Below are positions 1 through 64,000 of a DNA stretch of 64,000 nucleotides, one piece after another. Numbering within the stretch: the stretch's first letter is position 1; the number at the start of each line of letters is the position of its first letter. Below the pieces are notes generated by a model. The model worked only from the letters and a program-made list of their open reading frames with translations, ran no database searches and was not told the origin of the DNA. The position numbers and the translations under genes are program-made. Source of the stretch: an uncultured Gammaproteobacteria bacterium. GTDB taxonomy: Bacteria; Patescibacteriota; Microgenomatia; Levybacterales; UBA12049. The DNA is taken from positions 223,447-287,446 of the forward strand of contig CAZWXQ010000001.1 in the NCBI GenBank assembly GCA_964637955.1, written 5' to 3'.

Positions 1-222
1 GAAGCATTCTTGGAAAAGACTTTACATCCCGATAATCATGGAAGGGCGGGATTTACACAGACACTTTCAGACATTAATTGGAAAAGAATAGCCCAGCTTC
101 TTAGAAGGGGTAAAATATCACCTGAATTAATAACTATAGAAAGAGATTTTATTGTAAAACCAATATCGCTTCATCCAACTCCAGATAAGAAAGCACCGGA
201 TGTCGACGTTCAGTCTTCTTAA
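1..222 (+). CDS. C-terminal fragment of an unidentified protein running in from upstream of the window
   Basis: Frame is open back to position 1 (no stop before the Met at 10). No recognisable motif. Confidence 0.3.
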   Translation, partial: EAFLEKTLHPDNHGRAGFTQTLSDINWKRIAQLLRRGKISPELITIERDFIVKPISLHPTPDKKAPDVDVQSS

Positions 223-259
223 GTTGGCTAAATAACCTAAGTGTTATAATTTCTCCAGG

Positions 260-565
260 ATGGATGATTTTGTGATCAATTTTAAATCTAGTTTGTGGGT
301 TTGGGATGGCCCAAATCCTTGGTATTTTATAACAGTTCCTGAAAAAGAATCAAAGATTATAAGGGAAAGATTTAGGCATGTTCATAGGGGGTGGGGTTCT
401 GTTCCTGTGACAGTTCAGATAGGTGACAGTACATGGAAAACATCTATATTTTGGGAAAAAGCAGGAACATACATGCTTCCAATTAAAAAAGAAATCAGAA
501 TTAACGAAGATATTAAAGTTGAGCAGAAAATAAAAGTCGCTTTAGAGTTTGAGGAATTGCTTTAA
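260..565 (+). CDS. DUF1905-family small protein
   Basis: 101 aa. Motif pattern (GWGSVPVTVQIGDSTWKTSIF...GTYMLPIKKEIR) matches the DUF1905 fold that is often fused to YdeI/OmdA domains. TATAAT lies 9 nt before the ATG. Confidence 0.55.
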   Translation: MDDFVINFKSSLWVWDGPNPWYFITVPEKESKIIRERFRHVHRGWGSVPVTVQIGDSTWKTSIFWEKAGTYMLPIKKEIRINEDIKVEQKIKVALEFEELL

Positions 566-566
566 A

Positions 567-944
567 TTACTGAGCTGGGGTAGAAGGTGCAGCAGGTTTT
601 GAAGACATCTGTTTTTTTCCACCATATGCGCTACCACCGTATGAAGAAATATCACAGAAAAGTCCAATTCCTATCCAAAGCCAATCCCATCCTGTAATTC
701 CACCTGCAAAACTTGCAACATACATAAGCGTAGTCCATGGGAGAAATGCTACTCCTAATAACCCAAATATTACATTTGGGAAAGCTAGGTTATATCTTGC
801 AGGTTGAAGAAGCCACCAAAATACATTTCCAACTCTTGGGCCACCGATTAATAAAAGTAGAAATCCTAAAAAGAACATAAATAGCAGTATAGCAGTTATA
901 GGCAAATTGTAAAGGCACAAAAAATTATGCCCCCGGAGGGGCAT
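567..944 (-). CDS. small polytopic membrane protein; true start probably at an internal Met
   Basis: Three or four hydrophobic helices. The annotated N-terminus overlaps a perfect 13-bp palindrome (921-950), so the real start is probably the internal Met (MFFLGF...). Confidence 0.4.
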   Translation of the reverse strand: MPLRGHNFLCLYNLPITAILLFMFFLGFLLLLIGGPRVGNVFWWLLQPARYNLAFPNVIFGLLGVAFLPWTTLMYVASFAGGITGWDWLWIGIGLFCDISSYGGSAYGGKKQMSSKPAAPSTPAQ

Positions 945-950
945 AATTTT
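921..950. repeat. perfect 13-bp inverted repeat AAAATTATGCCCC-cgga-GGGGCATAATTTT
   Basis: GC-cored hairpin flanked by A- and T-tracts (bidirectional terminator-like). Overlaps the annotated start of the minus-strand ORF 567-944. Confidence 0.6.
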
Positions 951-1087
951 GTATCATCCTGTGATAACTAATACGCTCTATATTAGGAGTTTATTTAAAA
1001 GCAAACACTAAATGTGTAGTAGTTTGTAAGAATATGTGCAGAATATATCTAATTGCTAACTGATTAGATTGGTACTAGAATCAATTT

Positions 1088-1858
1088 ATGAGCGAAGCAG
1101 ATCCCGGTCAAAAATCTGCTCAGATTTCAGGATCTTTTGATTTATCTAAGCCAGAATTAACACCTCGCCAATTCCAAGCTTTTGATTTTGCGCGAAGTGG
1201 TTGCACTGTCCAGAGCTCAGCTGTTGAACTAGGTGTTGGAGATAGAACTATTGAATATCATCGCTTAGAAGCATTGAAAAGGTTGGGTTTAAATAGCGCA
1301 GCAGATTCAATGGTGGGTTTTGAAAATATATCCGTTGAAATTAGAGAGCCAGATTCTTCATCTCTTGAACCTGTTCCAGTAATAATTCCGATTTATGATA
1401 GTTCATCTTCCTCCTTATCTCCACGACAAAAAGATGTAATAAGTTTAGCTGGAAGCGGGTTATCAAATTCACAAATCGCAGAAAGATTAGGAATTTCTCA
1501 ACACACAGTTGTCCAGCACAGGAGAAGAGCTAGAAGTAAATTGGGTGCAGGAACTATAATGGATGCAGTTTTTATAGCTGTAAGTAAAAGAGAAATTGAT
1601 CCGGAAGATATTGTGCCAGCTGGATTTGATCCAGCCAGATTTAGAAGTTTAAGTCCAAGGCAAAGAGAAGTGTATTGTGCAATAGTTTCAGAAAATGGGT
1701 ATATCCCATATAAAGAGTTAGCTAGAAGATTTGGAATAAAAGAACAGACTTTTAAAAATATAGCAGGTAGGCTATTTAAAAAGTTGGGATTACATGGAAG
1801 AAACCAAGCAGAGGCAGTAAACATTAAAGAAAACCAAGCAGTTATTTTATCGAGCTAG
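1088..1858 (+). CDS. LuxR/GerE-family transcription regulator with three tandem HTH modules
   Basis: Three repeats of L(T/S)PRQ...G.S...IA..LGIS..TV..H...KLG (residues ~25-68, ~110-153, ~188-235). No receiver or ligand domain is visible. Confidence 0.6.
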   Translation: MSEADPGQKSAQISGSFDLSKPELTPRQFQAFDFARSGCTVQSSAVELGVGDRTIEYHRLEALKRLGLNSAADSMVGFENISVEIREPDSSSLEPVPVIIPIYDSSSSSLSPRQKDVISLAGSGLSNSQIAERLGISQHTVVQHRRRARSKLGAGTIMDAVFIAVSKREIDPEDIVPAGFDPARFRSLSPRQREVYCAIVSENGYIPYKELARRFGIKEQTFKNIAGRLFKKLGLHGRNQAEAVNIKENQAVILSS

Positions 1859-2725
1859 TTTAATTTTGCCTGATTTTATGCAGTTCTCGCAGATAATTCC
1901 ATAAACATCATCTTTGCCTTTCCAATAATTCACGAGATTTTCTGAAGTTGCTTCACAGATTCTACATTTGCCGACTACTTTATGATTTTCATCATCAAGA
2001 TTAAATCCCATTGTTTCGCGCCCATCAAAAACTAAGAGTTTGCCTTCGAAATATGTATTGGGATACTTTTCCATAAAAGTCACAATTCCATTTTCGAGTT
2101 GGTAAACATCTTTAAATCCATATTTGATTAATAATCCCGAAGCTGTTTCGCATCTTACGCCGCCGGTGCAGACTGTTACTACGGTTTTATCTTTTAAATT
2201 TGAAATTGATTCAATAGCTTGTGGTACATCGCGGAAATGCCCGAGTCCAGCTGGCCAAATGGAATTTTTAAATCTTCCCACCTCAAATTCATAATCATTT
2301 CGCATGTCTACTACATAAAATTCTCGTCCATTTTCGTACCACTCTTTCAGTTTTTCAGCAGGTAAATGTTTTCCGGTTATAGCGCCACCTTTATTTCCAT
2401 TGACTAACGGACCGAAGTCTTTATTTGGGATTCCTGTGGTTACAATTTCAGGTCTAACTTTTACAGAAAGTTTTCTAAATGCTTTTCCTGTTCCTTCAGA
2501 CTTTTTCCAATTTATTCCTTGGAGTTTGAAATTCTTCTCAGTTAGTTCTATATATTTGTTTGTATTTTCCACGGTTCCTTCAAGCGTTCCGTTTATTCCT
2601 TCCTCAGCAATAATTATTCGTCCCTTTAATCCAAGAGCTTCACAATATGCGCGGTGAATAGTCATGAGTTCCTGCGGTTTCTTAATTTTTACGTACTTAT
2701 AATAAAGTAAAATCTGATATTTCAT
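1847..2725 (-). CDS. trhO: rhodanese-domain tRNA U34 hydroxylase TrhO (UPF0176/YceA family)
   Basis: 292 aa. N-terminal 'YYKY' region, a rhodanese domain with active-site CTGGVRCE, and a C-terminal Cys-rich tail (CRICE...CENC) typical of YceA/TrhO. Confidence 0.8.
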   Translation of the reverse strand: MKYQILLYYKYVKIKKPQELMTIHRAYCEALGLKGRIIIAEEGINGTLEGTVENTNKYIELTEKNFKLQGINWKKSEGTGKAFRKLSVKVRPEIVTTGIPNKDFGPLVNGNKGGAITGKHLPAEKLKEWYENGREFYVVDMRNDYEFEVGRFKNSIWPAGLGHFRDVPQAIESISNLKDKTVVTVCTGGVRCETASGLLIKYGFKDVYQLENGIVTFMEKYPNTYFEGKLLVFDGRETMGFNLDDENHKVVGKCRICEATSENLVNYWKGKDDVYGIICENCIKSGKIKLAR

Positions 2726-2733
2726 GGTTTATA

Positions 2734-3447
2734 TTATAGCCCAGGTTTAGGGTCAATGGAAAGTTCTTGAGTCTCTGTTGCTTGGGGAATCTCAGATTCA
2801 ACCTGAGTAGGCAAGGTATCAACAGGTTTTGCGGTAGTTTCTTTAAAGAATAAAGTTTTCTTTGTAAATGGCCTTTTGCCAGAAGATTCAATTTCAGATT
2901 CTGGAAATCCAAGTAAATTCCAGGTTTCTTCAATTCCTTCAAAGGTAAAATCTCTTGTAGTATTTTCATCTATTCTAAAATGCATTAAGCCATCATCTCC
3001 TCCATATCTTAGCCATAAGCTAAGAGCTTTTAGAAACCACTGATTTATAAGTGCATTCGTAGCATTTGTGGGGAACATTTTAGAAGTCTGAGCTACAAAT
3101 CTTGCTGTATTTGCAGCAAGATTAATAGTAGTTTTAGTATCTGTTTCCATCGTATTTGTATCCAGGTTGAATCTATTTGGATATGGAATCAGGGCAGCAT
3201 CTTTTACCGTTACCGTTAATTCTTCTCCACCAATAGGCTGAACCAGGACTCCTCTGTCAGCAAGAATCCCTGTTTTAATAACTGCTATAGCGGTATCGAC
3301 TGGATCTTTCTTTTCTCCAATTAAATTATCATACACGCTGGATGGCATTTCTAATTTTTGGTCTCCAAGAACTAAAATTTGATCGCGATCTCTATAAAAT
3401 CCTGCATTTATTAATCCATCTGATGGTTGTGGGTTTTCTACGCTCAT
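2734..3447 (-). CDS. hypothetical protein
   Basis: 237 aa ORF co-oriented with and 66 bp downstream of ORF 3514-4125. No recognisable motif. Confidence 0.4.
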   Translation of the reverse strand: MSVENPQPSDGLINAGFYRDRDQILVLGDQKLEMPSSVYDNLIGEKKDPVDTAIAVIKTGILADRGVLVQPIGGEELTVTVKDAALIPYPNRFNLDTNTMETDTKTTINLAANTARFVAQTSKMFPTNATNALINQWFLKALSLWLRYGGDDGLMHFRIDENTTRDFTFEGIEETWNLLGFPESEIESSGKRPFTKKTLFFKETTAKPVDTLPTQVESEIPQATETQELSIDPKPGL

Positions 3448-3513
3448 AAGGAGGGAATTATAGCATAAAAGGTTGATATTTAATTATAAACAAGGGGTTT
3501 AGAGTGCCTTTAA

Positions 3514-4125
3514 TTATTTTGAAGAGTTTGCCATTTGGTATTCGTAACTTGAGACTCTGTTACCGATATCATAAAGTCTTTTTCTTTGATTATAGTCTAA
3601 GTCACCTTCATGTATACCAGCAAGTCTGATTAATACTTGAGCTCTTCTTAATGCTTCGTTTTCTCTAGTAGTTAATTGGTGGTCTTCTCTTTTTTCACCA
3701 TGTCTTAATATGAGTTCAATTCTAGTTGAAATTGATTGAATATCTCCACCGAGTGATGCCATAAGTTCTACTGGAGTTTGAATTGGAGAAGATCCATCGA
3801 GTGGCGTATAGATTGGTTCGCCATTTTGGAATTGCGCTTCTGCTATTAACTCCATAGATTCTTGTACTTGTGATCTACCTAGTCTAACGCCTCTGCCATG
3901 CTCCTTTACTCTATCAAATTGTATTAATGCTTCTGCACTTTGTTGATTTCTTCTAAGATTTTTGTGATCTTGAATAACATTTCTTGCTCCCAATACTCCA
4001 AATACTGCTGCGCTAAGTAATCTTCCTTGAACAAGATCGGCGCCAGCAATACCAAATAATGCTGCATTAAAAGCATCGCTGCTGTAGTTTGCGACAATAT
4101 TTCCTGTTGTTTCTTTAAGTCCCAT
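3514..4125 (-). CDS. hypothetical protein
   Basis: 203 aa ORF, probable operon partner of 2734-3447. No recognisable motif. Confidence 0.4.
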   Translation of the reverse strand: MGLKETTGNIVANYSSDAFNAALFGIAGADLVQGRLLSAAVFGVLGARNVIQDHKNLRRNQQSAEALIQFDRVKEHGRGVRLGRSQVQESMELIAEAQFQNGEPIYTPLDGSSPIQTPVELMASLGGDIQSISTRIELILRHGEKREDHQLTTRENEALRRAQVLIRLAGIHEGDLDYNQRKRLYDIGNRVSSYEYQMANSSK

Positions 4126-4172
4126 AGGCGCATATTATACAATATGTTTGCAAATATTATTTAAATTTAATT

Positions 4173-4676
4173 ATGGGTAAAAAAGTAATTGTGAGTGACA
4201 AAATGCAGGATGGATATATATATGAGCTTACTGAGCCGATGGGAAAAAACTTCGACCCAGAATTTAAACCAGAACTTACTCCTAAGGAAATGTTGAAATT
4301 AGGTGTCTTTGGAGGACGGTATATGACTGATTGTAAAGATGAGTTTCCGAGTGACTGGTTTATGGAAGCCAAGCTAGATCCACATGGTCCTGATAAAAAT
4401 TTGAATTTTTTTAAGGTTAATGCGTCTCAGCCACTCGACGTTTGGATTAAAAATGGATGGGTAAGAGCCCAGGATCCTAGGGGTTGGTTTCAGTGGTATT
4501 GCCGTTATTATATGGGTAGGCGATGCGCAGATGATCCGAGGCAAATATCAAGGTGGAAGGCGATAAAACGTCATATTTCTCAAGTAAAAAGAAATTGTCA
4601 TAAAGGTGACCTTTCTTGTAGACCTCGTCAACGCCAAGCGATTCTCCATTGGGCATATGACTCCCGAAAGATTTGA
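4173..4676 (+). CDS. conserved hypothetical Trp/Arg-rich protein
   Basis: 167 aa with many aromatic/basic residues (GWFQWYCRYYMGRR, KRHISQVKRNCHK). Possibly nucleic-acid binding. Family not recognised. Confidence 0.4.
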   Translation: MGKKVIVSDKMQDGYIYELTEPMGKNFDPEFKPELTPKEMLKLGVFGGRYMTDCKDEFPSDWFMEAKLDPHGPDKNLNFFKVNASQPLDVWIKNGWVRAQDPRGWFQWYCRYYMGRRCADDPRQISRWKAIKRHISQVKRNCHKGDLSCRPRQRQAILHWAYDSRKI

Positions 4677-4828
4677 CACGTTCGATGACAAGTTCCCTGA
4701 TTAAATCAGTGTTAATTTGCGATGGAACTTGTCTCTTTTGTGTCTGCACGTTATTGTAAGAATATAAGCTCAAATTTTTGGTAAGCGTGCTTGACAATTG
4801 ATTCGTATTTTCCCAATACTATATATTA

Positions 4829-5497
4829 ATGCCTCTATCAAAACGTAAAAGAAAAAAACAGGCTGATTTTGCCAAAAACGCGATATTACTACTTTCTGGA
4901 ATGGTAATAGGAATTCTCATAATTCTATTAATCTATCCAAATAAAGAAATTGTTTCGTCCGAGTTTAAAGAAGGTGGAAATGAAATAAATAATACTTTTT
5001 CTTCGGGCGATTCTAGAATAGATGATTATTTTGCTTTTAAAATAATAGCGCCAAAAGAATATTTGGCAACTACAGATCAAATGCTTTCAAGTTACCTGAC
5101 CCAAGGAGGAATGGCGCCGCCGCGTCTAGTATTAAATAAAAATCATCAAATCATGGGAACAGATAATGGTGATTTTATAGGTAAGGTTTGGAGCTACAAT
5201 GCGAATGATTGCATAAGTATTTGGACAACTGGTGGATTGTCGTCAATTGAGCAGTGGCTTGATTTACCAAGTCTTGAGATAGGTGAGCTTTCAGGAAAAG
5301 AGACTATCAAATCCGGGACAAGAAATGTTGATTTGTATAATTTGAAGCTTAAAAACGGGAATATATTTGTAGCATTTATGCCAATAAAAAATAATTTTTC
5401 TACCTCTTATTTTTTCAGAACGTGTAATCAGAATAATAAAGAGGACCTAGTAAATGTAATTAAATCTCTCAAGCTTCGAATCGACGGCGGAATCTGA
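4829..5497 (+). CDS. N-terminally membrane-anchored hypothetical protein
   Basis: A basic N-terminus is followed by one TM helix (ILLLSGMVIGILIILLI), then a soluble domain. Confidence 0.4.
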   Translation: MPLSKRKRKKQADFAKNAILLLSGMVIGILIILLIYPNKEIVSSEFKEGGNEINNTFSSGDSRIDDYFAFKIIAPKEYLATTDQMLSSYLTQGGMAPPRLVLNKNHQIMGTDNGDFIGKVWSYNANDCISIWTTGGLSSIEQWLDLPSLEIGELSGKETIKSGTRNVDLYNLKLKNGNIFVAFMPIKNNFSTSYFFRTCNQNNKEDLVNVIKSLKLRIDGGI

Positions 5498-5520
5498 GCC
5501 TCAAATGCTATAATTGCATC

Positions 5521-6039
5521 ATGAATAATATAAATATTTCCGAAGCAGCTCCTGAAGACGCAGTGGGAATTCAAAAAGTTCAAAGAGAAACATGGATGTG
5601 TACTTATCCAAATGAAAAGCTCGGTATAACCCCAAAAGATATTGAAGAAAAATTGGATGAAATGCAGATTGGAGGAATTGAGCGCATGATTGGCTATATT
5701 AATGATAAAAACTCAAGAATATTTGTTGCAAAAGACAAGGACACCGTTGTGGCTTATATTGGCGCATATAAATCAAAAGAAGAGAATAAGCTTGCGGCAT
5801 TGTATGTATTAAGTAGCTATCACAATCAAGGGATTGGGACAAGACTCATGGAAAAAGTTTTAGATTTTCTAGGGGAAGACAAAAAAATAACTCTTGATGT
5901 TACTTCATATAATACGCAAGCAATTGAATTTTATAAGAAATTTGGATTTATAGAAATCGGACCAACGCATTCGAAATATTCTGTTCTACCAAGCGGAAAA
6001 GAGTTGCCAGATATAGGAATGGTAAGATTAGCAGCATGA
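5521..6039 (+). CDS. GNAT-family N-acetyltransferase
   Basis: Acetyl-CoA binding motif region (ALYVLSSYHNQGIGTRLMEKVLDFL...AIEFYKKFGF). TATAAT lies 6 nt before the ATG. Confidence 0.75.
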   Translation: MNNINISEAAPEDAVGIQKVQRETWMCTYPNEKLGITPKDIEEKLDEMQIGGIERMIGYINDKNSRIFVAKDKDTVVAYIGAYKSKEENKLAALYVLSSYHNQGIGTRLMEKVLDFLGEDKKITLDVTSYNTQAIEFYKKFGFIEIGPTHSKYSVLPSGKELPDIGMVRLAA

Positions 6040-6293
6040 CTATTGAAGAAAGATTAGAACAAATTGAGTCCAGAAACTCTAAAGTTGAGATGGATAAAGC
6101 TTGGGAAGGAAGCTGGACTAGAAAAATATTGATCGCAATCTTCACTTATTTGGCGATCGCGCTTTATTTGAAGTATATCGTGGAAATTGATCCGTGGATA
6201 AATGCGATTGTTCCTGCTGTGGGTTTTCTATTATCCACTTTAACTTTACCTTACTTTAAGCAGTTCTGGTCAACTTATATTTATAAAAAGTGA
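6036..6293 (+). CDS. small membrane protein
   Basis: 85 aa with two hydrophobic helices. Overlaps neighbouring genes by 4 nt on each side (operon-like). Confidence 0.35.
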   Translation: MTIEERLEQIESRNSKVEMDKAWEGSWTRKILIAIFTYLAIALYLKYIVEIDPWINAIVPAVGFLLSTLTLPYFKQFWSTYIYKK

Positions 6294-6811
6294 ATATGAG
6301 TAAATACGTTTTTAAGCCTTACGAAAGATTTTTCCCCGAACTATTTGAGGTCGAAAAAATGAGGCTGTCTAGATATTTGACAGGAGAATATGAAATTCAT
6401 CATGTAGGAAGCACTGCTGTTCCAGGTCTCGGAGGAAAAGGAATAATAGACATTTATACAGTAGCGGATAGGCAGGATTTGGTAAGAATTTCAGATGAAG
6501 TTATAAAAGCTGGATACATGTACAGGCCAAGAGTGAGTGCTGACCAGCATGTATTTCATGTAATTGATTTGCCAGATCCCGTTGAGGGGATTCGTCGCTA
6601 TCACATGCACTTAAGTCATCCCCTAGCTCCAGATTTTACTGCGGCTATAAAATTCAGGGATTATTTAAGAACGCATCCGCAGGACCTACAAAAATATGCA
6701 GATATTAAAATGAGAGCTGCCGAGGAAGCAAATGAAAACAAAGAAGTTTACATGGGCATAAAATCACCGGTTATGGAAGAAATAATTGAAAAAGCTATGA
6801 AAGAAAATTAG
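6290..6811 (+). CDS. GrpB-family nucleotidyltransferase-fold protein (UPF0157)
   Basis: HHVGSTAVPGLGGKGIIDI motif characteristic of the GrpB family (dephospho-CoA kinase-associated). Confidence 0.75.
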   Translation: MNMSKYVFKPYERFFPELFEVEKMRLSRYLTGEYEIHHVGSTAVPGLGGKGIIDIYTVADRQDLVRISDEVIKAGYMYRPRVSADQHVFHVIDLPDPVEGIRRYHMHLSHPLAPDFTAAIKFRDYLRTHPQDLQKYADIKMRAAEEANENKEVYMGIKSPVMEEIIEKAMKEN

Positions 6812-6851
6812 CGTATTGAAAAAATGAGATTTTTAGAGTAAAACTAGTTTT

Positions 6852-7292
6852 ATGGACGAAGTACAATCATCAGAAGCGCCCAAGAAATCTAAAGATAAAA
6901 ATAAGTTACTGATGATAGTTGGAGTCATAATATTGTTAGTTATTCTTGGCGGAGGATTTTTCTTGTTTAAGAATTATTCTAATTCTTCTAAATCCGGATC
7001 TGAAGAAAGAGCAATTCCCACAAGCGTAACTGTTGGTAAAATAGAAAAAAATTATACTTGTAGTGATGACAAAACCATCGTTGCGATATTTAATAATGAT
7101 ACAGATATGAGCGCAGACATAGCGCTTTCGGATGGGAGTACGATGAATTTGCCGCATGTTGAGGCCGCAAGTGGAGCGAAATATGCAAATGAAGATGAAA
7201 GCGTCATATTCTGGACTCAAGGAAATGAAGCTTTTCTTGAGCAAGATGGTAAAGAGACATATTCTGATTGTGTAATTAAACCCTCAACCTAA
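6852..7292 (+). CDS. MliC-like (membrane-bound lysozyme inhibitor of C-type lysozyme) protein, TM-anchored
   Basis: N-terminal TM helix. Core matches the MliC pattern: Y.C.D.K...A.F.....A...LSDG....LP...ASGAKY......FW.QG.EA.L....G.....C. Confidence 0.6.
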   Translation: MDEVQSSEAPKKSKDKNKLLMIVGVIILLVILGGGFFLFKNYSNSSKSGSEERAIPTSVTVGKIEKNYTCSDDKTIVAIFNNDTDMSADIALSDGSTMNLPHVEAASGAKYANEDESVIFWTQGNEAFLEQDGKETYSDCVIKPST

Positions 7293-7320
7293 ATTTATTT
7301 ACCTGCTATAATTTCCTCAA

Positions 7321-7767
7321 ATGAAAAAAGGTGTTGATTACATTGGTGTTGGCGTAGGTGCTGCTTTATTTAAAGATGGAAAAGTTTTCTTGGCTCATCG
7401 TGGTCCAAAAGCCAAAAATGAAAGAAACACATGGGAGATTCCAGGAGGTGGTGTGGAGTTTGGTGAGACATTTGAGAATGCATTGAAGCGTGAAATTAAA
7501 GAAGAGATTGGGGTTGAGATTGAGATAGTAGAGCTTCTTGGAATTTGTGATCATATTATTCCAGATGAAAAGCAACATTGGGTTTCACCTACTTATATTT
7601 GCAAAATAATTAAAGGAGAGCCGAAGATTCTTGAGCCTGAGAAATGTGATCAAATAGGTTGGTTTACTCTAAAAGAAACAGAAAACATGTCTATTTCACT
7701 TGTTACACAGCATGATATTAGAATATTGAAAGAAAAATTCCCAAAAGGTTTGCCTACAGATTTATAG
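7321..7767 (+). CDS. NUDIX hydrolase
   Basis: Nudix box GGGVEFGETFENALKREIKEEIGVEI. TATAAT lies 8 nt before the ATG. Confidence 0.8.
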   Translation: MKKGVDYIGVGVGAALFKDGKVFLAHRGPKAKNERNTWEIPGGGVEFGETFENALKREIKEEIGVEIEIVELLGICDHIIPDEKQHWVSPTYICKIIKGEPKILEPEKCDQIGWFTLKETENMSISLVTQHDIRILKEKFPKGLPTDL

Positions 7768-7785
7768 TGTTATAATCTTCAGGCT

Positions 7786-8139
7786 ATGGAAGACGCTGAG
7801 TTCGAGAAATTATTAATCGAAGCCTTGGATTCACTTCCTCCGCAGTTTGCAAAAAGAATGGAAAATGTTTCAGTTACTTTTGCAGATGAGCCCACTATTT
7901 ATCAACTCAGAAAAATGAAGCTTCCACCATGGGCTTTGATGTTTGGGCTTTATGAGGGTGTTCCGTTGACAAGGAGAAGTGGGAATTATTCAGGTTTTTT
8001 GCCAGATAAGATTACTATTTTTAAAAATGCAATTCTGCGCGTAGCTGATACTCCTGAAAAAATTAAAGCGCAAGTTCGCTCTACAGTTATACACGAGATT
8101 GGTCATCATTTCGGTTTAACTGATGAACAGATGAAATAA
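7786..8139 (+). CDS. small zincin-like metallopeptidase-family protein (PF06262/DUF1025-like)
   Basis: 117 aa with C-terminal HEIGHHFGL (HExxH). Its last 42 bp are duplicated at 8887-8928. Confidence 0.7.
   Translation: MEDAEFEKLLIEALDSLPPQFAKRMENVSVTFADEPTIYQLRKMKLPPWALMFGLYEGVPLTRRSGNYSGFLPDKITIFKNAILRVADTPEKIKAQVRSTVIHEIGHHFGLTDEQMK
8098..8139 (+). repeat. direct repeat, copy 1: native 3' end of the zincin peptidase gene
   Basis: 42 bp. 39/42 nt match 8887-8928 and all three mismatches are synonymous in the zincin reading frame. Confidence 0.85.
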
Positions 8140-8185
8140 GTCCTATAGTTTATTTTCGCCTCAAAATCTGATATAATCTCCTGTT

Positions 8186-8878
8186 ATGTCACCTGATTTT
8201 AGAGAAGCAAAGCTTCCGACAGTTACACTTGAGAGGGCATTGATTGAAACATCAAGTAGTCCAAAAAAGATTTATCGTGGATTAAGTGCAATCGATGTAG
8301 CAAATTTTCAACCTGACATAGATGAAGTTATCAATTACTCATTAATTCATCCTAGTAGACATGAAGCAGCAAAACTAATTTATCTAGATCCTGAAGGAAG
8401 AATCTCATTTTCCAAGTTAATTGAAGGAGGAGAAAATTTTGTAGATACACCAGATCCTGATTTGCGGAGATCAATACTTCTGGGAAGAAGAACAATTGCA
8501 AGAGTGCACAGTCATCCTTTGGGTACAGATTTTAGCTTGAGTGATCTAGCTAGTTTATTGACTAAACCATCATTGCCTGCATCAAATACTGCGAAGTTAT
8601 TAGTAACGCCAGATAGAATATCAATCGCATTTCGAGGTGAAAATACTCCAGGGTTTAGTTTTTATGAAGCGAAGAGATTAGCAGAGAGATTAGATTTATT
8701 ATTAGAAAGATTGATTCAGGAATATAGGACTCCTGAGATAACACAAGAAGAATTTGTTCGACTTGTTTTGGGAATTCACAGATCAGCAATTGAGTCAATG
8801 ATTAGTCAATTCGATATCCAAATTTTTGAAGGCTATAGAAGTGAAAGACTTTTACAAAGAGTTCGTGCAAAAGCATAA
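8186..8878 (+). CDS. hypothetical protein with a JAMM/MPN-like H-x-H...S..D motif; sits inside a repeat-bounded insertion
   Basis: 230 aa. VHSHPLGTDFSLSD resembles the JAMM metal-binding motif (spacing off by one), with Glu upstream. TATAATCTCCTGTT precedes the ATG (leaderless design). Confidence 0.4.
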   Translation: MSPDFREAKLPTVTLERALIETSSSPKKIYRGLSAIDVANFQPDIDEVINYSLIHPSRHEAAKLIYLDPEGRISFSKLIEGGENFVDTPDPDLRRSILLGRRTIARVHSHPLGTDFSLSDLASLLTKPSLPASNTAKLLVTPDRISIAFRGENTPGFSFYEAKRLAERLDLLLERLIQEYRTPEITQEEFVRLVLGIHRSAIESMISQFDIQIFEGYRSERLLQRVRAKA

Positions 8879-8886
8879 AAGAACAA

Positions 8887-8928
8887 GTTGGTCATCATTT
8901 CGGTTTAACTGATGAGCAGATGAAGTAA
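8887..8928 (+). repeat. direct repeat, copy 2: orphan copy of the zincin gene 3' end including the stop codon
   Basis: Encodes VGHHFGLTDEQMK* against the native IGHHFGLTDEQMK*. Lies just downstream of inserted ORF 8186-8878. Confidence 0.85.
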
Positions 8929-8929
8929 T

Positions 8930-9178
8930 TTAGATTGTTTCATCTGCTATTTCTTCGTATTCGGTTACAGTTTTTTTAACCCTGCCTCCTTTTGTGCCTA
9001 TTAATCCAGATATGTTGTTGTATCTGTCTGAATTGTTGTATTTAACAATAGCCCAGAAACCAAGAACCATAACTGCAATTATAACCACAGCCCAGAAAAA
9101 CTCCGTTGGAGTTATTCCCAAAGCAGTTGAAATAGAATCCGTTTGCGGAATAGTATTTACTGATTGTGCAAGTTTCAT
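8930..9178 (-). CDS. small membrane protein
   Basis: 82 aa with one central TM helix. Strong SD (AAGGAGGTG) 5 nt upstream on the minus strand. Confidence 0.45.
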   Translation of the reverse strand: MKLAQSVNTIPQTDSISTALGITPTEFFWAVVIIAVMVLGFWAIVKYNNSDRYNNISGLIGTKGGRVKKTVTEYEEIADETI

Positions 9179-9484
9179 AATTTCACCTCCTTAGAAATCT
9201 CTTAGTAAACGGAGTGAGCTTTAGAGTTTCTTATACTTAGATCAAAGATCTAAGTATCGAATCTTAATGAACACTCTAACTAAGGATATTAGATTTTCTC
9301 TTAAGTTCAAAACTTAAGAAGAACTGTGACTATATTAACTTTTTAACTGCTAAATGCAGCAAGAGTGAGGTAATAAATTGGTATGAAAAATGGAAAATTT
9401 ATGTCTATGAATAATTTCATACCCAGAGTAATACAACTATTCAAATTTAGTTATTCTGCAGTAAGGCTAACCCATTTTACCTAT

Positions 9485-9513
9485 TGACAGGCCTAGAGTT
9501 AGCATGATATAAA
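9485..9513 (+). promoter_or_regulatory. sigma70-like promoter upstream of rpoB (TTGACA-N17-TATAAA)
   Basis: TTGACA at 9485-9490, a 17-nt spacer, TATAAA at 9508-9513. Confidence 0.5.
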
Positions 9514-9554
9514 CGTATTACTTTAAGACAAAATTCCTTTTTAATTAAAGGGTT

Positions 9555-9578
9555 GATGCACCTGCGTGCATTTTTTTG
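9555..9578 (+). terminator. leader hairpin plus U-tract between the promoter and the rpoB start (putative attenuator)
   Basis: ATGCAC-ctgc-GTGCAT stem-loop followed by TTTTTTT, about 28 nt before the rpoB ATG. No upstream + strand gene for it to terminate. Confidence 0.5.
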
Positions 9579-9605
9579 TCGATATAAACTGCCCGCTATA
9601 ACTAA

Positions 9606-12600
9606 ATGCCGAAAGCTGATATTAAAGACAACAAGCAAATAGCACGAGAGGACTGGGGGAAAAAGTTTCCTGTACTTCCAGAACTTGATCTTTTGACCAT
9701 TCAGAAAGAATCATATGAATGGTTTGAAGAGCACGGAATTGGTGAAGTATTGCAAGAAATTTCTCCTATCGAGGATTTCACAGGTAAAAACTGGACTCTC
9801 ACTCTTAAAGATTACAGAATTGGTAAGGCTACGAATACGCCTCAACTGTGTTTAATTAAAGGCCTTACATTCGATGCTCCTCTTTACGCAAAAGCAACAC
9901 TCCTAAATAAAAAAACTGAAGCAGAAATAGATCAAGAAGTTTTCCTTGGAGATATTCCAAAGATGACAGAGCGAGGAACATTCATCGTTAATGGAATTGA
10001 AAGAGCAATCGTAAACCAGCTTGTTCGATCACCTGGAGTATTCTTTACAGCAACTCAGGACGTAGTTACAGGTCAAACTCTTTATACAGCTGAAATTAGA
10101 CCAGTTCATGGATCATGGCTCGAATTTACAACCACAAGATATGAAACAATTACTGTAAAGATTGATCGCAGAAGAAAGTTTTTAGCTTCAACTTTCCTTA
10201 GAGCTATTGGTGTTTCAGATAATGATTTAATAAGAGAAAAATTCAGAGATGTAGAAGCTGATGGCAAAACTAGTTATATAAATAATACTCTTACAAAGGA
10301 TGAAACAGGTTCACAAAATGAAGCTCTTATCGAAATCTTTAAAAAGATGCATCCAGGAGAACCAGTAGTTATTGATAAGGTTAAAGAAAATTTCTTTGGA
10401 ATGTTCTTTAACAATAGAAGATATGATCTCGGAGATGTCGGACGTTATAAAATTAACAAGAAATTAAAAGATATTCCTGGATTTAATCCAACTGAAGAGA
10501 GAATTCTTACTATTGAAGATATCATCGCTACCATCTCCTTCCTTATTGAGCTATCAAAAGGTAGAGACGGCGTTGATGATATTGATTCACTAGCAAACAG
10601 AAGAGTTCGAAGAGTTGGAGAATTAGTTGCTTCTACTGCATTCAGAGTTGGAGTGCTTAGGCTTGAAAGAAGTATTAAGGAAAGAATGTCACTTATTACT
10701 CCAGAAGTTCCTGTCACAGTCGCAGGACTTATTAATGCCAGACCTATTATGGCCTCAATTAATGAATTCTTCAGAACCTCTCAGCTCTCAACCATCCTCG
10801 ATCAAACAAATCCACTTTCAGAAATTGATAATCTTAACCGCTTAACTGTGATGGGAACAGGTGGAATTAGTCGAGAAAGAGCAGCATTCTCTATTCGTGA
10901 TATTAACTCCAGTCAGTACGGTAGGATTTGTCCTATCAGAAGTCCCGAGGGTCCAAACATTGGTTTGGTTACATATTTAGCTTTATATACCAAAGTAAAT
11001 AAGTATGGATTCTTGGAATCTCCATATAGAAAAGTTGAGCACAATGGTAAGGTTTCAAGAGCAACTGATCAAATTGAATATATGGCTGCAGATGATGAGC
11101 GCGAGCATTATGTAACTCATTCTGGAGTATTAAATGACGATCAAACAATAACTCATGAAAGAGTTCCTGCTAGATATAAGGGTGAATTTATTGAGATTGA
11201 TAAAGAAAAGATTGAATATATCGATGTTGTTCCTCGACAAGTTGTAGGAACAGCAGCATCTCTTATTCCTTTTGTTTCGCATGATGAAGCAAATAGAGCG
11301 CTCATGGGAACTCATATGCAGAGTCAGGCAGTTCCACTTGTGCAGCCACATTCTCCTATTGTTGGAACTGGTATGGAAAAAACAGTCTCACAGGTTATGG
11401 GAAGAGTATTTTATGCACCTGAAGATGGAGAGATTGAATATGCAGATGGAGATAGAGTAGATTTCGTAGGAAAAAGTGGAAAAGTTTCATATAAAGTAGA
11501 TTCATTCCAAAGAACTTCTCAAGCTACTGCATACACTCAAAGAACAATGGTAGAGAGTGGACAAAAAGTTAAAAAAGGAGACCTTCTCGTTGATGGTCCT
11601 TCATCTGAAAATGGTGAATTAGCACTTGGACAAAATTTACTTATCGCATATGCATCATATGATGGACTTGGATACGAAGACGCTATCGTTATTTCAGATA
11701 AATTAGTAAAAAAAGATGTTTTATCTTCAATTCATATTGAAAAATATGAAGCAGCAGTTGTTGAAACTAAATTAGGACCTGAAGAAACAACAAGAGACAT
11801 TCCAAATGTAGGAGAAGATCAGCTTTTGAACTTAGATGAAGACGGAATCGTAGTAGTTTCATCTGAAGTTGGACCTGGAGATATTCTTGTTGGAAAGATT
11901 GCACCAAAGGGTGAAACTGAACTTACTGCAGAAGAAAGACTTCTTCGCGCTATTTTCGGAGAGCAAGCAAGGGAAGTTAGGGATACATCGCTTAGAATGC
12001 CAAATGGAGAAAGAGGAACAGTTATTTCAGTTCAAATTCTTGATCGCAAAAAAGGTGATGAGCTAGAGCCAGGATGTTTGCGCAAAATTATCGTTGAAGT
12101 AGCGCAGTTCAGACATGTTGTAGTAGGAGATAAGCTCGCTGGAAGACATGGAAACAAAGGAGTTATTTCTAGAATCGTTCCAGAAGTTGACATGCCATAT
12201 CTCGAAGATGGAACTCCAGTTGATATTATCATTTCACCTATTTCAGTACTTGCTCGTATGAACCTTGGTCAGCTTCTTGAAGCTCATCTTGGTTGGGCAG
12301 CGCTAACTCAGAATAAAAAAGTAGGAGTCCCAGTATTCGAAGAAGTTCATGAATCAAACATTGTAAATGAGCTTAAGAGTGCAGGACTTCCTGAAAATGG
12401 AAAAACCAAGCTTTATGATGCTAGAACTGGAGAACTTTATGAGAACTCAGTTGTGGTTGGAGTAAGTTACATAATGAAGCTTATACACATGGTTGAGGAT
12501 AAGACTCATGCAAGAAGTACAGGACCATATTCATTAGTTACTCAGCAGCCACTCGGTGGAAAAGCACAAATGGGAGGCCAGCGTCTTGGGGAGATGGAGG

Positions 12601-13016
12601 TTTGGGCATTAGAATCTCACAGAGCACGTTATACTCTTCAGGAAATGTTAACAATTAAATCAGATGATGTAGTAGGTCGTGCAAAAGCTTTTGAGGCTAT
12701 TGTTAAGGGAACAAGTATCCCAACGCCAAAAGTTCCTGAGTCATTTAAGGTTCTTATTAAAGAATTACAAGCTCTGGGTTTAAATGTTGTACCAATGGGT
12801 GCTACAATTACACCTGAACCTACGATGGTTGAGCCACTAGCGGATGCAAAAATTGATGAAAAAGTAGAACAAGATGCAAAAGAAATGGAGCAAGAGCTAG
12901 GTGGAGAATCAAATGAAATGACAAATGAAGGCGGAGTTGAAGATGTTCCATCTCCAGAAGATTTGAAAGATGAAACATTAGACGAAGCAGAGGAGGCATT
13001 AAATGGACAAGAATAA
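9606..13016 (+). CDS. rpoB: DNA-directed RNA polymerase subunit beta
   Basis: 1136 aa with conserved beta-subunit blocks throughout (e.g. GDKLAGRHGNKGVIS, rifampicin-region motifs). Confidence 0.97.
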   Translation: MPKADIKDNKQIAREDWGKKFPVLPELDLLTIQKESYEWFEEHGIGEVLQEISPIEDFTGKNWTLTLKDYRIGKATNTPQLCLIKGLTFDAPLYAKATLLNKKTEAEIDQEVFLGDIPKMTERGTFIVNGIERAIVNQLVRSPGVFFTATQDVVTGQTLYTAEIRPVHGSWLEFTTTRYETITVKIDRRRKFLASTFLRAIGVSDNDLIREKFRDVEADGKTSYINNTLTKDETGSQNEALIEIFKKMHPGEPVVIDKVKENFFGMFFNNRRYDLGDVGRYKINKKLKDIPGFNPTEERILTIEDIIATISFLIELSKGRDGVDDIDSLANRRVRRVGELVASTAFRVGVLRLERSIKERMSLITPEVPVTVAGLINARPIMASINEFFRTSQLSTILDQTNPLSEIDNLNRLTVMGTGGISRERAAFSIRDINSSQYGRICPIRSPEGPNIGLVTYLALYTKVNKYGFLESPYRKVEHNGKVSRATDQIEYMAADDEREHYVTHSGVLNDDQTITHERVPARYKGEFIEIDKEKIEYIDVVPRQVVGTAASLIPFVSHDEANRALMGTHMQSQAVPLVQPHSPIVGTGMEKTVSQVMGRVFYAPEDGEIEYADGDRVDFVGKSGKVSYKVDSFQRTSQATAYTQRTMVESGQKVKKGDLLVDGPSSENGELALGQNLLIAYASYDGLGYEDAIVISDKLVKKDVLSSIHIEKYEAAVVETKLGPEETTRDIPNVGEDQLLNLDEDGIVVVSSEVGPGDILVGKIAPKGETELTAEERLLRAIFGEQAREVRDTSLRMPNGERGTVISVQILDRKKGDELEPGCLRKIIVEVAQFRHVVVGDKLAGRHGNKGVISRIVPEVDMPYLEDGTPVDIIISPISVLARMNLGQLLEAHLGWAALTQNKKVGVPVFEEVHESNIVNELKSAGLPENGKTKLYDARTGELYENSVVVGVSYIMKLIHMVEDKTHARSTGPYSLVTQQPLGGKAQMGGQRLGEMEVWALESHRARYTLQEMLTIKSDDVVGRAKAFEAIVKGTSIPTPKVPESFKVLIKELQALGLNVVPMGATITPEPTMVEPLADAKIDEKVEQDAKEMEQELGGESNEMTNEGGVEDVPSPEDLKDETLDEAEEALNGQE

Positions 13017-16000
13017 AAAAATGAAAGATATTAGTATATTGGATTTCCAAAGTCTTAAGATTTTATTGGCTGGAGAAAAAGATATTTTAGAGTGGAGTTA
13101 TGGCGAGGTTACAAAGCCTGAGACTATTAACTACAGAACTCTTAGACCAGAAAAAGATGGACTTTTCGACGAAAGAATATTTGGTCCTACAAAGGATTGG
13201 GAATGTTATTGTGGAAAATATAAGAGAATCCGCTACAGAGGAATAATCTGCGATAAATGTGGAGTAGAAGTTACACTTTCTCGTGTTAGACGTGAAAGAA
13301 TGGGTCATATTGAGCTCGCAGCACCAGTTGCACACGTTTGGTACTTCAAGGGTTCAAGTTCATCTTTGTCTTTAATCTTAGACATGAGTCAAAAAGACCT
13401 CGAATCTGTAATTTATTATGCATCTTATTTAGTTACCGGAATTGAAGATGATAAGAAAAAGAAAGCTATTGAAGACTTTGCAGTAAATATTGAAGATAGA
13501 AAAAATAAGCTTAAGAAGGATTCTGAAACTGAAGAAGCAGACATTAATAATGAAATTGACGAAAAGTTAAAGGAAGCAGCAAAAGCAAATGAAGAACAAA
13601 AGGGACTCATGGAACAGGAATTAGAGCTTCAAAGAAAACAAAGATTAGCTAGAATTTCAGATAGAGTAGCCGCTGAAAGTAAGAAAATTGATGAAATTTC
13701 TGATGCTCTTATGACTCTCGTTAAGTCATTAAAGCCAGGTTCAGTTCTTTCTGAAGATGAATACTTTAAAGTTTTAGAATATGATATCCCAGTTTTCTTC
13801 ACATTTAAGACTGGCGCAGAAGGACTTCTAGAGTTAATTCAAAAAGTAAATATTGACGATTTAATCGTTGATTTAAGAAAAGAAGTAGAAAAATCTAAAG
13901 GACAGAAATATCTAAAACTCATTAAGCGCTTGAGATTACTTGAAGTTATAAGAAAAGCTGGAGTTGCTCCAAAAGACATGGTTTATAAAGCTCTCCCAGT
14001 TATTCCACCAGATCTTAGACCTATGGTTCAGTTATCAGGAGGAAGATTTGCGACTTCAGATTTGAACGATTTGTATCGACGCGTAATTAATAGAAATAAT
14101 CGCTTGAAGCATTTGATGTCTCTTGGTGCTCCTGAAATCATTCTTAGAAATGAAAAAAGAATGCTTCAAGAATCAGTTGATTCACTTATTGACGCATCTC
14201 AGCGTGGAACACAAGTAGTTGCTTCACCGTTAAGATCACTTTCAGATATGCTTAGAGGAAAACAAGGTAGATTTAGGCAGAATCTTCTTGGAAAAAGAGT
14301 TGATTATTCAGGAAGGTCAGTTATCGTTGTAGGACCTGATTTGAAATTATCTGAGTGCGGACTTCCAAAAGAGATGGCGCTTGAAATGTTTAAGCCATTT
14401 GTTCTCCGTGAAGTAATTGTTCGTGGATTTGCTCCAAACATTAAGTCAGCAAAAAGATTTATTGAGAAGAGACCACCAGAGGTTTTTGATATTCTTGAAG
14501 AAATCACAAAAAATCATCCAGTTCTTCTTAACCGCGCTCCTACCTTGCATAAGTTAGGTATTCAAGCTTTCTATCCAAAGCTTATCGAAGGAGCTGCGAT
14601 CCAATTACATCCTTGTGTTTGTAAAGGTTATAATGCGGATTTTGATGGAGATCAGATGGCTGTTCATATTCCTTTGTCAGATAATGCACAAAAAGAAGCT
14701 ATTGAGCTCATGCTTCCGCGCGAAAATCTCTTAAAGCCTGCTGATGGAGCTCCAATCACGCTTCCAGATAAGGAAATGGCAATCGGAATTTTTTATCTCA
14801 CAACTATGGATGAAGCCTTGAGGCTTAGTGAAGAGGATCAAAAATATTTCAGCAATATAAATGATGCATTGCTCGGATATTCAATGAAAATAGTTGATCT
14901 CAGAGAGCCAATTAAAGTAAAAATTGCTGATGAAGTTTTAGAAACAACTATTGGCAGACTCATGCTTAATGAGCATTTGCCAGAGAAGCTTGGTTTCATT
15001 AATGAACCTATAAAAGCATCTGGAATTAAGAAGCTCGTAACTCGCGCAATGGGTGTTGCAAATTCACTAGAGGTTGAAGAGCTTATCGATAGAGTAAAAA
15101 CTCTTGGATTCTACGGCTCAACAGTTTCAGGAATCTCAGTTTCTGTTTTTGATACAGCGCTCGTTGCCGAAAAGCAGGAAATTATTGACGGCGCAGAAGG
15201 AAAAATTAGCGAAATCGATACCGAATATCAAAAAGGTTTAATCACAAACGAAGAGAGAAAAAGACTTTCAAATGATGTTTGGCTTAAAACTACAGAAAAA
15301 ATCGCTGATATGACTTGGGATCTTCTAACTCCAGGAAATGTGATTAGAACTATTATCGATTCTGAAGGAGCTCGTGCAGGAAAAGAACAGCTCAAGCAAC
15401 TTTCTGCTATGAGAGGTCTTATTCTTGATCCGCTTGGAAAGATCGTAGAACTTCCTATTAAATCTAATTTCCGTGAAGGTTTATCTATTTTTGAATACGT
15501 AGCTTCAGCTAGAGGATCTAGAAAAGGTTTGACTGACTCAGCACTTAAGACAGCAAACGCAGGATATTTGACTAGAAGACTAGTAGATGTTTCTCATGAC
15601 ATGATCGTGCGCGAAGAAGATTGTGGAACTAAAAAAGGAGTAACTGTAGTAGCAGTAGATCCTGAAAGAACAGCATCATTTGCAGATAGATTGGTAGGAA
15701 GAACAGCAGTAGAGGCGATAATTGGAAAAGATAAGAAGACTATCGTAAAAGCTAATGAAGAGATTTCAGAAGAGCAAGCACTTGAGATCGTTAGAAATGA
15801 TATTGAAGAAGCAGTAGTTAGATCAGCAATCACTTGTGAACTCAGATATGGAATTTGTGCAGCATGTTATGGCTGGGATTTCTCAGTAAAGAGAAGAGTT
15901 GCTCTTGGAGTACCAGTAGGAGTTGTTGCAGCGCAATCGATTGGAGAGCCTGGAACTCAGCTTACCATGCGTGTTAGACATTTCGGAGGAGTTGTTATGA

Positions 16001-16785
16001 GTGACGTGACTCAAGGTTTGCCACGTGTTGAAGAATTATTCGAAATGAGAACACCTAAAGCCCTTTCACCAATCGCAGAGCTTACAGGAAAACTTACTAT
16101 TGAAACAAATGAAGATGGATATCTTCTTAAAGTTACAACTCATAGAAAGCCTGCAGAAGAAAGAGAATATTTTGTTCCACTAGCTTCAAACTTAAACGTA
16201 GAAGATGGTCAGGAAGTTAAAATGGGAACTCAATTTGCACAGGGATACTTAGATCCTAAAGAAGTTCTTAAGATTACAGGACTCTTTGATGCACAGAAGT
16301 ATGTAATAACAGAAGCTCAAAAGGTTTATGAATCACAGGGAATCCCAATTAATGATAAGCATTTTGAAGTAATTCTTAGAAAAATGAGTGATAAAGTAGT
16401 AGTCGAAACAGTTGGAGATACTACGCTCATTCCTGGAGACTTTATTACAAGAACCAGATTTGAGGAAATGAATGCTGAGATTCTAAGTCAGGGTGGAGAG
16501 CCAGCAACTGCAAGACAAACTATTCTTGGAGTAACTAAATCATCTCTATTCTCAGATTCATGGCTTTCAGCTGCATCATTCCAGGAAACAACAAAAGTTC
16601 TCACTGAAGCATCTCTTGAAGGCGCAGAAGACAAGCTTATCGGACTCAAAGAAAATGTTATTATTGGACGACTTATTCCAGTTGCAGGAATTGAACCTGT
16701 TGAAGAAGCAAACAATTTTGTGGAAGTTTCTGCCCCTGCTACACAAGAATCGCCAGTTGAAGCACCAGCTTCAGATGCGGTATAA
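13003..16785 (+). CDS. rpoC: DNA-directed RNA polymerase subunit beta'
   Basis: 1260 aa with the NADFDGDQMAVH catalytic motif and an N-terminal zinc-binding region. Overlaps rpoB by 14 nt. Confidence 0.97.
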   Translation: MDKNKKMKDISILDFQSLKILLAGEKDILEWSYGEVTKPETINYRTLRPEKDGLFDERIFGPTKDWECYCGKYKRIRYRGIICDKCGVEVTLSRVRRERMGHIELAAPVAHVWYFKGSSSSLSLILDMSQKDLESVIYYASYLVTGIEDDKKKKAIEDFAVNIEDRKNKLKKDSETEEADINNEIDEKLKEAAKANEEQKGLMEQELELQRKQRLARISDRVAAESKKIDEISDALMTLVKSLKPGSVLSEDEYFKVLEYDIPVFFTFKTGAEGLLELIQKVNIDDLIVDLRKEVEKSKGQKYLKLIKRLRLLEVIRKAGVAPKDMVYKALPVIPPDLRPMVQLSGGRFATSDLNDLYRRVINRNNRLKHLMSLGAPEIILRNEKRMLQESVDSLIDASQRGTQVVASPLRSLSDMLRGKQGRFRQNLLGKRVDYSGRSVIVVGPDLKLSECGLPKEMALEMFKPFVLREVIVRGFAPNIKSAKRFIEKRPPEVFDILEEITKNHPVLLNRAPTLHKLGIQAFYPKLIEGAAIQLHPCVCKGYNADFDGDQMAVHIPLSDNAQKEAIELMLPRENLLKPADGAPITLPDKEMAIGIFYLTTMDEALRLSEEDQKYFSNINDALLGYSMKIVDLREPIKVKIADEVLETTIGRLMLNEHLPEKLGFINEPIKASGIKKLVTRAMGVANSLEVEELIDRVKTLGFYGSTVSGISVSVFDTALVAEKQEIIDGAEGKISEIDTEYQKGLITNEERKRLSNDVWLKTTEKIADMTWDLLTPGNVIRTIIDSEGARAGKEQLKQLSAMRGLILDPLGKIVELPIKSNFREGLSIFEYVASARGSRKGLTDSALKTANAGYLTRRLVDVSHDMIVREEDCGTKKGVTVVAVDPERTASFADRLVGRTAVEAIIGKDKKTIVKANEEISEEQALEIVRNDIEEAVVRSAITCELRYGICAACYGWDFSVKRRVALGVPVGVVAAQSIGEPGTQLTMRVRHFGGVVMSDVTQGLPRVEELFEMRTPKALSPIAELTGKLTIETNEDGYLLKVTTHRKPAEEREYFVPLASNLNVEDGQEVKMGTQFAQGYLDPKEVLKITGLFDAQKYVITEAQKVYESQGIPINDKHFEVILRKMSDKVVVETVGDTTLIPGDFITRTRFEEMNAEILSQGGEPATARQTILGVTKSSLFSDSWLSAASFQETTKVLTEASLEGAEDKLIGLKENVIIGRLIPVAGIEPVEEANNFVEVSAPATQESPVEAPASDAV

Positions 16786-16836
16786 TACCTATTCAGTAAC
16801 TAGTCATTAGAAGCTAGTTGCTGCTAACTAAAGAAT

Positions 16837-17271
16837 ATGCCAACATTATCACAATTAACAAAAAAGGGTAGAACAAAGAAAATAAAGAAGGTTAGAGTAA
16901 CTGGTCTTAGGAAAGCTTACAATGCTAAGGACAGAATCTATACTGAATATAATTCTCCTCAAAAAAGAGGCGTAGTGACGTTGGTTAAAACAATGACTCC
17001 TAGAAAGCCTAATTCAGCACTTAGAAAAGTAGCTCGTGTTAAGCTCTCAAATAGAACTGAGGTTACAGCATATATCATGGGAGAAGGTCATTCTCTTTCT
17101 GAGCACGGAATCGTTTTAGTTAGAGGTGGAAGAACAAAAGATTTGGCAGGAGTAAAATATCACATAGTTCGAGGAAAATTCGATCTCGCAGGAGTTGAAG
17201 GTAGAAAATCGAGTAGAAGTAAATATGGAGCAAAGAAAGGACAAGGAGGAGCTAAAGCTGCTGCAGCCTAA
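16837..17271 (+). CDS. rpsL: 30S ribosomal protein S12 (with a C-terminal Lys/Ala/Gly extension)
   Basis: [15 protein letters not shown]...VRGG motifs. About 20 aa of extra C-terminal tail. Confidence 0.95.
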
Positions 17272-17277
17272 TAATAT

Positions 17278-17751
17278 ATGAGACATTCTAAAGTAAGTAA
17301 AAGAAGAGACATACAAGAAGATGCAGTTTATAATAGTATTATAGTCAGTAAGCTCATAAATAATATTATGCGAGATGGTAAAAAAACCGTTGCTGCAAAT
17401 GTAGTTTATGACACTTTTGATATCTTGGCTAAAAAAGAAGACCCTCTTTCTCTTTTTGAAAAAGCTATTCAGAATGTAGGACCTAAGACTGAAATTAAGG
17501 CTAGAAGAGTAGGTGGAGCATCCTATCAAATCCCTATCGAAGTAAGAGGAGAAAGAAGAACTGCGCTAGCTTTAAGATGGATTATTGAGGCATCTCGTGC
17601 AAAATCAAACAAAGATTTCCATACTTTTCCAGAAAAACTCGCCGATGAAATCATGTCAGCATCAAATAATGAAGGAGCAGCTATTAAAAAGAGAGATAAT
17701 GTACATAGAATGGCAGACGCAAACAAAGCTTTCTCTCACTTCAGAATATAA
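17278..17751 (+). CDS. rpsG: 30S ribosomal protein S7
   Basis: ASYQIPIEVRGERRTALALRWII motif. Its last 42 bp are duplicated at 18196-18238. Confidence 0.95.
   Translation: MRHSKVSKRRDIQEDAVYNSIIVSKLINNIMRDGKKTVAANVVYDTFDILAKKEDPLSLFEKAIQNVGPKTEIKARRVGGASYQIPIEVRGERRTALALRWIIEASRAKSNKDFHTFPEKLADEIMSASNNEGAAIKKRDNVHRMADANKAFSHFRI
17710..17751 (+). repeat. direct repeat, copy 1: native 3' end of rpsG
   Basis: Matches 18196-18238 with only synonymous differences; both copies encode (M/L)ADANKAFSHFRI*. Confidence 0.85.
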
Positions 17752-17770
17752 TTCTCCCACCCGTTTAATT

Positions 17771-18136
17771 ATGGATCGTTTAGAAGATAGAAATCGAGCC
17801 TCTGAAATAGAATTTAAGAAAAGATCTCATTTTGCTCTTGTTAAGACTACTCTAGTCGCAGTCAAAAGTATGGAGGGTTTTGAAGGGTCTGCAAATATGA
17901 AAGATGCAGTGTTAAAGAGGGCATTATATTATGCTACTTTAGCTTTGCCTTCTCATGTTTCATATCTTGATTTAGGGGATGGAGCTGTGTTTGAAAGAAC
18001 ACCAGATCAGCTGAAAAATATTCCTGAAGAACAACGACAAGGATGGGATTTAAAAAAACTTGATTTGTATGCTGCGGAATTGGCTCAAAGTTTAAATATG
18101 GATTGGACGCCATTTTATCCATCAAATCTTAATTAA
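17771..18136 (+). CDS. hypothetical protein inside the insertion between rpsG and its orphan 3'-end copy
   Basis: 121 aa starting at the first ATG after the rpsG stop. The 17585 start in the ORF track overlaps rpsG out of frame and is rejected. Confidence 0.4.
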   Translation: MDRLEDRNRASEIEFKKRSHFALVKTTLVAVKSMEGFEGSANMKDAVLKRALYYATLALPSHVSYLDLGDGAVFERTPDQLKNIPEEQRQGWDLKKLDLYAAELAQSLNMDWTPFYPSNLN

Positions 18137-18195
18137 GAATTATTAAAAATCTAAAGTATTTAATTAGGTAAATAATAGACTGAAAATAATCGTAA

Positions 18196-18238
18196 ATTGG
18201 CAGACGCTAACAAGGCCTTCTCCCACTTCAGAATCTAA
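18196..18238 (+). repeat. direct repeat, copy 2: orphan synonymous copy of the rpsG 3' end including the stop codon
   Basis: Encodes LADANKAFSHFRI* with 6 synonymous substitutions relative to 17710-17751. Confidence 0.85.
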
Positions 18239-18283
18239 GTTTGACTTTTGTTCAATATCTTTTCTCGTTTAAGTTAATTTCAA

Positions 18284-18832
18284 TTAAGATTTAGGACCTC
18301 TTCTTTTTAGGAGTTTAAGCAGGGGAAGATAGGGATTTAGGGCGTCGGAATTTTGCATGATTTGTCTTTTTGCATCACTACCAACTTTACATTTAAGCAT
18401 TCCCATCAAGGCTTGTCCAACCTGCTCAGAGGCGTTGAAAGCTCTGTCTGTAAGTATGTCTCCATGATGTCCATCAAATAGATCCTTGAGCATGGTTGTG
18501 TATAAATTTAAAATTTCGCTCAGACCTTCTCCTGGGGGATTTGGTGTATACCAAGAGTAGCAGTTATTCCATAAGCCAATTACTCTTTCGCCTCTTGATG
18601 ATGGACTCAGATCTGAGAGATTGGTCAGGTCTACACGATCCTCTTTATATGTGCCATCTAGTCCACCTTCGTATGCCATGCTTGCTCCTAAATTAAATTG
18701 TGTAGCAAGAGTAGTATTTAAAACTTTTACGATTAAAGGATGCTCTGGAATAGGAGAGATGGTAGTCGCCATAACTCTTTGATTGCCTGAATCTATAGTA
18801 TATATGCCCGGTCTTCCTTCATATTCAATCAT
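18284..18832 (-). CDS. hypothetical protein
   Basis: 182 aa. Minus-strand TTGTTT-N17-TATAAT sits 8 nt before the ATG. Moderately acidic, GC-richer than the core genes. Confidence 0.4.
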   Translation of the reverse strand: MIEYEGRPGIYTIDSGNQRVMATTISPIPEHPLIVKVLNTTLATQFNLGASMAYEGGLDGTYKEDRVDLTNLSDLSPSSRGERVIGLWNNCYSWYTPNPPGEGLSEILNLYTTMLKDLFDGHHGDILTDRAFNASEQVGQALMGMLKCKVGSDAKRQIMQNSDALNPYLPLLKLLKRRGPKS

Positions 18833-18940
18833 AATCAGGTATTATAGTCACTTAATTACTCATAAACAAGCCTTAACTATCAAATTATTCATAATCCTAT
18901 AGTTGAAGTTTGTTTTTAATTTCTATATAATTCCTCAGTT

Positions 18941-19879
18941 ATGATTGAAGCTCTAGAAAGAGAATTGGTTCCTCCTGAAAAACCTAGATTTTGGTGGGGA
19001 GAAGACTTAGTTTCTGCAGGATACGAGCAAACAGTTTTTGGTTCAAGTGAAACAACTGAAATTGCTGTTTTTCCTCAGGGGGACAGTTTTCCGACTGATG
19101 GAAAAATCCTTGGAACATCAATTGCGACTAAAAGCAGAATTGCACAATGGGGTGGCGAGGTGGTTCAGAGTGGAGTTGTAAAAATTGCGCAGGCCAGCGA
19201 AGAATCACAGACGCTCCAATATCAAAAAGAAGCTAGGGTTCTAATGAAAAGTCATACTGGAAATAATCTTATAATTCCTCCGAATACGCCATTATTTGGT
19301 TTGTATTCTCAAGGACCAGCTATAGTTGGAGAAGAGTTATATGAAATGGTGGGAAGCGGTAAGGACATTGATATTGAGGGAAAGAGAGGAAGGGCATGGG
19401 ATTTTGTATATGAAAATCCATATAAGAAAAAAGTTGAAGAAATTATCGGTATCGCAAATGAAATCGATAATACTAATAGATGGTATATTCCAAGAGGAAT
19501 AGATTTGAACCTAAAAGATTTGACAAATGCAGGTAGGGATTATAGAAAAGTAGTAAACCGTCCATATGTCGATGTCAAAAGAGGTGAGGCTACAGATATT
19601 TGGTTTGGTGAGCTTCGTGGACTTAAGTTGAGCCGCAGGGTGGCAATTGAAATCGCTAAGCCAATTGTGCCAAAGCTAGCTGTGGCTGCAGATGTTAAAA
19701 AAATGGAAGAGCAAAGAATTTATCCGAATGGAAGACATATCGGAGCAAGGCTTCTTCATCCAGGGTCAGGATTAAATAATCCTGAAGGCTGGCCAATACG
19801 AGTTGAAATTGATACAAGAGGTTCAGTTCAAAAACCAGGAGCTGTTATTTTCCGTGTTATGCGTGCAGAGACTATTTAG
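18941..19879 (+). CDS. hypothetical protein
   Basis: 312 aa, divergent from 18284-18832. TATAAT lies 9 nt before the ATG. Confidence 0.4.
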   Translation: MIEALERELVPPEKPRFWWGEDLVSAGYEQTVFGSSETTEIAVFPQGDSFPTDGKILGTSIATKSRIAQWGGEVVQSGVVKIAQASEESQTLQYQKEARVLMKSHTGNNLIIPPNTPLFGLYSQGPAIVGEELYEMVGSGKDIDIEGKRGRAWDFVYENPYKKKVEEIIGIANEIDNTNRWYIPRGIDLNLKDLTNAGRDYRKVVNRPYVDVKRGEATDIWFGELRGLKLSRRVAIEIAKPIVPKLAVAADVKKMEEQRIYPNGRHIGARLLHPGSGLNNPEGWPIRVEIDTRGSVQKPGAVIFRVMRAETI

Positions 19880-19882
19880 CAA

Positions 19883-20116
19883 TTGACAATTCATGATTTA
19901 AGACATATATTCGGATTTGTGGAAAAATTTACTAAGACTGTTTCAGAAGCTATATTAAGTCTTCCACCTTCCCCTTTTATTGCTGGAGAACAAATGGCTG
20001 CGCTTGTAAAAATTAAAAAGCCGAAGGATCCAAAAGTTTTACGTGTAGATTCTGAAGTTGAATTAAGTTCTGTAACAATTGTTGTACCTAAAAAGGCGCA
20101 GCTACAGGGAATTTAA
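19883..20116 (+). CDS. doubtful small ORF (needs a TTG start)
   Basis: 77 aa. Its only in-frame start at this position is TTG. Confidence 0.2.
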   Translation: MTIHDLRHIFGFVEKFTKTVSEAILSLPPSPFIAGEQMAALVKIKKPKDPKVLRVDSEVELSSVTIVVPKKAQLQGI

Positions 20117-20665
20117 ATGAAAAGTTTTTATGCGAAAGATCGAGGCCAATGGCGTGATTGGTTAGCCGCAAATCATGATAAGGAGGCTGAAATTTGGCTA
20201 ATCTATTATAAAATAGCCTCTGGAAAACCATTCGTGAGCTATAATGACGCAGTTGAAGAAGCGATTTGTTTTGGGTGGATTGACTCCACTCAGCGCCCAA
20301 GAGATAGCGAAAGCTATATGCAGAGATTTAGTCCACGAAAAGATTCTAAAAATTGGTCTGAATTAAATAAAGAAAGATCAAGAAAATTAATTAAGAATAA
20401 GCAAATGACTCCGTTTGGTTTAAAAATGTTAGAAGGAATTGATCTTTCATATCAGCCAATTGTTTTATCATCCGAAATTGAAGCTGCTTTAAAATCAGAT
20501 TCAGAAGTATGGACAAATTGGAATAAATTTGATCATGTATATCAAAGGCTTCGTATAGGCTATATTTTAGAAGGTAAACGTCAGGGAAAAGAAGAGTTCG
20601 ATCGACGACTTAATTCATTTATTAAAGCTACTAAGAAAAATAAAAAGATCGGGACAATCATTTAG
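20117..20665 (+). CDS. YdeI/OmpD-associated (OmdA) family protein
   Basis: Pattern W..WL..NH.....IW......G....SY.DAVEEAICFGWIDS......QRFSPRK..S.WS is typical of PF13376. Confidence 0.6.
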   Translation: MKSFYAKDRGQWRDWLAANHDKEAEIWLIYYKIASGKPFVSYNDAVEEAICFGWIDSTQRPRDSESYMQRFSPRKDSKNWSELNKERSRKLIKNKQMTPFGLKMLEGIDLSYQPIVLSSEIEAALKSDSEVWTNWNKFDHVYQRLRIGYILEGKRQGKEEFDRRLNSFIKATKKNKKIGTII

Positions 20666-20792
20666 GTTGTTTTAGCTCGAAAGGTCTAGTATTTAAAGAC
20701 TGGGAAGGACTTATGACAGGTGTATATATAAAAACTTTATTTTTTGCCTTTATCTATTGACAAAGAATTTCATTAGATCTACTTTATAATTA

Positions 20793-22295
20793 ATGAGGAA
20801 ATTAATTTTTTCTGCTTTTTCGATTATTTTTCTAGCTTTAGTTTTTGTTCCTGATAGCTTGGCTGCAACTACTTCAACCCTTCTTCCAACAGCTGATGGA
20901 GCATACTCTCAATTCACACCAAAAAGCGGATCAGTACATTACACTCAGGTAGACGAGGCATCATGTAATGGAAATACTGATCATAATAGAACTACAGTAG
21001 TTGGATCAAGAGACTCTTATATTGTTTCACTGTCTTCGATACCAAATAATTCTACGATAACTCAAATATCATTAACTCCTTGCGCGTCAAGAAATTCAAC
21101 TGGTGGTGTAAATCCTCAATTAGATTTATTTTATCGATTAAATGGTGTTAATAGTGCAGATGCGGGCGCATATTCACTTACCGGCACAGCTCCGATTGAT
21201 TTATTATCAACAAATTTTTCAGGGCTTTCGATTGTAAAAACTGTTTCAACAACTCTTGAAGTAGGAGCAGTCTTAACTTCAAGTACAAAGGGGGTAAAGC
21301 TAGGTAGATTAGCGACTGTTATAACTTATACTCTTCCCTCACCAACTGCAACTACAAGTAGCGCTACGAATGTAATGACTAGCGGATCATCTTCATCAGC
21401 AACTCTTAATTCTATAGTCAATCCAAATGGAGTAAGTACTAGTGTATTTTATCGTTATGGTTTATCAAACGTAGAATGTAGTTCTTTGACTTCATCAACA
21501 AGCGCTGTTGCCATTGGATCTGGAACTTCTAGTGTTAGTCCTAATGCAACCAGCGTAGGGTCTCTTAACCCCGCTACCACATATTATTTCTGTGCTGTTG
21601 GGACGAGTGCAAGTGGAACTTCATATGGAAATGTACTTTCGTTCGTTACTCCTGGTTCAGCTCCGACAGTTACGACTAATACTGCAACAGATTTATCTAC
21701 GAACTCAGCGATTCTTAATTCGACCGTTAATCCAAACGGAGTCTCGACTTCAGTGAGTTACAAATATGGTACTGTAAATACAACTTGTGATTTACTTTCC
21801 TCATCGACAAGCGCAACTGCTATTGGATCAGGAACATCTGATTTAACGCCTAATGCGAAAAGTGTTGGGTCACTAAGTCCTTCTACTGCATATTATTTCT
21901 GTGCAGTGGGAACTAGCTCAAGTGGCACAGCATACGGTAATGTAATTTTATTTACAACTTCTGCTCTTCCAATTGCTCCGACTGTTACCACAAATGATGC
22001 TACCGAGTTGGCTGTAGTTGGTTCATCTGCTTCGGCAAGTTTAAATTCAACAGTTAACCCTAACGGCACTAGTACAACTGTTAGATATAGATATGGTACT
22101 ATAAATACTGCTTGCAGTGCTTTGGGTAATCAGACCTCAGTAGTCAATATTGGTTCAGGAAGTCTAGATGTTTCTCCCAACACTAGGTCTATTGGTTTTT
22201 TGCCAAAAAATACAACTTTCTATTTCTGTGCAGTAGCAGCCAATTCTGTTGGAACTACATACGGAAATGTCCTCTCCTTTACAACTCTCCCATAA
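20793..22295 (+). CDS. secreted protein with an N-terminal signal peptide and three tandem Fn3-like repeats
   Basis: Signal peptide FLALVFVPDSLAA. Three ~100-aa repeats share NPNG.ST...Y.YG...C...IGSG......YYFCAV.....GT.YGNV. Likely cell-surface protein. Confidence 0.6.
   Translation: MRKLIFSAFSIIFLALVFVPDSLAATTSTLLPTADGAYSQFTPKSGSVHYTQVDEASCNGNTDHNRTTVVGSRDSYIVSLSSIPNNSTITQISLTPCASRNSTGGVNPQLDLFYRLNGVNSADAGAYSLTGTAPIDLLSTNFSGLSIVKTVSTTLEVGAVLTSSTKGVKLGRLATVITYTLPSPTATTSSATNVMTSGSSSSATLNSIVNPNGVSTSVFYRYGLSNVECSSLTSSTSAVAIGSGTSSVSPNATSVGSLNPATTYYFCAVGTSASGTSYGNVLSFVTPGSAPTVTTNTATDLSTNSAILNSTVNPNGVSTSVSYKYGTVNTTCDLLSSSTSATAIGSGTSDLTPNAKSVGSLSPSTAYYFCAVGTSSSGTAYGNVILFTTSALPIAPTVTTNDATELAVVGSSASASLNSTVNPNGTSTTVRYRYGTINTACSALGNQTSVVNIGSGSLDVSPNTRSIGFLPKNTTFYFCAVAANSVGTTYGNVLSFTTLP
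21340..22295 (+). repeat. three tandem ~310-bp coding repeats (Fn3-like modules)
   Basis: Protein-level periodicity is clear. DNA copies have diverged (estimated 60-70% identity by eye). Confidence 0.6.
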
Positions 22296-22345
22296 ATTAA
22301 AACTTATAGTTTGATTTTTGATTTCCTAGCTTGTAAAATATAGCT

Positions 22346-22885
22346 ATGACTGTAGATACAAGACCTGATCAAATGAATTTTGGTCTTCTGGATCCCGGAA
22401 ATATCGATCTTGATCCTGAAGTAATTGAGCATAGGCGTATTCAAGTTATTATTAATGGTGCAGTAATGGGACTTGATAATCCCAATATTCCAAATAGACT
22501 TTTGATGGATTCAGATCCATTGCCTACTATCACATATGATGAGATTAAAGATTATGGTGCATTTCTTCATGAAACAGAGGGTGGAAATAAGATTTTAGTT
22601 GTGACGCAAAATCCAGACGCATTAAAATCTCCAGAAGTAGTGCTCACAGAATTAAGAGAAAGAGCGGCAAGAAGGATAAATGGCATTGGAAGACTTACTT
22701 TTTTAAGAGCAGGAGAGGTGATGCCTCAGCTAGAGCGAGATAAGGGTAATGCTGGGACTTTGTTAAAAGAAACGAAAAGATTTGGTAGGGATAGTGGACA
22801 TGAGTATTTGGGCACGGTTCAAATTATGCAGGCTGCAGCTGGAGAAATGCCTTTTGTTCCTTACTTACCCCCTGTACAAAAATAA
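22346..22885 (+). CDS. hypothetical protein
   Basis: 179 aa acidic ORF; the last gene of the rpsG|fusA island. Confidence 0.4.
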   Translation: MTVDTRPDQMNFGLLDPGNIDLDPEVIEHRRIQVIINGAVMGLDNPNIPNRLLMDSDPLPTITYDEIKDYGAFLHETEGGNKILVVTQNPDALKSPEVVLTELRERAARRINGIGRLTFLRAGEVMPQLERDKGNAGTLLKETKRFGRDSGHEYLGTVQIMQAAAGEMPFVPYLPPVQK

Positions 22886-22970
22886 ATAAACTTAATCTTC
22901 TAGATTCTAAGAAAAATTTATGGTATACTCATTTAGCTTCCAATTGGGAAGCTTTTTTAAAGATTAAACT

Positions 22971-25106
22971 ATGGCAGATTCAGCAAACAGACATTTTGAT
23001 TTAGCAAAAATCCGAAACATCGGAATTATCGCGCACATTGATGCGGGAAAGACTACTACTACCGAGCGCATTCTTTACTACACAGGAAAAACCCATAAGA
23101 TTGGTGATATCGACGAAGGAAATACAGTCATGGACTGGATGAAGGAAGAAAGAGAGCGCGGAATTACTATCGTTTCTGCTGCTACTACAGCATTTTGGTC
23201 TCCAACAGATGGTTCTCAAAAAGGAATTGAACACAGATTTAATATCATCGATACTCCTGGTCACGTAGACTTTACAGCTGAAGTTGAGCGTTCGCTTCGT
23301 GTTCTCGATGGTGGCATTACAGTTCTTGATGCAGAAGAAGGAGTACAGTCTCAGTCAGAAACTGTTTGGAGACAGGCAGACAAATATAAAGTTCCAAGAC
23401 TTTGTTTCGTTAATAAAATGGATAAGCTTGGAGCAGATTTCTTAGCTACAGTTAAGTCTATTGAAGATAGACTTGGCGCTAACACAGCTATCATGGTACT
23501 TCCAATTGGTTCTGAGCAAACATACGTTGGAAATGTAGATCTTCTTACAAGAAAAGCTATCAGATGGGGCGGAGATGAACTTGGTGCAACTTACGAAGTA
23601 AATGATGACATTCCTTCGGAAATGAAAGATCAAGTTGAAGAATATAGAAAAAAACTTATTGAGAAAATTTCAGAGACAGATGACACTCTTCTTGAAAAAT
23701 ATTTAAACGGCGAAGAATTTAGCGTAGAAGAGCTTAGAAAAGCACTTCGTGCAGCAGTTATTGCTTATAAATTAGTACCTATTTATGCAGGAACTTCTCT
23801 TAGAAACAAAGGCGTACAGCCACTTCTTGATGCTGTTGTAGAATATCTTCCTAGCCCAGTAGATCTAAAAGAAGTTGTAGGATTAAATCCAAAAACAGAA
23901 GCAGAAGAGAAAAGACTTCTTGTTGAAGATGCTCCTCTATCAGGATTAGCATTTAAAATTCAGAATGATCCACACGTAGGAAAGCTTACATTTTATAGAG
24001 TTTATTCAGGAAAAATCCAGGCTGGAAGCTATATTTATAATTCAACAAAAGATGTAAAAGAGCGTGTTGGACGACTTCTTTTAATGCATTCAAATCAAAG
24101 AGAAGAAATCCAAGAAGCATATGCAGGTGAAATTGTAGCTGTAGTTGGACTTAAAGATACTATTACCGGAGACACGCTTTGTGATGAAGCAAATCCAATT
24201 ATTCTTGAAAAAATTTCGTTCCCAGAGCCAATTATTTCACTTGCAATTGAGCCAAAAACTAAATCAGATCAGGAAAAACTAGGTTTAGCTTTGAAGAGGC
24301 TTATGGATGAAGATCCTACATTCCAAGTTAAAACTAACCATGAGACAGGTCAGACTATTATCTCAGGTGTTGGAGAATTACAGCTCGAGGTTAAAGTAAA
24401 TACTATGAAAAATGATTTCGGAGTAGAAGCAAACGTTGGAGCTCCTCAAGTAGCTTATAAAGAAACAGTAAAAACTGAAGCAACAGGAGAAGGAAAATAT
24501 ATCAGACAGTCCGGAGGACGCGGTCAATATGGTCATTGCTGGCTCAGAATTAAACCAAAACCAAGAGGAGAAGGAAATGAATTTATAGACGCTATCAAGG
24601 GTGGAGCTATTCCTGCAGAATTCGTTAAAGCTATCGAAAAAGGTATCAAAGAATCAGAGGAAAATGGAATTTACCTTGGATATCCAGTAGTAGATATGAG
24701 CGTAGAAGTTTATGATGGATCATTCCATGAGGTCGATTCTAGTGAAATGTCATTTAAAATCGCAGCAAGTAAAGCTCTTCAAGCAGCTGCACAGAACGCA
24801 GGACTTACACTTCTTGAGCCTATTATGAAAGTAGAAGTTACAACTCCAAGTGAATTCTTGGGGGATGTTATCGGAGATCTTTCAAGTAAGAGAGCTCAGA
24901 TTTCAGGCACTGAGGACAAAGGAAAAGCGACTATCATTAAAGCATTAGTTCCATTATCAGAATTATCTGGTTATGCGACAGTTCTAAGAAGTATGACACA
25001 AGGAAGAGCAACTCCGTACATGGAAGCATCACATTATGATGAAGTTCCTGCTAGTATTCAGGCTCAAATGAAAGCCGCATCTACCTTCACTGGAAGAGTT
25101 GAATAA
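22971..25106 (+). CDS. fusA: elongation factor G
   Basis: GTPase motifs AHIDAGKTT, DTPGHVDF, NKMD, plus conserved domains II-V. Confidence 0.97.
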   Translation: MADSANRHFDLAKIRNIGIIAHIDAGKTTTTERILYYTGKTHKIGDIDEGNTVMDWMKEERERGITIVSAATTAFWSPTDGSQKGIEHRFNIIDTPGHVDFTAEVERSLRVLDGGITVLDAEEGVQSQSETVWRQADKYKVPRLCFVNKMDKLGADFLATVKSIEDRLGANTAIMVLPIGSEQTYVGNVDLLTRKAIRWGGDELGATYEVNDDIPSEMKDQVEEYRKKLIEKISETDDTLLEKYLNGEEFSVEELRKALRAAVIAYKLVPIYAGTSLRNKGVQPLLDAVVEYLPSPVDLKEVVGLNPKTEAEEKRLLVEDAPLSGLAFKIQNDPHVGKLTFYRVYSGKIQAGSYIYNSTKDVKERVGRLLLMHSNQREEIQEAYAGEIVAVVGLKDTITGDTLCDEANPIILEKISFPEPIISLAIEPKTKSDQEKLGLALKRLMDEDPTFQVKTNHETGQTIISGVGELQLEVKVNTMKNDFGVEANVGAPQVAYKETVKTEATGEGKYIRQSGGRGQYGHCWLRIKPKPRGEGNEFIDAIKGGAIPAEFVKAIEKGIKESEENGIYLGYPVVDMSVEVYDGSFHEVDSSEMSFKIAASKALQAAAQNAGLTLLEPIMKVEVTTPSEFLGDVIGDLSSKRAQISGTEDKGKATIIKALVPLSELSGYATVLRSMTQGRATPYMEASHYDEVPASIQAQMKAASTFTGRVE

Positions 25107-25182
25107 TTTTATATCCACACATATACTATAGTTTATGAATCTCAATTTCGATTTTTCGAAATTTACTTTATAGAAAATTTTT

Positions 25183-26637
25183 ATGCATAAAAAATTTACT
25201 AATATAACAGAAGCTTTAAATCAAACTACTAGAAAAAGTATACGCTGGTGTACGCCATCAATTGATGTAGACAATGAAAAAGTAAAAAATATTTACGAGA
25301 GCGATATGTCGGTGTCGCTCGAAGGTTTAGGTTTTCCTACGGAACCATCAGGAATATTTCTTGAAGCATATGAAAAAGCTGCAAATGCATACGGAAGCGA
25401 CAAAACACTTTTTTCCGTAAATGGATCGACTGGTGGAAATTTTATTATTCTTAGATCACTTGCAAAGCAAATTCCCAACATTAGAATTTTAGCACAAAGG
25501 AATATACATAAATCAGTTCTTAATGCATGTCAAGATTATGGAATTAATCTTCTTTTTGTTGATGCACATATAGATTCACATCTTCAAATATTTTTACCAA
25601 ATTCTATAAAGGAAATTACTCAAGCAATTCAAAAGACAAAGCCACATGTTTTCTTAATTACGAATCCAACCTATGAAGGCTTATCAGTTGATCTTAAAAA
25701 ATTGATTAAAGCTATCCGATTAATTAATCCAAAAATAATAATTTACATTGAAGAAGCATGGGGTTCGCATCTTGTTTTTTCAGATCAACTTCCAGTTTCA
25801 GCAATGCAGGCAGGGGCCGATATTTGTGTCCAAAGTACTCATAAGCAAGGGGGATCTCTTCAGCAGGGGGCAATGATACATTGGAACGAAGAGAGAGTTG
25901 ATTCGAGTTTGCTTGTGGAGTCTTATCGAAATCTTTCTACATCAAGCCCATCATACATATTATTGGCATCAATTGATGCTTCGCGTGAACAGATGGAAAA
26001 AAATGGTGATAAGATAATTGAAAGATCTCTTAAAATTGCTAAAAAACTTTCAAATGAACTAGATTTGATTTCAGGATTTAGAGTCATTAAATTGGAAAAT
26101 TTGAAAAAGAAATCAAATTCTATTTTTGATAAAGACGAAACAAAAGTTATACTAGATGTTTCTAAATCAGGACATACAGGCTTTGAGTTATCTAAAATTC
26201 TTGAGGAGAAATACAATATCATCGTTGAAAAGTATAATGCTACGAGCATTTTGTTTTTAGTGCCATTTCAGGCAAAAGAAGATAATGTTAAAAAAACAAT
26301 TAAAGCATTAAAAGAAATAATTAATGATTTTACACCAGTTCAAAAAATAGTTATTCCGCCACTTCTTGAAATTCCTACAAATGTATCTAGAATTTTAGAA
26401 CTTGGTGAAGTTGCAAAATTATTTCAAAATCAGATCGAAAAAATTCCATTAGCTGAAGCTAAAGGGAGAATATCCGCTGAAAATATTACACCATATCCAC
26501 CTGGTATTCCAACAACTATTCAGGGGGAAGAGTTCACAGCCAAATCAATATCTTTTTATCAAAATATCCATAATTATCCAAATAGTCATGTTCTAGCTCA
26601 TGATACAACTCTCCAGACAGTTCTTGTGGTAAAGTAA
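25183..26637 (+). CDS. PLP-dependent Orn/Lys/Arg decarboxylase-family enzyme
   Basis: 484 aa. S-T-H-K (VQSTHKQGGS) PLP-lysine motif of the PF01276 major domain, with overall fold-type I architecture. Confidence 0.7.
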   Translation: MHKKFTNITEALNQTTRKSIRWCTPSIDVDNEKVKNIYESDMSVSLEGLGFPTEPSGIFLEAYEKAANAYGSDKTLFSVNGSTGGNFIILRSLAKQIPNIRILAQRNIHKSVLNACQDYGINLLFVDAHIDSHLQIFLPNSIKEITQAIQKTKPHVFLITNPTYEGLSVDLKKLIKAIRLINPKIIIYIEEAWGSHLVFSDQLPVSAMQAGADICVQSTHKQGGSLQQGAMIHWNEERVDSSLLVESYRNLSTSSPSYILLASIDASREQMEKNGDKIIERSLKIAKKLSNELDLISGFRVIKLENLKKKSNSIFDKDETKVILDVSKSGHTGFELSKILEEKYNIIVEKYNATSILFLVPFQAKEDNVKKTIKALKEIINDFTPVQKIVIPPLLEIPTNVSRILELGEVAKLFQNQIEKIPLAEAKGRISAENITPYPPGIPTTIQGEEFTAKSISFYQNIHNYPNSHVLAHDTTLQTVLVVK

Positions 26638-26644
26638 ATTTAAT

Positions 26645-27541
26645 ATGGGAATATTTTTCGCAATTCTTTCCCCTGCAATATTTGGCGTAAATAATTTCAT
26701 AGATAAATTTTTATTAGAAAAAAATAACATAAGTCCAATCGTAATGACTATTTACGGTGGTATTTTTGCTTGCGTTGCTGGATTTTTAGTATTTTTGTTA
26801 ACAGGATATTATCCAGTTGATGCAAAGTCGTTATTTATTTTAATTTCGTCAGGATTTTTAACGACAATGTATCTTTTTCCGTATTATAAAGCTCTTGATC
26901 TTGATGAGGCATCAAATGTTGTACCACTCTTTCAATTTTATCCAATATTTGTATTAATTTTAAGCCTTTTTCTTTTAAATGAGCAATTTTCTTTAATTCA
27001 ATATTTTGGATGCGCGCTTATTATTGGAGCTGGATTTTTGTTATCTGTTGAGAAAGCAGACAGAAAAATTTTCAGACTTAGAAAATCTTTCTACTATATG
27101 ATGCTCTCTTGCTTACTTTTTGCTGTTGCTCAAGTTTTATATAAATTTGGAGTAGAGGAAGTTCCTTTCTGGAACACGCTTCCATACGAGGCATTAGGAA
27201 TTGCGATTGGCGCAATTGTGGTAGCGCTATACAAGAGAAATTATAAGCAATTTATTCATGAAACAAAAAAGTTTAAAAAAAATGTTTTCGTTTATCTTTC
27301 AATAAACGAATTCGTTTATATTTTAGCTAGGTATACAGGATATTTTGCTTTGTCATTGTTAACTGTTGGAATTGTAAGTATATTAGCAGGGCTGCAGCCT
27401 TTATTTGTGTTAATTTATGGAATCATTTTGTCTATCTGGTTCCCATATATTCTTAAGGAAGTGATAACTAAAAAAACTGTGAGTTTAAAATTATTTTCAA
27501 TTCTAATAATAATTTTAGGATCTTTCTTTATTTTCTATTAA
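26645..27541 (+). CDS. EamA/DMT-superfamily transporter
   Basis: 298 aa with about 10 TM helices in two repeated halves. Confidence 0.7.
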   Translation: MGIFFAILSPAIFGVNNFIDKFLLEKNNISPIVMTIYGGIFACVAGFLVFLLTGYYPVDAKSLFILISSGFLTTMYLFPYYKALDLDEASNVVPLFQFYPIFVLILSLFLLNEQFSLIQYFGCALIIGAGFLLSVEKADRKIFRLRKSFYYMMLSCLLFAVAQVLYKFGVEEVPFWNTLPYEALGIAIGAIVVALYKRNYKQFIHETKKFKKNVFVYLSINEFVYILARYTGYFALSLLTVGIVSILAGLQPLFVLIYGIILSIWFPYILKEVITKKTVSLKLFSILIIILGSFFIFY

Positions 27542-28432
27542 TTTTTGCTTGGATTCACTATCAACTGAATCTAGAAATTTGGCAACTTCACTCATATACA
27601 GTTCAGGTTCTTCAAGATGCGCCATATGGGCACTTCTTTTAAATACGATCATCATTGATCCAGGGGTTCTTTCCTGAAAACTTTGAAGTGTGCTTGGTCT
27701 AACTTCATCATTTGCTCCACAGGTGTAAAGGACAGGGCAATTAATTTCCCCAAGTCTATCTAGTACGCTAAACCCAACAAGATTTCCTGTAGGATTATAT
27801 TCAGAATCGCCCCACATCGTTTCATAAACTGTGCTTCCGAATTCTTCTTCTGCCTCAGCGATCACAGGAAGGTTAGATGCGGTTCCATATCCAAATAAAG
27901 TATCAAATGCTGATTTAAATTCATCATCTGCTTGATTTCCACTTGTCTCATGGAGAAGATTAGCTAGATCTACTGCATCTCTTCTGAAAATTTCGGTATC
28001 AATTAATGGGCTTGCAAGTACTGCGCTAGCAATCCCAGCTGGTTTGTTATCGATTAGATATTTAGCTACAACACTTGCTCCATACGAGTGTCCAAGTAAA
28101 TGAATATCTTTTACTCCAAATTTCTTTCTTAATTCAAATATTAATTTATCTAATTCTTCAACAGATCGTTCTATTGTCCAAAGCGATGGATCATCAGGTT
28201 TATCGGAATTTCCACATCCTAATTGATCGTATAATATGACTGGTCTTTCATGTTTGGTGTGCATTTCTGTTAATGGATCAAGATAGCGAGTAAATCCTGG
28301 TCCTCCATGAACAATGAGTAGGGGTGGTGTTTCTGAAGGAACTCCTATGGCTTCATACCAAACTTTACCTTTATCAAGTTGAAGAGCTCCTTCGATTCTG
28401 TCAATTTCTATTGGTCCTTCTTCAGTAGCCAT
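27515..28432 (-). CDS. alpha/beta-hydrolase, proline iminopeptidase-like (S33)
   Basis: HGGPG oxyanion motif, GHSYG nucleophile elbow, C-terminal His. Confidence 0.75.
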   Translation of the reverse strand: MATEEGPIEIDRIEGALQLDKGKVWYEAIGVPSETPPLLIVHGGPGFTRYLDPLTEMHTKHERPVILYDQLGCGNSDKPDDPSLWTIERSVEELDKLIFELRKKFGVKDIHLLGHSYGASVVAKYLIDNKPAGIASAVLASPLIDTEIFRRDAVDLANLLHETSGNQADDEFKSAFDTLFGYGTASNLPVIAEAEEEFGSTVYETMWGDSEYNPTGNLVGFSVLDRLGEINCPVLYTCGANDEVRPSTLQSFQERTPGSMMIVFKRSAHMAHLEEPELYMSEVAKFLDSVDSESKQKLIENKERS

Positions 28433-28454
28433 ATGTTAAATAAATTATGAAATA

Positions 28455-29363
28455 TTATAGTTCTGTTATTGTATATTTTTTAAGATAATAAACAGGGCGC
28501 CATAATTGTTTAGCTTTTTTAAGTCCTGGAATTCCTAAATCTTGTTCAAAGTTTATATATTCACATCCTAAATCTTTTAGATGCTTCGCAGTTAGATGAT
28601 TCAAGTAAGCATATATTCCTTCAAATGAAGAATCGCCTTTTTCAAAAGTAATTAGTGCATATTTTTCTTGAAGCGCATGATACGTAGAAAATCCAACTAA
28701 TTTATTATCCACATATACTCCAAATGAAAAAATATTTAGCACATTTGTTAGTTCAAAGAGTTTTTTAATTGCTGTAAGCTCAGTTATAGTTTCTTTTCTA
28801 TCTCGGCCCTTTTGTTCTTCCCAAACATAAAACAAATTTTCTATTTCTTTCTGCACATCTTCGTCATTGATATCTAATGTTTTGACATTATGATTTGGAT
28901 AAAGTCTGTTGAATCTATTGATTAGATTTCTTTTATCATAATATTTTTTTCCTTCTAAGCTTGCGATTTCGTCAACGGAAAGAATGTAATCAAAACTATT
29001 TGGATCATCCTGTACTAAAAACTGATTTTCCAAAAAGCCTTCTTTAGAAAAATTTACTTCAGGGACAAGAAACAACTTATTGCCTAATCCTTCATCTTTG
29101 CTTTTTTTGATTAGTGTGCTAACTGTATTTATTAAGTTATTACACCCAAGAAAAGAATAAAATAAATTACCCGTTAAGAAATCTTGAATTTTTATTACCA
29201 GATTGTCATTTAATATTGAAATTGAATTTAATTTTTTTTCATCATAGGTCCATAAACTTACAAATTCAAAATCATTAAAAGGAGGGAATTTATTGTTTAA
29301 AATTTCTATATCATGAAAATCGCTTAATTCTATTTTTTTGGAATCAGGAAATAATGGCAACAT
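28455..29363 (-). CDS. DUF2156 (phosphatidylglycerol lysyltransferase C-terminal-like, GNAT-fold) protein
   Basis: 302 aa. Pattern ...DYILSVDEIASLEGKKYYDKRNLINRF......ENLFYVWEEQK resembles stand-alone LPG-synthase-C domains. Confidence 0.5.
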   Translation of the reverse strand: MLPLFPDSKKIELSDFHDIEILNNKFPPFNDFEFVSLWTYDEKKLNSISILNDNLVIKIQDFLTGNLFYSFLGCNNLINTVSTLIKKSKDEGLGNKLFLVPEVNFSKEGFLENQFLVQDDPNSFDYILSVDEIASLEGKKYYDKRNLINRFNRLYPNHNVKTLDINDEDVQKEIENLFYVWEEQKGRDRKETITELTAIKKLFELTNVLNIFSFGVYVDNKLVGFSTYHALQEKYALITFEKGDSSFEGIYAYLNHLTAKHLKDLGCEYINFEQDLGIPGLKKAKQLWRPVYYLKKYTITEL

Positions 29364-29417
29364 TTCGTAATTCTATTATACTTGACTTTATTTTAAAAGT
29401 AAGTATAAGCTAAATGT

Positions 29418-30236
29418 ATGATGGAAACTATAAAAAGAGATTTTGCTACTATAGTCGCTATCATCTTCTTTTCTTTATATACTCTTTGGTTTATTTTTTT
29501 CCATTTACCGGGAATAAATCCAGGCTCACAGTTCGATTGGTTTACAGTAAGTTATGGATTGATCGCAGTTTGGGGTGCAATTTGGGGAATCATTATAGCT
29601 AGGAAATGGGGAGGGTTTAAAAGCGTTATAGGTAAATCATTGATTTTCTTTTCACTTGGCCTTGCTCTTCAAGAGGTTGGTCAAATCGGCTATACCTACT
29701 ATATTTATTTTTTACACGTAGAAGTTCCTTATCCATCATGGGGTGATATTGCTTTTTATGGAAGTATACCATGTTATATTTTTGCTGTAATATACTTAGC
29801 TAAAGCCGCTGGAATTCGGATATCGCTTAAGTCTTTTAGAAATAAGATATCAGCAATTATTATACCTACGTTAATATTAATTGGTTCATATCTAATATTT
29901 TTACAGGGATATGAATTTGATTGGTCACAACCACTAACAGTTATTATAGATTTTGGAGCACCATTATTACAGGCAGTATATATCTCCCTTGCACTTTTAA
30001 CTTATATCCTCACAAGAGGCATGCTTGGTGGTGTTATGAGACCAAAAGTTTTATTTATATTAGTTGCGCTCCTTGCGCAATATATTGCTGATTGGACATT
30101 TCTTTATCAAGCAAGTCGTGGGACATGGTCAGTTAGTGGAATAAATGATTATATGTTTTTTGTTTCATATTTTCTAATGACGATAGCGTTACTTCAATTT
30201 GGATCAATATATAATAAGTTAAAAGTTAAGAGTTAA
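29418..30236 (+). CDS. polytopic membrane protein (7-8 TM) immediately upstream of a soluble histidine kinase
   Basis: Hydrophobic helices throughout. TTGACT-N16-TATAAG lies 8 nt before the ATG. Confidence 0.45.
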   Translation: MMETIKRDFATIVAIIFFSLYTLWFIFFHLPGINPGSQFDWFTVSYGLIAVWGAIWGIIIARKWGGFKSVIGKSLIFFSLGLALQEVGQIGYTYYIYFLHVEVPYPSWGDIAFYGSIPCYIFAVIYLAKAAGIRISLKSFRNKISAIIIPTLILIGSYLIFLQGYEFDWSQPLTVIIDFGAPLLQAVYISLALLTYILTRGMLGGVMRPKVLFILVALLAQYIADWTFLYQASRGTWSVSGINDYMFFVSYFLMTIALLQFGSIYNKLKVKS

Positions 30237-30238
30237 AC

Positions 30239-30517
30239 ATGGACATTTACGCCCAAATGGCCACAAAAATAATTAAAGAGCAGGAGTCTATAATAGGCCC
30301 GATTGCACTTGAACAAGCGAAAAAAGTGAACGGGTTAAATGTAGATTGGCAAAAAAAAGAAGTAATAATTGCTGGTGATGAATCGGCAATCCTAGAAAAG
30401 CTTGTAGAGCAGTATCAGCATTTATTTGGTCAAACTTCAGTCGAAGTTTGTCGTGACGCTATAAAAGGAATAAGAGCGGATGTCCCTCCAGAGAAGATGC
30501 CTCCTTTACTGAAATAA
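30239..30517 (+). CDS. small hypothetical protein
   Basis: 92 aa, packed tightly between the membrane protein and the kinase. Confidence 0.35.
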   Translation: MDIYAQMATKIIKEQESIIGPIALEQAKKVNGLNVDWQKKEVIIAGDESAILEKLVEQYQHLFGQTSVEVCRDAIKGIRADVPPEKMPPLLK

Positions 30518-30541
30518 GCCCAAAGTCTATAATTATTTACA

Positions 30542-32110
30542 ATGCCCGATTCACCAATACCTTCTGGCGGTTTAAATAGTCAGCTTATTTCATCTACAGC
30601 AGCTCCTGCTGATGATATGACGCATATAACCCAGGAAATGTATAAGAAAAACTCTGAGTTAAACGATAGAAATAAAACCCTAGCCCTACTTAGAAAAATA
30701 GATGAAATTGTTTTAAGTGAAGTAACTGACCCTAAGCATATTTCACAAAATGTATCTAATTTGCTTGTCGAGGAAGAATTTAGATTAATTGCTGTTCTAG
30801 TAAGACATGATTCACTTCTTTCTCCACTCGCGATTGCTACTTCTGAGAAAAATGCAGTCATAAATAGATATGGACCTGATAGATTTCTTGAATCTTCGAT
30901 TTCGTTTCTAGATAAAACAAATATATTAATCAAATCCGTTGATGAAAAAAAGAAAATTGTTTTAGATAGTTTTGTCGGAGTTTTGGGTAAAAGTTTTTCG
31001 CCTGAAGAGGAATCCGGAATCCAAAAGGAGACTGGAGTTAAATCAGTTCTTTTGTACCCTGTGATTGTAAGAAATGAGCCAATTGGACTTCTTATTATTG
31101 GAATTTCTGAAGCAGAGGTAGAGCTCTCGGCATATAAAAGAGATTTGATTGATCGTTTAGCTGGGGTAACTGGAATTGCTCTCGATAATGCACTTCTTTA
31201 TCAGTCCATTCAGGAGGCAAATGTAAGACTTGAGCAGCTGGATAAACTTAAAGATGAGTTCGTATCTTTGGCTTCTCATGAGCTTCGTACTCCTATGACT
31301 GTTATAAAAAGTTATATCTGGATGTTTTTACACAAAAAAGGAGATTCTTTGGAGCCTAAAGAAAGAGAATATTTGGAAAGAGCATATTCCTCAACGGAAA
31401 GACTGATAAAACTTGTTAATGACATGCTTAATGTTTCACGCATTGAATCTGGAAGACTAAAGCTTGAGATGAAAGATCTGGACATAGTAAAACTTGTGAC
31501 AACTATCGTTGAGGAATTGGTCCCAAGAGCTCAAGAATTAGGCTTAAAATTAACGCTAACTAAGCCAACGACCGGCGTAAAAACTTTAAATGGTGACACA
31601 GATAGAATCGAACAAATTCTTATTAATTTTATTGGTAACTCTTTGAAGTTTACTCCTCCTGGAGGCTCGATATTAGTTAAATTAGAAGCTCGGGAATCAG
31701 ATGTCTTGATTAGCATTTCAGATACTGGTCGAGGAATAAAGAAGGAAGATTTGCATAAATTATTCCAGAAATTTGGAATGATAAGTAGCGCTTATCTTCA
31801 AAAGAACATTAATCAAGGTTCAGGTTTGGGCTTGTATCTATCTAAATCTCTTATTGAATTACATGGAGGTCGGGTAAAAGTGGAATCGGCTGGAGAAAAT
31901 AAAGGATCCACGTTTAGTTTCACTATTCCATATAATGAAAATAAACCTCATCAGGAAGCTGATGTATTGCCAGCAGTATCGGGTGCTACTAATGTAGTGG
32001 CCACAGGAGCTGTTGGAGCAATAGAAGCGACTGGAGCCCCTAAAGGAGCTGCGCTTGCAGGGGTTGTTGGTACGACTACTGTGGAATCTTCTTCAGTCGG
32101 AGTTAGATAG
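30542..32110 (+). CDS. cytoplasmic GAF-domain sensor histidine kinase
   Basis: No TM helix. H-box LASHELRTPMTV, N/G1/G2 boxes (ISDTGRGI, GSGLGLYLS). Ala/Gly/Thr/Val-rich 50-aa C-terminal tail. Confidence 0.85.
   Translation: MPDSPIPSGGLNSQLISSTAAPADDMTHITQEMYKKNSELNDRNKTLALLRKIDEIVLSEVTDPKHISQNVSNLLVEEEFRLIAVLVRHDSLLSPLAIATSEKNAVINRYGPDRFLESSISFLDKTNILIKSVDEKKKIVLDSFVGVLGKSFSPEEESGIQKETGVKSVLLYPVIVRNEPIGLLIIGISEAEVELSAYKRDLIDRLAGVTGIALDNALLYQSIQEANVRLEQLDKLKDEFVSLASHELRTPMTVIKSYIWMFLHKKGDSLEPKEREYLERAYSSTERLIKLVNDMLNVSRIESGRLKLEMKDLDIVKLVTTIVEELVPRAQELGLKLTLTKPTTGVKTLNGDTDRIEQILINFIGNSLKFTPPGGSILVKLEARESDVLISISDTGRGIKKEDLHKLFQKFGMISSAYLQKNINQGSGLGLYLSKSLIELHGGRVKVESAGENKGSTFSFTIPYNENKPHQEADVLPAVSGATNVVATGAVGAIEATGAPKGAALAGVVGTTTVESSSVGVR
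31951..32110. other. 160-bp convergent antisense overlap of histidine-kinase and response-regulator coding tails
   Basis: The same GC-rich, GCN/ACN/GTN-codon DNA is open in both orientations and encodes Ala/Gly/Thr/Val/Pro-rich tails on both proteins. Confidence 0.6.
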
Positions 32111-32469
32111 GTTTTGAGTTCGTTTACCAAGCTCCCCGGAGTTATTTGACTTTTAATAAAATATCCGTCACCCAGCTGAAGCGCTTCTTTAATTTCTTCA
32201 TCTTTATCTAGATTTGTTAAGAAAACAATTTTTTTATTTGGTTTTAATGAATTTTCGGTTTTAATTTTTCGCATAATCTCGAGGCCATTCATTTTAGGTA
32301 AGATTATGTCTAGAATTATTAGGTCATAGCCACCATGCTTAACTTTATTATATCCTTCTTCACCATCAGCAGCTGTATCTACGCTATATCCTTGTTCAAT
32401 TAGAATTTCTTGATAGAGTTCTCTTAGATATTGTTCATCCTCAACTAAGAGTATCAGCGTCTGATTCAT
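31951..32469 (-). CDS. receiver-only (CheY-like) response regulator with a low-complexity C-terminal tail
   Basis: REC domain (LLVEDEQ...DLIILDIILPKMNG...KIVFLT...K). The tail is encoded antisense to the kinase tail. Confidence 0.8.
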   Translation of the reverse strand: MNQTLILLVEDEQYLRELYQEILIEQGYSVDTAADGEEGYNKVKHGGYDLIILDIILPKMNGLEIMRKIKTENSLKPNKKIVFLTNLDKDEEIKEALQLGDGYFIKSQITPGSLVNELKTYLTPTEEDSTVVVPTTPASAAPLGAPVASIAPTAPVATTLVAPDTAGNTSAS

Positions 32470-32559
32470 AAATTTATCGTAACATGATTAATATTCAAAT
32501 TCAATGAAACTTAAAATAATCATTGACAACACAGCCTAATTATTATTCACTTAATATAT

Positions 32560-33174
32560 ATGTCAAAAAAGCTGTCCAAAAGCGGAAAAAAAGCAAATAA
32601 AAATTTAATTAGCATTGTTTCTCCGCGTATTTTATTTCTTTCAGTTTTTACAGTTATTATTTTTGTAGTAGGATTTTATTTTTTAGAAGGGAAAACAAAC
32701 CAGGATGTTAAGGGAGATTCAGATTCAACAATCTCTACTGTAGATCAAACTTTAGAAGAAGATAATGGGAAGTTTGTGATTAGTATTAATACTTTTAATG
32801 ATAATGATAAGAACGGAAAATGGAATAAGAAAAGCTATGGAACTAAAGGAGAAGAACAATGTCTTACCGGAAGTTTTGTTGTTTCAGCGGATAACGTTGA
32901 GTATACAGCAGTAACAAGTAGGCCAAAAAACAATAAATGGTGCAATCCTGGCATTATTAAGATTGATTTAGGTAAAGGAAGAGATCCTTTTAAATGTGTT
33001 GATTTGGTATTTAAAGGAAAAAAGGATGGATCCTGGGTAGCAACTGGTATAACTTATTTTGATGGAGAAAAATTAATAATTAAAAAAGGAAAAGCTAAAG
33101 CAAAAATCTGCCCGATGGGAATTTTGGAAAGTTCTGTATATGCAGCAGCTGATTTCGGACTTCACAAAAAATAA
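32560..33174 (+). CDS. membrane-anchored secreted protein, paralogue A
   Basis: 204 aa. Basic N-terminus (MSKKLSKSGKKANK) plus a TM helix. The C-terminus ...AADFGLHKK parallels that of the next gene. Confidence 0.45.
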   Translation: MSKKLSKSGKKANKNLISIVSPRILFLSVFTVIIFVVGFYFLEGKTNQDVKGDSDSTISTVDQTLEEDNGKFVISINTFNDNDKNGKWNKKSYGTKGEEQCLTGSFVVSADNVEYTAVTSRPKNNKWCNPGIIKIDLGKGRDPFKCVDLVFKGKKDGSWVATGITYFDGEKLIIKKGKAKAKICPMGILESSVYAAADFGLHKK

Positions 33175-33177
33175 TTT

Positions 33178-33789
33178 ATGCCACAAAAACTTTCTAAAAG
33201 CAGAAAAAAAGCTGTTAAATCAACAAAAACTAAAAAACAAAAATCTTTTTTAAATAGATTTTTCACATTTCCTGTAATTGCAATTATAGCTTTCGCTGCT
33301 CTTTCGACATTTACACTTTATAAAGTTACAGAGCCATCGAAAAATGTCCTAGGGGTATCAACAAGCGATTATATGCTTGTTAATCAAACTGAAAAAGCCA
33401 ATATTATAAAGTCGGCAAAGACTTCAGGAGAGACTCCTCCAACTTTCCATTACATACATGTATTTAAGGATGCAAATAATAATGGCAAAAGAGGAACAGT
33501 TGAAGATTGTCTTGATAAAACAGTTACACTTGTTGTAAACAATAAGGAAAGAACAGCATGGGCTTGCAATGATATAACAATTTACACCAAAAACAGATAT
33601 GCGACTATAACCTTAAAGGCAGTTTCAGGCTATAAATTTATTGGGTTAACTTATAAAGATAGTACGACTGGATCAGGCTCAGTGACTAAGTTAAATGGAG
33701 CTAATTCCATATATGTAAAAGGAATTCCAACCGGCTATCCTCAGGCATATTACTATACAGCTATTGATTTTGGTGTTCATAAGAAATAA
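33178..33789 (+). CDS. membrane-anchored secreted protein, paralogue B
   Basis: 203 aa. N-terminus MPQKLSKSRKKAVK plus a TM helix. C-terminus ...AIDFGVHKK. Conserved Cys positions. Confidence 0.45.
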   Translation: MPQKLSKSRKKAVKSTKTKKQKSFLNRFFTFPVIAIIAFAALSTFTLYKVTEPSKNVLGVSTSDYMLVNQTEKANIIKSAKTSGETPPTFHYIHVFKDANNNGKRGTVEDCLDKTVTLVVNNKERTAWACNDITIYTKNRYATITLKAVSGYKFIGLTYKDSTTGSGSVTKLNGANSIYVKGIPTGYPQAYYYTAIDFGVHKK

Positions 33790-33809
33790 GCCTCTGGTAT
33801 AATAGCCAC

Positions 33810-34139
33810 ATGGCAAAAAAGAAACCATCTCCGTTTGGATACTATTTCAAATATCTTGATGAGATCGATAAAGGTAAAAAAGATTCAAAAGAATTCGGTT
33901 CAATACTGATTCTTAGTCTCGTGGAAGAGATTGGAGAGATGAGCCGAGCATATTTGGCAAAACACGGCAGGAAAGGGAGTAATATCGCAGCGCAGGAAGA
34001 TGAAACCTATAGACAAGAACTCGGAGATATTTTGGTCGGAATTCTAAGACTTGCCCGCGTTAAGCATATAAATCTTCACGAAGCCATGATGTATTCGCTA
34101 AAAAAGATAGAGAAAAGAAAAAAAGAACCGAAAAGATAA
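33810..34139 (+). CDS. MazG-like nucleotide pyrophosphohydrolase
   Basis: EEIGEMSRAYL...ELGDILVGILRLA metal-binding helices. TATAAT lies 6 nt before the ATG. Confidence 0.7.
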   Translation: MAKKKPSPFGYYFKYLDEIDKGKKDSKEFGSILILSLVEEIGEMSRAYLAKHGRKGSNIAAQEDETYRQELGDILVGILRLARVKHINLHEAMMYSLKKIEKRKKEPKR

Positions 34140-34140
34140 A

Positions 34141-34169
34141 TTGATAATTTAAGGCTTATAGCGTATAAT
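34141..34169 (+). promoter_or_regulatory. consensus promoter TTGATA-N17-TATAAT, 8 nt before the ATG of ORF 34178
   Basis: Perfect -10 box and a near-consensus -35. Implies a leaderless transcript. Confidence 0.5.
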
Positions 34170-34177
34170 CCTGCAAC

Positions 34178-34675
34178 ATGGCTTTTAAAGGAGAATTACA
34201 AACAATAATACCTGGAGTTACTTGGAGGAGGGAAACTAAGCTTGAGGTAGAAGGTCGCGTAAGTGTTGCAGAATCCAGGCTTGAGACAGCGACTCATGCG
34301 CATATTTCCTCAATGGAAAGATTTACACAAGCTAGTTCGCAAGAAGCTTTAAGCGCTCTGCTTATTCAAAGGCACACTTTTGCTAATCGTGCAAATGCTG
34401 CGTCTTCTAGAGACCTAGATTCCAGGAGGAGGTTGCAATTACACTTAGGTTCTCATCGCATCCCTTTTATTCCTGATTTAAGAGGAATTTTAAAAAGAGA
34501 TAGGAGAATCGAGAATTCACCTTTGAAAACACAGGATGAGGGAATTGATTTTGCAGAATTTGTTCTCGGTGAGGCCGATGAATTTAGTGAAGCTTTGGCT
34601 TTAGGTGGCGATGAAGGATTGAAAGATTTAGTAGTTCAGGATCATGAAATTGCAATAGAGCTTAGATCTGAATAG
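34178..34675 (+). CDS. acidic orphan ORF
   Basis: 165 aa with no minus-strand alternative. GC-richer than the core genes. Coding status unproven. Confidence 0.3.
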   Translation: MAFKGELQTIIPGVTWRRETKLEVEGRVSVAESRLETATHAHISSMERFTQASSQEALSALLIQRHTFANRANAASSRDLDSRRRLQLHLGSHRIPFIPDLRGILKRDRRIENSPLKTQDEGIDFAEFVLGEADEFSEALALGGDEGLKDLVVQDHEIAIELRSE

Positions 34676-34687
34676 TTAAAATATCTC

Positions 34688-34716
34688 TTGACGATGTTTA
34701 AGTATAAAACTATAAT
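34688..34716 (+). promoter_or_regulatory. promoter TTGACG-N17-TATAAT, 6 nt before the ATG of ORF 34723
   Basis: Shares the AAAATAYCTCTTGACGA upstream element with the tuf promoter at 35106. Confidence 0.5.
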
Positions 34717-34722
34717 CCGCTC

Positions 34723-35097
34723 ATGAACCCACATTTAGAAAGATTAGCATCACTTAGTCCTATTAAGTTAAGGCAAGAAAGTCTTTCTTCTGTAACACAT
34801 CGAACATCTACTCAGCTTATGCGATCTGAAGAACTGGATCATGAATTGCAACAGATTTCTTATGTCTCATCTTTTGATCTAGATCCTGAGTTAGAAGAGG
34901 ATGCGCAAGATTTAAGAATTGAAGCAATTGCCTTGGATGAAGCGCTTAGTAAAGGTCCAATAAGGCGGATTGATCTTGTTGTATTTGGACGAAGAGTTAG
35001 GACTGTTCATGAAATTCCTTTATCTGAATCTCGAGACAGAGAGGGAGAGCCGCTTCCTCCTACGCAAGTTTTTCCAGAGCAAGGTCTTAGATATTAA
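34723..35097 (+). CDS. acidic orphan ORF
   Basis: 124 aa. Composition similar to 34178-34675. Confidence 0.3.
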   Translation: MNPHLERLASLSPIKLRQESLSSVTHRTSTQLMRSEELDHELQQISYVSSFDLDPELEEDAQDLRIEAIALDEALSKGPIRRIDLVVFGRRVRTVHEIPLSESRDREGEPLPPTQVFPEQGLRY

Positions 35098-35105
35098 AAT
35101 ACCTC

Positions 35106-35134
35106 TTGACGACTTTTTAGAAATATTGTATTAT
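35106..35134 (+). promoter_or_regulatory. tuf promoter TTGACG-N17-TATTAT
   Basis: Preceded by the AAAATACCTCTTGACGA element repeated from 34678. A 5'UTR of about 35 nt leads to tuf. Confidence 0.5.
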
Positions 35135-35175
35135 GCTTTTACCATCAAAAATAACTGGTGGTATTTTTTTGAATT

Positions 35176-36357
35176 ATGGCAGATACATACCAAAGAACAA
35201 AACCACACGTCAACATCGGAACAATCGGTCACGTTGACCACGGAAAGACTACAACTACAGCAGCTATTGCTACCGTGCTTTCAAAAGCAGGTGGAGCAAA
35301 AGCTATGAAGTATGAAGATATTGATAATGCTCCAGAAGAAAAAGCTCGTGGAGTCACAATTAATATTACCCACGTAGAATACGAAACAGAAAACAGACAT
35401 TATGCTCACATTGATGCTCCAGGACATGCAGATTACATAAAGAACATGATTACAGGAGCAGCACAAATGGACGGAGCTATCTTAGTTGTTTCAGCTCCAG
35501 ACGGACCTATGCCTCAGACCAGAGAACATATCCTTCTTGCAAAGCAAGTTGGAGTTCCAGCAATTGTAGTTTGGCTTAACAAAGTAGATATGGTTCAAGA
35601 TGCAGAACTTCTTGATCTCGTTGAAATGGAAGTAAGAGAGCTCTTAACTAAATATGAATATCCTGGAGATAGCGTAACTATCGTAAGAGGATCAGCTCTT
35701 AAAGCGCTCGAGGGAGATGCAGAAGCAGAAAAGCAAATCCTAGAGCTCATGGCAGCTGTTGATAAAGATATCCCTACTCCAGTTAGAGACACAGCAAAGC
35801 CATTCTTAATGCCTGTTGAAGACGTTTTCTCTATCAAAGGAAGAGGAACAGTTGTAACAGGAAGAATTGAAAGAGGAATGGTTAAGATCAACGAAGCTGT
35901 AGAAATCGTTGGAATTAATCCAACACAAAATACAGTTGTAACTGGAGTAGAAATGTTCCATAAGATGCTTGATGAAGGTCAAGCTGGAGATAATGTAGGA
36001 GTTCTAATTAGAGGAATTGAAAAAGATCAAGTTGAAAGAGGACAGGTTCTTGCTAAGCCAGGATCTATTACTCCTCACACAGAATTTGAAGCAGAAATTT
36101 ACATTCTCACAAAAGAAGAAGGCGGACGTCACACTCCTTTCTTCACAGGATATAGACCACAATTTTATGTAAGAACGACAGATGTAACTGGAGAAGCAAC
36201 ACTTCCAAGTGGAGTAGAAATGGTTATGCCTGGAGATAGTACAAAAATGACAGTAAAACTTATTGCTCCAATCGCTCTCGAAGAGGGAGTAAGATTCGCT
36301 GTTCGTGAAGGTGGAAAGACTGTTGGAGCAGGAGTTGTAACAAAAGTTATCAAATAA
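35176..36357 (+). CDS. tuf: elongation factor Tu
   Basis: [14 protein letters not shown] (as DAPGHADY), NKVD motifs; 393 aa. Confidence 0.97.
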
Positions 36358-36406
36358 GTACGCCCAGCAAGCTCAATATGAGCTTTGCACTTTGATTTTT
36401 TAGTAT

Positions 36407-36715
36407 ATGCCAAAAGGAAGAATTCGTGTTCGCTTAAAGAGCTACGACGCTAGAGTCATCGACGCTAGTTGTCAGCAAATATTAGATACGGCCATCAGGA
36501 CCGGAGCTAAGGTAGTGGGCCCAATTCCTTTACCTACTAAAAGATCAGTCTACGCAGTAAATAAATCCCCTTTCATCGATAAAGATGCTAGAGACCATTT
36601 CCAAATTAAAGTTCATAAAAGACTTATCGATATAGTTTCTCCTACAGAGAAGACTATGGATAGTCTTGGTCACCTCGAACTCCCAGCAGGAGTAAATATC
36701 GAAATTAGAATGTAG
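36407..36715 (+). CDS. rpsJ: 30S ribosomal protein S10
   Basis: IRVRLKSYDARVID...GPIPLPT...DKDARDHFQIKVHKRLIDIV.PTEKT aligns well to bacterial S10. Confidence 0.95.
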   Translation: MPKGRIRVRLKSYDARVIDASCQQILDTAIRTGAKVVGPIPLPTKRSVYAVNKSPFIDKDARDHFQIKVHKRLIDIVSPTEKTMDSLGHLELPAGVNIEIRM

Positions 36716-36719
36716 TTTT

Positions 36720-37055
36720 TCAGAAGGACTCTGGTCTGGAGGGTCGGTGTTGTTCTTGATAACGATCATAAGTTTCTTTTCTCCAAACTTCTAATTCTTG
36801 TCCATCACTCATTGGAGCACCAGCCAAATATCTAAATCTATCTACAGTCATAGCGCTTTCGGGATCATAGCTAACCCCATCAGCCACTGCATTCAAAATT
36901 GGATCTATTAAGCCTACTTTGCCTCCGGAAAGTCGCATGAACTCAGTCATAAGCTCAGGAAGGATTGTTATTTGTAAATCAACTACTTCTCTCGCTTCAA
37001 CTAGTGTCCAAACTCTTTCATTTGGCGTTAGATCATCAGTCATATTTTCAGGCAT
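36720..37055 (-). CDS. hypothetical protein
   Basis: 111 aa. Minus-strand TTGACT-N17-TACAAT lies 2 nt before the ATG. Confidence 0.35.
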   Translation of the reverse strand: MPENMTDDLTPNERVWTLVEAREVVDLQITILPELMTEFMRLSGGKVGLIDPILNAVADGVSYDPESAMTVDRFRYLAGAPMSDGQELEVWRKETYDRYQEQHRPSRPESF

Positions 37056-37176
37056 TTATTGTACTACTTATAAACATTGAAGTCAACCTATAGTGTATTT
37101 TTGGAATAAACATTGGAATAAACATGCAACTATTCAATAGTTTGACTTTATTATTTGAATACTTTATAGTCCCCAC

Positions 37177-37746
37177 ATGAATATTGTTGAGATAGGTCCG
37201 GGACTTTTACCTATTCACGAGCGTTCCGATGTGGTTAGGGATGCTGTGCGAGCTGGAACGTATACTGCAGTAGAGATATCTAAAGACAAAACGCATCCAT
37301 CAGTATGGGAAATGGTTAATGGGAGATTTATTGAAGCAGATATAAATAGAAGTCTTCCTTTAAAGCGAGAATCCATAGATCAAATATGGTTAATGAATGT
37401 ATTCGGGGGTTTTACTTTTGTGCCAAGAGTTAGCAGAAACGGAAGAACAACGACTTGGAGTTTAGGTTATGATGGGGTATTTCGTAAACTAGCTAGAGCT
37501 GTAAGGCCGGGTGGTCAGATAATTATAGGAGAGACATATACTCCTACTCCGATTGGTAATTTAGATTTTTCAGAATTCGGATTGGAAACAGAATTATTTA
37601 TCGACGAAAGATTTCATGAATTTAAAGAAAGATATGGTTTTCATTCACATGAACATAAATATGAGAGCAAAAGAGAAAAACCTTATTTTCTTGTATTAAC
37701 AAAACCAGATGCACCCACACCTCTTTCCGAAGCGCCCGCATTATAA
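37177..37746 (+). CDS. probable class I SAM-dependent methyltransferase
   Basis: Motif I VEIGPG, acidic end of beta2 (AVEIS), motif II EADI, and VRPGGQIII. TTGACT-N17-TATAGT lies 6 nt before the ATG. Confidence 0.5.
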   Translation: MNIVEIGPGLLPIHERSDVVRDAVRAGTYTAVEISKDKTHPSVWEMVNGRFIEADINRSLPLKRESIDQIWLMNVFGGFTFVPRVSRNGRTTTWSLGYDGVFRKLARAVRPGGQIIIGETYTPTPIGNLDFSEFGLETELFIDERFHEFKERYGFHSHEHKYESKREKPYFLVLTKPDAPTPLSEAPAL

Positions 37747-37828
37747 TACTTCTGAAATAACTGGTCCCAAAAAATATATTCAGTGATTTCTGATTGACAC
37801 TTAGGATAGCCTTGATATAATTGCATTC

Positions 37829-38410
37829 ATGGCTGCAAGAAAAATTATTCAGGCAGGAGATCCTAGGCTTAAATCAATCAATAGAATTATAAGAGATGTT
37901 GATTCTCTTGAGACAAAAAAACTTATCAAGGATCTGACTTCCTCAATGTATAAGGCTGATTTAATTGGAATTGCCTCAAATCAAATCGGAGAAAATCGAA
38001 CTGTATTTCTAACACATCCTAGATCCACAAAAGCCAGAAAATTGGGTAAAACAGATGATTTAAGAGTATATATAAATCCACATTATAACTATGTTTCGCC
38101 GAATCAGAGTCTTATTTATGAAGGTTGTGGTAGTGTGGGAGAAATTTTTGGGCCCGTTTTGCGTCCTAGTGAGATTGAGATTTTTGCATTAAATGAAAAA
38201 GGAGAAAAATTTAGCCTCAGATGTAATGGAATTTTAGCTCGTGTCATTCAGCATGAGATGGATCACTTGAATGGAATAGAGTTTCTTGAGAAAGTTAGTG
38301 ATTACTCAAAAATAATTAACAAAAAGTTTTATAGAAAAAATATTAGGAATTCGCAGCTTCAGATGGAAAACTCTCAAGTTACTAAAATTGATTATTTTTT
38401 GGTAAAATAA
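37829..38410 (+). CDS. def: peptide deformylase
   Basis: Motifs GIASNQIG, EGCGS, QHEMDHLNG. TTGACA-N17-TATAAT lies 7 nt before the ATG. Confidence 0.85.
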   Translation: MAARKIIQAGDPRLKSINRIIRDVDSLETKKLIKDLTSSMYKADLIGIASNQIGENRTVFLTHPRSTKARKLGKTDDLRVYINPHYNYVSPNQSLIYEGCGSVGEIFGPVLRPSEIEIFALNEKGEKFSLRCNGILARVIQHEMDHLNGIEFLEKVSDYSKIINKKFYRKNIRNSQLQMENSQVTKIDYFLVK

Positions 38411-38415
38411 AATAT

Positions 38416-38580
38416 ATGGCAAAGGTAAATCGTGAGTGGCATAAAGAGCACAGAATGCCTAAAAATGCTACAACGCAGCAAAGACTCAAGTGGCATTTGA
38501 TTCATGCCAAAGAATGCGCATGCCGAGAAATGCCCGCCAAGCTTCAGAGGTTAATATCAGATAAATCTACCAAAAAATAA
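38416..38580 (+). CDS. unannotated 54-aa His/Cys-rich small ORF
   Basis: MAKVNREWHKEHRMPKNATTQQRLKWHLIHAKECACREMPAKLQRLISDKSTKK. Paired His and Cys residues suggest metal binding. Fills an otherwise empty 230-bp gap. Confidence 0.3.
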   Translation: MAKVNREWHKEHRMPKNATTQQRLKWHLIHAKECACREMPAKLQRLISDKSTKK

Positions 38581-38686
38581 GTTTTGCTATTCATTAGTTT
38601 TTCTTAGGATTGCCTTTCACTTCACTCAAGTTTTATCCGCTTAGTGCGTTCGGGATCTCCATTCGCTTCGCTCATGGTGTATAATT

Positions 38687-39120
38687 TTCTCATGAAGATT
38701 CAACAAGGTGCAGTGAGCGCCATAATTCTGGATGAAGACGACCAGATTTTATTCTTAAGAAGATCTAAAACTGATGATTTTATGCCTGGAAGTTGGGATA
38801 TTCCAGGTGGTGGCCTGGATTATGGCGAGGAGCCGGAGGCAGGTTTGAGGCGTGAAGTGATGGAAGAAACTGGCCTAAAAATTGAAATACTTGAAATTTT
38901 AACAGTAAGTACTTATTTTATGGGCGAAGTCCAGAGGATAGAAATTACATATCTTTGCAACGCAATTGATGAACATAGATTGAAATTAAGTAGTGAGCAT
39001 ACTGACTATGCATGGATTTGGGCAGGAGAAAGCGAAAGGATTAGTTCATTGAATCTTAATAGTTATATTCAAAAAATTGCTGATATTGCCATAAAAATTG
39101 CAATAGAAAGATCTTTTTAA
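38687..39120 (+). CDS. NUDIX hydrolase (start moved to the ATG 6 nt after TATAAT)
   Basis: Nudix box GGGLDYGEEPEAGLRREVMEETGL. The 38644 start in the ORF track would place the -10 box inside the coding region. Confidence 0.75.
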
Positions 39121-39162
39121 TTAGCTTTAATCTCGAGGCTAAATGCGGTATAATCTCCTCTC

Positions 39163-39738
39163 ATGTCATTTGAAAGATTTAGAATATATAGCTCTTCTGA
39201 TTCCGGTTATTATACAAGGGGAAAAGAAAAACCTAGGCCATTATTAACGGACGAATTTGCGCAACAAATTTTTGCTGTAAGTCAGCATCTTGATGATGAA
39301 TTGCCTGTGGCGAGTCTAATAGCATATTCAGAAGATAAGAGGAAATTATTTAAAAACCAGATAGCAAGGGAGATAGCCATAAGAAATGGTCGTGCAAAAA
39401 ATATACCAAGCTCAAACCTTGAGCAGATAGAAAATAATGCTTTGGCAATTGATGCTTTAAAGTTAAGATTGGGTCGATTAGATTCGCTTCCTTTAGCTCC
39501 AGACATATGGGCCGATTTGTTTATACCCGGATCTGAAATTGAGCTTGATATTCCTCAAAAAAAAGTTTTGATGGATGCTATAACTGGCACGCTAAAGATT
39601 CCAAATGCAAAATTTACAAATAAATGGGTGGATTCTCAAAATACTGTTTACAATTTAAGATTAATCGATGATTCTTCGGAATTTCCACAAGACCCAAGGC
39701 TACCTCGTACAAGAATATTTCTAGCAAAAGCATTTTAA
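39163..39738 (+). CDS. hypothetical protein
   Basis: 191 aa. GGTATAATCTCCTCTC-ATG is almost identical to the element before ORF 8186. Confidence 0.35.
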   Translation: MSFERFRIYSSSDSGYYTRGKEKPRPLLTDEFAQQIFAVSQHLDDELPVASLIAYSEDKRKLFKNQIAREIAIRNGRAKNIPSSNLEQIENNALAIDALKLRLGRLDSLPLAPDIWADLFIPGSEIELDIPQKKVLMDAITGTLKIPNAKFTNKWVDSQNTVYNLRLIDDSSEFPQDPRLPRTRIFLAKAF

Positions 39739-39798
39739 TAATTTTAATTTCAAAAAACATATTGCTTTTATAACTAAAAGCCAATATAATTTCCCCTT

Positions 39799-40254
39799 GT
39801 GACTAATAAAGAGAGTTTAAAATCTAAAATAGAATTTAACCCTCATGATAATCCGGATAGCTATTTTGCAGAACTTACTTCATGGGAAATTGCTGACAAT
39901 ACTTTAATGTTTGCCAGATCAGCTGAATTAAGTCCTGAGGATAAGGCTAAGGGATTAAGAAGGACTGTTCAGGCAAGCTTTGAATATGAAGGCGAGCATA
40001 TAGGAATGATTTTTGAGGCTGTTGGTAAAAATCCAGATAGAATAATTATTCAGGGAGGAAGTCTTGCAGAGGGTCATGAAAATCCTACTATGTTTAATTA
40101 TGTAATAACCAAAGGGGCTGTAGTGAATGGCTCAGAAGCTGAGGTCAGCAAAGATGAGCAATCTAGAGTTAAGTCTTTATTAGCTCGTGCAAATCTGCAA
40201 ATTGCTATTCGAAATCCATTTCATGATTCCTCAAAAACTTCTCAGTCTGCATAA
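39799..40254 (+). CDS. hypothetical protein (GTG start in the ORF track)
   Basis: 151 aa. TATAAT lies 8 nt upstream. Start codon uncertain. Confidence 0.3.
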   Translation: MTNKESLKSKIEFNPHDNPDSYFAELTSWEIADNTLMFARSAELSPEDKAKGLRRTVQASFEYEGEHIGMIFEAVGKNPDRIIIQGGSLAEGHENPTMFNYVITKGAVVNGSEAEVSKDEQSRVKSLLARANLQIAIRNPFHDSSKTSQSA

Positions 40255-40280
40255 TATTATGCTTGCAGATAAGATTAGCT

Positions 40281-41108
40281 CTACGAAGATTTAAAGTAGC
40301 CACCGGTAGCTATTTCTTCAAGTTTGGCAACTCCAGCAAGTAATGTTAATTGGCTATCAACATGATCTAAATTTTTGGGAGTAAGTCTGTGACTTGTTTC
40401 AGTTATAACTCTATCAATTAATGGGCCAGTTGTTTTGGAGCTTCTTCCTAATATTTTTTCGCGCTTCGAATATTGTAATTCTGTAGCATTTCCCGGAGCC
40501 CTAAAATACATTATTTCATCAGATGGTCTATTTAAAGTAATCAAATTTCGAAAGTATCCTGATTTATCTACTCCTCTTAGGGATGTATAGGCGGATAGCA
40601 TTGCTTCTGATACGGCCTTTTCAAGGCCGCCATCGTGAGTTGCTTTTAGGAAATTCATTATTGGACTAAATAAAGCTATATATAGATCATTGCTTGAAAA
40701 ACTTCTTTTGGAATTTGTGAGTGATACTTTTAAGCCTTGCTGAATTTCTGATGAACATTCAACTTCAGCTTCGTTTAGTGTCGAAAACAGCAATCCTAAA
40801 GTAGCAGCGACTGCAAAACCTTCTACATCATCATTCGTTTTTAATTGAGGTAGATCTGCTTGAAAAATTACCCATTCAGGATTTTGAATCCCAGTATCTT
40901 TTAGAACAGGACCAAATCCCCATTCTCTATCAGGATTGGGTGGAGTAAATATTCTAGGTAAGTCTAGTCTTTCTCTAATACTATCTGTTTGCTCTGCTTG
41001 GAAATCTGAAGCAGAAGGAATAATTGATTTGTTAACTGCGACTTGAATCGCGCCTGGCTCTGCAGCTAAGCGGTATCTTGCTGGACTTCCTTCGGTAAGC
41101 TTGCTCAT
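40281..41108 (-). CDS. hypothetical protein
   Basis: 275 aa. Minus-strand TTGATT-N17-TATAAT lies 5 nt before the ATG. Local similarity to ORF 8186 (FRAPGNATELQYSKRE vs FRGENTPGFSFYEAKR). Confidence 0.4.
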   Translation of the reverse strand: MSKLTEGSPARYRLAAEPGAIQVAVNKSIIPSASDFQAEQTDSIRERLDLPRIFTPPNPDREWGFGPVLKDTGIQNPEWVIFQADLPQLKTNDDVEGFAVAATLGLLFSTLNEAEVECSSEIQQGLKVSLTNSKRSFSSNDLYIALFSPIMNFLKATHDGGLEKAVSEAMLSAYTSLRGVDKSGYFRNLITLNRPSDEIMYFRAPGNATELQYSKREKILGRSSKTTGPLIDRVITETSHRLTPKNLDHVDSQLTLLAGVAKLEEIATGGYFKSS

Positions 41109-41226
41109 GATGATGGATTATAGATTTTTGTTTATTTAAAATCAAATTTAGAAAGCATATTTTTATTTCTATTTCTTGTATTTGCATACGATTGACAATT
41201 AAATTAGCTTTTGAAAAGATGAAATT

Positions 41227-42657
41227 GTGGAGGATATTTCAGTTTCTGATAAACTCAAAGAGAAAAGTGGAAAAAAAAGATTATCAAATATTGCTTATCA
41301 ACGTCACTTTAAGTTAGTTTTTTCAGGAATTATTATAATAAATGTTATTTTAATTCTTTTATTTCTTTTCCTCCGATCCGATATGTATAGGCTTTCAAAA
41401 ACCGTAATAGTAAATAGTTCACAAAATACGAATGATAGTGTTGATTTTCCAGTAATAAAAACAAGTAAATTAGTTTTAGAAAAAGGAAGAGTTTTAATAA
41501 CAAACGACTGCGATTATGAGTCGAAGTTTATATGTAAGCTTTACATTCAAAATAGAGATGGAAATAATAAAGTAGATTTACTTAGCGTATTTGATTATTC
41601 AAAAGGTGATGCTGCAGGGAATTTCGAAGGATTAAAGCTTGAGGGGAATGTAGGTAAAAATCTAGTATACTCAGAAACATATTATGCAAAAAAGTCATCA
41701 GATAATCAACCTATCTACAAAAATACATTAGGTTATATTAATTTAGTAAATGGTAAAAAAACTTTAATTGAAAACTTGACTCAATGGTCGGATTCTAAAA
41801 AACAAAACGAAGTAGGTGAAAAAGGAGTAATAATCCAAATTATTCCAATTGAAGAAAGAAATTCTGTAGTTTATTCTTTAAGTGAAGACGATAAATATTA
41901 TATAAAGGAATATAATTTCGATACAAAAGAAACAAAAATTGTAGTTGATAGTAGTAAGTTGCAGCCCGAGCCAAATTTTTATAATAATCTCCTAGAGGTT
42001 AATGAAGAATCAGATGCTTCACGCCAAAGGACAGTTTACTTGCTTCCTCCGCCTGTCGTAATTCATCAATTGGGTAAAGATATAATTGTGCTTAAGTTGA
42101 TTACTGGAGGAATCGGTAAAACAAAAAGAATAGATCTTGCTACGGGTAAATATTTTGATTATTCTTTTATTCCAAACAAGCTAAGTAATATAGTTAGTAA
42201 TGGTGAAAAAATTGCTTATACCTATATAAATTCCTCTGGATATGAAGTTCTGGAGGTTGTTGAAGCAAGAGATAATAAAAGATTAGTGATCTATAAAAGA
42301 TTATCAGCCGATAATTTAGGAATCATTAAATTTGGTTTTATGGGAAATATTTTATTATTTCAAGAATCCCCAGGTAAAATTTTCGCCTGGAATAGTAATC
42401 TATATTCATCAAGTTCTCAGTCTGATTTTGATTCAATTAATGAGCAATTTTATGAAGAAAGTCAAAATTATAGAAAAAATAATAACAATTTAGATAACTT
42501 ATTTATTCTTTCTAGAAATGTATATAATGGTAGTTTTTCGCAAGATAAACACACTTTAGCTAAATTGGTATTTGAAAATAGAAATAAAACCTTCAAAATA
42601 GAAGAATCAAAAGCATTTTCTACAACCGCAAAAGATTCGATGTTAATTAAATGGTGA
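41227..42657 (+). CDS. large N-terminally anchored Asn/Lys-rich protein
   Basis: 476 aa with a single N-terminal TM helix. GTG start in the ORF track. Confidence 0.4.
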   Translation: MEDISVSDKLKEKSGKKRLSNIAYQRHFKLVFSGIIIINVILILLFLFLRSDMYRLSKTVIVNSSQNTNDSVDFPVIKTSKLVLEKGRVLITNDCDYESKFICKLYIQNRDGNNKVDLLSVFDYSKGDAAGNFEGLKLEGNVGKNLVYSETYYAKKSSDNQPIYKNTLGYINLVNGKKTLIENLTQWSDSKKQNEVGEKGVIIQIIPIEERNSVVYSLSEDDKYYIKEYNFDTKETKIVVDSSKLQPEPNFYNNLLEVNEESDASRQRTVYLLPPPVVIHQLGKDIIVLKLITGGIGKTKRIDLATGKYFDYSFIPNKLSNIVSNGEKIAYTYINSSGYEVLEVVEARDNKRLVIYKRLSADNLGIIKFGFMGNILLFQESPGKIFAWNSNLYSSSSQSDFDSINEQFYEESQNYRKNNNNLDNLFILSRNVYNGSFSQDKHTLAKLVFENRNKTFKIEESKAFSTTAKDSMLIKW

Positions 42658-42688
42658 GACTTATCTATCCTCTTGTATTTGCATAAGA

Positions 42689-43516
42689 TTGACAATTATT
42701 TACGCATTAAATACATTATTCTTAGTGGCTAAAAATAAAATATCTTCAGAGAGAAATTATTTAAAAATTTTTATTGGGCTTTTTATAGCAATATTTTTGA
42801 TTGTAATTCCTGTGATTTTTTACCCATATAGCAAAAATTCAATAAACGTAATTCCAGCTGGAATAATAGTATTTATCGATCAAGGTGATGTGGTTGTAAA
42901 AAAAGATGGACTAACAAATAAGATAACTAACTGGGGATATAATTCCGATCCTGTTTTGTCACCAGATAAAACTAAGATTGCATTTATATCGAAGTCAGAA
43001 GAAACTCTAAATGCTGAAAAAAATCCAACAGGATTTATACCTAGTTCATCGAACATTTGGATAATCGATATCGATGGTCATAATGCTAAAAAATTAACAG
43101 ATCATATAGATTTCGTTGGGAGAGATAATTTACGTTGGTTAGAAAATAATCGTTTGATTTATTCAGAAGGTGAGGATTCAGTGCGATTATATGATTTAGA
43201 AGCAGAAGAGATAACGACCTTGATGGGTCCAGTTGAGCCTGTTCCTGGCTGCGTTGATGCTTGCGGATATTCAACTTCATTTAAATATACGCCTGATAAT
43301 AAGTTACTGGTTTGGATTCTTTCTTCTGATGGAGAAGGATCAAAGATGCGAGTACTAAATCTGGGAGATTTTAGCACTAAAGAGGTAGATCTTCCTTTTG
43401 GTTATATCTCTGAGCTACATGTTGATAATCAGTTTTTAACAGGAGTTGTATTAAATTATGTTGATAATATTACCTCAAATTTAAAGGTTGATTTAAGAAC
43501 TGCAACCATTCAATAA
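42689..43516 (+). CDS. membrane-anchored PD40/TolB-like beta-propeller repeat protein
   Basis: N-terminal TM helix. Repeated (S/T)PD.(K/N)...F.S......IW..D.DG.N...LT blades. Confidence 0.45.
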   Translation: MTIIYALNTLFLVAKNKISSERNYLKIFIGLFIAIFLIVIPVIFYPYSKNSINVIPAGIIVFIDQGDVVVKKDGLTNKITNWGYNSDPVLSPDKTKIAFISKSEETLNAEKNPTGFIPSSSNIWIIDIDGHNAKKLTDHIDFVGRDNLRWLENNRLIYSEGEDSVRLYDLEAEEITTLMGPVEPVPGCVDACGYSTSFKYTPDNKLLVWILSSDGEGSKMRVLNLGDFSTKEVDLPFGYISELHVDNQFLTGVVLNYVDNITSNLKVDLRTATIQ

Positions 43517-43532
43517 TTTACAACCTATCCTC

Positions 43533-43561
43533 TTGCGCTTAGGCTCGATTTGCTATATAAT
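43533..43561 (+). promoter_or_regulatory. promoter TTGCGC-N17-TATAAT upstream of the rplC operon
   Basis: Preceded by an ATCCTCTTG element also found at 42665 and, loosely, at 41185. Confidence 0.45.
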
Positions 43562-43640
43562 TGGTTCTACAAAATGGCTTTACAAACACAGGAGGTGATA
43601 GCTACATAGTTTAAATTTACAGTTTATTCTTACCTGAATA

Positions 43641-43667
43641 GGCGACACTATGTGGTCGCTTTTTTTG
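43641..43667 (+). terminator. hairpin plus U-tract 20 nt before the rplC ATG (terminator or leader attenuator)
   Basis: GGCGACAC-ta-TGTGGTCGC followed by TTTTTTT. Confidence 0.55.
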
Positions 43668-43687
43668 TTATCTGAGCCTAAAAAAAT

Positions 43688-44614
43688 ATGCAATCATTAA
43701 TAGGAATTAAAAAAGTACAAAGTCAAAGATTTTTGGAAAACGGAAAAAGAATTCCGGTTACCCTTATTGATGTTAAGGACAATACTGTCGTAGCGCTCCT
43801 TTCGCTCGAAAAAAACAAATACCAAGCTGTACAGCTTGGTTTTAGTATGAAAAAGAAAGCAAATAAAGCAGAACTCGGACACGCAAAAGGGGCAAAATTA
43901 GAAAAGGCCCCTAAATTTTTGCGTGAAGTTAGAATAGTAGATGATTCTGAAACACTTCCAGAGATTGGAGCAGTTCTCAGTCCTTCAGAGGTTTTTGCTC
44001 CTGGAGATATCGTAAACATAAGTGGTGTCTCAAAAGGAAAAGGATTCCAGGGAGGAATGAAGAAGCATAATTTTAATGGTGGACCAAAAACTCATGGTCA
44101 GTCAGACAGATGGAGAGCGCCAGGATCAATTGGTCAGGGTACTACTCCAGGAAGAGTTTATAAAGGTAAGAGAATGGCAGGAAGAATGGGAGTAGATAGT
44201 GTTACTGTAGAAAATTTAGAGATCGTAGATGTTACAAATGATGGTGTGCTTATAGTTAAAGGATTAGTTCCAGGAATCATAAATAGTATGGTTATGGTTA
44301 AAAAAGTAGGAGAAGATAAAAAGTTTGTACCTCTCCAAAAAACACCAGAACAATTAGAAGCTGAAGAAAAAGAAAGATTTGAAGCGGAATCCGTTCGGCA
44401 AGCTCAGGAGGCAGAGCTCGCTGCTGCTGCAAAGGCTGCAGAAGAAGCCGCTAAAGAAGCAGAGAAAGCAGCAAAAGAAGAAGCAGCTGAGGAAGCAAAA
44501 GATTCAACAGGAGAAGTAAAAGTAAATGATGCAGTAGAGTCTGACGAAGCAGCTCCAATAGAGGAAGTAACTGAAACTGAAAATAAAGAAGGAGAAGAAG
44601 ATGGCAACAAGTAA
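43688..44614 (+). CDS. rplC: 50S ribosomal protein L3 with an ~95-aa Glu/Ala/Lys-rich C-terminal extension
   Basis: L3 core (GVSKGKGFQG...KTHGQSDRWRAPGSIG) followed by a low-complexity tail. Confidence 0.95.
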   Translation: MQSLIGIKKVQSQRFLENGKRIPVTLIDVKDNTVVALLSLEKNKYQAVQLGFSMKKKANKAELGHAKGAKLEKAPKFLREVRIVDDSETLPEIGAVLSPSEVFAPGDIVNISGVSKGKGFQGGMKKHNFNGGPKTHGQSDRWRAPGSIGQGTTPGRVYKGKRMAGRMGVDSVTVENLEIVDVTNDGVLIVKGLVPGIINSMVMVKKVGEDKKFVPLQKTPEQLEAEEKERFEAESVRQAQEAELAAAAKAAEEAAKEAEKAAKEEAAEEAKDSTGEVKVNDAVESDEAAPIEEVTETENKEGEEDGNK

Positions 44615-45395
44615 AGCTGTAAAAGCAGAAAAAACAACAAAAGCAGCTCCTAAAAAAGCAGCGGTTAAAAAAATTGAAACTAAAAAAGGTGAAGCAGTAA
44701 AAAGTACAGCAGCTGTAAAAGCTCCTGCATCTAAATCTGCTGGACTCTCTGTTCCCATGTATGACAGTAAAGGTGCTAAAAATGGAACATTTGATTTACC
44801 AAAAGAAGTTTTTGGAGCAAAAATAAATGATGCAATTATGGCACAAGCTGTAAGAGTATATCTTGCTAATCAAAGACAAGGAAATGCTCATGCAAAAACC
44901 AGAGGAGAAATCGATTTAACTAAAAAGAAATGGTTTAGGCAAAAAGGTACAGGAAGAGCAAGACATGGAGCCCAGAGTGCTCCTATTTTTGTAGGTGGAG
45001 GAGTAGCTCATGGACCTAGAGCTCATGACTTTTCACTTTCTATGCCACAAAAGATGAGAAAGGCAGCTTTAATTTCAGCTCTTTCCCAAAAAGCAAAAGA
45101 TGGGGAAATTACAGTAGTTTCAGGATTTTCAAATATTGAACCAAAGACAAAAATTATGAGTCAAGCACTCATTAAAATCACAGATGATAAAAAAAGAAAA
45201 TCAAAAGTTTTATTTATTACATCAGGAGCTCCAAAAGAGCTTTCAAATGTATACAGGGCAGGTAAAAATATTAAAAATGTGAATATTATGAGTGCAAATC
45301 TTTTAAATACATATGAAGTGTTAAAGCATAAAAATTTACTTATTATGAAAGAATCAGTAGAAGTTTTGACAGGAGGTTCTGCAAAGCAGAATTAA
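44601..45395 (+). CDS. rplD: 50S ribosomal protein L4 with a Lys/Ala-rich N-terminal extension
   Basis: L4 core (RQGNAHAKTRGEI...GTGRARHG). Overlaps rplC by 14 nt. Confidence 0.95.
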   Translation: MATSKAVKAEKTTKAAPKKAAVKKIETKKGEAVKSTAAVKAPASKSAGLSVPMYDSKGAKNGTFDLPKEVFGAKINDAIMAQAVRVYLANQRQGNAHAKTRGEIDLTKKKWFRQKGTGRARHGAQSAPIFVGGGVAHGPRAHDFSLSMPQKMRKAALISALSQKAKDGEITVVSGFSNIEPKTKIMSQALIKITDDKKRKSKVLFITSGAPKELSNVYRAGKNIKNVNIMSANLLNTYEVLKHKNLLIMKESVEVLTGGSAKQN

Positions 45396-45399
45396 TCAA

Positions 45400-45690
45400 A
45401 TGAGTGTTTTAATTTCACCATTAATTACAGAGAAATCGATGATAGATGCGGGAAACGGAAAATTTACTTTTCGAGTCTATAAAACTGCAAATAAAACAGA
45501 AATTAAAAAAGAAGTTGAGAAGAATTTTTCTGTAAATGTGACTCATATTTCAACAAGTATTTTAAAGGGTAAATCAACAAGAGTTGGAATGAGAAGAACA
45601 GAAAAGGAATTATCAGACACAAAAAAAGCTGTAGTTACTTTAAGAAAGGGTGAAAAAATAGGCCTTTTTGAATTGGGAGACAATAAATAA
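45400..45690 (+). CDS. rplW: 50S ribosomal protein L23
   Basis: 96 aa; L23 fold pattern ([10 protein letters not shown]...[14 protein letters not shown]). Confidence 0.9.
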
Positions 45691-45712
45691 CCTTTCAGGG
45701 TTTAATACATAT

Positions 45713-46453
45713 ATGAAAAAATTAAAAACTATTAGAAAAAAACACTCTGGTAGAAGTTACGGAAAAGTTGTAGTTAGACATCAGGGTGGAGAACATAAGA
45801 GATTTCTTAGAACGATTGATTTTAAGAGAAATAAATTAGGAACTGTAGGAAGAGTTGTTTCTTTGGAATATGATCCAAATAGAACAGCTGATATTGCTCT
45901 TGTGCACTATGCAGATGGAGAAAAAAGATATATAATTGCTCCTCTTGATCTAAAGATTGGAGATAAGATTACTTCAGGTGATGATTCAATTATAAAATCA
46001 GGGAATAGTCTGCCTCTAAATAAAATTCCAGTTGGAACTGTTGTTCATAATGTAGAGATAAATCCTGGTCGAGGAGGTCAGCTTGCAAGAGGTGCAGGAA
46101 CAGGTGCGATTCTTCAAGCAAGAGAAGGAACTTATGTCCATTTGAAGCTTCCTTCAGGGGAAATAAGAAGAGTTCAGGGGAAATGCATGGCAACAGTTGG
46201 AGTTATTTCAAATATTGACTGGAAAAATGAATTCTTTGGAAAAGCTGGAAGAAGAAGAAATATGGGTATACGTCCAACTGTAAGAGGAGTTGCTCAGAAT
46301 CCTAGATCTCATGCTCATGGTGGAGGAGAAGGAAGAAGTGGAATTGGTCTTAAACGCCCAAAGACTTATGCGGGACGACCTGCGTTTGGAAAAACTAGAA
46401 ATCCTAAGAAGTATTCAAATAAATATATTCTTGTTAGAAGGAGTAGTAAGTAA
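45713..46453 (+). CDS. rplB: 50S ribosomal protein L2
   Basis: Start placed at [10 protein letters not shown] just after the rplW stop. Conserved [25 protein letters not shown]. Confidence 0.95.
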
Positions 46454-46455
46454 AT

Positions 46456-46740
46456 ATGGCACGAAGTAGTAAAAAGGGTCCATTTGTGGATCCAAAATTA
46501 GTTAAAAAAGTAATGATGCAAAAAGCAGCTGGAACAAATACGGCAATCAAAACATGGTCTAGAGCATGCCAGATTCCTCCTGAATTTATAGGTCATAACT
46601 TTGCAGTACACAATGGGAAAGCGTTTATAAATGTTTATGTAGTAGAAGGAATGGTTGGGCATAGACTTGGTGAATTCTCGCCAACTAGAACTTTTAGAGG
46701 CCATGGAAGAGTTGTTGCAAGAGAAATAAGTAAGACATAA
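46456..46740 (+). CDS. rpsS: 30S ribosomal protein S19
   Basis: [12 protein letters not shown]...[10 protein letters not shown]. Confidence 0.95.
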
Positions 46741-46754
46741 AAAGGGAAAAATAT

Positions 46755-47192
46755 ATGCAATTAGTAACAAGAATTAACGAAATAAAAACAAGTACAAGAA
46801 AAGTAAGGCTCGTAGCTGATTCTATCAGAGGGCTTAGTATTGATGAGGCACAAGACGCTCTTTCTGTAATTGATAAAAGAGGTGCGCATCATCTTGAAAA
46901 GGCACTTAATAGTGCGGTAGCAAATGCTGTAAATAATGCAAAGCTTGATAAGAGTAATTTAATGATTAAGACAATTGATGTTAACGAAGGAGCATTCTTA
47001 AAAAGATTTAGACCATCAACAAGAGGAAGAATTCATCCTTATAAGAAGAGATCAAGTAATATTAGGATAGTGTTGGAGGAAAAAGTGGCAGCGCCAATAA
47101 AGGTTATAGAAGCACCAGTTAAGAAAGAGAAAAAGAGTTTAATTAAAAAAGAAGAAGTTAAGGCTTCGAATGATAAGGGGGAAAATAAATAA
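46755..47192 (+). CDS. rplV: 50S ribosomal protein L22 (C-terminally extended)
   Basis: L22 core (IRGLSIDEAQDALSV...KRFRPSTRGR) plus a Lys/Glu tail. Confidence 0.9.
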   Translation: MQLVTRINEIKTSTRKVRLVADSIRGLSIDEAQDALSVIDKRGAHHLEKALNSAVANAVNNAKLDKSNLMIKTIDVNEGAFLKRFRPSTRGRIHPYKKRSSNIRIVLEEKVAAPIKVIEAPVKKEKKSLIKKEEVKASNDKGENK

Positions 47193-47840
47193 ATGGGACA
47201 TAAAGTAAATCCAAAATTATTTAGATTAGGACCAGTTTACAATTGGGATTCAAGATGGTTTGATGATAAAAATTATGCTGAAACTTTGCTTGAGGATTAC
47301 AATTTAAGAAAATCTATTACAGAAAGATTAAAAATAGCAGGAGTTTCAACAATATTAATTGAAAGATCTATAAACAGTCTTAGGATTACAGCATTTGTTT
47401 CTAAGCCTGGAATAGTTATCGGAAGAGGTGGAGCAGGTCTTGAAGACCTGAAGAAATTTTTAGTAGCTGAGCTTTTGAAGACTAGAAAAAGTAAAAAGAA
47501 TCTTCCAAAGTTAGACATAAAAATTGAACCAATTAAAGAGCCAAATCTTGATTCATATTTGGTCGCAAGAAATATTGCAGATCAACTGGCTCGAAGAATG
47601 CCGCATAAAAGAGTTATGGGTCAGGCTGTAGAAAGAGCAATGGGCGCAGGAGCGCTCGGAATTAGAGTTGTATTGTCAGGAAGAATTAATGGAGCTGAAA
47701 TAGGAAGACGCGAAAAATTACAGCAAGGCACAGTGCCATTATCAACAATTCGTGAAAATGTAAGTTATGCAAGTTCACCATCATTAACTAAAAAAGGTTA
47801 TATCGGAGTTAAGGTTTGGATTAATACAAAAGGAGAGTAA
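47193..47840 (+). CDS. rpsC: 30S ribosomal protein S3
   Basis: [13 protein letters not shown]...KH domain...[12 protein letters not shown]. Confidence 0.95.
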
Positions 47841-47841
47841 C

Positions 47842-48249
47842 ATGTTAACACCAAAAAGACAAAAATACAGAAAACAATTTAGAGGAAGATTAAAGGGAGT
47901 AGCTTATGCTGGAACTAGAGTTTCATTTGGTGAATATGGATTAATTTCTGAGCAGTCTGGTTGGATATCAGCTCGTGAAATTGAGTCTGCTAGAAGAGCA
48001 ATTACTCATTATACTCAAAGAGGTGGACGTATTTGGATAAGAATTTTTCCAGATAAACCTGTTAGTAAAAAGCCACCTGAGGTAAGAATGGGAAGTGGAA
48101 AAGGAGATATTAACGAGTTCGTAGCGCCAGTTAAGGAAGGTAGAATGCTTTTTGAGATGGCTGGAGTTCCTAAGGATGTTGCGCATGCCGCGCTTAGGCT
48201 TGCATCACATAAATTAAGTGTTAAGTCTAGAATAGTGGATAAGGAATAA
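47842..48249 (+). CDS. rplP: 50S ribosomal protein L16
   Basis: [16 protein letters not shown]...RMGSGKG. Confidence 0.95.
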
Positions 48250-48252
48250 AAT

Positions 48253-48474
48253 ATGAGAATAAAGGAAATATCAGGTAAAGATATAAAAGAATTAAAAGAT
48301 CTATTAAAAGCTAAGAAAAAAGATTTGTTTGATTTAAAGATTGAAAATAAACAAAACAAATTGAAAAACACAAGATCGATCTTTAATTCTAGAAAAGAAA
48401 TTGCTAAAATAATGACTTTAATAAGAGAAAAAGAATTAATTGCGCCAGCTGAGGAGGTAAAAGCAGCTAAGTAA
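48253..48474 (+). CDS. rpmC: 50S ribosomal protein L29
   Basis: 73-aa helical protein in the conserved position between L16 and S17 (LKDLLKAKKKDLFDLK...). Confidence 0.85.
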   Translation: MRIKEISGKDIKELKDLLKAKKKDLFDLKIENKQNKLKNTRSIFNSRKEIAKIMTLIREKELIAPAEEVKAAK

Positions 48475-48490
48475 TTAGTAAAAAATAAAT

Positions 48491-48919
48491 ATGAAAATTT
48501 TTGAAGGAAAAATAATATCAACAGCAATGACCAACACAGTAGTGGTTGAGGTGCTTCGCATAACGCCTCATCCTTTATATAGAAAATTAGTTAAATCGAC
48601 TAAAAAGTATAAAGTAGACACAAATGGAATGAATGATTTAAATGTTGGATCTGTTGTTGAGATTACAGAAATTAAGCCAATGTCTAAAGATAAGTATTTT
48701 AAGGTCACGAAAATTGTTGGAGTTGGAAAGGCTCCTAAGGTTGAGGAGTCAAAAAAACAAGATAAAGAAACAGAAAAAAGTGAAGTTAATATAAAGGCAT
48801 CCGTTCGCCAAGCTCAGGAGGATACACTCAAAGTTGAAGTTAAAGCAAAATCAAAGACTAAAAAAACAATTAAGCCCTCCGAAGCTAAATCTTCGAAGGA
48901 CAAGAAGGAGAATAAATAA
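48491..48919 (+). CDS. rpsQ: 30S ribosomal protein S17 with a Lys/Glu-rich C-terminal extension
   Basis: S17 OB core ([17 protein letters not shown]...HPLYRK.V) plus a tail. Confidence 0.9.
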
Positions 48920-49293
48920 TGGTACAACATAGAAGTATTTTAAAAGTAGCAGATAATTCAGGAGCAAAATCTTTACTAGTTATTCAAGCAAGAAATGGAT
49001 CTAAGAGAAAATTCGGGCATATTGGAGATGTAATTAAATGTGTAGTTAGAGAAGCAGCTCCTGTTGGTCAAGTTAAAGAGTCTGAAATGTGCTTAGCAGT
49101 TTTAGTGAGAAGTAGAAAGGAATATAAAAGAGAAGATGGATCATATATCAGATTTTCTGATAATGCAGCAGTTTTGATAGATAATGCTAAAGACAAAAAT
49201 CCAATTGGAACTCGTATATTCGGACCGATTGCAAGAGAGATTAGAGATAATGGATTTATGAAAATTACAAGTATGGCAGTTGAGGTGTTATAA
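48919..49293 (+). CDS. rplN: 50S ribosomal protein L14
   Basis: [17 protein letters not shown]... Confidence 0.95.
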
Positions 49294-49294
49294 T

Positions 49295-49600
49295 ATGAAG
49301 CTTAAAAGAAATGATGTAGTTGTTATCGTAAGAGGAAAAGACAAAGGTAAAACAGGAAAAATAGAAAAAGTTTTTACGAAAGAACATAAGGTTTTGATTC
49401 CTGGAGTAAATCTTTACAAAAGACATTATAAGTCCAGGCTTCAAAATAAGCCAAGTGAAATTATCGAGATAACTAAGCCATTTGCTGAAAGTAGTGTTGC
49501 ATTGATTTGTCCACATTGCAAAAAGCAGACAAGAGTTGGTTATAAAATTGATAATAAAGAAAAAGTTAGAATATGCAGAAAGTGTAATAAAAAAATATAA
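49295..49600 (+). CDS. rplX: 50S ribosomal protein L24 with a C-terminal C4 zinc-ribbon extension
   Basis: KOW domain (MKLKRNDVVVIVRGKDKGKTGKI) followed by CPHC...CRKC. Start placed at the ATG 7 nt after the GAGGTG SD. Confidence 0.9.
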   Translation: MKLKRNDVVVIVRGKDKGKTGKIEKVFTKEHKVLIPGVNLYKRHYKSRLQNKPSEIIEITKPFAESSVALICPHCKKQTRVGYKIDNKEKVRICRKCNKKI

Positions 49601-49602
49601 TT

Positions 49603-50142
49603 ATGGATAACTTAGCAAATAAATATAATACAAAAATTAAATTAGATCTTAAAAAAGATTTGGATATTAAGAATATTAATGCGGTTCCAAAGCTTACAAA
49701 GATTGTGGTTAACATGGGAGTAAAAGATGCAATTGCAGATAAGAAAAATATAGAGATAGCATCTGGTGTGCTCGCTCAAATTACGGGACAAAAACCAAAA
49801 ATTAACAAAGCAAAAAAATCAATTGCAACATTCAAGCTTCGAGAAGGAGATAAAATAGGAGTTGTGGTGACATTAAGAGGAAAAAGAATGTATGATTTTT
49901 ATTCTAAATTAGTAGGAATCGTTTTGCCAAGAATTCGTGATTTTAGAGGAGTTCCATTGAAGAGTTTTGATGGAAGAGGTAATTATTCATTAGGTTTTTC
50001 AGAAAGTACAGTTTTTGCAGAAATTGATCAGTCAAAAGTTGAAAAAGTTCAAGGAGTTGAGATTACTATAGTTACAACTGCTAGAACAAATGAGGAAGGA
50101 GAGGCACTCTTAAAAGCATTGGGAATGCCTTTTATAAAATAA
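49603..50142 (+). CDS. rplE: 50S ribosomal protein L5
   Basis: Conserved L5 blocks (KIVVNMGV...GQKP...LRG..MYDF). Confidence 0.95.
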
Positions 50143-50143
50143 T

Positions 50144-50329
50144 ATGGCAAAGAAATCAAACGTAGCAAAATTTAATAAGAAACAAAAATTCGCCGTAAGA
50201 CATGTAAATATCTGCAAAATTTGCGGGAGAAGCAGAAGTTATATGAGAAAATTTGGAATTTGTAGAATTTGTTTTAGAGAATTAGCATCGAAAGGAGAAT
50301 TACCAGGCGTAACAAAAGCCAGTTGGTAG
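50144..50329 (+). CDS. rpsN: 30S ribosomal protein S14, zinc-binding type Z
   Basis: 61 aa with CKICGRS...CRIC. Confidence 0.9.
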
Positions 50330-50339
50330 TATCTAAATT

Positions 50340-50732
50340 ATGAATCATTCAGTATCAGATTTTTTAATTAGAATAAAGAACGCAAGCTTAGCTAGAAGAA
50401 AAGAAGTAGAATTGCCATTCTCAAAAATTAATATGGAGATCGGTAAAGTGTTAAAAAAAGAGGGATATCTTGAGGAAATTAAAGAAGTTAAAGATGGAAA
50501 TAAAAGAACTCTTAAAGCAGTGATTTCTTATGAAAAAAGAAATCCTGTCATGGCGAATGTAATTGTAATTTCAAAACCATCCCTTAGAGTTTATAAGCCA
50601 TCAAAGTCAATAAAAGATATAGAAATTAGAGGAAGACACAGCGTAGTGCTTTCTACCAGTCAAGGAGTAATGACTGGAAAAGACGCAAAGAAAAAAGGAA
50701 TAGGAGGAGAAATATTGTTCGAAATTTGGTAA
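50340..50732 (+). CDS. rpsH: 30S ribosomal protein S8
   Basis: DFLIRIKNASLARR...G.LSTS.G.MT.K.A...GIGGE.L..IW. Confidence 0.95.
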   Translation: MNHSVSDFLIRIKNASLARRKEVELPFSKINMEIGKVLKKEGYLEEIKEVKDGNKRTLKAVISYEKRNPVMANVIVISKPSLRVYKPSKSIKDIEIRGRHSVVLSTSQGVMTGKDAKKKGIGGEILFEIW

Positions 50733-50775
50733 ATTTATTACCCGATTTTATAAAGAGCAATAAAATTATACAAAT

Positions 50776-51333
50776 ATGTCAAAAATAGCTAAAATACCAG
50801 TAGAAATAAAACCAGGTACTCAAGTTTCAATAGTTGAGGGTGAGGTTAAGGTAATTGGACCAAAAGGAAATTTAAGCTTTAAAATTCCAAACGGAGTTGT
50901 GGTGAAAATTGAAGAGGATAAAGTTTTAGTTTCTCAGGCAAATGAAAACGTAAATGCAAGAGCTCTTTCTGGTTTAACTCGTGCATACATAGCAAATATG
51001 GTTAAAGGAACGACTGATGGATTTACTAAGAAACTTGAATTAACTGGAGTTGGTTATAGAGCGCAGGCATCTGGAAATAGTTTAACTCTAAATGTTGGAT
51101 ATTCACATCCGGTTATAATTAAAGCTGATCAATCAATTGTATTTACAGTTGAAGAAAACGTAATTACAGTGTCTGGAATCGATAAAGCATTGGTTGGAGA
51201 TGTTGCAGCTAAAGTAAGAGACGTTAGACCACCGGAGCCATATAAAGGAAAAGGAATTAAATATCAAGGCGAATATATTAGAAGAAAAGTTGGTAAAGCA
51301 GCTAAGGCAGTCGGAGGAGCTGGAGCTAAATAA
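50776..51333 (+). CDS. rplF: 50S ribosomal protein L6
   Basis: SKIAKIPVEI...GYSHPV...PEPYKGKGI.Y.GE. Confidence 0.95.
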   Translation: MSKIAKIPVEIKPGTQVSIVEGEVKVIGPKGNLSFKIPNGVVVKIEEDKVLVSQANENVNARALSGLTRAYIANMVKGTTDGFTKKLELTGVGYRAQASGNSLTLNVGYSHPVIIKADQSIVFTVEENVITVSGIDKALVGDVAAKVRDVRPPEPYKGKGIKYQGEYIRRKVGKAAKAVGGAGAK

Positions 51334-51335
51334 TT

Positions 51336-51668
51336 ATGAATGAACAAAAATTAAGAAGACAAACTAGAACTAGGAATAATATTAAGTCATTAGATAGAGT
51401 AAGAGTTTCTGTGTATAGATCAAATAAATATATCTCAGCTCAGATTATTGATGACGTAAAAAATGTTACTATTGTTGGTGTTTCTGAAAAACATCTAAAG
51501 ACTAAGGGTACAAAGACAGAAAAAGCAAAAGCACTAGGTTTACTTTTGGCAGAAAAAGCAAAAGCTAAAAAAGTTACAAAGGTAGTTTTTGATAGAGGTA
51601 GTTATGCATATCATGGGAGAGTTAAGAGTATGGCAGAAGGATTAAGAGAAGGAGGATTGGAATTCTAA
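51336..51668 (+). CDS. rplR: 50S ribosomal protein L18
   Basis: R.RVSV.RSNK.I.AQIIDD......FDRG.Y.YHGRV.A.A.G.REGGL.F. Confidence 0.9.
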   Translation: MNEQKLRRQTRTRNNIKSLDRVRVSVYRSNKYISAQIIDDVKNVTIVGVSEKHLKTKGTKTEKAKALGLLLAEKAKAKKVTKVVFDRGSYAYHGRVKSMAEGLREGGLEF

Positions 51669-51669
51669 A

Positions 51670-52176
51670 ATGGCAGATGCAAATTTTGTAAATCAAATAG
51701 ATAGAAGACAGGACGAGTTTGAAGAGAAAATCGTTCAGGTAAGTCGTGTTTCTAAAAAAACAAAAGGTGGAAATAAGATTGGTTTTTCAGCCCTAGCTGT
51801 TGTTGGAGATGGAAAAGGAAGAGTAGGAGTTGGGCTTGGAAAAGCTCCAGATGTTTCAGCAGCCATAAGAAAAGGAGTTTTAACAGCAAAGAAAAATCTA
51901 GTAGAAGTACCAATTATTAATGGAACAATTCCATTTGAATTCTATATAAAGCTTGGAGCTGCAAAGGTTTTAATTAAGCCAGCACCTCCTGGATCAGGTG
52001 TAATTGCTGGAGGAGCTGTAAGAAGTGTAGTTACAGCAGCTGGAATTCATAATATTTCTTCAAAGGTTTTAGGAACTAAGAATAAGCCAAGTAATGTTTA
52101 TGCAACCATCGAAGCATTAAGACTTTTATCTGAGAGATATAAGAGAGAAGAGGAGAGAAAAAATGGCGTTAAATAA
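51670..52176 (+). CDS. rpsE: 30S ribosomal protein S5
   Basis: VSRV.K..KGG....F.ALAVVGDG.GRVG.G.GKA..V..AI.KG. Confidence 0.95.
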   Translation: MADANFVNQIDRRQDEFEEKIVQVSRVSKKTKGGNKIGFSALAVVGDGKGRVGVGLGKAPDVSAAIRKGVLTAKKNLVEVPIINGTIPFEFYIKLGAAKVLIKPAPPGSGVIAGGAVRSVVTAAGIHNISSKVLGTKNKPSNVYATIEALRLLSERYKREEERKNGVK

Positions 52177-52603
52177 TTTACCAAAAGTAAAAAGTAAATC
52201 TAAAAAAAGACTTGGTCAGGGGCATGGATCTGGACGTGTTAAAACATCAGGACGAGGCACTAAAGGTCAGCATGCAAGAAATAAAGTTCCAGCTCATTTT
52301 GAAGGAGGAGCTCTTCCGTTAACAAAAAGAATACCATATCTAAGAGGAAAAGGAAGAAATAAAAGCTTCAGACCAACTCCACTTATTGTAAACATTAAAT
52401 ACATAAGTGGTCTTCCAAAAAATTCTGTAGTAGACTTAGATTTGTTAGTTAAAAGCAGAATTGTAAAAGAAGCAGATGCTAAAAAATTTGGCGTTAAAAT
52501 ATTGGGAGATGGAGAAATAGCACAAGCTTTAATAATAAAGCTTCCAATCTCGAAAAGTGCAGCTAACAAAATTGAAAAAGCCGGCGGTAAAATCGAACTT
52601 TAA
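52163..52603 (+). CDS. rplO: 50S ribosomal protein L15 (directly follows S5; no L30 gene between them)
   Basis: KRLGQGHGSGRVKTSGRGTKGQ.AR. Overlaps rpsE by 14 nt, so rpmD is absent. Confidence 0.9.
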   Translation: MALNNLPKVKSKSKKRLGQGHGSGRVKTSGRGTKGQHARNKVPAHFEGGALPLTKRIPYLRGKGRNKSFRPTPLIVNIKYISGLPKNSVVDLDLLVKSRIVKEADAKKFGVKILGDGEIAQALIIKLPISKSAANKIEKAGGKIEL

Positions 52604-53890
52604 ATGGAAAATCTCTTAAGTTTATTTAGAAACAGTTTCAGGGCGCCTGATGTAAGACGCAAAATTCTTTTTACAGCTTTAATTCTCGTAATCTTTAGAG
52701 TCTTCGCTCATATCCCCGTAGCTGGAGTTAACCTCGATCAGCTTAAAGCATTGTTCGCACAGAATCAATTCTTGGGACTTCTTGATATTTTTTCAGGTGG
52801 AACGCTATCTAATTTTTCAGTAATGGCACTTGGACTTAATCCTTACATTAATGCATCTATTATTATGCAGCTTGGAACGCTGGTATTTCCTAAGCTTGAA
52901 GCTATGCAAAAAGAGGGAGAATCAGGACGACAAAAAATTAATCAATACACAAGATATCTTACAGTACCATTAGCAGCAGTTCAGGCTGTCGGAATGTATG
53001 CTCTTCTCAAGAGTCAGGGAATAGTTATTATGACTACTCCACTTGAGATAATAACATTTATTCTCACCATGGTTGCTGGAACTATGCTTTTGGTTTGGCT
53101 TGGAGAACTTATCACAGAAAAAGGTGTTGGAAATGGAATATCAATTATTATCTTTGCAGGAATTGTAGGAAGACTTCCTGTTATGCTCGGTCAGACATTC
53201 TCAACTGCAGGATCACAAAATCTATTTAATTTACTTGGCTTTGCTGCAATGGGTCTTGCTGTAATAGCATCGATAGTTGTAGTAAATGAAGCTACTCGAA
53301 AAGTTGTAGTAAATTATGCAAGAAGGGTTAGGGGAAATAAAATGTATGGTGGTCAGTCGACGTATTTACCTCTTAGGTTAAATCAAGCAGGAGTAATTCC
53401 GATTATTTTTGCTGTTTCACTAATGCTTTTGCCAAGTTTAATTGCAAATTTCTTAACAGCGTCATCGAATCCTGCGATTCAAAAAATGGCAGCACAAATC
53501 ACAATTTGGTTTAACCCGAATGGTCTGTTTTATAATGGGCTTTATTTTGGCTTAGTAGTTGTATTTACTTTTTTCTATACAGCGGTAGTATTTAACCCTA
53601 AGAAAATAGCCGATGAAATCCAAAAATATGGTGGTTTTATTCCTGGTGTTAGACCAGGTGCTCCGACTGCAAAATACCTTAATTATATTCTAGTTAGAAT
53701 TACGCTTGCTGGTGCGATATTTTTAGGTCTTATTGCCATCCTTCCAAGTATACTTAGAGTAGCCACAAATGTTCAAACTTTATCAGTTGGTGGAACAGGA
53801 ATGTTAATAGTTGTGTCAGTGGTGCTGGAAACCATTAAATCAATTGAAGCGCAATTAGTAATGAGAAATTACGAAGGTTATCAGAAGTAA
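52604..53890 (+). CDS. secY: preprotein translocase subunit SecY
   Basis: 428 aa with 10 TM helices. Conserved [17 protein letters not shown] and a C-terminal plug/hinge. Confidence 0.95.
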
Positions 53891-53914
53891 ATCTTAAAGA
53901 AAGGAGTATTTTTA

Positions 53915-54451
53915 ATGAAAATTATTTTAATAGGAATTCAAGGAGCGGGAAAATCAACACAAGGTAATATATTATCAGAACAGCTAGGAATTCCCTATCT
54001 TTCTACCGGGCATATTTTCCGCGAAATGGCTAAAGAAAAAACTAAGATTGGAAGATACTTAAAAGAAGTAATGAATTCAGGTGCACTTATTCCCGACGAA
54101 ACAACGCTAGATATTGTTTCAGATTATCTTAAGCGTTCTGAATATGAAAAAGGTTACATTATGGATGGATTTCCAAGAACTACAAAGCAGGCTGAAGCTT
54201 TTGAAAATGGCATTGATAAAGTAATCTATCTTAAAGTTTCTGATAAAGAAGCATTGTGGAGACTTGCTTACAGAATAGATGATAGAGAAGATTCAACATT
54301 AGTTGCAATTCGCAAAAGAATAGAATTATTCCATGAAGTTACAAAGCCAGTCATTGAATGGTATAGAAGTAAAGGTTTGTTGATTGAAGTAAATGGCGAA
54401 GAAGCCATTGAAGAGATATCAAAGAAAATATTATCTTCAATTAAGAAATAA
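53915..54451 (+). CDS. adk: adenylate kinase, short-LID type
   Basis: P-loop GIQGAGKSTQ, GYIMDGFPRT. 178 aa with no Cys4 LID insert. Confidence 0.9.
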   Translation: MKIILIGIQGAGKSTQGNILSEQLGIPYLSTGHIFREMAKEKTKIGRYLKEVMNSGALIPDETTLDIVSDYLKRSEYEKGYIMDGFPRTTKQAEAFENGIDKVIYLKVSDKEALWRLAYRIDDREDSTLVAIRKRIELFHEVTKPVIEWYRSKGLLIEVNGEEAIEEISKKILSSIKK

Positions 54452-54457
54452 TACTTC

Positions 54458-55153
54458 ATGAATAAAGGATTTGCTATTGCAATCGATGGTCCCGTAGCTT
54501 CAGGTAAAGGTACTCTTGCACCATATTTAGCAAAGGAACTTGATGGATTCTATCTAGATACAGGCGCTATGTATAGATGCGTTGCTCTTTACATCTTGGA
54601 AAATAATATAGATCCGAATGATAAAGATGAAGTTGAAAAAATTGTTAAAGATCTCGCTATCGACTTTAGAGATGGAGAAACTTTTTTAAATGGTGAGGAT
54701 GTAAGTGAGAAGATTAGAACAGGAGAGGTAAGTAGAGTTGTTCCCTTGGCAGTTGGTTATGAAGGAGTTAGACGCGAGTTAATAGCAAAGCAAAGAGAAA
54801 TTGCCAGAAAAAATATGGAAGAAGGAAGAACTGTGGTCGTAGAAGGGCGAGACATAGCTACAATAGTTTTACCTGATGCCAAATTTAAACTTTATCTAAC
54901 TGCGAACGTAGAAGAAAGAGCGAAGAGAAGACATCTGCAGATGAAAGCTCTAGGAGAAGAGGTTTATTTTGAAACAGTTCTTGAAGATGTAAGGCAAAGA
55001 GACAAGCGGGATATTGAGGTGAATAAAACATTGGTTAGTGATCCACAAGGATTTGGTTATGAAATCCTTGATAACAGTGGATATACTCAAGAGGAAACTC
55101 TAAATAAAGCAATTGAGATGTTAAGACAGAAAGGATTATATGGTTCACATTAA
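54458..55153 (+). CDS. cmk: cytidylate kinase
   Basis: IAIDGPVASGKGT P-loop and conserved cmk blocks. Unusually inserted between adk and map. Confidence 0.9.
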   Translation: MNKGFAIAIDGPVASGKGTLAPYLAKELDGFYLDTGAMYRCVALYILENNIDPNDKDEVEKIVKDLAIDFRDGETFLNGEDVSEKIRTGEVSRVVPLAVGYEGVRRELIAKQREIARKNMEEGRTVVVEGRDIATIVLPDAKFKLYLTANVEERAKRRHLQMKALGEEVYFETVLEDVRQRDKRDIEVNKTLVSDPQGFGYEILDNSGYTQEETLNKAIEMLRQKGLYGSH

Positions 55154-55901
55154 AACAAAAGAAGAAATAGAAATTATGCGTTATGGAGGAAATATTCTTT
55201 CCGAAGTGCTATGGGAAGTAATGGATTTTATTAAGCCAGGTGTAACTGAAATTGAAGTTGATGCTTTGGCCGATAAACTAATTATCGAAAAAGGTGGAGA
55301 AGTCGGATTTAGAAGAGTTGAAGGATACAAATATGCGACATGTATTTCAACAAATAATGTAGTTGTTCACGGAATCCCTACAGATTATAAGCTAAAAGAA
55401 GGAGATATTATCGGAGTTGATTGCGGAGTTTTTTATAAAGGGTTTAATACTGATATGTCACACAGTGTTGTGGTTGGTAAATCAAGCAAAAATCCCGAAG
55501 TAGATAAATTTCTTGAAGTGGGAGAAAAAGCGTTAAATGAAGCAATTAAACAGGCTAAAATAGGAAATAGAATAGGTAATATCTCAAAAACCATCCAAGA
55601 TATTGTTGAGATAGAAAATGGCTATTCGATCGTACGTTCCTTAATTGGTCATGGGGTTGGTCGTGATCTTCATGAAGATCCTGAAGTTCCAGGTTTTCTT
55701 CACGGGAAAATTGAAAAAACCCCAGTTTTAAAAGAAGGTATGACTATCGCGATCGAAGTAATTTATAATATGGGCGAGCCAGATGTGTCATTTTACAATA
55801 AGGATGGATGGACAATAGGCACAACTGATGGTAGTTTATCAGGTCTTTTTGAGCGAACTATTGCGGTAACTCAAAAAGGTCCTGAGATTTTGACAAAATA
55901 A
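55140..55901 (+). CDS. map: methionine aminopeptidase type I
   Basis: Metal ligands in DIIGVDCGVFYKGFNTDMSHS...HGVGRDLHE...AIEVIYN. Confidence 0.9.
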   Translation: MVHIKTKEEIEIMRYGGNILSEVLWEVMDFIKPGVTEIEVDALADKLIIEKGGEVGFRRVEGYKYATCISTNNVVVHGIPTDYKLKEGDIIGVDCGVFYKGFNTDMSHSVVVGKSSKNPEVDKFLEVGEKALNEAIKQAKIGNRIGNISKTIQDIVEIENGYSIVRSLIGHGVGRDLHEDPEVPGFLHGKIEKTPVLKEGMTIAIEVIYNMGEPDVSFYNKDGWTIGTTDGSLSGLFERTIAVTQKGPEILTK

Positions 55902-55910
55902 GGCTACCCG

Positions 55911-55939
55911 TTGATCTTTATAGGCTCGTTTGATATAAT
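55911..55939 (+). promoter_or_regulatory. promoter TTGATC-N17-TATAAT upstream of infA
   Basis: Consensus -10 box with 17-nt spacing. Confidence 0.45.
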
Positions 55940-55961
55940 CAGGTTACAAAATATCAAATTT

Positions 55962-55995
55962 CGTCCGCTGGGCGGATGATTTTTGAATTTTTTTT
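55962..55995 (+). terminator. hairpin plus U-rich tract in the infA leader, ending at the ATG
   Basis: CGTCCGC-tgg-GCGGATG (7 bp, one G-U pair) followed by ATTTTTGAATTTTTTTT. Confidence 0.4.
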
Positions 55996-56214
55996 ATGGC
56001 ACATCAAGGGTCAATAGAAGTAGAAGGAAAAGTTTTAGAATCTCTGCCTAATACATTGTTTCGGGTTGAACTGTTTGATGGGAGAATCATACTCTGCCAT
56101 CTTTCAGGAAAAATGAGAATGAATTTCATTAAAATTCTACCTGGAGATAAAGTAAGAGTTGAGATGACCCCGTATGATGAGTCAAAAGGGAGAATAACTT
56201 TTAGAATAAAGTAA
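55996..56214 (+). CDS. infA: translation initiation factor IF-1
   Basis: 72 aa S1-like OB fold: [31 protein letters not shown]...ILPGDKV.VEMTPYD..KGRI.FR. Confidence 0.95.
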
Positions 56215-56230
56215 ATTGGAAGGTTAAAAT

Positions 56231-56344
56231 ATGAAAGTACAAGCAAGCGTAGGACCAAGATGCACAAAATGCAAAATAATTAAAAGACGAGGAGTCGTTA
56301 GGGTTATTTGTGATAATCCAAGACACAAGCAGAGACAAGGTTAA
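56231..56344 (+). CDS. rpmJ: 50S ribosomal protein L36 (too short for the ORF track)
   Basis: [37 protein letters not shown]: C-x2-C...C...H zinc ribbon in the conserved position between infA and rpsM. Confidence 0.85.
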
Positions 56345-56347
56345 TAT

Positions 56348-56737
56348 ATGAGAATTTCAGGAGTAAACTTACCAGACGAAAAAAAATTAAATATAGCGCT
56401 TACTTATATTTATGGAATTGGTAGAAGTAATGTTGTCAATGTTCTTGATGTAGCAAAGGTAGACGGAGATAAAAGAGTAAAAGTTCTTACTGAAGAAGAG
56501 CAAAAAAGAATTCAGCAAGCACTAGAAACATACAAGCTTGAAGGAGATTTAAGAACAGAAGTGAACGAGAACATTAGAAGATTAAAAGATATTCAAGCAT
56601 ATAAAGGAATGAGGCATGCAAGAAACTTGCCAGCACACGGACAAAGAACTAGATCAAATGCTAGAACAAAGAGAGGAAAGAGAGTAACAATTGGAGCTAT
56701 TAAGAAAGAAGTAGCAACAAAAATGGGACTTACTTAA
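56348..56737 (+). CDS. rpsM: 30S ribosomal protein S13
   Basis: MRISGVNLPDEK...ALTYIYGIG. Confidence 0.95.
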   Translation: MRISGVNLPDEKKLNIALTYIYGIGRSNVVNVLDVAKVDGDKRVKVLTEEEQKRIQQALETYKLEGDLRTEVNENIRRLKDIQAYKGMRHARNLPAHGQRTRSNARTKRGKRVTIGAIKKEVATKMGLT

Positions 56738-56746
56738 ATTTAATAT

Positions 56747-57157
56747 ATGGCAAATGCGCAGTCCTCCTCTGGAGGAAAAAAAACAAGTACAAAGAGAAAA
56801 GTAGATAGAGTTACTGAAAACGGTAAGGTTTATATTTCTTCTACTTTTAATAACACTTTAGTAACTATTACCAATAATCGTGGGGAAACTATTGGTTGGA
56901 GTAGTGCTGGAGCATCTGGATTTAAAGGAACTAGAAAATCTACTCCTTTTGCAGCAACAACCGCGATGGAAAATGTTGCTAGAAAAGCAGCAGCAGGTGG
57001 AATGAAAAGTGTTGAAGTTTATATAAAAGGACCAGGTGCTGGTCGTGATTCAGCTCTAAGAGCAATAAAAAGTGCAGGATTGTCTATTTCTCAAATTGCT
57101 GATGTGACACCAATACCGCACAATGGACCAAGAGCAAGTAAGAAAAGAAGAATTTAA
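56747..57157 (+). CDS. rpsK: 30S ribosomal protein S11
   Basis: G..YI.STFNNT.VTIT...G....[17 protein letters not shown]. Confidence 0.95.
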
Positions 57158-57159
57158 TT

Positions 57160-57762
57160 ATGGCAAGATATACTGGACCAAAGCATAGATTAGCAAGAAG
57201 AGAAGGAGTAAATATCCTTGATAAGAGCGCGGCAAGTCTTCAAAGAAGATTAAATATTCCCATGGGACAACATGCAAGAAAGAGAAAAAAGAGAGTATCT
57301 GAGTACGGAGAGCAACTTAGAGAAAAACAAAAAGCAAAAGCAACATACGGTCTTCTCGAAAAACAGTTCAAGAAGATGTTTAAGTATGCTGAATCTCAGA
57401 AAGCGGAAACAGGCGATCTTTTGGTGAGTCTTCTTGAGACTAGGCTTGATAACGTAGTTTATAGGGTAGGTTTTTCAAGATCACGTGCAGGAGCAAGGCA
57501 ATTGGTATCTCACGGACACGTTTTAGTTAATGGTAAAAAAGTAAATATCCCTTCCTATCAGGTCAAGCAAGATGATATTATTACAGTGAGCGATTCATCT
57601 CAGAAGAATCCATTAGTATTACAGGCTATGGAAGAAAGAAAAGATTTTGTGCCATATGTTATGCGTGAAGGAGCTTCGGGAAAACTATTAAGAATTCCAA
57701 AAAAAGAAGATCTAGAGGTCCCTTTCAATACACAACTGATTATTGAATATTATTCAAGATAA
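57160..57762 (+). CDS. rpsD: 30S ribosomal protein S4
   Basis: MARYTGPK.RL.RREG...S4 domain (LE.RLDNVVYR.GF..SR..ARQLVSHGH..VNG.KV.IPS). Confidence 0.95.
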   Translation: MARYTGPKHRLARREGVNILDKSAASLQRRLNIPMGQHARKRKKRVSEYGEQLREKQKAKATYGLLEKQFKKMFKYAESQKAETGDLLVSLLETRLDNVVYRVGFSRSRAGARQLVSHGHVLVNGKKVNIPSYQVKQDDIITVSDSSQKNPLVLQAMEERKDFVPYVMREGASGKLLRIPKKEDLEVPFNTQLIIEYYSR

Positions 57763-57779
57763 TGATACAATAGTTTCTT

Positions 57780-58700
57780 ATGAACGAGCCGAATTTTAAA
57801 ATTATTGAAGTTACTAATACACCAGACTATGGTGAGTTTGTTATAGAACCGCTTGAGCCAGGTTATGGTCACACACTTGGAACAGCACTAAGGAGAGTTC
57901 TTCTTATATCTATTCCAGGAGTTGCTGTATCATCAGTTAAAATAAACGGAGCAAAGCATAGATTCTCAACTCTTCCAGGTCTTAAGGAAAATATTGTTGA
58001 CCTCCTTCTAAATGTAAAAGAACTTAATTTTAAACTCCTAAATTCAAAAGATTCAAGCACAGTTAGACTATCTATAAAAGGACCAGCTACTATTACTGGG
58101 AAAGATTTTGAAGTATCTGAAGATGCAGAAGTAGTAAATGGGGATCATTATATAGGTACTCTTGATAAAAAAGGTAAGCTTGAAATGGAACTTACAATTG
58201 AAAGAGGATATGGTTATTCTCTTTCTGAGGAAAGAAGAGGCGGAGCACTAGGAGTAATTCCAACTGACGCTATTTTTACTCCAATAAGACGCGTAAACTT
58301 TAATGTTTCAGCAACTCGTGTTGGAAGACAAACAAATCTTGATAAGCTTACAATGCAAATTTGGACAAATGGAGTTATCTCTCCAAAAGATGCTCTGGAT
58401 CAGGCTGCAAGAACTCTAACTTCATATTTCCATCAAGTATATGAGCCAAAAGCTGTTGAAGAAGCTGTAAGTGAAGGTGCAAGATCAGATATTCCAGATG
58501 CAACTCTTAAATTAACAATTGATGAATTAGATCTTCCTACTAGAATTTATAATTCACTTAGAAATGGTGGAATTGAAACAATTGGTCAATTGATTGAAGC
58601 TCCGAGAAAAGATCTTATTTCGATGCGCAATATGGGTGGAAAATCAATTTCTATAATCGAGGAAAAACTCAGAGAAAAAGGAATTGAGCTGTCCGCGTAA
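57780..58700 (+). CDS. rpoA: DNA-directed RNA polymerase subunit alpha
   Basis: 306 aa. NTD (GYGHTLGTALRRVLL) and CTD helix-hairpin-helix (LDLPTRIYNSLRNGGIETIGQL). Confidence 0.95.
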   Translation: MNEPNFKIIEVTNTPDYGEFVIEPLEPGYGHTLGTALRRVLLISIPGVAVSSVKINGAKHRFSTLPGLKENIVDLLLNVKELNFKLLNSKDSSTVRLSIKGPATITGKDFEVSEDAEVVNGDHYIGTLDKKGKLEMELTIERGYGYSLSEERRGGALGVIPTDAIFTPIRRVNFNVSATRVGRQTNLDKLTMQIWTNGVISPKDALDQAARTLTSYFHQVYEPKAVEEAVSEGARSDIPDATLKLTIDELDLPTRIYNSLRNGGIETIGQLIEAPRKDLISMRNMGGKSISIIEEKLREKGIELSA

Positions 58701-58839
58701 AATAGGTAGGATTGCTGAGGTCGCTAACAAATTTTCACGCTGCGATCGCGCTTTGAATTTAGTTTAAAGACAAGATACAAGTGCCCGCTGTACTTCGCTT
58801 CGAAAATTTGCCAGCTCCCCGCAATCCTTAATTTTTATA

Positions 58840-59319
58840 ATGAGAAAACAAGTATTTGGTAGAAAATTTAAAAGAGATAAAAATGAAAGGAAAGCCTTAT
58901 TTAGCGGGCTTATTTCTGGTTTGATTTTGAAAGGTAGAATTTCTACAACTCTAGAAAAAGCTAAGGCAGTTCAGGGTGATGCTGAAAAATTAGTTACAAG
59001 AGCAAAAAAAGGTGAAGCAGCTCGAATCGAATTAAAAAAAAGCTTAAAACCTTTTGAAGTTGATAAAATGATTAATCAAATTGCTCCAGTTTTTAAAGAT
59101 AGACCTGGAGGATATACTAGAATTATTAAAACAGGAAAGAGGTTTAGCGATAACGCATCAACTGCTATTCTTGAATGGGTGGAAGTAATTCCGGAAATTG
59201 CAAAACCAGAACCTAAAAAAGCTAAAAAAGAAATAGCAAAACCAGTTGAAAAGAAAACAAGTCGATTAAGTTTGAGAAAGTCAGCTGATAAGAAACCGGC
59301 TAAGAAGGAGACTAAATAA
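58840..59319 (+). CDS. rplQ: 50S ribosomal protein L17 with a Lys-rich C-terminal extension
   Basis: FGRKFKRDKNERKALF..L...LI..GRI.TT..KAK. A 139-bp GC-richer spacer separates it from rpoA. Confidence 0.9.
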   Translation: MRKQVFGRKFKRDKNERKALFSGLISGLILKGRISTTLEKAKAVQGDAEKLVTRAKKGEAARIELKKSLKPFEVDKMINQIAPVFKDRPGGYTRIIKTGKRFSDNASTAILEWVEVIPEIAKPEPKKAKKEIAKPVEKKTSRLSLRKSADKKPAKKETK

Positions 59320-59798
59320 TGCAATCAACTAAAGCATCAGAAATAAAAAGAGAGTGGCACATAATAGATGTAGATGGTAAAGTTTTGGGTCGAGTTTCTA
59401 CCGAAATCGCAGGACTTCTTATGGGAAAAAGTAAGCCAAATTTTGTTAGAAATCTTGATTGTGGTGACTATGTTGTGGTTATTAATTCAAAAAAGATTAA
59501 AGTTACTGGTAAAAAAGAACATGATAAGCTTTACAGAAGACATAGTGGCTATCCAGGAGGGTTCAGAGAAGAAAGATTAGAGGAGCTACGAGCGCGAAAG
59601 CCAAATGATATAATAGTGCACAGTGTTAAGGGGATGCTCCCTCAGAACAAATTAAGAGATCAAATGTTATTAAGACTTAAGATTTTTGAAGGAGCAGAGC
59701 ATGAATATATGGATAAGTTTGGAAAATCCCACTCCGCTAAAGCTTCGGAGGGACAAGTGAAAGAGAAGGGAGAATCTAAGCCAGAGGTTCAGGTTTAG
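59319..59798 (+). CDS. rplM: 50S ribosomal protein L13
   Basis: KREWHIIDVDGKVLGRVSTEIAGLLMGK.KP.F. Confidence 0.95.
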   Translation: MQSTKASEIKREWHIIDVDGKVLGRVSTEIAGLLMGKSKPNFVRNLDCGDYVVVINSKKIKVTGKKEHDKLYRRHSGYPGGFREERLEELRARKPNDIIVHSVKGMLPQNKLRDQMLLRLKIFEGAEHEYMDKFGKSHSAKASEGQVKEKGESKPEVQV

Positions 59799-59807
59799 TT
59801 TTAAGAT

Positions 59808-60287
59808 ATGGCAGTTAAAAATCATGAATTAACAAGCGTAGGTGGAACAAAAAAGTATAAAGACTTTATGTTTGCTGTTGGAAGAAGAAGGGCGGCTGTT
59901 GCTCGAGTTAGAGTGTATTCAAAAATTCCAGATGATTTCAAATTTGGAGAATATTTAGTTAAAAAAGGAGATATGGTAGTAAATGGAAGAAATATTACTG
60001 AATATTTTTCAGGTGCTGCTTCTAAGGCTACATATGAAAAACCTTTAATACTGACAGAATCCTTAAATAAATATTCTATTACCGCTAGAGTTCAAGGTGG
60101 AGGTCCACAGTCGCAGTTGGGAGCATTTGTATTAGGAATGTCTAGAGCTCTTGCAGCAATTGATGAAGCCTCAAAGCCAACTCTTAGAAAAAATGACCTT
60201 TTGACTCGTGACCCACGAGTAAGAGAGAGAAGAAAAGTTGGAATGGGTGGAAAGTCACGTGCAAGAAAGCAGTCTCCAAAGAGATAG
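59808..60287 (+). CDS. rpsI: 30S ribosomal protein S9 (N-terminally extended)
   Basis: GRRRAAVARVRV...GGG..SQLGA...G.SRAL...D......L.K..LLTRDPR..ERRK.G..GKSRARKQSPKR. Confidence 0.9.
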   Translation: MAVKNHELTSVGGTKKYKDFMFAVGRRRAAVARVRVYSKIPDDFKFGEYLVKKGDMVVNGRNITEYFSGAASKATYEKPLILTESLNKYSITARVQGGGPQSQLGAFVLGMSRALAAIDEASKPTLRKNDLLTRDPRVRERRKVGMGGKSRARKQSPKR

Positions 60288-60385
60288 AATTTATCATCAA
60301 TAATTCAGGTTAAATTAGTTGACGTCATTCCCTGCCAAAAAATGCTTTTTATGCCTATAAAAGCTATAATATAAAGGTATAAGAT

Positions 60386-61522
60386 ATGAACCTAAGAAAT
60401 TTTGCGCAAGCTGCTGATAGAAGAAAAGCTCTAGAGAATGATCAAAATAAAACACTTGAAGCTATTGGAAGTTTCACCCTCGATGAATTAGTCGTTTCCT
60501 CAAAAAATTGCGAAAACTTAATAGGTGCAACTCAAGTTCCTCTAGGCGTAGCGGGCCCACTTAAAGTTAAAGGATCTACATTTGAAAATGATTTTTATAT
60601 CCCTCTAGCTACTACAGAAGGAGCATTGGTTGCTTCAGTTAGTCGCGGTTCAAAAGCAATATCCGCATCTGGAGGAGCACATTCATTTGCATATAGAATA
60701 GGTCAAACACGCGGGCCTGTTTTTGAAGTAAGTGCTTTGGAAGAGCAAAAAAAAGTGTATGAGTGGATAATGAATAATGAAAGCAAATTGAAAGACATTT
60801 CAGAGGCCACATCTTCACATTTAAAATATAAAAAACTTAAAGTTAGCGGGCTTTCAAATTATATATTTGTGCGTTTTTATTTTGATACAAAGGATGCCAT
60901 GGGCATGAATATGGTTACTATCGCAACAGATGCTATCTCAAAGCTTATTGAGAAAGAGACAGGAGCACGGCTCATTTCAGTTGCAGGAAATTACGATATT
61001 GATAAAAAGCCTGCATGGATAAATTTTATAAATAATAGAGGTTTTAAAGTTTGGTCAGAAGTTATTTTAACTCGTGATGTTCTTGAGAATGATTTGAAGA
61101 CGAGTGCATCAAAGTTTTTCGATGTTTGGCTTGCGAAATGTATGATTGGGTCTGCTATGAGTGGCTCTTTGGGATTTAACGCTCAGTATGCTAATATTAT
61201 CGCTGGAATATTCATCGCAACGGGTCAGGATCCGGCGCACATTGTAGAAGGAAGCATGGGTATTACGACAGCAAAAGCATTAGATAATGGAGATCTTCAT
61301 GTTAGTATATATTTGCCAGCACTTCAGATTGGAGTGGTTGGTGGAGGAACAAATCTTGGAACTCAAAAAGAAGCTTTAGAGCTGTTAGGAGTAAAAGACG
61401 CTGGAAATGTCGAAAAGTTTGCTGAAATAATTGGAGGAGCGGTTTTAGCTGGAGAAATATCCTTGCTTTCAAGCTTATCTGAAGGTACACTTGCAAAAGC
61501 ACATAAAGAGCTAGGAAGATAG
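60386..61522 (+). CDS. class I (archaeal/eukaryotic-type) HMG-CoA reductase
   Basis: 378 aa. CENLIGATQVPLG, TTEGALVAS, DAMGMNMV and VVGGGTN motifs are class I signatures. Confidence 0.85.
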   Translation: MNLRNFAQAADRRKALENDQNKTLEAIGSFTLDELVVSSKNCENLIGATQVPLGVAGPLKVKGSTFENDFYIPLATTEGALVASVSRGSKAISASGGAHSFAYRIGQTRGPVFEVSALEEQKKVYEWIMNNESKLKDISEATSSHLKYKKLKVSGLSNYIFVRFYFDTKDAMGMNMVTIATDAISKLIEKETGARLISVAGNYDIDKKPAWINFINNRGFKVWSEVILTRDVLENDLKTSASKFFDVWLAKCMIGSAMSGSLGFNAQYANIIAGIFIATGQDPAHIVEGSMGITTAKALDNGDLHVSIYLPALQIGVVGGGTNLGTQKEALELLGVKDAGNVEKFAEIIGGAVLAGEISLLSSLSEGTLAKAHKELGR

Positions 61523-61533
61523 TTAAAAGTTAT

Positions 61534-62571
61534 ATGACAGGAATAGTTGGATACGGAACATACATACCAAAGTTTAGAATAAAGTTAACAGATATTGCTG
61601 ATGTTTGGAAAAAAGATCAGGATGAAATTCTAAATGGATTTAAAGTTACTGAGAAATCAGTTCCGGCATTTGATGAAGATGCTGTAACCATTGGAATCGA
61701 AGCTGGAAAAAACGCTTTTAGTTTGGCAAATATAGATCCAAAAAAAGTTGGATGTGTATATTTTGGTTCAGAAAGTCATCCCTATGCAGTTAATCCTTCG
61801 TCATCAATAGCTGCTGAATATCTAAAAATTGGACCTGATTATATGGCAGCTGATCTTGAATTTGCATGTAAAGCTGCAACAGCAGGAATGCAGATTTCAT
61901 ACGCACTCATTGAAGCTGGAAAAATCGATTACGGACTTACAATTGGAGCTGATACAGCTCAGGGTAAGCCTCATGATGCTCTAGAATATACAGCAGCAAG
62001 CGCAGGAGCAGCTTTTTTACTTGGGAATAAAAAAGAAGAGATAATTGCTGAAATACTAGCATGCTCTTCCTATACATCTGACACGCCTGATTTTTGGAGA
62101 AGAGATGGAATGCGTTATCCTTCTCATTTTGGGAGATTTACTGGAGAGCCTGCGTATTTTATGCATGTAATTAGTGAAGGTAAAAAATTATTGGAAAAAA
62201 GTAAATTAAAACCTACAGACTTTGATTACGGCGTATTTCATATGCCAAATGGAAAATTTCCTAGGCTTGCAGCAAAAAAATTAGGGTTTACCGAAGATCA
62301 AATTGCACCCTCATTGATAGTAGACAAAATTGGAAATCCATATTCTGCATCTTCACTCACTGGTTTGGCAGCAGTCTTAGATATTGCTAAGCCTGGAGCA
62401 AATATATTTTTCGTTTCATATGGTTCAGGAGCCGGCTCTGATGGTTTTATTTTTAAGACAACAAAAAATATTTCAAAGATAAAAAATAAAAGTAAAACAG
62501 TAAATGAGCAAATAGAAAATAAAGAATATATAAGCTATTCACAGTACTTGAAGCAAACACACACTTTATGA
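61534..62571 (+). CDS. archaeal-type HMG-CoA synthase
   Basis: 345 aa. MTGIVGYGTYIPKFRIK N-terminus, active-site Cys in EFACKAATAGM. Length and layout match archaeal HMGS rather than bacterial MvaS. Confidence 0.8.
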   Translation: MTGIVGYGTYIPKFRIKLTDIADVWKKDQDEILNGFKVTEKSVPAFDEDAVTIGIEAGKNAFSLANIDPKKVGCVYFGSESHPYAVNPSSSIAAEYLKIGPDYMAADLEFACKAATAGMQISYALIEAGKIDYGLTIGADTAQGKPHDALEYTAASAGAAFLLGNKKEEIIAEILACSSYTSDTPDFWRRDGMRYPSHFGRFTGEPAYFMHVISEGKKLLEKSKLKPTDFDYGVFHMPNGKFPRLAAKKLGFTEDQIAPSLIVDKIGNPYSASSLTGLAAVLDIAKPGANIFFVSYGSGAGSDGFIFKTTKNISKIKNKSKTVNEQIENKEYISYSQYLKQTHTL

Positions 62572-62614
62572 CCCATTCGACGTACTCAGGGTTGATAGTG
62601 AGTGAAATCGAACT

Positions 62615-63760
62615 ATGAAAATAAACGTTTTAGGCGTAGCAACAACTGAATTTGGAGAGCTTTGGGATAAATCTCCAAGAGCACTTGCAAGGCAAGCTGT
62701 AAAAGAGGCATTGGAAGATGCTAAGATGGATATTTCTAAGATCGATGCGCTTTATGTGGGCAACATGCTTGCCGGAATTTTGGGCAATCAAGCAAACTTA
62801 GGAGCATTATTCGCAGAAGAATTGGGATTATCTGTCCCGGCAGTAAGAGTAGAGGGAGCATGTGCATCTGGCGGATTGGCTCTTAATAGTGCCATTAATA
62901 GTATTTTGTCAGGACAGTATGAAAATGTGTTGGTTCTTGGAGTAGAAAAAATGACTGATTCTAGCCAGGATGACGTTACAACAGGGCTTATGGCGGCAGG
63001 TTCTGATGATGAAAGAATGGCAGGCGCTACTTTTCCGGGAATTTATGCATTAATGGCTCAAGCATATATGGATAAATATAAGGTTACGGAAGAAAATATC
63101 GCAGCTGTTTCAGTAAAAAATCATTATCATGGATCTTTAAATGAAAAAGCGCAATTCAGAAAAGCGATAACTGTAGATGATGTTATGAAGAGTGGCAGAA
63201 TAGCTGATCCATTAAAACTTTTGGATTGCTCTCCAATTTCAGATGGTGCATCAGCTGTGGTAATTAGTAAAAATAAGCCAAGTAAAGGAAAATCAGTCAC
63301 TATTTTAGCAAGTGAAGTAGCGTCCGATACTCTTTCATTGCACGATAGAAAATCATTTGTTTCACTTGATTCAGTAGTTAGGTCTTCTGCTAAGGCATAT
63401 AAGGCTGCTGGGATAAAATCAAAAGACATAGATGTCGCAGAAATACATGATTGTTTTTCTATAGCTGAAGCAATTGCGGTTGAGGATTTGGGTTTTTCTG
63501 AAAGAGGAAAGGGTGCAATCGACATTGAAAAAGGATTAATGACTATTGGAAAAGGAAAGATTATTACAAATCCATCTGGAGGATTGAAAGCTTGTGGACA
63601 TCCTGTAGGAGCGACAGGGATTAAACAAATTGTAGAAATTGCCACTCAACTAAGAAACGGCGCAGGAGAGCGTCAGGTAAAGGGAGCAAAGATAGGGCTT
63701 ACTCATAATGTAGGAGGTTCAGGAGCAGTATCTGTTATCCATATATTATGCAAAGCATAA
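62615..63760 (+). CDS. archaeal-type acetyl-CoA acetyltransferase (thiolase)
   Basis: 381 aa. Catalytic Cys in EGACASGG, C-terminal His/Cys region (GHPVGATG...NVGGSG). Confidence 0.8.
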   Translation: MKINVLGVATTEFGELWDKSPRALARQAVKEALEDAKMDISKIDALYVGNMLAGILGNQANLGALFAEELGLSVPAVRVEGACASGGLALNSAINSILSGQYENVLVLGVEKMTDSSQDDVTTGLMAAGSDDERMAGATFPGIYALMAQAYMDKYKVTEENIAAVSVKNHYHGSLNEKAQFRKAITVDDVMKSGRIADPLKLLDCSPISDGASAVVISKNKPSKGKSVTILASEVASDTLSLHDRKSFVSLDSVVRSSAKAYKAAGIKSKDIDVAEIHDCFSIAEAIAVEDLGFSERGKGAIDIEKGLMTIGKGKIITNPSGGLKACGHPVGATGIKQIVEIATQLRNGAGERQVKGAKIGLTHNVGGSGAVSVIHILCKA

Positions 63761-63863
63761 ATTTAAAATTTGAAATTTTCAATCAAATTAAAATGTCTAA
63801 AACTTAAAAATTTAGAATTAAATATTCATTAAAAATTGAAAACTTAAAATTAAAAATTAAATC

Positions 63864-64000
63864 ATGATTACAACACCAGTAAAGCTTTGGAGAAGACAAA
63901 AAGATGTAGCCAATCATATTGGAAGAGTGGGTGCAATTTTAAATTGGACAATTGTTAGAGTTCCTCCACGTGCATTTCATCACGAGGCTCCGTATCCGAT
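63864..64000 (+). CDS. DUF35 OB-fold protein (archaeal thiolase/HMGS partner), N-terminal part; runs off the window
   Basis: MITTPVKLWRRQKDVANHIGRVGAILNWTIVRVPPRAFHHEAPYP fits the DUF35 OB-fold pattern (G.v.S.T.V...P..F....PY). No N-terminal Zn ribbon is visible. Confidence 0.45.
   Translation, partial: MITTPVKLWRRQKDVANHIGRVGAILNWTIVRVPPRAFHHEAPYP

Follow-up and report, generated by a model that had tools for sequence, protein, structure and literature searches.

How have genes that usually lie side by side in the bacterial str and S10 clusters come to be separated by kilobases of other DNA? This question is raised by the window, the stretch of 64,000 nucleotides of patescibacterial DNA analysed here, in which the order is rpoB-rpoC-rpsL-rpsG, 5.2 kb, fusA, 10.1 kb, tuf-rpsJ, 7.0 kb, rplC-rplD-rplW-rplB (Table 1). 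The genes were identified by Pfam, and the three gaps have exactly the coordinates given in a first-pass annotation, which took them for accessory islands integrated at a hotspot. The last of the four core blocks is uninterrupted and equals the S10 operon minus rpsJ, plus the spc operon; within it rplC, rplD, rplW and rplB are the Pfam-confirmed genes, and those after rplB are named by ORF position and size, matched to relatives. As had been claimed, rpsJ stays attached to tuf: the spacing is 49 nt, and wherever both were seen in a relative they are neighbours. Among tuf-anchored loci from 80 genomes (36–45 diverse bacteria per junction), the median gap at these junctions is 97–118 nt. Gaps above 1 kb at rpsG/fusA occur in 0/36 loci, and gaps above 2 kb in 2/42 at fusA/tuf and 0/38 at rpsJ/rplC. 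CPR loci elsewhere have one to three lineage-specific ORFs at fusA/tuf and rpsJ/rplC, and non-CPR bacteria are mostly without them. The split cluster is an unusual arrangement, and its breaks are not an assembly artefact.

Table 1. Core blocks, inserts, displaced gene ends and predicted control signals in the window
Feature	Position	Strand	Basis, content or occurrence
Core block 1	9606-17751	+	Contiguous rpoB, rpoC, rpsL, rpsG; Pfam
rpoB	9606-13016	+	Pfam
rpoC	13003-16785	+	Pfam
rpsL	16837-17271	+	Pfam
rpsG	17278-17751	+	Pfam
rpsG live 3' end	17687-17751	+	Copy A of 65-nt direct repeat; repeat search, alignment
Insert 1 (rpsG/fusA)	17752-22970	mixed	Whole gap, 5219 bp
orf121	17771-18136		Found only in window
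Displaced rpsG 3'-end fragment	18174-18238	+	Repeat search, alignment
182-aa ORF	18284-18832	−	Found only in window
312-aa ORF	18941-19879		Present in 1-2 relatives
77-aa ORF	19883-20116		Found only in window
DUF8412/OmdA protein	20117-20665		Before fusA in 5 relatives
500-aa secreted repeat protein	20793-22295		Present in 1-2 relatives
179-aa ORF	22346-22885		Present in 1-2 relatives
fusA signals (predicted)	22921-22959	+	Extended −10, hairpin, U-run
Core block 2	22971-25106	+	fusA alone
fusA	22971-25106	+	Pfam, homologues
Insert 2 (fusA/tuf)	25107-35175	mixed	Whole gap, 10069 bp
OKR_DC_1 decarboxylase	25183-26637		Not found at fusA/tuf in relatives
EamA transporter	26645-27541		
Alpha/beta hydrolase	27515-28432	−	Not found at fusA/tuf in relatives
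LPG_synthase_C	28455-29363	−	Syntenic in L082, L083, L084
6-TM protein	29418-30236		Syntenic in L082, L083, L084
92-aa protein	30239-30517		Syntenic in L082, L083, L084
HisKA/HATPase_c histidine kinase	30542-32110		Syntenic in L082, L083, L084, L094
Response regulator	31951-32469	−	Syntenic in L082, L083, L084, L094
Tandem paralogues, 204 and 203 aa	32560-33789		
MazG	33810-34139		Syntenic in L082, L083, L084, L094
165-aa and 124-aa ORFs	34178-35097		Not found at fusA/tuf in relatives
tuf signals (predicted)	35106-35170	+	TTGACG-17-TATTAT (35106-35134), hairpin, U7
Core block 3	35176-36715	+	tuf, rpsJ
tuf	35176-36357	+	Pfam
rpsJ	36407-36715	+	Pfam
Insert 3 (rpsJ/rplC)	36716-43532	mixed	Whole gap 36716-43687, 6972 bp
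111-aa ORF	36720-37055	−	Found only in window
Methyltransferase-like ORF	37177-37746		At rpsJ/rplC in 1-3 relatives
def (peptide deformylase)	37829-38410		At rpsJ/rplC in 1-3 relatives
NUDIX	38644-39120		At rpsJ/rplC in 1-3 relatives
191-aa ORF	39163-39738		At rpsJ/rplC in 1-3 relatives
151-aa ORF	39799-40254		Found only in window
275-aa ORF	40281-41108	−	Found only in window
476-aa membrane-anchored ORF	41227-42657		At rpsJ/rplC in 1-3 relatives
275-aa membrane-anchored beta-propeller-like ORF	42689-43516		Found only in window
rplC promoter (predicted)	43533-43561	+	TTGCGC (43533-43538), 17-nt spacer, TATAAT (43556-43561)
Putative leader uORF	43574-43609	+	ATG...TAG; MALQTQEVIAT, stop
Leader hairpin P2, terminator-like hairpin, U7	43623-43668	+	
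Core block 4	43688-53890	+	rplC, rplD, rplW, rplB, rpsS, rplV, rpsC, rplP to secY
rplC	43688-44614	+	Pfam
rplD	44601-45395	+	Pfam
rplW	45400-45690	+	Pfam
rplB	45668-46453	+	Pfam

The locus was compared with relatives ranked by EF-G identity: L082/L085 and L096 (94%), L083/L087 (91%), L084/L089 (88%), L094 (87%) and the more distant L091 (83%) and L093 (79%); L095 was compared through L3 (92% identity). At 87% EF-G identity or more, each sampled locus has every break that it spans, and the relatives sharing the breaks come from unrelated samples. The rpoB-rpoC-rpsL-rpsG genes are also contiguous in L082, L083, L084, L091, L093, L094 and L096, the order from rplC to secY is also uninterrupted in L085, L087, L089 and L095 (Pfam-annotated), and the adjoining 10-kb S10-spc block is free of insertions in every relative. 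In L091, rpsG directly neighbours fusA, the fusA/tuf gap measures 2.9 kb and rpsJ/rplC holds one ORF; the corresponding junctions of L093 measure 1.8 kb, 1.25 kb and 0.15 kb.

The contents proposed earlier for the inserts are present: the decarboxylase, the two-component system, MazG, NUDIX, def, surface or secreted proteins and many orphan ORFs. A signal peptide or N-terminal transmembrane anchor was found in the 500-aa protein of insert 1, both tandem paralogues of insert 2, and the 476-aa and beta-propeller-like ORFs of insert 3. A presence/absence matrix places 17/29 insert ORFs at the corresponding junction of one or more relatives. Genes for the kinase, response regulator and MazG lie at fusA/tuf in relatives of 94, 91, 88 and 87% EF-G identity, and the LPG_synthase_C, 6-TM and 92-aa genes keep the same order at this junction in the three closest of those four. 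Together they make up a shared core before tuf, and the DUF8412/OmdA gene is shared before fusA. The 203-aa paralogue is syntenic in L082, L083 and L084; the 204-aa paralogue was not found at fusA/tuf in relatives. Shared content in conserved order, as seen at fusA/tuf, is largely what the first-pass annotation had named as the mark of an ancient stable arrangement rather than of accessory insertions.

Other content differs between genomes. The rpsJ/rplC gap spans 1.1–7 kb, and its genes differ in each genome; the families after rpsJ are, by genome, def/NUDIX, PMT glycosyltransferase, LysM/hydrolase/VTT/Zeta_toxin-like or DnaA_C/Kelch-like, and those after fusA are PvlArgDC, OKR_DC_1, GT87 or NLPC_P60. 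Small ORFs at equivalent positions before tuf share only ∼20% identity. The identical-codon fraction is 0.6–0.75 even against the closest relatives, which is near saturation at synonymous sites, and the turnover therefore spans long times. When relatives are ranked by identity gene by gene, the ranks give an indecisive hint of mosaicism.

The inserts are native in composition rather than GC-richer and distinct as first described: their GC is 0.335–0.370 against a window mean of ∼0.355, and their tetranucleotide profiles correlate with the remainder of the window (r = 0.95–0.98) as well as or better than those of core genes. Nor does a different translation-initiation design set them apart. A perfect TATAAT lies 6–9 nt 5' of the start in 11/27 island ORFs and in 8/16 ORFs upstream of rpoB, so that the leaderless-type TATAAT-ATG design is equally common in ordinary genes and reflects whether a gene stands alone or inside an operon, rather than a foreign origin. 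The window insert ORFs tested gave no integrase, transposase, phage or defence match, no tRNA was found at the inserts, and the precomputed Pfam annotations of inserts in the relatives include no recombinase family. The hotspot claim stands in that the junctions hold variable lineage-specific genes and recombination traces; as integration sites they show neither mobility signals nor foreign composition, and the term holds only relative to the uninterrupted neighbouring ribosomal blocks. Overall, the gaps do not represent three islands of recent integration; the breaks are old and have been inherited mostly by vertical descent, with genes turning over at their edges.

The traces of recombination are displaced 3' ends of ribosomal protein genes. 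The fragment in insert 1 lies outside any ORF, 487 nt after the live copy, and encodes ...LADANKAFSHFRI followed by a stop; over the last 12 codons it differs from live rpsG by 5 nucleotides, all of them (5/5) synonymous. Analogous fragments are found for rpsG in L094 and for rpsJ in L095 and L111. Over the last 9 codons plus stop, 22/24 nucleotide differences in the four fragments are silent (21 synonymous and one TAG-to-TAA), and the other two are one Ala-to-Thr codon change in each rpsJ fragment. The repeat copies enclose only 26–487 nt, not whole inserts. We read the displaced ends as recombination scars that would mark breakpoints at the junctions, probably left by recombination between lineages.

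For each of fusA, tuf and rplC, a conserved promoter is predicted, with a hairpin and U-run after it. Before fusA, an extended −10 element TGGTATACT (22921-22929) is followed by the hairpin AGCTTCCAATTGGGAAGCT (22935-22953) and, 11 nt before the ATG, by a U-run. This promoter and hairpin are kept in L082, L083 and L084; L096 keeps the promoter and has a GC-rich insert in place of the hairpin, and the alignment places a comparable hairpin and U-run before fusA in L091. The tuf hairpin TACCATCA...TGGTGGTA (35140-35163) is followed by a U7 run, 5 nt before the ATG. The tuf signals are kept in L085, L087, L089 and L094, and by alignment the promoter and U-run also in L091 and L093. A hairpin with U-run placed right after a promoter would end the gene's own transcript unless it acted as a 5' stabiliser or attenuator.

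A promoter and leader hairpin belonging to rplC itself, proposed earlier, are both predicted upstream of the gene; the promoter region is conserved in 6/6 aligned sequences, and the promoter is also visible upstream of 15 leader-bearing metagenome loci. L093, without any insert at rpsJ/rplC, already has there a −10 box of the TATAAT type, as well as a hairpin and U-run. The leader uORF is present in 16/16 variants, always with a TAG stop, and is 11–12 codons long (23 in one variant), the length differences of 3 nt and 36 nt keeping the frame. It contains no regulatory codon run, and codons 3–6, which vary, encode unrelated residues. The 3' half of the uORF, GGAGGTGATAGCTACATAG (43591-43609), is the predicted antiterminator strand. 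Hairpin P2 (TATTC/GAATA, 43625-43640) has one covarying pair (UA, AU, GU), and the terminator-like hairpin AGGCGAC-ACTATGTG-GTCGCTT (43640-43661) overlaps the U7 run (43660-43666), 21 nt before the ATG. Terminator and antiterminator strands are invariant among the variants. A covariance model (R1) scored 118 bits at the rplC leader and found no second copy, and a comparison with Rfam gave no sequence or structure match to any family. The leader may be a uORF-coupled terminator/antiterminator switch and, as such, a previously undescribed putative control leader.

The history that we favour, with moderate confidence, is a four-unit split with permissive junctions, part of their content fixed and part turning over, with exchange by recombination. 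In these Microgenomates-type Patescibacteria, which have tiny genomes, the rpoBC-str-S10-spc supercluster would no longer form one or two long operons and would be divided into four self-sufficient units: rpoBC-rpsLG, fusA, tuf-rpsJ, and rplC onward. The junctions would tolerate extra DNA because the blocks are independent of read-through, and would have taken up stand-alone genes over a long time, the majority of them behind a leaderless-type promoter. The fixed, vertical part would comprise DUF8412/OmdA, the LPG_synthase_C/6-TM/92-aa/kinase/response regulator/MazG set; def and NUDIX would belong to it in the closest relatives. The remainder would differ between genomes through gain, loss or replacement. 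Related lineages most likely exchanged DNA by recombination that was anchored in the highly conserved genes on the flanks and had one illegitimate end, which would leave displaced copies of the rpsG or rpsJ 3' end. Block autonomy probably came first and made the junctions permissive, an order that rests on two outgroup genomes.

The breaks could instead be a purely ancient, stable and vertical rearrangement with ordinary junctions, the differences being due to gene loss and to divergence of orphan ORFs beyond recognition. The conserved insert 2 core and OmdA gene and the uniform composition agree with this, as does the near saturation of synonymous sites between all sampled relatives, which shows that much time passed; the low identity of the small ORFs before tuf shows that divergence can hide orthology. 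Different recognisable Pfam families at the same junction, however, imply gains or replacements rather than divergence, the displaced 3' ends with their synonymous-only differences point to DNA exchange at the junctions, and the adjoining S10-spc block has stayed free of insertions, so that we consider this account rather unlikely.

Improbable in our view is an origin as classical genomic islands, in which integrative elements used the rpsG and rpsJ 3' ends and a site near fusA, and their integrases and most of their genes decayed; the scars could then be att-site remnants of such elements. Direct repeats of target-gene 3' ends resemble those that integrases create, both at rpsG (window, L094) and at rpsJ (L095, L111), and the differing content and many orphan ORFs would also fit. 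These repeats do not enclose the inserts, however, and near-synonymous-only differences fit pieces of working genes from diverged relatives, not freely decaying att cores. Native composition, synteny of more than half of the ORFs across genus-level relatives, and the negative searches for integrase, transposase, phage and defence matches in the insert ORFs tested, for recombinase families in the relatives' inserts and for tRNAs argue against islands as well. Assembly or binning error, by which ribosomal fragments and unrelated DNA would have been joined in a chimeric contig, has a negligible probability: an independent Logan contig (L001) reproduces both fusA junctions, with the 179-aa ORF, fusA, decarboxylase and EamA in the window's order, the same breaks with homologous neighbours recur in at least nine independent assemblies from other samples, and composition is uniform across all junctions, even though the source is a metagenome-assembled genome and mis-joins can arise in conserved ribosomal clusters.

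The four-unit split has precedents. Small insertions of non-mobile genes between supercluster units are documented, with bfd-bfr between str and S10, tusDCB between rpoBC and str, and nrdHEF inside the rpoBC operon (PMC6735719, PMC8046335). As in those cases, a few to a dozen genes not tied to mobility lie between conserved translation-gene blocks and are clade-inherited, sometimes expanding, with no sign of long-distance HGT. In contrast to them, the window is cut inside E. coli-defined units (rpsG/fusA and fusA/tuf in str, rpsJ/rplC in S10), has all three cuts together, larger inserts (5–10 kb) and partial content turnover, and belongs to a Patescibacteria lineage, outside the scope of PMC6735719 and PMC8046335. 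The split cluster extends a known kind of rearrangement.

In archaeal str-type clusters the S10 gene is linked to the EF-1alpha gene, and in the window rpsJ likewise stays with the EF-Tu homologue. The rpsJ/rplC boundary coincides with the archaeal separation of uS10 from the uL3-uL4-uL23 cluster (PMC10833476). The organism is a bacterium, however, and the near-intact rpsJ-rplC arrangements of L093 (0.15 kb) and L091 (a single ORF between) indicate that the split arose secondarily and does not go back to an inherited order of the archaeal type.

Leader-peptide (ribosome-mediated) transcription attenuators include leaderless or short-leader uORF attenuators in mycobacteria. The rplC leader is predicted to share with this class a short uORF that overlaps the antiterminator's 5' strand, the antiterminator being in competition with an intrinsic terminator; it differs in that its putative uORF is without a regulatory codon run and its operon encodes ribosomal proteins. 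A candidate L4 leader lies upstream of rplC-rplD-rplW-rplB in Archaeoglobi (Eckert and Weinberg 2020, PMC7247131). This leader and the E. coli S10 leader, which acts by L4-mediated attenuation, resemble that of the window in being conserved structured 5' leaders with a terminator-like hairpin, directly 5' of the gene that opens the L3-L4-L23-L2 operon. The rplC leader matches no Rfam family, however, and whereas the E. coli S10 leader has no short ORF, the rplC leader has a conserved one.

The window has the blocks rpoBC-rpsLG, fusA, tuf-rpsJ and rplC-to-secY in conserved order and orientation, and ORF listing together with Pfam scans bears out the gene order with three gaps reported in the first-pass annotation (Table). 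EF-G homologues place the organism in the Patescibacteria (CPR), Microgenomates, and its named relatives are labelled Dojkabacteria, Levybacteria and Woesebacteria. As a baseline we used tuf-anchored loci of 80 diverse genomes from an EF-Tu contig scan, mostly unrelated bacteria with no close relatives among them. Median gaps among the matches listed are 97-118 nt, and among these same matches the rpsG-fusA gap exceeds 1 kb in 0/36 loci, the fusA-tuf gap exceeds 2 kb in 2/42 and the rpsJ-rplC gap exceeds 2 kb in 0/38. The arrangement in the window is unusual. An assembly artefact is ruled out by an independent Logan contig, which reproduces both fusA junctions, and by the many independent assemblies with the same breaks. 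Other CPR lineages (Kaiser-, Campbell-, Portnoy-, Moranii- and Gracilibacteria among them) carry 1-3 lineage-specific ORFs at fusA-tuf and/or rpsJ-rplC; most non-CPR genomes of the baseline sample have no such ORFs at these two junctions. Upstream, rpoB lacks the usual secE-nusG-rplKAJL genes; positions 1-9605 hold small stand-alone genes (GNAT, GrpB, MliC-like, NUDIX, Zincin_1), most with TATAAT 6-9 nt before the ATG, and the 427 nt directly 5' of rpoB (9179-9605) contain no called ORF. The L3 protein of the window is long (308 aa) and many homologues align across only ~71-75% of it, a pattern that indicates a variable C-terminal extension of L3 in this clade.

Core genes, gaps, predicted signals and junction content. 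Positions refer to the window unless an L number (locus of a relative or metagenome) precedes them; L082/L085, L083/L087 and L084/L089 are paired loci; EF-G identity to the window is 83% for L091 and 79% for L093.
Feature	Position or size in the window	Description	Relatives
rpoB	9606-13016	ORF listing and Pfam
rpoC	13003-16785	ORF listing and Pfam
rpsL	16837-17271	ORF listing and Pfam
rpsG	17278-17751	ORF listing and Pfam
rpsG to fusA gap	5219 bp (5.2 kb)	insert 1	at least 87% EF-G identity, 2.0-2.9 kb; L091, 0.13 kb; L093, 1.8 kb
fusA signals	22921-22929; 22935-22953	predicted extended -10 TGGTATACT; hairpin; U6, ATG 11 nt on	L082, L083, L084; promoter also L096
fusA	22971-25106	ORF listing and Pfam
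fusA to tuf gap	10069 bp (10.1 kb)	insert 2	at least 87% EF-G identity, 7.6-9.1 kb; L091, 2.9 kb; L093, 1.25 kb
Content after fusA		OKR_DC_1 in the window	PvlArgDC in three relatives; L096, GT87; L084, NLPC_P60 and PvlArgDC
PvlArgDC			L082 12953-13444; L083 12221-12712; L084 12788-13300
tuf signals	35106-35134; 35140-35163	predicted TTGACG-17-TATTAT; hairpin; U7, ATG 5 nt on	L085, L087, L089, L094, partly L091 and L093
tuf	35176-36357	ORF listing and Pfam
rpsJ	36407-36715	ORF listing and Pfam
rpsJ to rplC gap	6972 bp (7.0 kb)	insert 3	1.1-5.1 kb, pooling relatives of at least 87% EF-G identity with leader-pattern metagenome loci whose EF-G identity is mostly not known; L091, 0.6 kb (one ORF); L093, 0.15 kb
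Content after rpsJ			L085, def/NUDIX; L095, DnaA_C-like, def, Kelch-like; L087, PMT glycosyltransferase; L089, LysM, hydrolase, VTT, Zeta_toxin-like
rplC signals	43533-43561; 43640-43661	predicted TTGCGC-17-TATAAT; 105-nt leader ending in hairpin; U7, ATG 21 nt on	16 distinct variants
rplC leader	within 43533-43687	~105 nt	L085, L087, L089, L091, L095, L098-L100, L102-L104, L107-L115
Leader ORF	43574-43609	MALQTQEVIAT, then stop
Extra sub-clade element			L100 4892-5024; L108 567-827; L114 8239-8378; L115 1572-1609
rplC	43688-44614	then rplD, rplW, rplB, S10 and spc genes to secY

The inserts had been taken for three compositionally foreign, GC-richer accessory islands. The GC content of inserts 1, 2 and 3 is 0.370, 0.335 and 0.336, near the ~0.355 of the window, and their tetranucleotide correlation with the rest of the window (0.962, 0.977 and 0.953) is higher than that of rpoBC-rpsLG (0.898), fusA (0.873) or tuf-rpsJ (0.739). 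A few small acidic orphan ORFs in the inserts reach a GC of 0.39-0.41, and tuf and rpsJ are equally high. No signal of foreign origin was found in the GC, GC3 and tetranucleotide profiles of the inserts, which are native DNA. The insert ORFs tested yielded no site-specific recombinase, integrase, transposase or other mobility gene (Pfam, NCBIfam, PHROGs) and no phage or defence families (the same collections and PADLOC). Recombinase families are absent from the precomputed Pfam annotations of the relatives' inserts, and no tRNA lies within the 64 kb. The only paralogues among insert ORFs are a tandem pair of 204 and 203 aa and a NUDIX gene related to that at 7321-7767. With native composition and no integrase, transposase, phage, defence gene or tRNA, the interpretation as foreign islands is not supported.

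The islands were also credited with a different translation-initiation design, and here the pattern stood but its restriction to the inserts did not. The gene design of leaderless mRNAs, with a -10 hexamer 6-9 nt before the start and no Shine-Dalgarno (transcript starts predicted), is seen in the inserts, where 11 of 27 ORFs have a perfect TATAAT at this distance and one further ORF has it at 11 nt. It is found as well upstream of rpoB, in 8 of the 16 ordinary ORFs at 1-9600 (GNAT, NUDIX, Zincin_1 and others). None of the core blocks has a perfect TATAAT at 6-9 nt, and GGAG-type sites precede their internal ribosomal genes; the pattern therefore splits stand-alone from operon-internal genes.

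All three insertion sites lie inside the str and S10 operons as defined in E. coli, and each downstream block has a conserved predicted promoter (Table). In L093 the 150-nt rpsJ-rplC spacer already contains a -10 box of TATAAT type, along with a hairpin and U-run. We read the supercluster of these bacteria as a string of modules, each with its own promoter, between which insertions are tolerated; the window's clade would be the extreme case of such a modular supercluster. At fusA (22935-22959) and tuf (35140-35170) the hairpin and U-run start ~6 nt after the -10, at the predicted mRNA 5' end and without a Shine-Dalgarno; these hairpins could serve as a 5' stabiliser, as an insulator against upstream read-through or as an attenuator. 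The regions 5' of the 476-aa and 275-aa membrane-anchored ORFs of insert 3 have a 28-nt repeat in common (96% identical) and resemble the rplC promoter region (CTATCCTCTTG...GATT; 41165-41201, 42662-42698 and 43524-43560), which suggests duplicated promoters or a shared regulator site.

Relatives were identified as EF-G and L3 homologues on long contigs and looked up with 10-kb flanks, and 15 further loci came from a metagenome scan with the leader pattern. The breaks are inherited within the clade: all sampled relatives of at least 87% EF-G identity (L082/L085, L096, L083/L087, L084/L089 and L094) share every break that their loci span, as does L095 (92% L3 identity). Gap sizes are graded across the relatives (Table), indicating that the breaks are old and grew stepwise. 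The rpoB-to-rpsG block and the 10-kb rplC-to-secY block are uninterrupted in all loci. In a presence/absence matrix, 17/29 insert ORFs have a counterpart at the matching junction of one or more relatives and 12/29 were found only in the window, the nearest relatives being at about genus level. A DUF8412/OmdA gene precedes fusA in five relatives. Before tuf, LPG_synthase_C, a 6-TM protein, a 92-aa protein, a kinase, a response regulator, a 203-aa ORF and MazG are found in three relatives, and the kinase, response regulator and MazG in four. After rpsJ, the def and NUDIX genes, a 191-aa ORF, a methyltransferase-like ORF and the 476-aa ORF recur in one to three relatives each. For the small ORF just before tuf, orthology across relatives is not demonstrable at ~20% identity. 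Identity ranks shift between genes (L096 is 94% identical in fusA but 84% in rpoB/rpoC; tuf is 91% in L082 vs 95% in L083). Synonymous positions have almost reached saturation, even in comparison with the nearest relative, so that the comparisons span roughly genus-level time, and for this reason mosaicism from per-gene and synonymous-site identity ranks was not relied on.

Several inserted genes have features of their own. Downstream of fusA, a pyruvoyl-dependent arginine decarboxylase (PvlArgDC, ~165 aa) lies at or near the same position in relatives, directly after fusA only in L083; in the window a PLP-dependent OKR_DC_1 decarboxylase (484 aa, 25183-26637) stands beside an EamA transporter. 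The relatives' enzyme has thus been replaced in place by a non-orthologous one, or the reverse. An origin of OKR_DC_1 outside the CPR was rejected, as its homologues grade from 81% to ~55% identity and include Parcubacteria and Daviesbacteria proteins. The histidine kinase (30542-32110, + strand) and response regulator (31951-32469, - strand) are convergent with an ORF overlap of 160 nt; the overlap is ~130-140 nt in L082 and L084 and only 7 nt in L083. The 92-aa protein beside the kinase is 99% identical to its L082 copy, vs 94% for EF-G. The 500-aa ORF (20793-22295) has a signal peptide and internal DNA repeats spaced ~309-327 nt apart (a pair of 163 nt with 72% identity, and a 69-nt core that occurs three times, at 71-77%). 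Its product is probably a repeat protein that is secreted or exposed at the surface; a 283-aa homologue (62%) is located at this junction in L096.

The repeat search also returned a 65-nt copy of the rpsG 3' end (live copy 17687-17751) at 18174-18238, 487 nt past the real end, with a window-specific 121-aa ORF (orf121) between the two. The displaced fragment is outside any ORF, yet it encodes ...ADANKAFSHFRI followed by a stop, and the 5 nucleotide differences in its last 12 codons are synonymous in 5/5 cases. A systematic search found a fragment after rpsG in L094 (7986-8015; 9/9 residues identical, 3 nucleotide differences). Fragments after rpsJ, 38-39 nt past the stop, are present in L095 (1329-1358) and L111 (2887-2916), each with 8/9 residues identical and with 10 and 7 nucleotide differences, respectively. 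The displaced copies comprise the last 9-18 codons of rpsG or rpsJ and lie just 3' of the live gene. Taken together, the four fragments differ from the live genes at 24 nucleotides within the last 9 codons plus stop. Of these differences 22 are silent (21 synonymous changes and a TAG-to-TAA switch), and the remaining two turn one Ala codon into Thr in each of the rpsJ fragments.

This excess of silent differences argues against a freely decaying local duplicate and fits the joining of two functional alleles from diverged lineages. The displaced 3' ends are probably scars of recombination between diverged lineages. Less probably, they are decayed att sites. The two copies of the rpsG end enclose 487 nt, not the whole of insert 1; repeats bounding inserts 2 and 3 were not found in the repeat search. 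If the fragments are recombination scars, an event with one illegitimate end would join functional alleles of diverged lineages, the ends of conserved blocks would act as breakpoints of DNA exchange among relatives, and such exchange would provide a route for content turnover without mobile elements. The earlier proposal of gene flux at the junctions is supported in part only: content varies and the probable scars are a physical trace, with turnover judged against the uninterrupted neighbouring blocks.

That rplC has its own promoter and leader hairpin, as first annotated, holds in 16 distinct variants (Table). The leader lies directly 5' of rplC wherever downstream sequence is available, and appears restricted to the clade of at least 83% EF-G identity. 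About 45 of its nucleotides are invariant across these variants while L3 protein identity falls to 57%. A search of the window against Rfam 15 gave no match to the leader at the gathering threshold, and E-value mode gave only a chance snoRNA match (E=2.6). Our covariance model, R1, detects a single copy in the window and has no match in the other CPR loci searched. The window leader folds with a z of -4.4. In the consensus fold GGAGGUGA...UAGCUACAUAG pairs with CUAUGUGGUCGCUUUUUU, the segment that makes up the loop, 3' arm and U-run in the terminator hairpin, and GGAGGUGAUAGCUACAUAG is paired with CUAUGUGGUCGCUUUUUU in the minimum-energy fold of most of the 16 variants. This long helix encloses a hairpin, P2, with one covarying pair (7 UA, 4 AU, 2 GU). 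Visual inspection suggested a possible outer helix, AUGGCU/AGCC, just before rplC in several variants, though not in all.

The leader contains an ORF whose 3' half is the 5' strand of the long helix. Its ATG is 12-13 nt past the -10, it has 11-12 codons (23 in L114) and a TAG stop in 16/16 variants, and its frame is kept across 3-nt and 36-nt length differences. The uORF is predicted to overlap a strand of two alternative structures, an antiterminator and a terminator, only one of which can form at a time, and masking this strand, as a ribosome would, leads to a predicted terminator hairpin in 16/16 variants. No regulatory codon runs were found in the uORF of the 16 variants; the peptides follow MA[LRKMFS][QRL][TI][QLM]EVI(V)AT, the variable positions are not conserved, and because codons 3-6 vary freely a specific amino acid is probably not sensed. 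On these predictions the leader fits a uORF-coupled terminator/antiterminator switch. The nearly leaderless 11-12-codon uORF would report how fast ribosomes engage the nascent transcript. A ribosome at the uORF stop would cover the antiterminator strand, which would let the terminator form and switch off the L3-L4-L23-L2 operon; when free ribosomes are scarce, the antiterminator would form and the operon would be transcribed. Under this model loss of the ATG would raise read-through, and disrupting GGAGGTGA...CATAG would lower it. It is equally possible that the element is an L4-type protein-binding leader. The long helix and terminator are invariant across the variants and hence uninformative on covariation. 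A wider reading combines the attenuator model with the modular supercluster: the leader would be a new ribosome-sensing control of a ribosomal operon, and the split cluster an array of modules, each under its own regulation and exchangeable by recombination, of a kind typical of Patescibacteria. We regard this reading, ribosome sensing included, as rather unlikely.

A sub-clade has an extra conserved element between the leader terminator and rplC, with the motif GCTGAGGTCGC and a terminator-to-rplC spacer of ~40-260 nt (Table). GC-rich, hairpin-forming inserts of ~36-60 nt occur in otherwise AT-rich leaders. That at L089 9723-9862 (the same as in L114) is in frame within the rplC-leader uORF and extends it to 23 codons, and that at ~9960-10000 of L096 replaces the fusA leader hairpin; both may represent small mobile elements or repeats.

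For gene order that has stayed frozen through billions of years, the rpoBC-str-S10-spc supercluster is the textbook example, and it has been argued that selection maintains its contiguity (PMC6735719). This clade of ultra-small bacteria tolerates three multi-kilobase interruptions inside classical operons, each downstream block having a conserved predicted promoter, which suggests that the contiguity constraint can be relaxed by making blocks autonomous. S10 and L3 belong to the block of syntenic ribosomal proteins that is widely concatenated in phylogenetic work and binning; in the window's clade S10 is up to 7 kb from L3, with practical consequences for both. The rplC leader, a candidate undescribed regulator of ribosome synthesis in organisms not yet grown alone, and the probable scars, a handle on how reduced genomes that lack mobile elements exchange genes, merit follow-up above all.

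Archaea as a rule keep uS10 apart from uL3-uL4-uL23 (PMC10833476), and in Archaeoglobi a candidate L4 leader is located upstream of rplC (PMC7247131). The E. coli S10 leader, the functional analogue of the rplC leader, lacks both homology to it and a uORF. Small insertions of non-mobile genes between supercluster units are known from Gammaproteobacteria and Bacilli; they begin small, and some of them grow (PMC6735719, PMC8046335). The window is the same kind of event: as in these documented insertions, non-mobile genes lie between collinear blocks of translation genes and are inherited within a clade. It differs from them in its location, at three sites within the str and S10 operons of the classical scheme, and also in size, in the partial turnover of content and in lineage.

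Follow-up and report, generated by a model that had tools for sequence, protein, structure and literature searches.

A complex of thiolase, HMG-CoA synthase (HMGS) and a DUF35 protein has reportedly been described from M. thermolithotrophicus by Voegeli et al. (PNAS, 2018). [quoted passage not shown] For CPR bacteria the closest precedent is the work of Hoshino & Gaucher (Mol Biol Evol 2018, 35:2185; PMC6107057), who reported that most Microgenomates carry this mevalonate gene set, that other bacteria use thiolase II and a different HMGS clade whereas CPR group with archaea, and that the gene trees of CPR agree with their species tree and put CPR outside archaea; they inferred the cluster in the CPR ancestor and favoured inheritance from a common ancestor. 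That the upper mevalonate pathway of a CPR bacterium can be of archaeal style has been known since that 2018 study, and the locus presented here is a textbook example of it. It also corrects the common shorthand that CPR are without isoprenoid precursor synthesis, a generalisation which the initial annotation of this DNA had adopted and which, following Hoshino & Gaucher, is wrong for this lineage.

The window (the whole stretch of 64,000 nucleotides that was analysed) ends in the module of interest. As first annotated, four co-directional genes occupy 60386-64000 after rpsI, the first starting 98 nt past the end of that gene:

59808..60287, + strand: rpsI (ribosomal protein S9), last in an rplQ-rplM-rpsI run and an upstream neighbour only (ORF; PF00380 on the identical gene of contig L001)
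60288..60385, + strand: rpsI-HMGR spacer, 98 nt, without recognisable regulatory RNA
60386..61522, + strand: HMGR, class I (NADPH-type) HMG-CoA reductase, 378 aa, as assigned from PF00368, TIGR00533 and PDB 6hr7
61534..62571, + strand: HMGS, archaeal-type HMG-CoA synthase, 345 aa (NF003274, TIGR00748, PDB 6esq_I)
62615..63760, + strand: archaeal-type (SCP2-like) acetoacetyl-CoA thiolase, 381 aa (NF004720, PDB 6esq_A)
63761..63863, + strand: thiolase-DUF35 spacer, 103 nt, AT-rich, with stop codons in all frames
63864..64000, + strand: 5' part (45 codons) of the gene for a putative OB-only DUF35 scaffold, ATG at 63864, cut by the window end (PF01796)

Over 5256 nt the public Logan contig L001 has the same sequence as the window, beyond whose end it continues for 6 kb; it carries the complete DUF35 gene at 5120-5422 (equivalent to window 63864-64166), with a product of 100 aa. 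Neither spacer folds into a stable RNA, as compared with shuffled sequences (z-scores of +0.39 for the one after rpsI and +0.52 for the one before DUF35), an Rfam search of L001 gave zero matches, and a promoter and terminator scan gave no signals above shuffles. Thiolase and DUF35, 103 nt apart here, are separated by 2-10 nt in most related loci. As for rpsI, it lies 2-4 kb upstream of HMGR in many Levybacteria loci and, in the closest relatives, is not found within the 10-kb flank.

To judge from its sequence, the reductase groups with class I and not with class II, in agreement with the initial annotation, which had relied on two motifs, EGALVAS (aa 78-84) and DAMGMN (aa 170-175), and for which a type II enzyme would have been a decisive objection. 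It matches PF00368 (E=1.5e-121) and scores 412.3 bits on the class I model TIGR00533 against 52 bits on the class II model TIGR00532 (cut-off 260). The class I score is about 30 bits under the equivalog cut-off (441.8), a shortfall which coincides with an absent N-terminal segment, the match beginning at model position 33. The PDB matches give the same picture: the top one is the archaeal class I enzyme 6hr7 (E=2e-98), and class I structures match at 2e-98 to 1e-69 (human and plant at about 1e-71), as against 1e-7 to 1e-10 for class II, with 5e-10 or weaker at the second listing of these matches. In alignments with 6hr7 and the plant enzyme, TTEGALVAS, DKKPA, GQDPA and AKAH find their counterparts, with conservation of the catalytic Glu, Lys, Asp and His, which we take to be E559, K691, D767 and H866 of the human enzyme.

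The next two genes belong, with DUF35, to an archaeal-type trio. HMGS is above the cut-offs of NF003274 (499 bits) and of the archaeal equivalog TIGR00748 (464 bits, cut-off 353), and reaches 108 bits on the bacterial model TIGR01835, whose cut-off is 360; together with the 52 bits of the reductase, this upholds the claim that we are not dealing with the bacterial MvaS/MvaA class II pair. The thiolase scores 474 bits on NF004720 (cut-off 420). The top PDB matches of HMGS (6esq_I, E=7.6e-118), thiolase (6esq_A, E=8.7e-90) and DUF35 (6esq_E, E=2.4e-7, query 19-100 on chain 48-128) are the three chains of one and the same complex, so the initial identification of the trio is well borne out. Both enzymes conserve their catalytic motifs: GSESHPYA, EFACKA, FHMPNG and GNPYSAS in HMGS, with the Glu/Cys/His/Asn set complete, and GACASG (aa 81-86), HDCF (aa 278-281) and GHPVGATG in the thiolase. 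These residues bear on the idea of a repurposed complex of the PhlABC/MucABC kind, which would serve as a secondary-metabolism acyltransferase and not in mevalonate synthesis. PhlA, PhlC, PhlB and MucABC chains are indeed among the PDB matches; however, the archaeal mevalonate complex is matched far more strongly (for HMGS, E=1e-118 versus 1e-57), the trio has HMGR on one side and the lower mevalonate pathway on the other, and the HMGS tetrad, the thiolase Cys and HDCF, which are lost in repurposed complexes (PMC12960953), are intact here. We have rejected this idea on the strength of the catalytic residues, and give it hardly any credence.

The initial annotation had proposed that this DNA confers a capacity to make mevalonate, a prediction from sequence which the upper-pathway gene set supports, and that the remaining enzymes should be sought downstream. 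They are found on L001, in the order mevalonate-kinase-family kinase, SAM-methyltransferase-fold gene, second mevalonate-kinase-family kinase, Cof-type HAD phosphatase and diphosphomevalonate decarboxylase (MVD), with a type-1 IPP isomerase and a polyprenyl diphosphate synthase encoded convergently. MVD scores 253 bits on TIGR01240 (cut-off 171), and the match of the isomerase is weak (39 bits, cut-off 127). Both kinases are above the TIGR00549 cut-off, that is, both score as mevalonate kinase; one of the two presumably acts as phosphomevalonate kinase, and which one we can only infer. We had considered a prenyl-diphosphate methyltransferase for the methyltransferase-fold gene and dropped it: the fold matches are of generic class I, with YcgJ and BH2331 the best, and many others score as well as the FPP methyltransferases. 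The four genes at the end of the window open a complete operon for the mevalonate pathway, such as is usual in this CPR group and has been published before.

Its sequences assign the host to Levybacteria (Microgenomates, CPR). For each of the four genes, the nearest homologues are found in CPR bacteria; the nearest thiolases come from Levybacteria/Levyibacteriota MAGs at 82-55% identity, with archaea from about 54% down, and the 120 best HMGR matches include no named archaeon, the handful with a source name being all Levybacteria, Roizmanbacteria or Patescibacteria. The gene for L30 is lacking between S5 and L15. The CPR-like character first attributed to this genome is therefore correct.

The same annotation had gone on to suggest an inter-domain transfer, and on this point we reach a different conclusion. 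The hypothesis that this genome or its close ancestors took the four-gene module from an archaeon has in its favour that the enzymes are of a type otherwise typical of archaea, and that the best non-CPR relatives of the thiolase are archaeal, at about 53% identity. Nevertheless, every closest homologue is CPR, and CPR and archaea are cleanly split in neighbour-joining trees (bootstrap 100/100 for thiolase, 98/100 for HMGS; these trees are unrooted, without outgroup, and drawn from a sample dominated by Methanoperedens). The CPR clade is moreover internally divergent down to 46-48% identity, as deep as the distance between CPR and archaea. The order HMGR-HMGS-THL-DUF35-kinase-kinase-MVD recurs in about 38 related loci, where it is kept with lower-pathway genes of bacterial/eukaryote type, which archaea do not have at this locus, and the operon shows no compositional anomaly relative to its neighbours in GC or GC3 (GC3 of 0.18-0.24 for the operon genes, 0.17-0.29 for rplQ/rplM/rpsI). 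We looked for odd composition, patchy presence in the roughly 38 related loci and nesting within archaea, and found none of these marks of recent transfer. The gene order shared by some 38 genomes, the matching codon composition and the clean separation of CPR from archaea thus argue against such an event, as does the published placement of the cluster in the CPR ancestor (PMC6107057). Placement of all four genes inside a bacterial clade was the outcome which the initial annotation had itself set against transfer, and by this standard its reading fails. We consider recent transfer very improbable and effectively refuted by this evidence.

A much older event is another matter. The upper-pathway genes could have passed from an early archaeon into the CPR stem and been inherited vertically thereafter, a scenario which concerns origin only and leaves function the same. 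The use of thiolase II and another HMGS clade by other bacteria, with CPR on the side of archaea (PMC6107057), speaks for it, and the CPR-archaea identity of about 52% fits either history; on the other hand, the agreement between CPR gene trees and species tree, with CPR outside archaea, led the same study to favour inheritance from a common ancestor, and our own trees, being unrooted, do not decide. Some very old connection of the CPR clade with archaea is conceivable, although we think ancient transfer the less probable of these histories. Taking all the evidence together, we think it quite probable that the region holds the promoter-proximal half of a mevalonate operon which Levybacteria have inherited vertically, and which includes a minimal DUF35 scaffold.

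The DUF35 protein departs from the archaeal model. The initial annotation had noticed, on a truncated gene, the lack of an N-terminal zinc ribbon, and this is confirmed on the complete protein read from L001: its 100 aa contain zero cysteines and match PF01796 (the OB domain) only (E=4e-9), with no match to the zinc-ribbon family PF12172. Two codons before the ATG stands a TAA stop, and none of the three frames of the 103-nt spacer is free of stop codons, so that there is neither an N-terminal extension nor room for a zinc-ribbon exon. The missing block is of about 32 residues and includes all four cysteines, the N-terminal WR peptide and the OB fold being kept; in the alignment, every CPR row has a gap of 32 columns where the two CxxC motifs would stand. 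All DUF35 proteins of the CPR loci compared have 97-111 aa and no CxxC, and all those of the archaeal loci 129-147 aa and two CxxC. Of the 150 best representatives of clusters at 50% identity, 100 are of the short form, and one CPR-type cluster retains the zinc ribbon. The structure prediction that had been called for, here the AF2 model of an 82%-identical homologue, has the DUF35 chains of 6esq as its best fold matches (TMq 0.70). We have found no description of a short, ribbon-less DUF35 in the literature, and zinc-ribbon loss across much of the lineage is apparently the only detail of this locus that is undescribed.

Is such a protein still a scaffold? It could be a decayed remnant, with thiolase and HMGS working independently of it, or a protein with some other role. 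The retention of the zinc site in every solved DUF35 partner (PMC12329534) gives some weight to this view, as does the fact that the CPR thiolase and HMGS have no compensating insertion of more than 4 aa which might replace the ribbon. Furthermore, the CoA site being built by all three proteins, the loss of 32 DUF35 residues could change or abolish channelling. On the other side, the gene is under purifying selection, and strongly so (median dN/dS 0.15, and 0.03-0.05 for the closest pairs); its length is steady and it directly follows the thiolase gene across lineages less than 50% identical, divergent short forms occupying the same mevalonate operon. Residues shared with archaeal DUF35 are invariant across CPR and archaea (W9, R10, G23, P43, Y44, Q60, R80, Y93 and K96), including the N-terminal WR, and in related loci the start codon is in many cases adjacent to the thiolase stop or overlapping with it, an arrangement suggestive of translational coupling. 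We think, therefore, that the remnant hypothesis is unlikely. Since the retained WR peptide and OB barrel correspond to the main interface in solved complexes, the ribbon-less DUF35 reads as a functional minimal scaffold, and this forms part of what we regard as the best explanation.

The pathway would then operate as follows. The thiolase would condense two acetyl-CoA into acetoacetyl-CoA, an unfavourable step, and HMGS would use up this product at once to give HMG-CoA, DUF35 clamping the two enzymes so that both share a CoA site, by analogy with the M. thermolithotrophicus complex. The class I HMGR would reduce HMG-CoA to mevalonate with NADPH, the two kinases and the decarboxylase would lead from mevalonate to IPP, and the isomerase to DMAPP. 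Polyprenyl carriers would come from the prenyl synthases, their likeliest use being the synthesis of cell wall and glycans, in an organism presumably unable to make its own fatty acids. More specifically, we tentatively propose that in Levybacteria and related CPR the OB-only, zinc-free DUF35 is still able to hold the thiolase/HMGS channelling complex together through its WR peptide and OB barrel alone, and that in this lineage it may also recruit the next enzymes; the in-frame fusion of DUF35 to the first GHMP kinase in two MAGs is a hint of such a larger mevalonate metabolon. If this proposal is true, scaffolding can do without the zinc ribbon, which each of the solved DUF35 complexes conserves. 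The large and diverse set of ribbon-less proteins lends itself in this respect to asking, as a natural experiment, which parts of DUF35 are required for coupling the unfavourable thiolase step to HMGS, and the short form could offer a smaller, metal-free scaffold for engineering mevalonate production.

Compared with known systems, the reductase shares with the class I enzymes of archaea and eukaryotes (6HR7, human 1DQ8) the fold family, the catalytic Glu/Lys/Asp/His positions and DAMGMN, and is shorter than 6HR7 at its N-terminus (alignment from residue 12 here, from residue 56 there). The class II MvaS/MvaA operons of Gram-positive cocci have in common with this locus the pathway chemistry and a lower half of GHMP kinases and diphosphomevalonate decarboxylase, but our thiolase is of the SCP2/archaeal type and not thiolase II. 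The repurposed complexes PhlABC, MucABC, BbsAB, Ltp2-ChsH2 and Sal-Shy likewise pair a DUF35 OB domain with a thiolase-fold enzyme; all of them keep a zinc site (C4 or C3H1), which is lacking here, and the active sites are rewired in PhlABC and MucABC (PMC12960953, PMC6392133) whereas those encoded here are intact. The M. thermolithotrophicus complex (6ESQ) has the same gene order, HMGS-thiolase-DUF35, and the same catalytic residues; the differences are a DUF35 without C4 zinc ribbon (100 aa versus 130 aa), the joining of HMGR and the lower pathway in the same operon, and a bacterial host. Closest of all is the Microgenomates cluster of Hoshino & Gaucher (PMC6107057), which is of the same lineage, Levybacteria being Microgenomates: our sequences fall in the CPR clade, and in both cases the genes form a cluster in synteny with a prenyl diphosphate synthase. 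The DUF35 gene is never mentioned in that paper (0 occurrences), and the locus described here also has the methyltransferase-fold gene and the HAD phosphatase inside the operon; otherwise the two agree in everything substantive.

Four co-directional genes lie at the end of the window, just after rpsI, and the presence of an archaeal-type mevalonate module at this place, claimed in the initial annotation, is confirmed by three complete ORFs and the start of a fourth, with family assignments borne out by model scores:

up to 60287: rpsI
60386-61522: HMG-CoA reductase (HMGR), ORF 1 (PF00368, E=1.5e-121)
61534-62571, same direction: HMG-CoA synthase (HMGS), ORF 2 (archaeal HMGS equivalogs, 499 and 464 bits)
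62615-63760, same direction: thiolase of archaeal/SCP2 type, ORF 3 (NF004720, 474 bits)
63864 (ATG) to beyond the window end, same direction: DUF35 protein, fourth ORF (from ORF translation)

The HMGR carries the motifs quoted in that annotation, and scores 412 bits against the class I NADPH model (TIGR00533) versus 52 bits against the class II model. Its closest solved relative in a PDB search is 6hr7, a class I enzyme from an archaeon (E=2e-98), followed by plant and human class I enzymes at about 1e-71, with class II structures only at 1e-7 to 1e-10. Similarly, the HMGS exceeds the cut-offs of both archaeal equivalogs but falls below the bacterial one (108 bits versus 360). Catalytic residues are present in all three enzymes, and the thiolase, HMGS and DUF35 are each closest to one of the three chains of a single solved channelling complex.

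The genes that follow can be read on L001, a public contig of 11,265 bp that encodes the thiolase, is identical to window positions 58745-64000 across 5256 nt without a mismatch and extends 6 kb beyond. The lower-pathway genes that the initial annotation proposed to look for downstream are indeed there, namely two kinases, a decarboxylase and, as a weak match, a type-1 isomerase (L001 positions where given):

downstream of DUF35: GHMP kinase 1, 352 aa (TIGR00549, 179 bits)
6519-7382, about 2.5 kb past the window end, between the two kinases: protein of class I SAM-methyltransferase fold, 287 aa
after the methyltransferase-fold gene: GHMP kinase 2, 329 aa (mevalonate kinase models, 201-223 bits)
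8342-9190, after kinase 2, inside the operon: Cof-type HAD-IIB phosphatase
after the phosphatase: diphosphomevalonate decarboxylase (TIGR01240, 253 bits, cut-off 171)
opposite strand: type-1 IPP isomerase (weak match)
opposite strand: polyprenyl synthase

Because of these downstream genes, and because spacings in the operon are tight (-23 to +103 nt, several starts overlapping the stop of the upstream gene), the four genes form the beginning of a mevalonate operon that is complete. The spacer between thiolase and DUF35 (63761-63863, 103 nt) is strongly AT-rich with recurrent AAAACTTAAAA-like words, and a search of it for a fold and for an Rfam match found neither; the same gap measures 2-10 nt in most relatives and 107-148 nt in a few. 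The phosphatase gene, present in eight related loci, shares 23 nt with the upstream kinase and 4 nt with the start of the decarboxylase. The family of the methyltransferase-fold protein is small, with 13 database matches, and 7 of the roughly 38 related operons include a member; in the PDB the protein comes closest to YcgJ and BH2331, both uncharacterised, and the L001 copy has SRHG in place of the glycine-rich SAM loop SGPG.

The initial annotation took this module as suggesting an inter-domain transfer, which was an over-interpretation. In a thiolase scan with one genome per species, the closest loci are MAGs of Candidatus Levybacteria/Levyibacteriota (82-55% identity), a member of the Microgenomates group of Patescibacteria/CPR, and archaeal thiolases, mostly from Methanoperedens, begin at about 54%. 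No named archaeon occurs among the best 120 HMGR homologues (86-59% identity), only five of which bear a source name, in every case Levybacteria, Roizmanbacteria or Patescibacteria. About 38 CPR loci show the order HMGR-HMGS-thiolase-DUF35-kinase-(methyltransferase)-kinase-(HAD)-decarboxylase, with which archaeal loci have only HMGS-thiolase-DUF35 in common. The initial annotation had called for phylogenies of each protein; unrooted NJ trees of locus-derived proteins were obtained for thiolase and HMGS, and both set CPR apart from archaea (bootstrap 100/100 and 98/100, respectively). Divergence within CPR reaches 46-48% identity, which is as deep as the distance from CPR to archaea, and the GC3 of the operon (0.18-0.24), like its GC, matches that of the adjacent ribosomal genes (0.17-0.29). 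Nothing in homologues, gene order, trees or composition points to a recent transfer, and such a transfer is effectively excluded. The affinity between CPR and archaea may reflect common descent or a very ancient transfer, two histories between which unrooted trees do not discriminate.

Many species-representative records (the related loci L003-L037 and others) are titled "uncultured Gammaproteobacteria bacterium"; these titles look like placeholder mislabels, because the operon of the loci so titled is that of Levybacteria, at 55-82% identity. The absence of ribosomal protein L30 is a hallmark of CPR, and in the window the genes for S5 (51670-52176) and L15 (52163-52603) overlap by 14 nt and lack an intervening L30 gene, which is consistent with a CPR genome. 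Elsewhere in the window, the stretch of lowest GC (0.31, 25183-29363) encodes an Orn/Lys/Arg decarboxylase, an EamA transporter, an alpha/beta hydrolase and a 302-aa protein in which phosphatidylglycerol lysyltransferase is represented by its C-terminal domain only; no Pfam match at E<=0.001 was obtained for two long ORFs (20793-22295, 500 aa; 41227-42657, 476 aa).

The operon itself is not a new finding. Peregrinibacteria genomes with a mevalonate pathway were described in 2016 (PMC4736985), and Hoshino and Gaucher (2018, PMC6107057) reported the gene set in most Microgenomates; in their analysis the CPR mevalonate genes lie in clusters, with links to genes for prenyl synthases, and form their own clade adjoining archaea, from which they inferred that the pathway was present in the CPR ancestor. 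The operon is therefore already published and the locus is ordinary for its lineage. The premise of the initial annotation, that isoprenoid precursor routes are generally missing from CPR, fails for this lineage. What is apparently new here is the ribbon-less DUF35 alone: the term "DUF35" occurs zero times in the text of PMC6107057, and among the papers searched none combines DUF35 with Patescibacteria, the two that came up for candidate phyla being unrelated. The short form is a genuine trait of much of the lineage and apparently unreported.

The suspicion that the DUF35 partner lacks its N-terminal zinc ribbon holds for the complete protein on L001, which has 100 aa, no cysteine and the OB domain PF01796 as its sole match. 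In all CPR loci, with the exception of two kinase-fused cases, the thiolase is followed by an ORF of 97-111 aa without a CxxC motif, versus 129-147 aa with two such motifs in all archaeal ones. A block of about 32 columns with all four cysteines is missing from every CPR row of the alignment, and the short form keeps the P-V-x-x-W-R peptide at its N-terminus together with the OB domain; W9, R10, G23, P43, Y44, Q60, V75, R80, I91, Y93 and K96 are invariant in CPR and archaea. Against the DUF35 of M. thermolithotrophicus in the PDB, HMMER aligns residues 6-20 to 3-17 and 19-100 to 48-128, so that the ribbon is bracketed by a segment ending at 17 and one resuming at 48. Modelled with AF2, a homologue of 82% identity has the fold of an OB barrel (pLDDT 81) that best matches the DUF35 chains of 6ESQ, the thiolase/HMGS/DUF35 complex of that archaeon (E=2e-7, TMq 0.70); the DUF35s PhlB, MucC, BbsA, ChsH2 and Shy come next, all with 127-146 residues.

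Could such a protein be vestigial? We consider this unlikely, in view of purifying selection (median dN/dS 0.15, 0.03-0.05 in the closest pairs) and of its conserved position. Among 1.8 billion cluster representatives, a profile search identified 676 matches; of the best 150, 100 have 90-115 aa and no CxxC, and 19 have a ribbon. Two divergent short forms share the HMGR-HMGS-thiolase-DUF35-kinase context, on contigs bearing CPR-typical pilin genes. Selection, spread and operon context are together evidence that the gene is not decaying.

The ribbon was lost in the course of the CPR radiation and its absence is not the primitive state, because a 135-aa DUF35 with both CxxC motifs (P0281, at 708-1115 of locus L087) sits in a CPR-type cluster with thiolase (61% identical to those of Levybacteria), two kinases, decarboxylase and Nudix isomerase. 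Another database protein, P0364 (133 aa), is a full-length DUF35 with all four ribbon cysteines replaced (KFKKSG...IDPETG), and to judge from its sequence shows that a DUF35 without zinc has arisen a second time, in an independent way. In L011 (11140-12504, 454 aa) and L012 (4795-6153, 452 aa) the OB-only DUF35 and the first GHMP kinase are joined in one reading frame, the DUF35 stop codon being lost and the kinase's own Met kept; an assembly error is unlikely, since the fusion is seen in two MAGs only 82% identical in DNA.

In the scenario that we favour, the small DUF35 would bridge thiolase and HMGS, letting HMGS pull the unfavourable condensation, and HMGR, the two kinases, decarboxylase and isomerase would then supply IPP and DMAPP for polyprenyl carriers. 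With intact active sites and a mevalonate pathway context, repurposing as an acyltransferase scaffolded by DUF35, as in PhlABC or MucABC, can be excluded. Two points count against a complex with the short form: in 6ESQ all three proteins contribute to the lining of the CoA site (PMC6392133), and a search for a compensating insertion in the CPR thiolase and HMGS found none longer than 4 aa. Scaffolding is nevertheless favoured because the interface parts are kept, and by analogy the three proteins probably still assemble. In the related complex of PMC12329534, the zinc finger shapes the substrate cleft, and the primary interface with the thiolase-fold partner consists of the N-terminal helix and the OB subdomain, exactly the parts retained in the DUF35 of Levybacteria.
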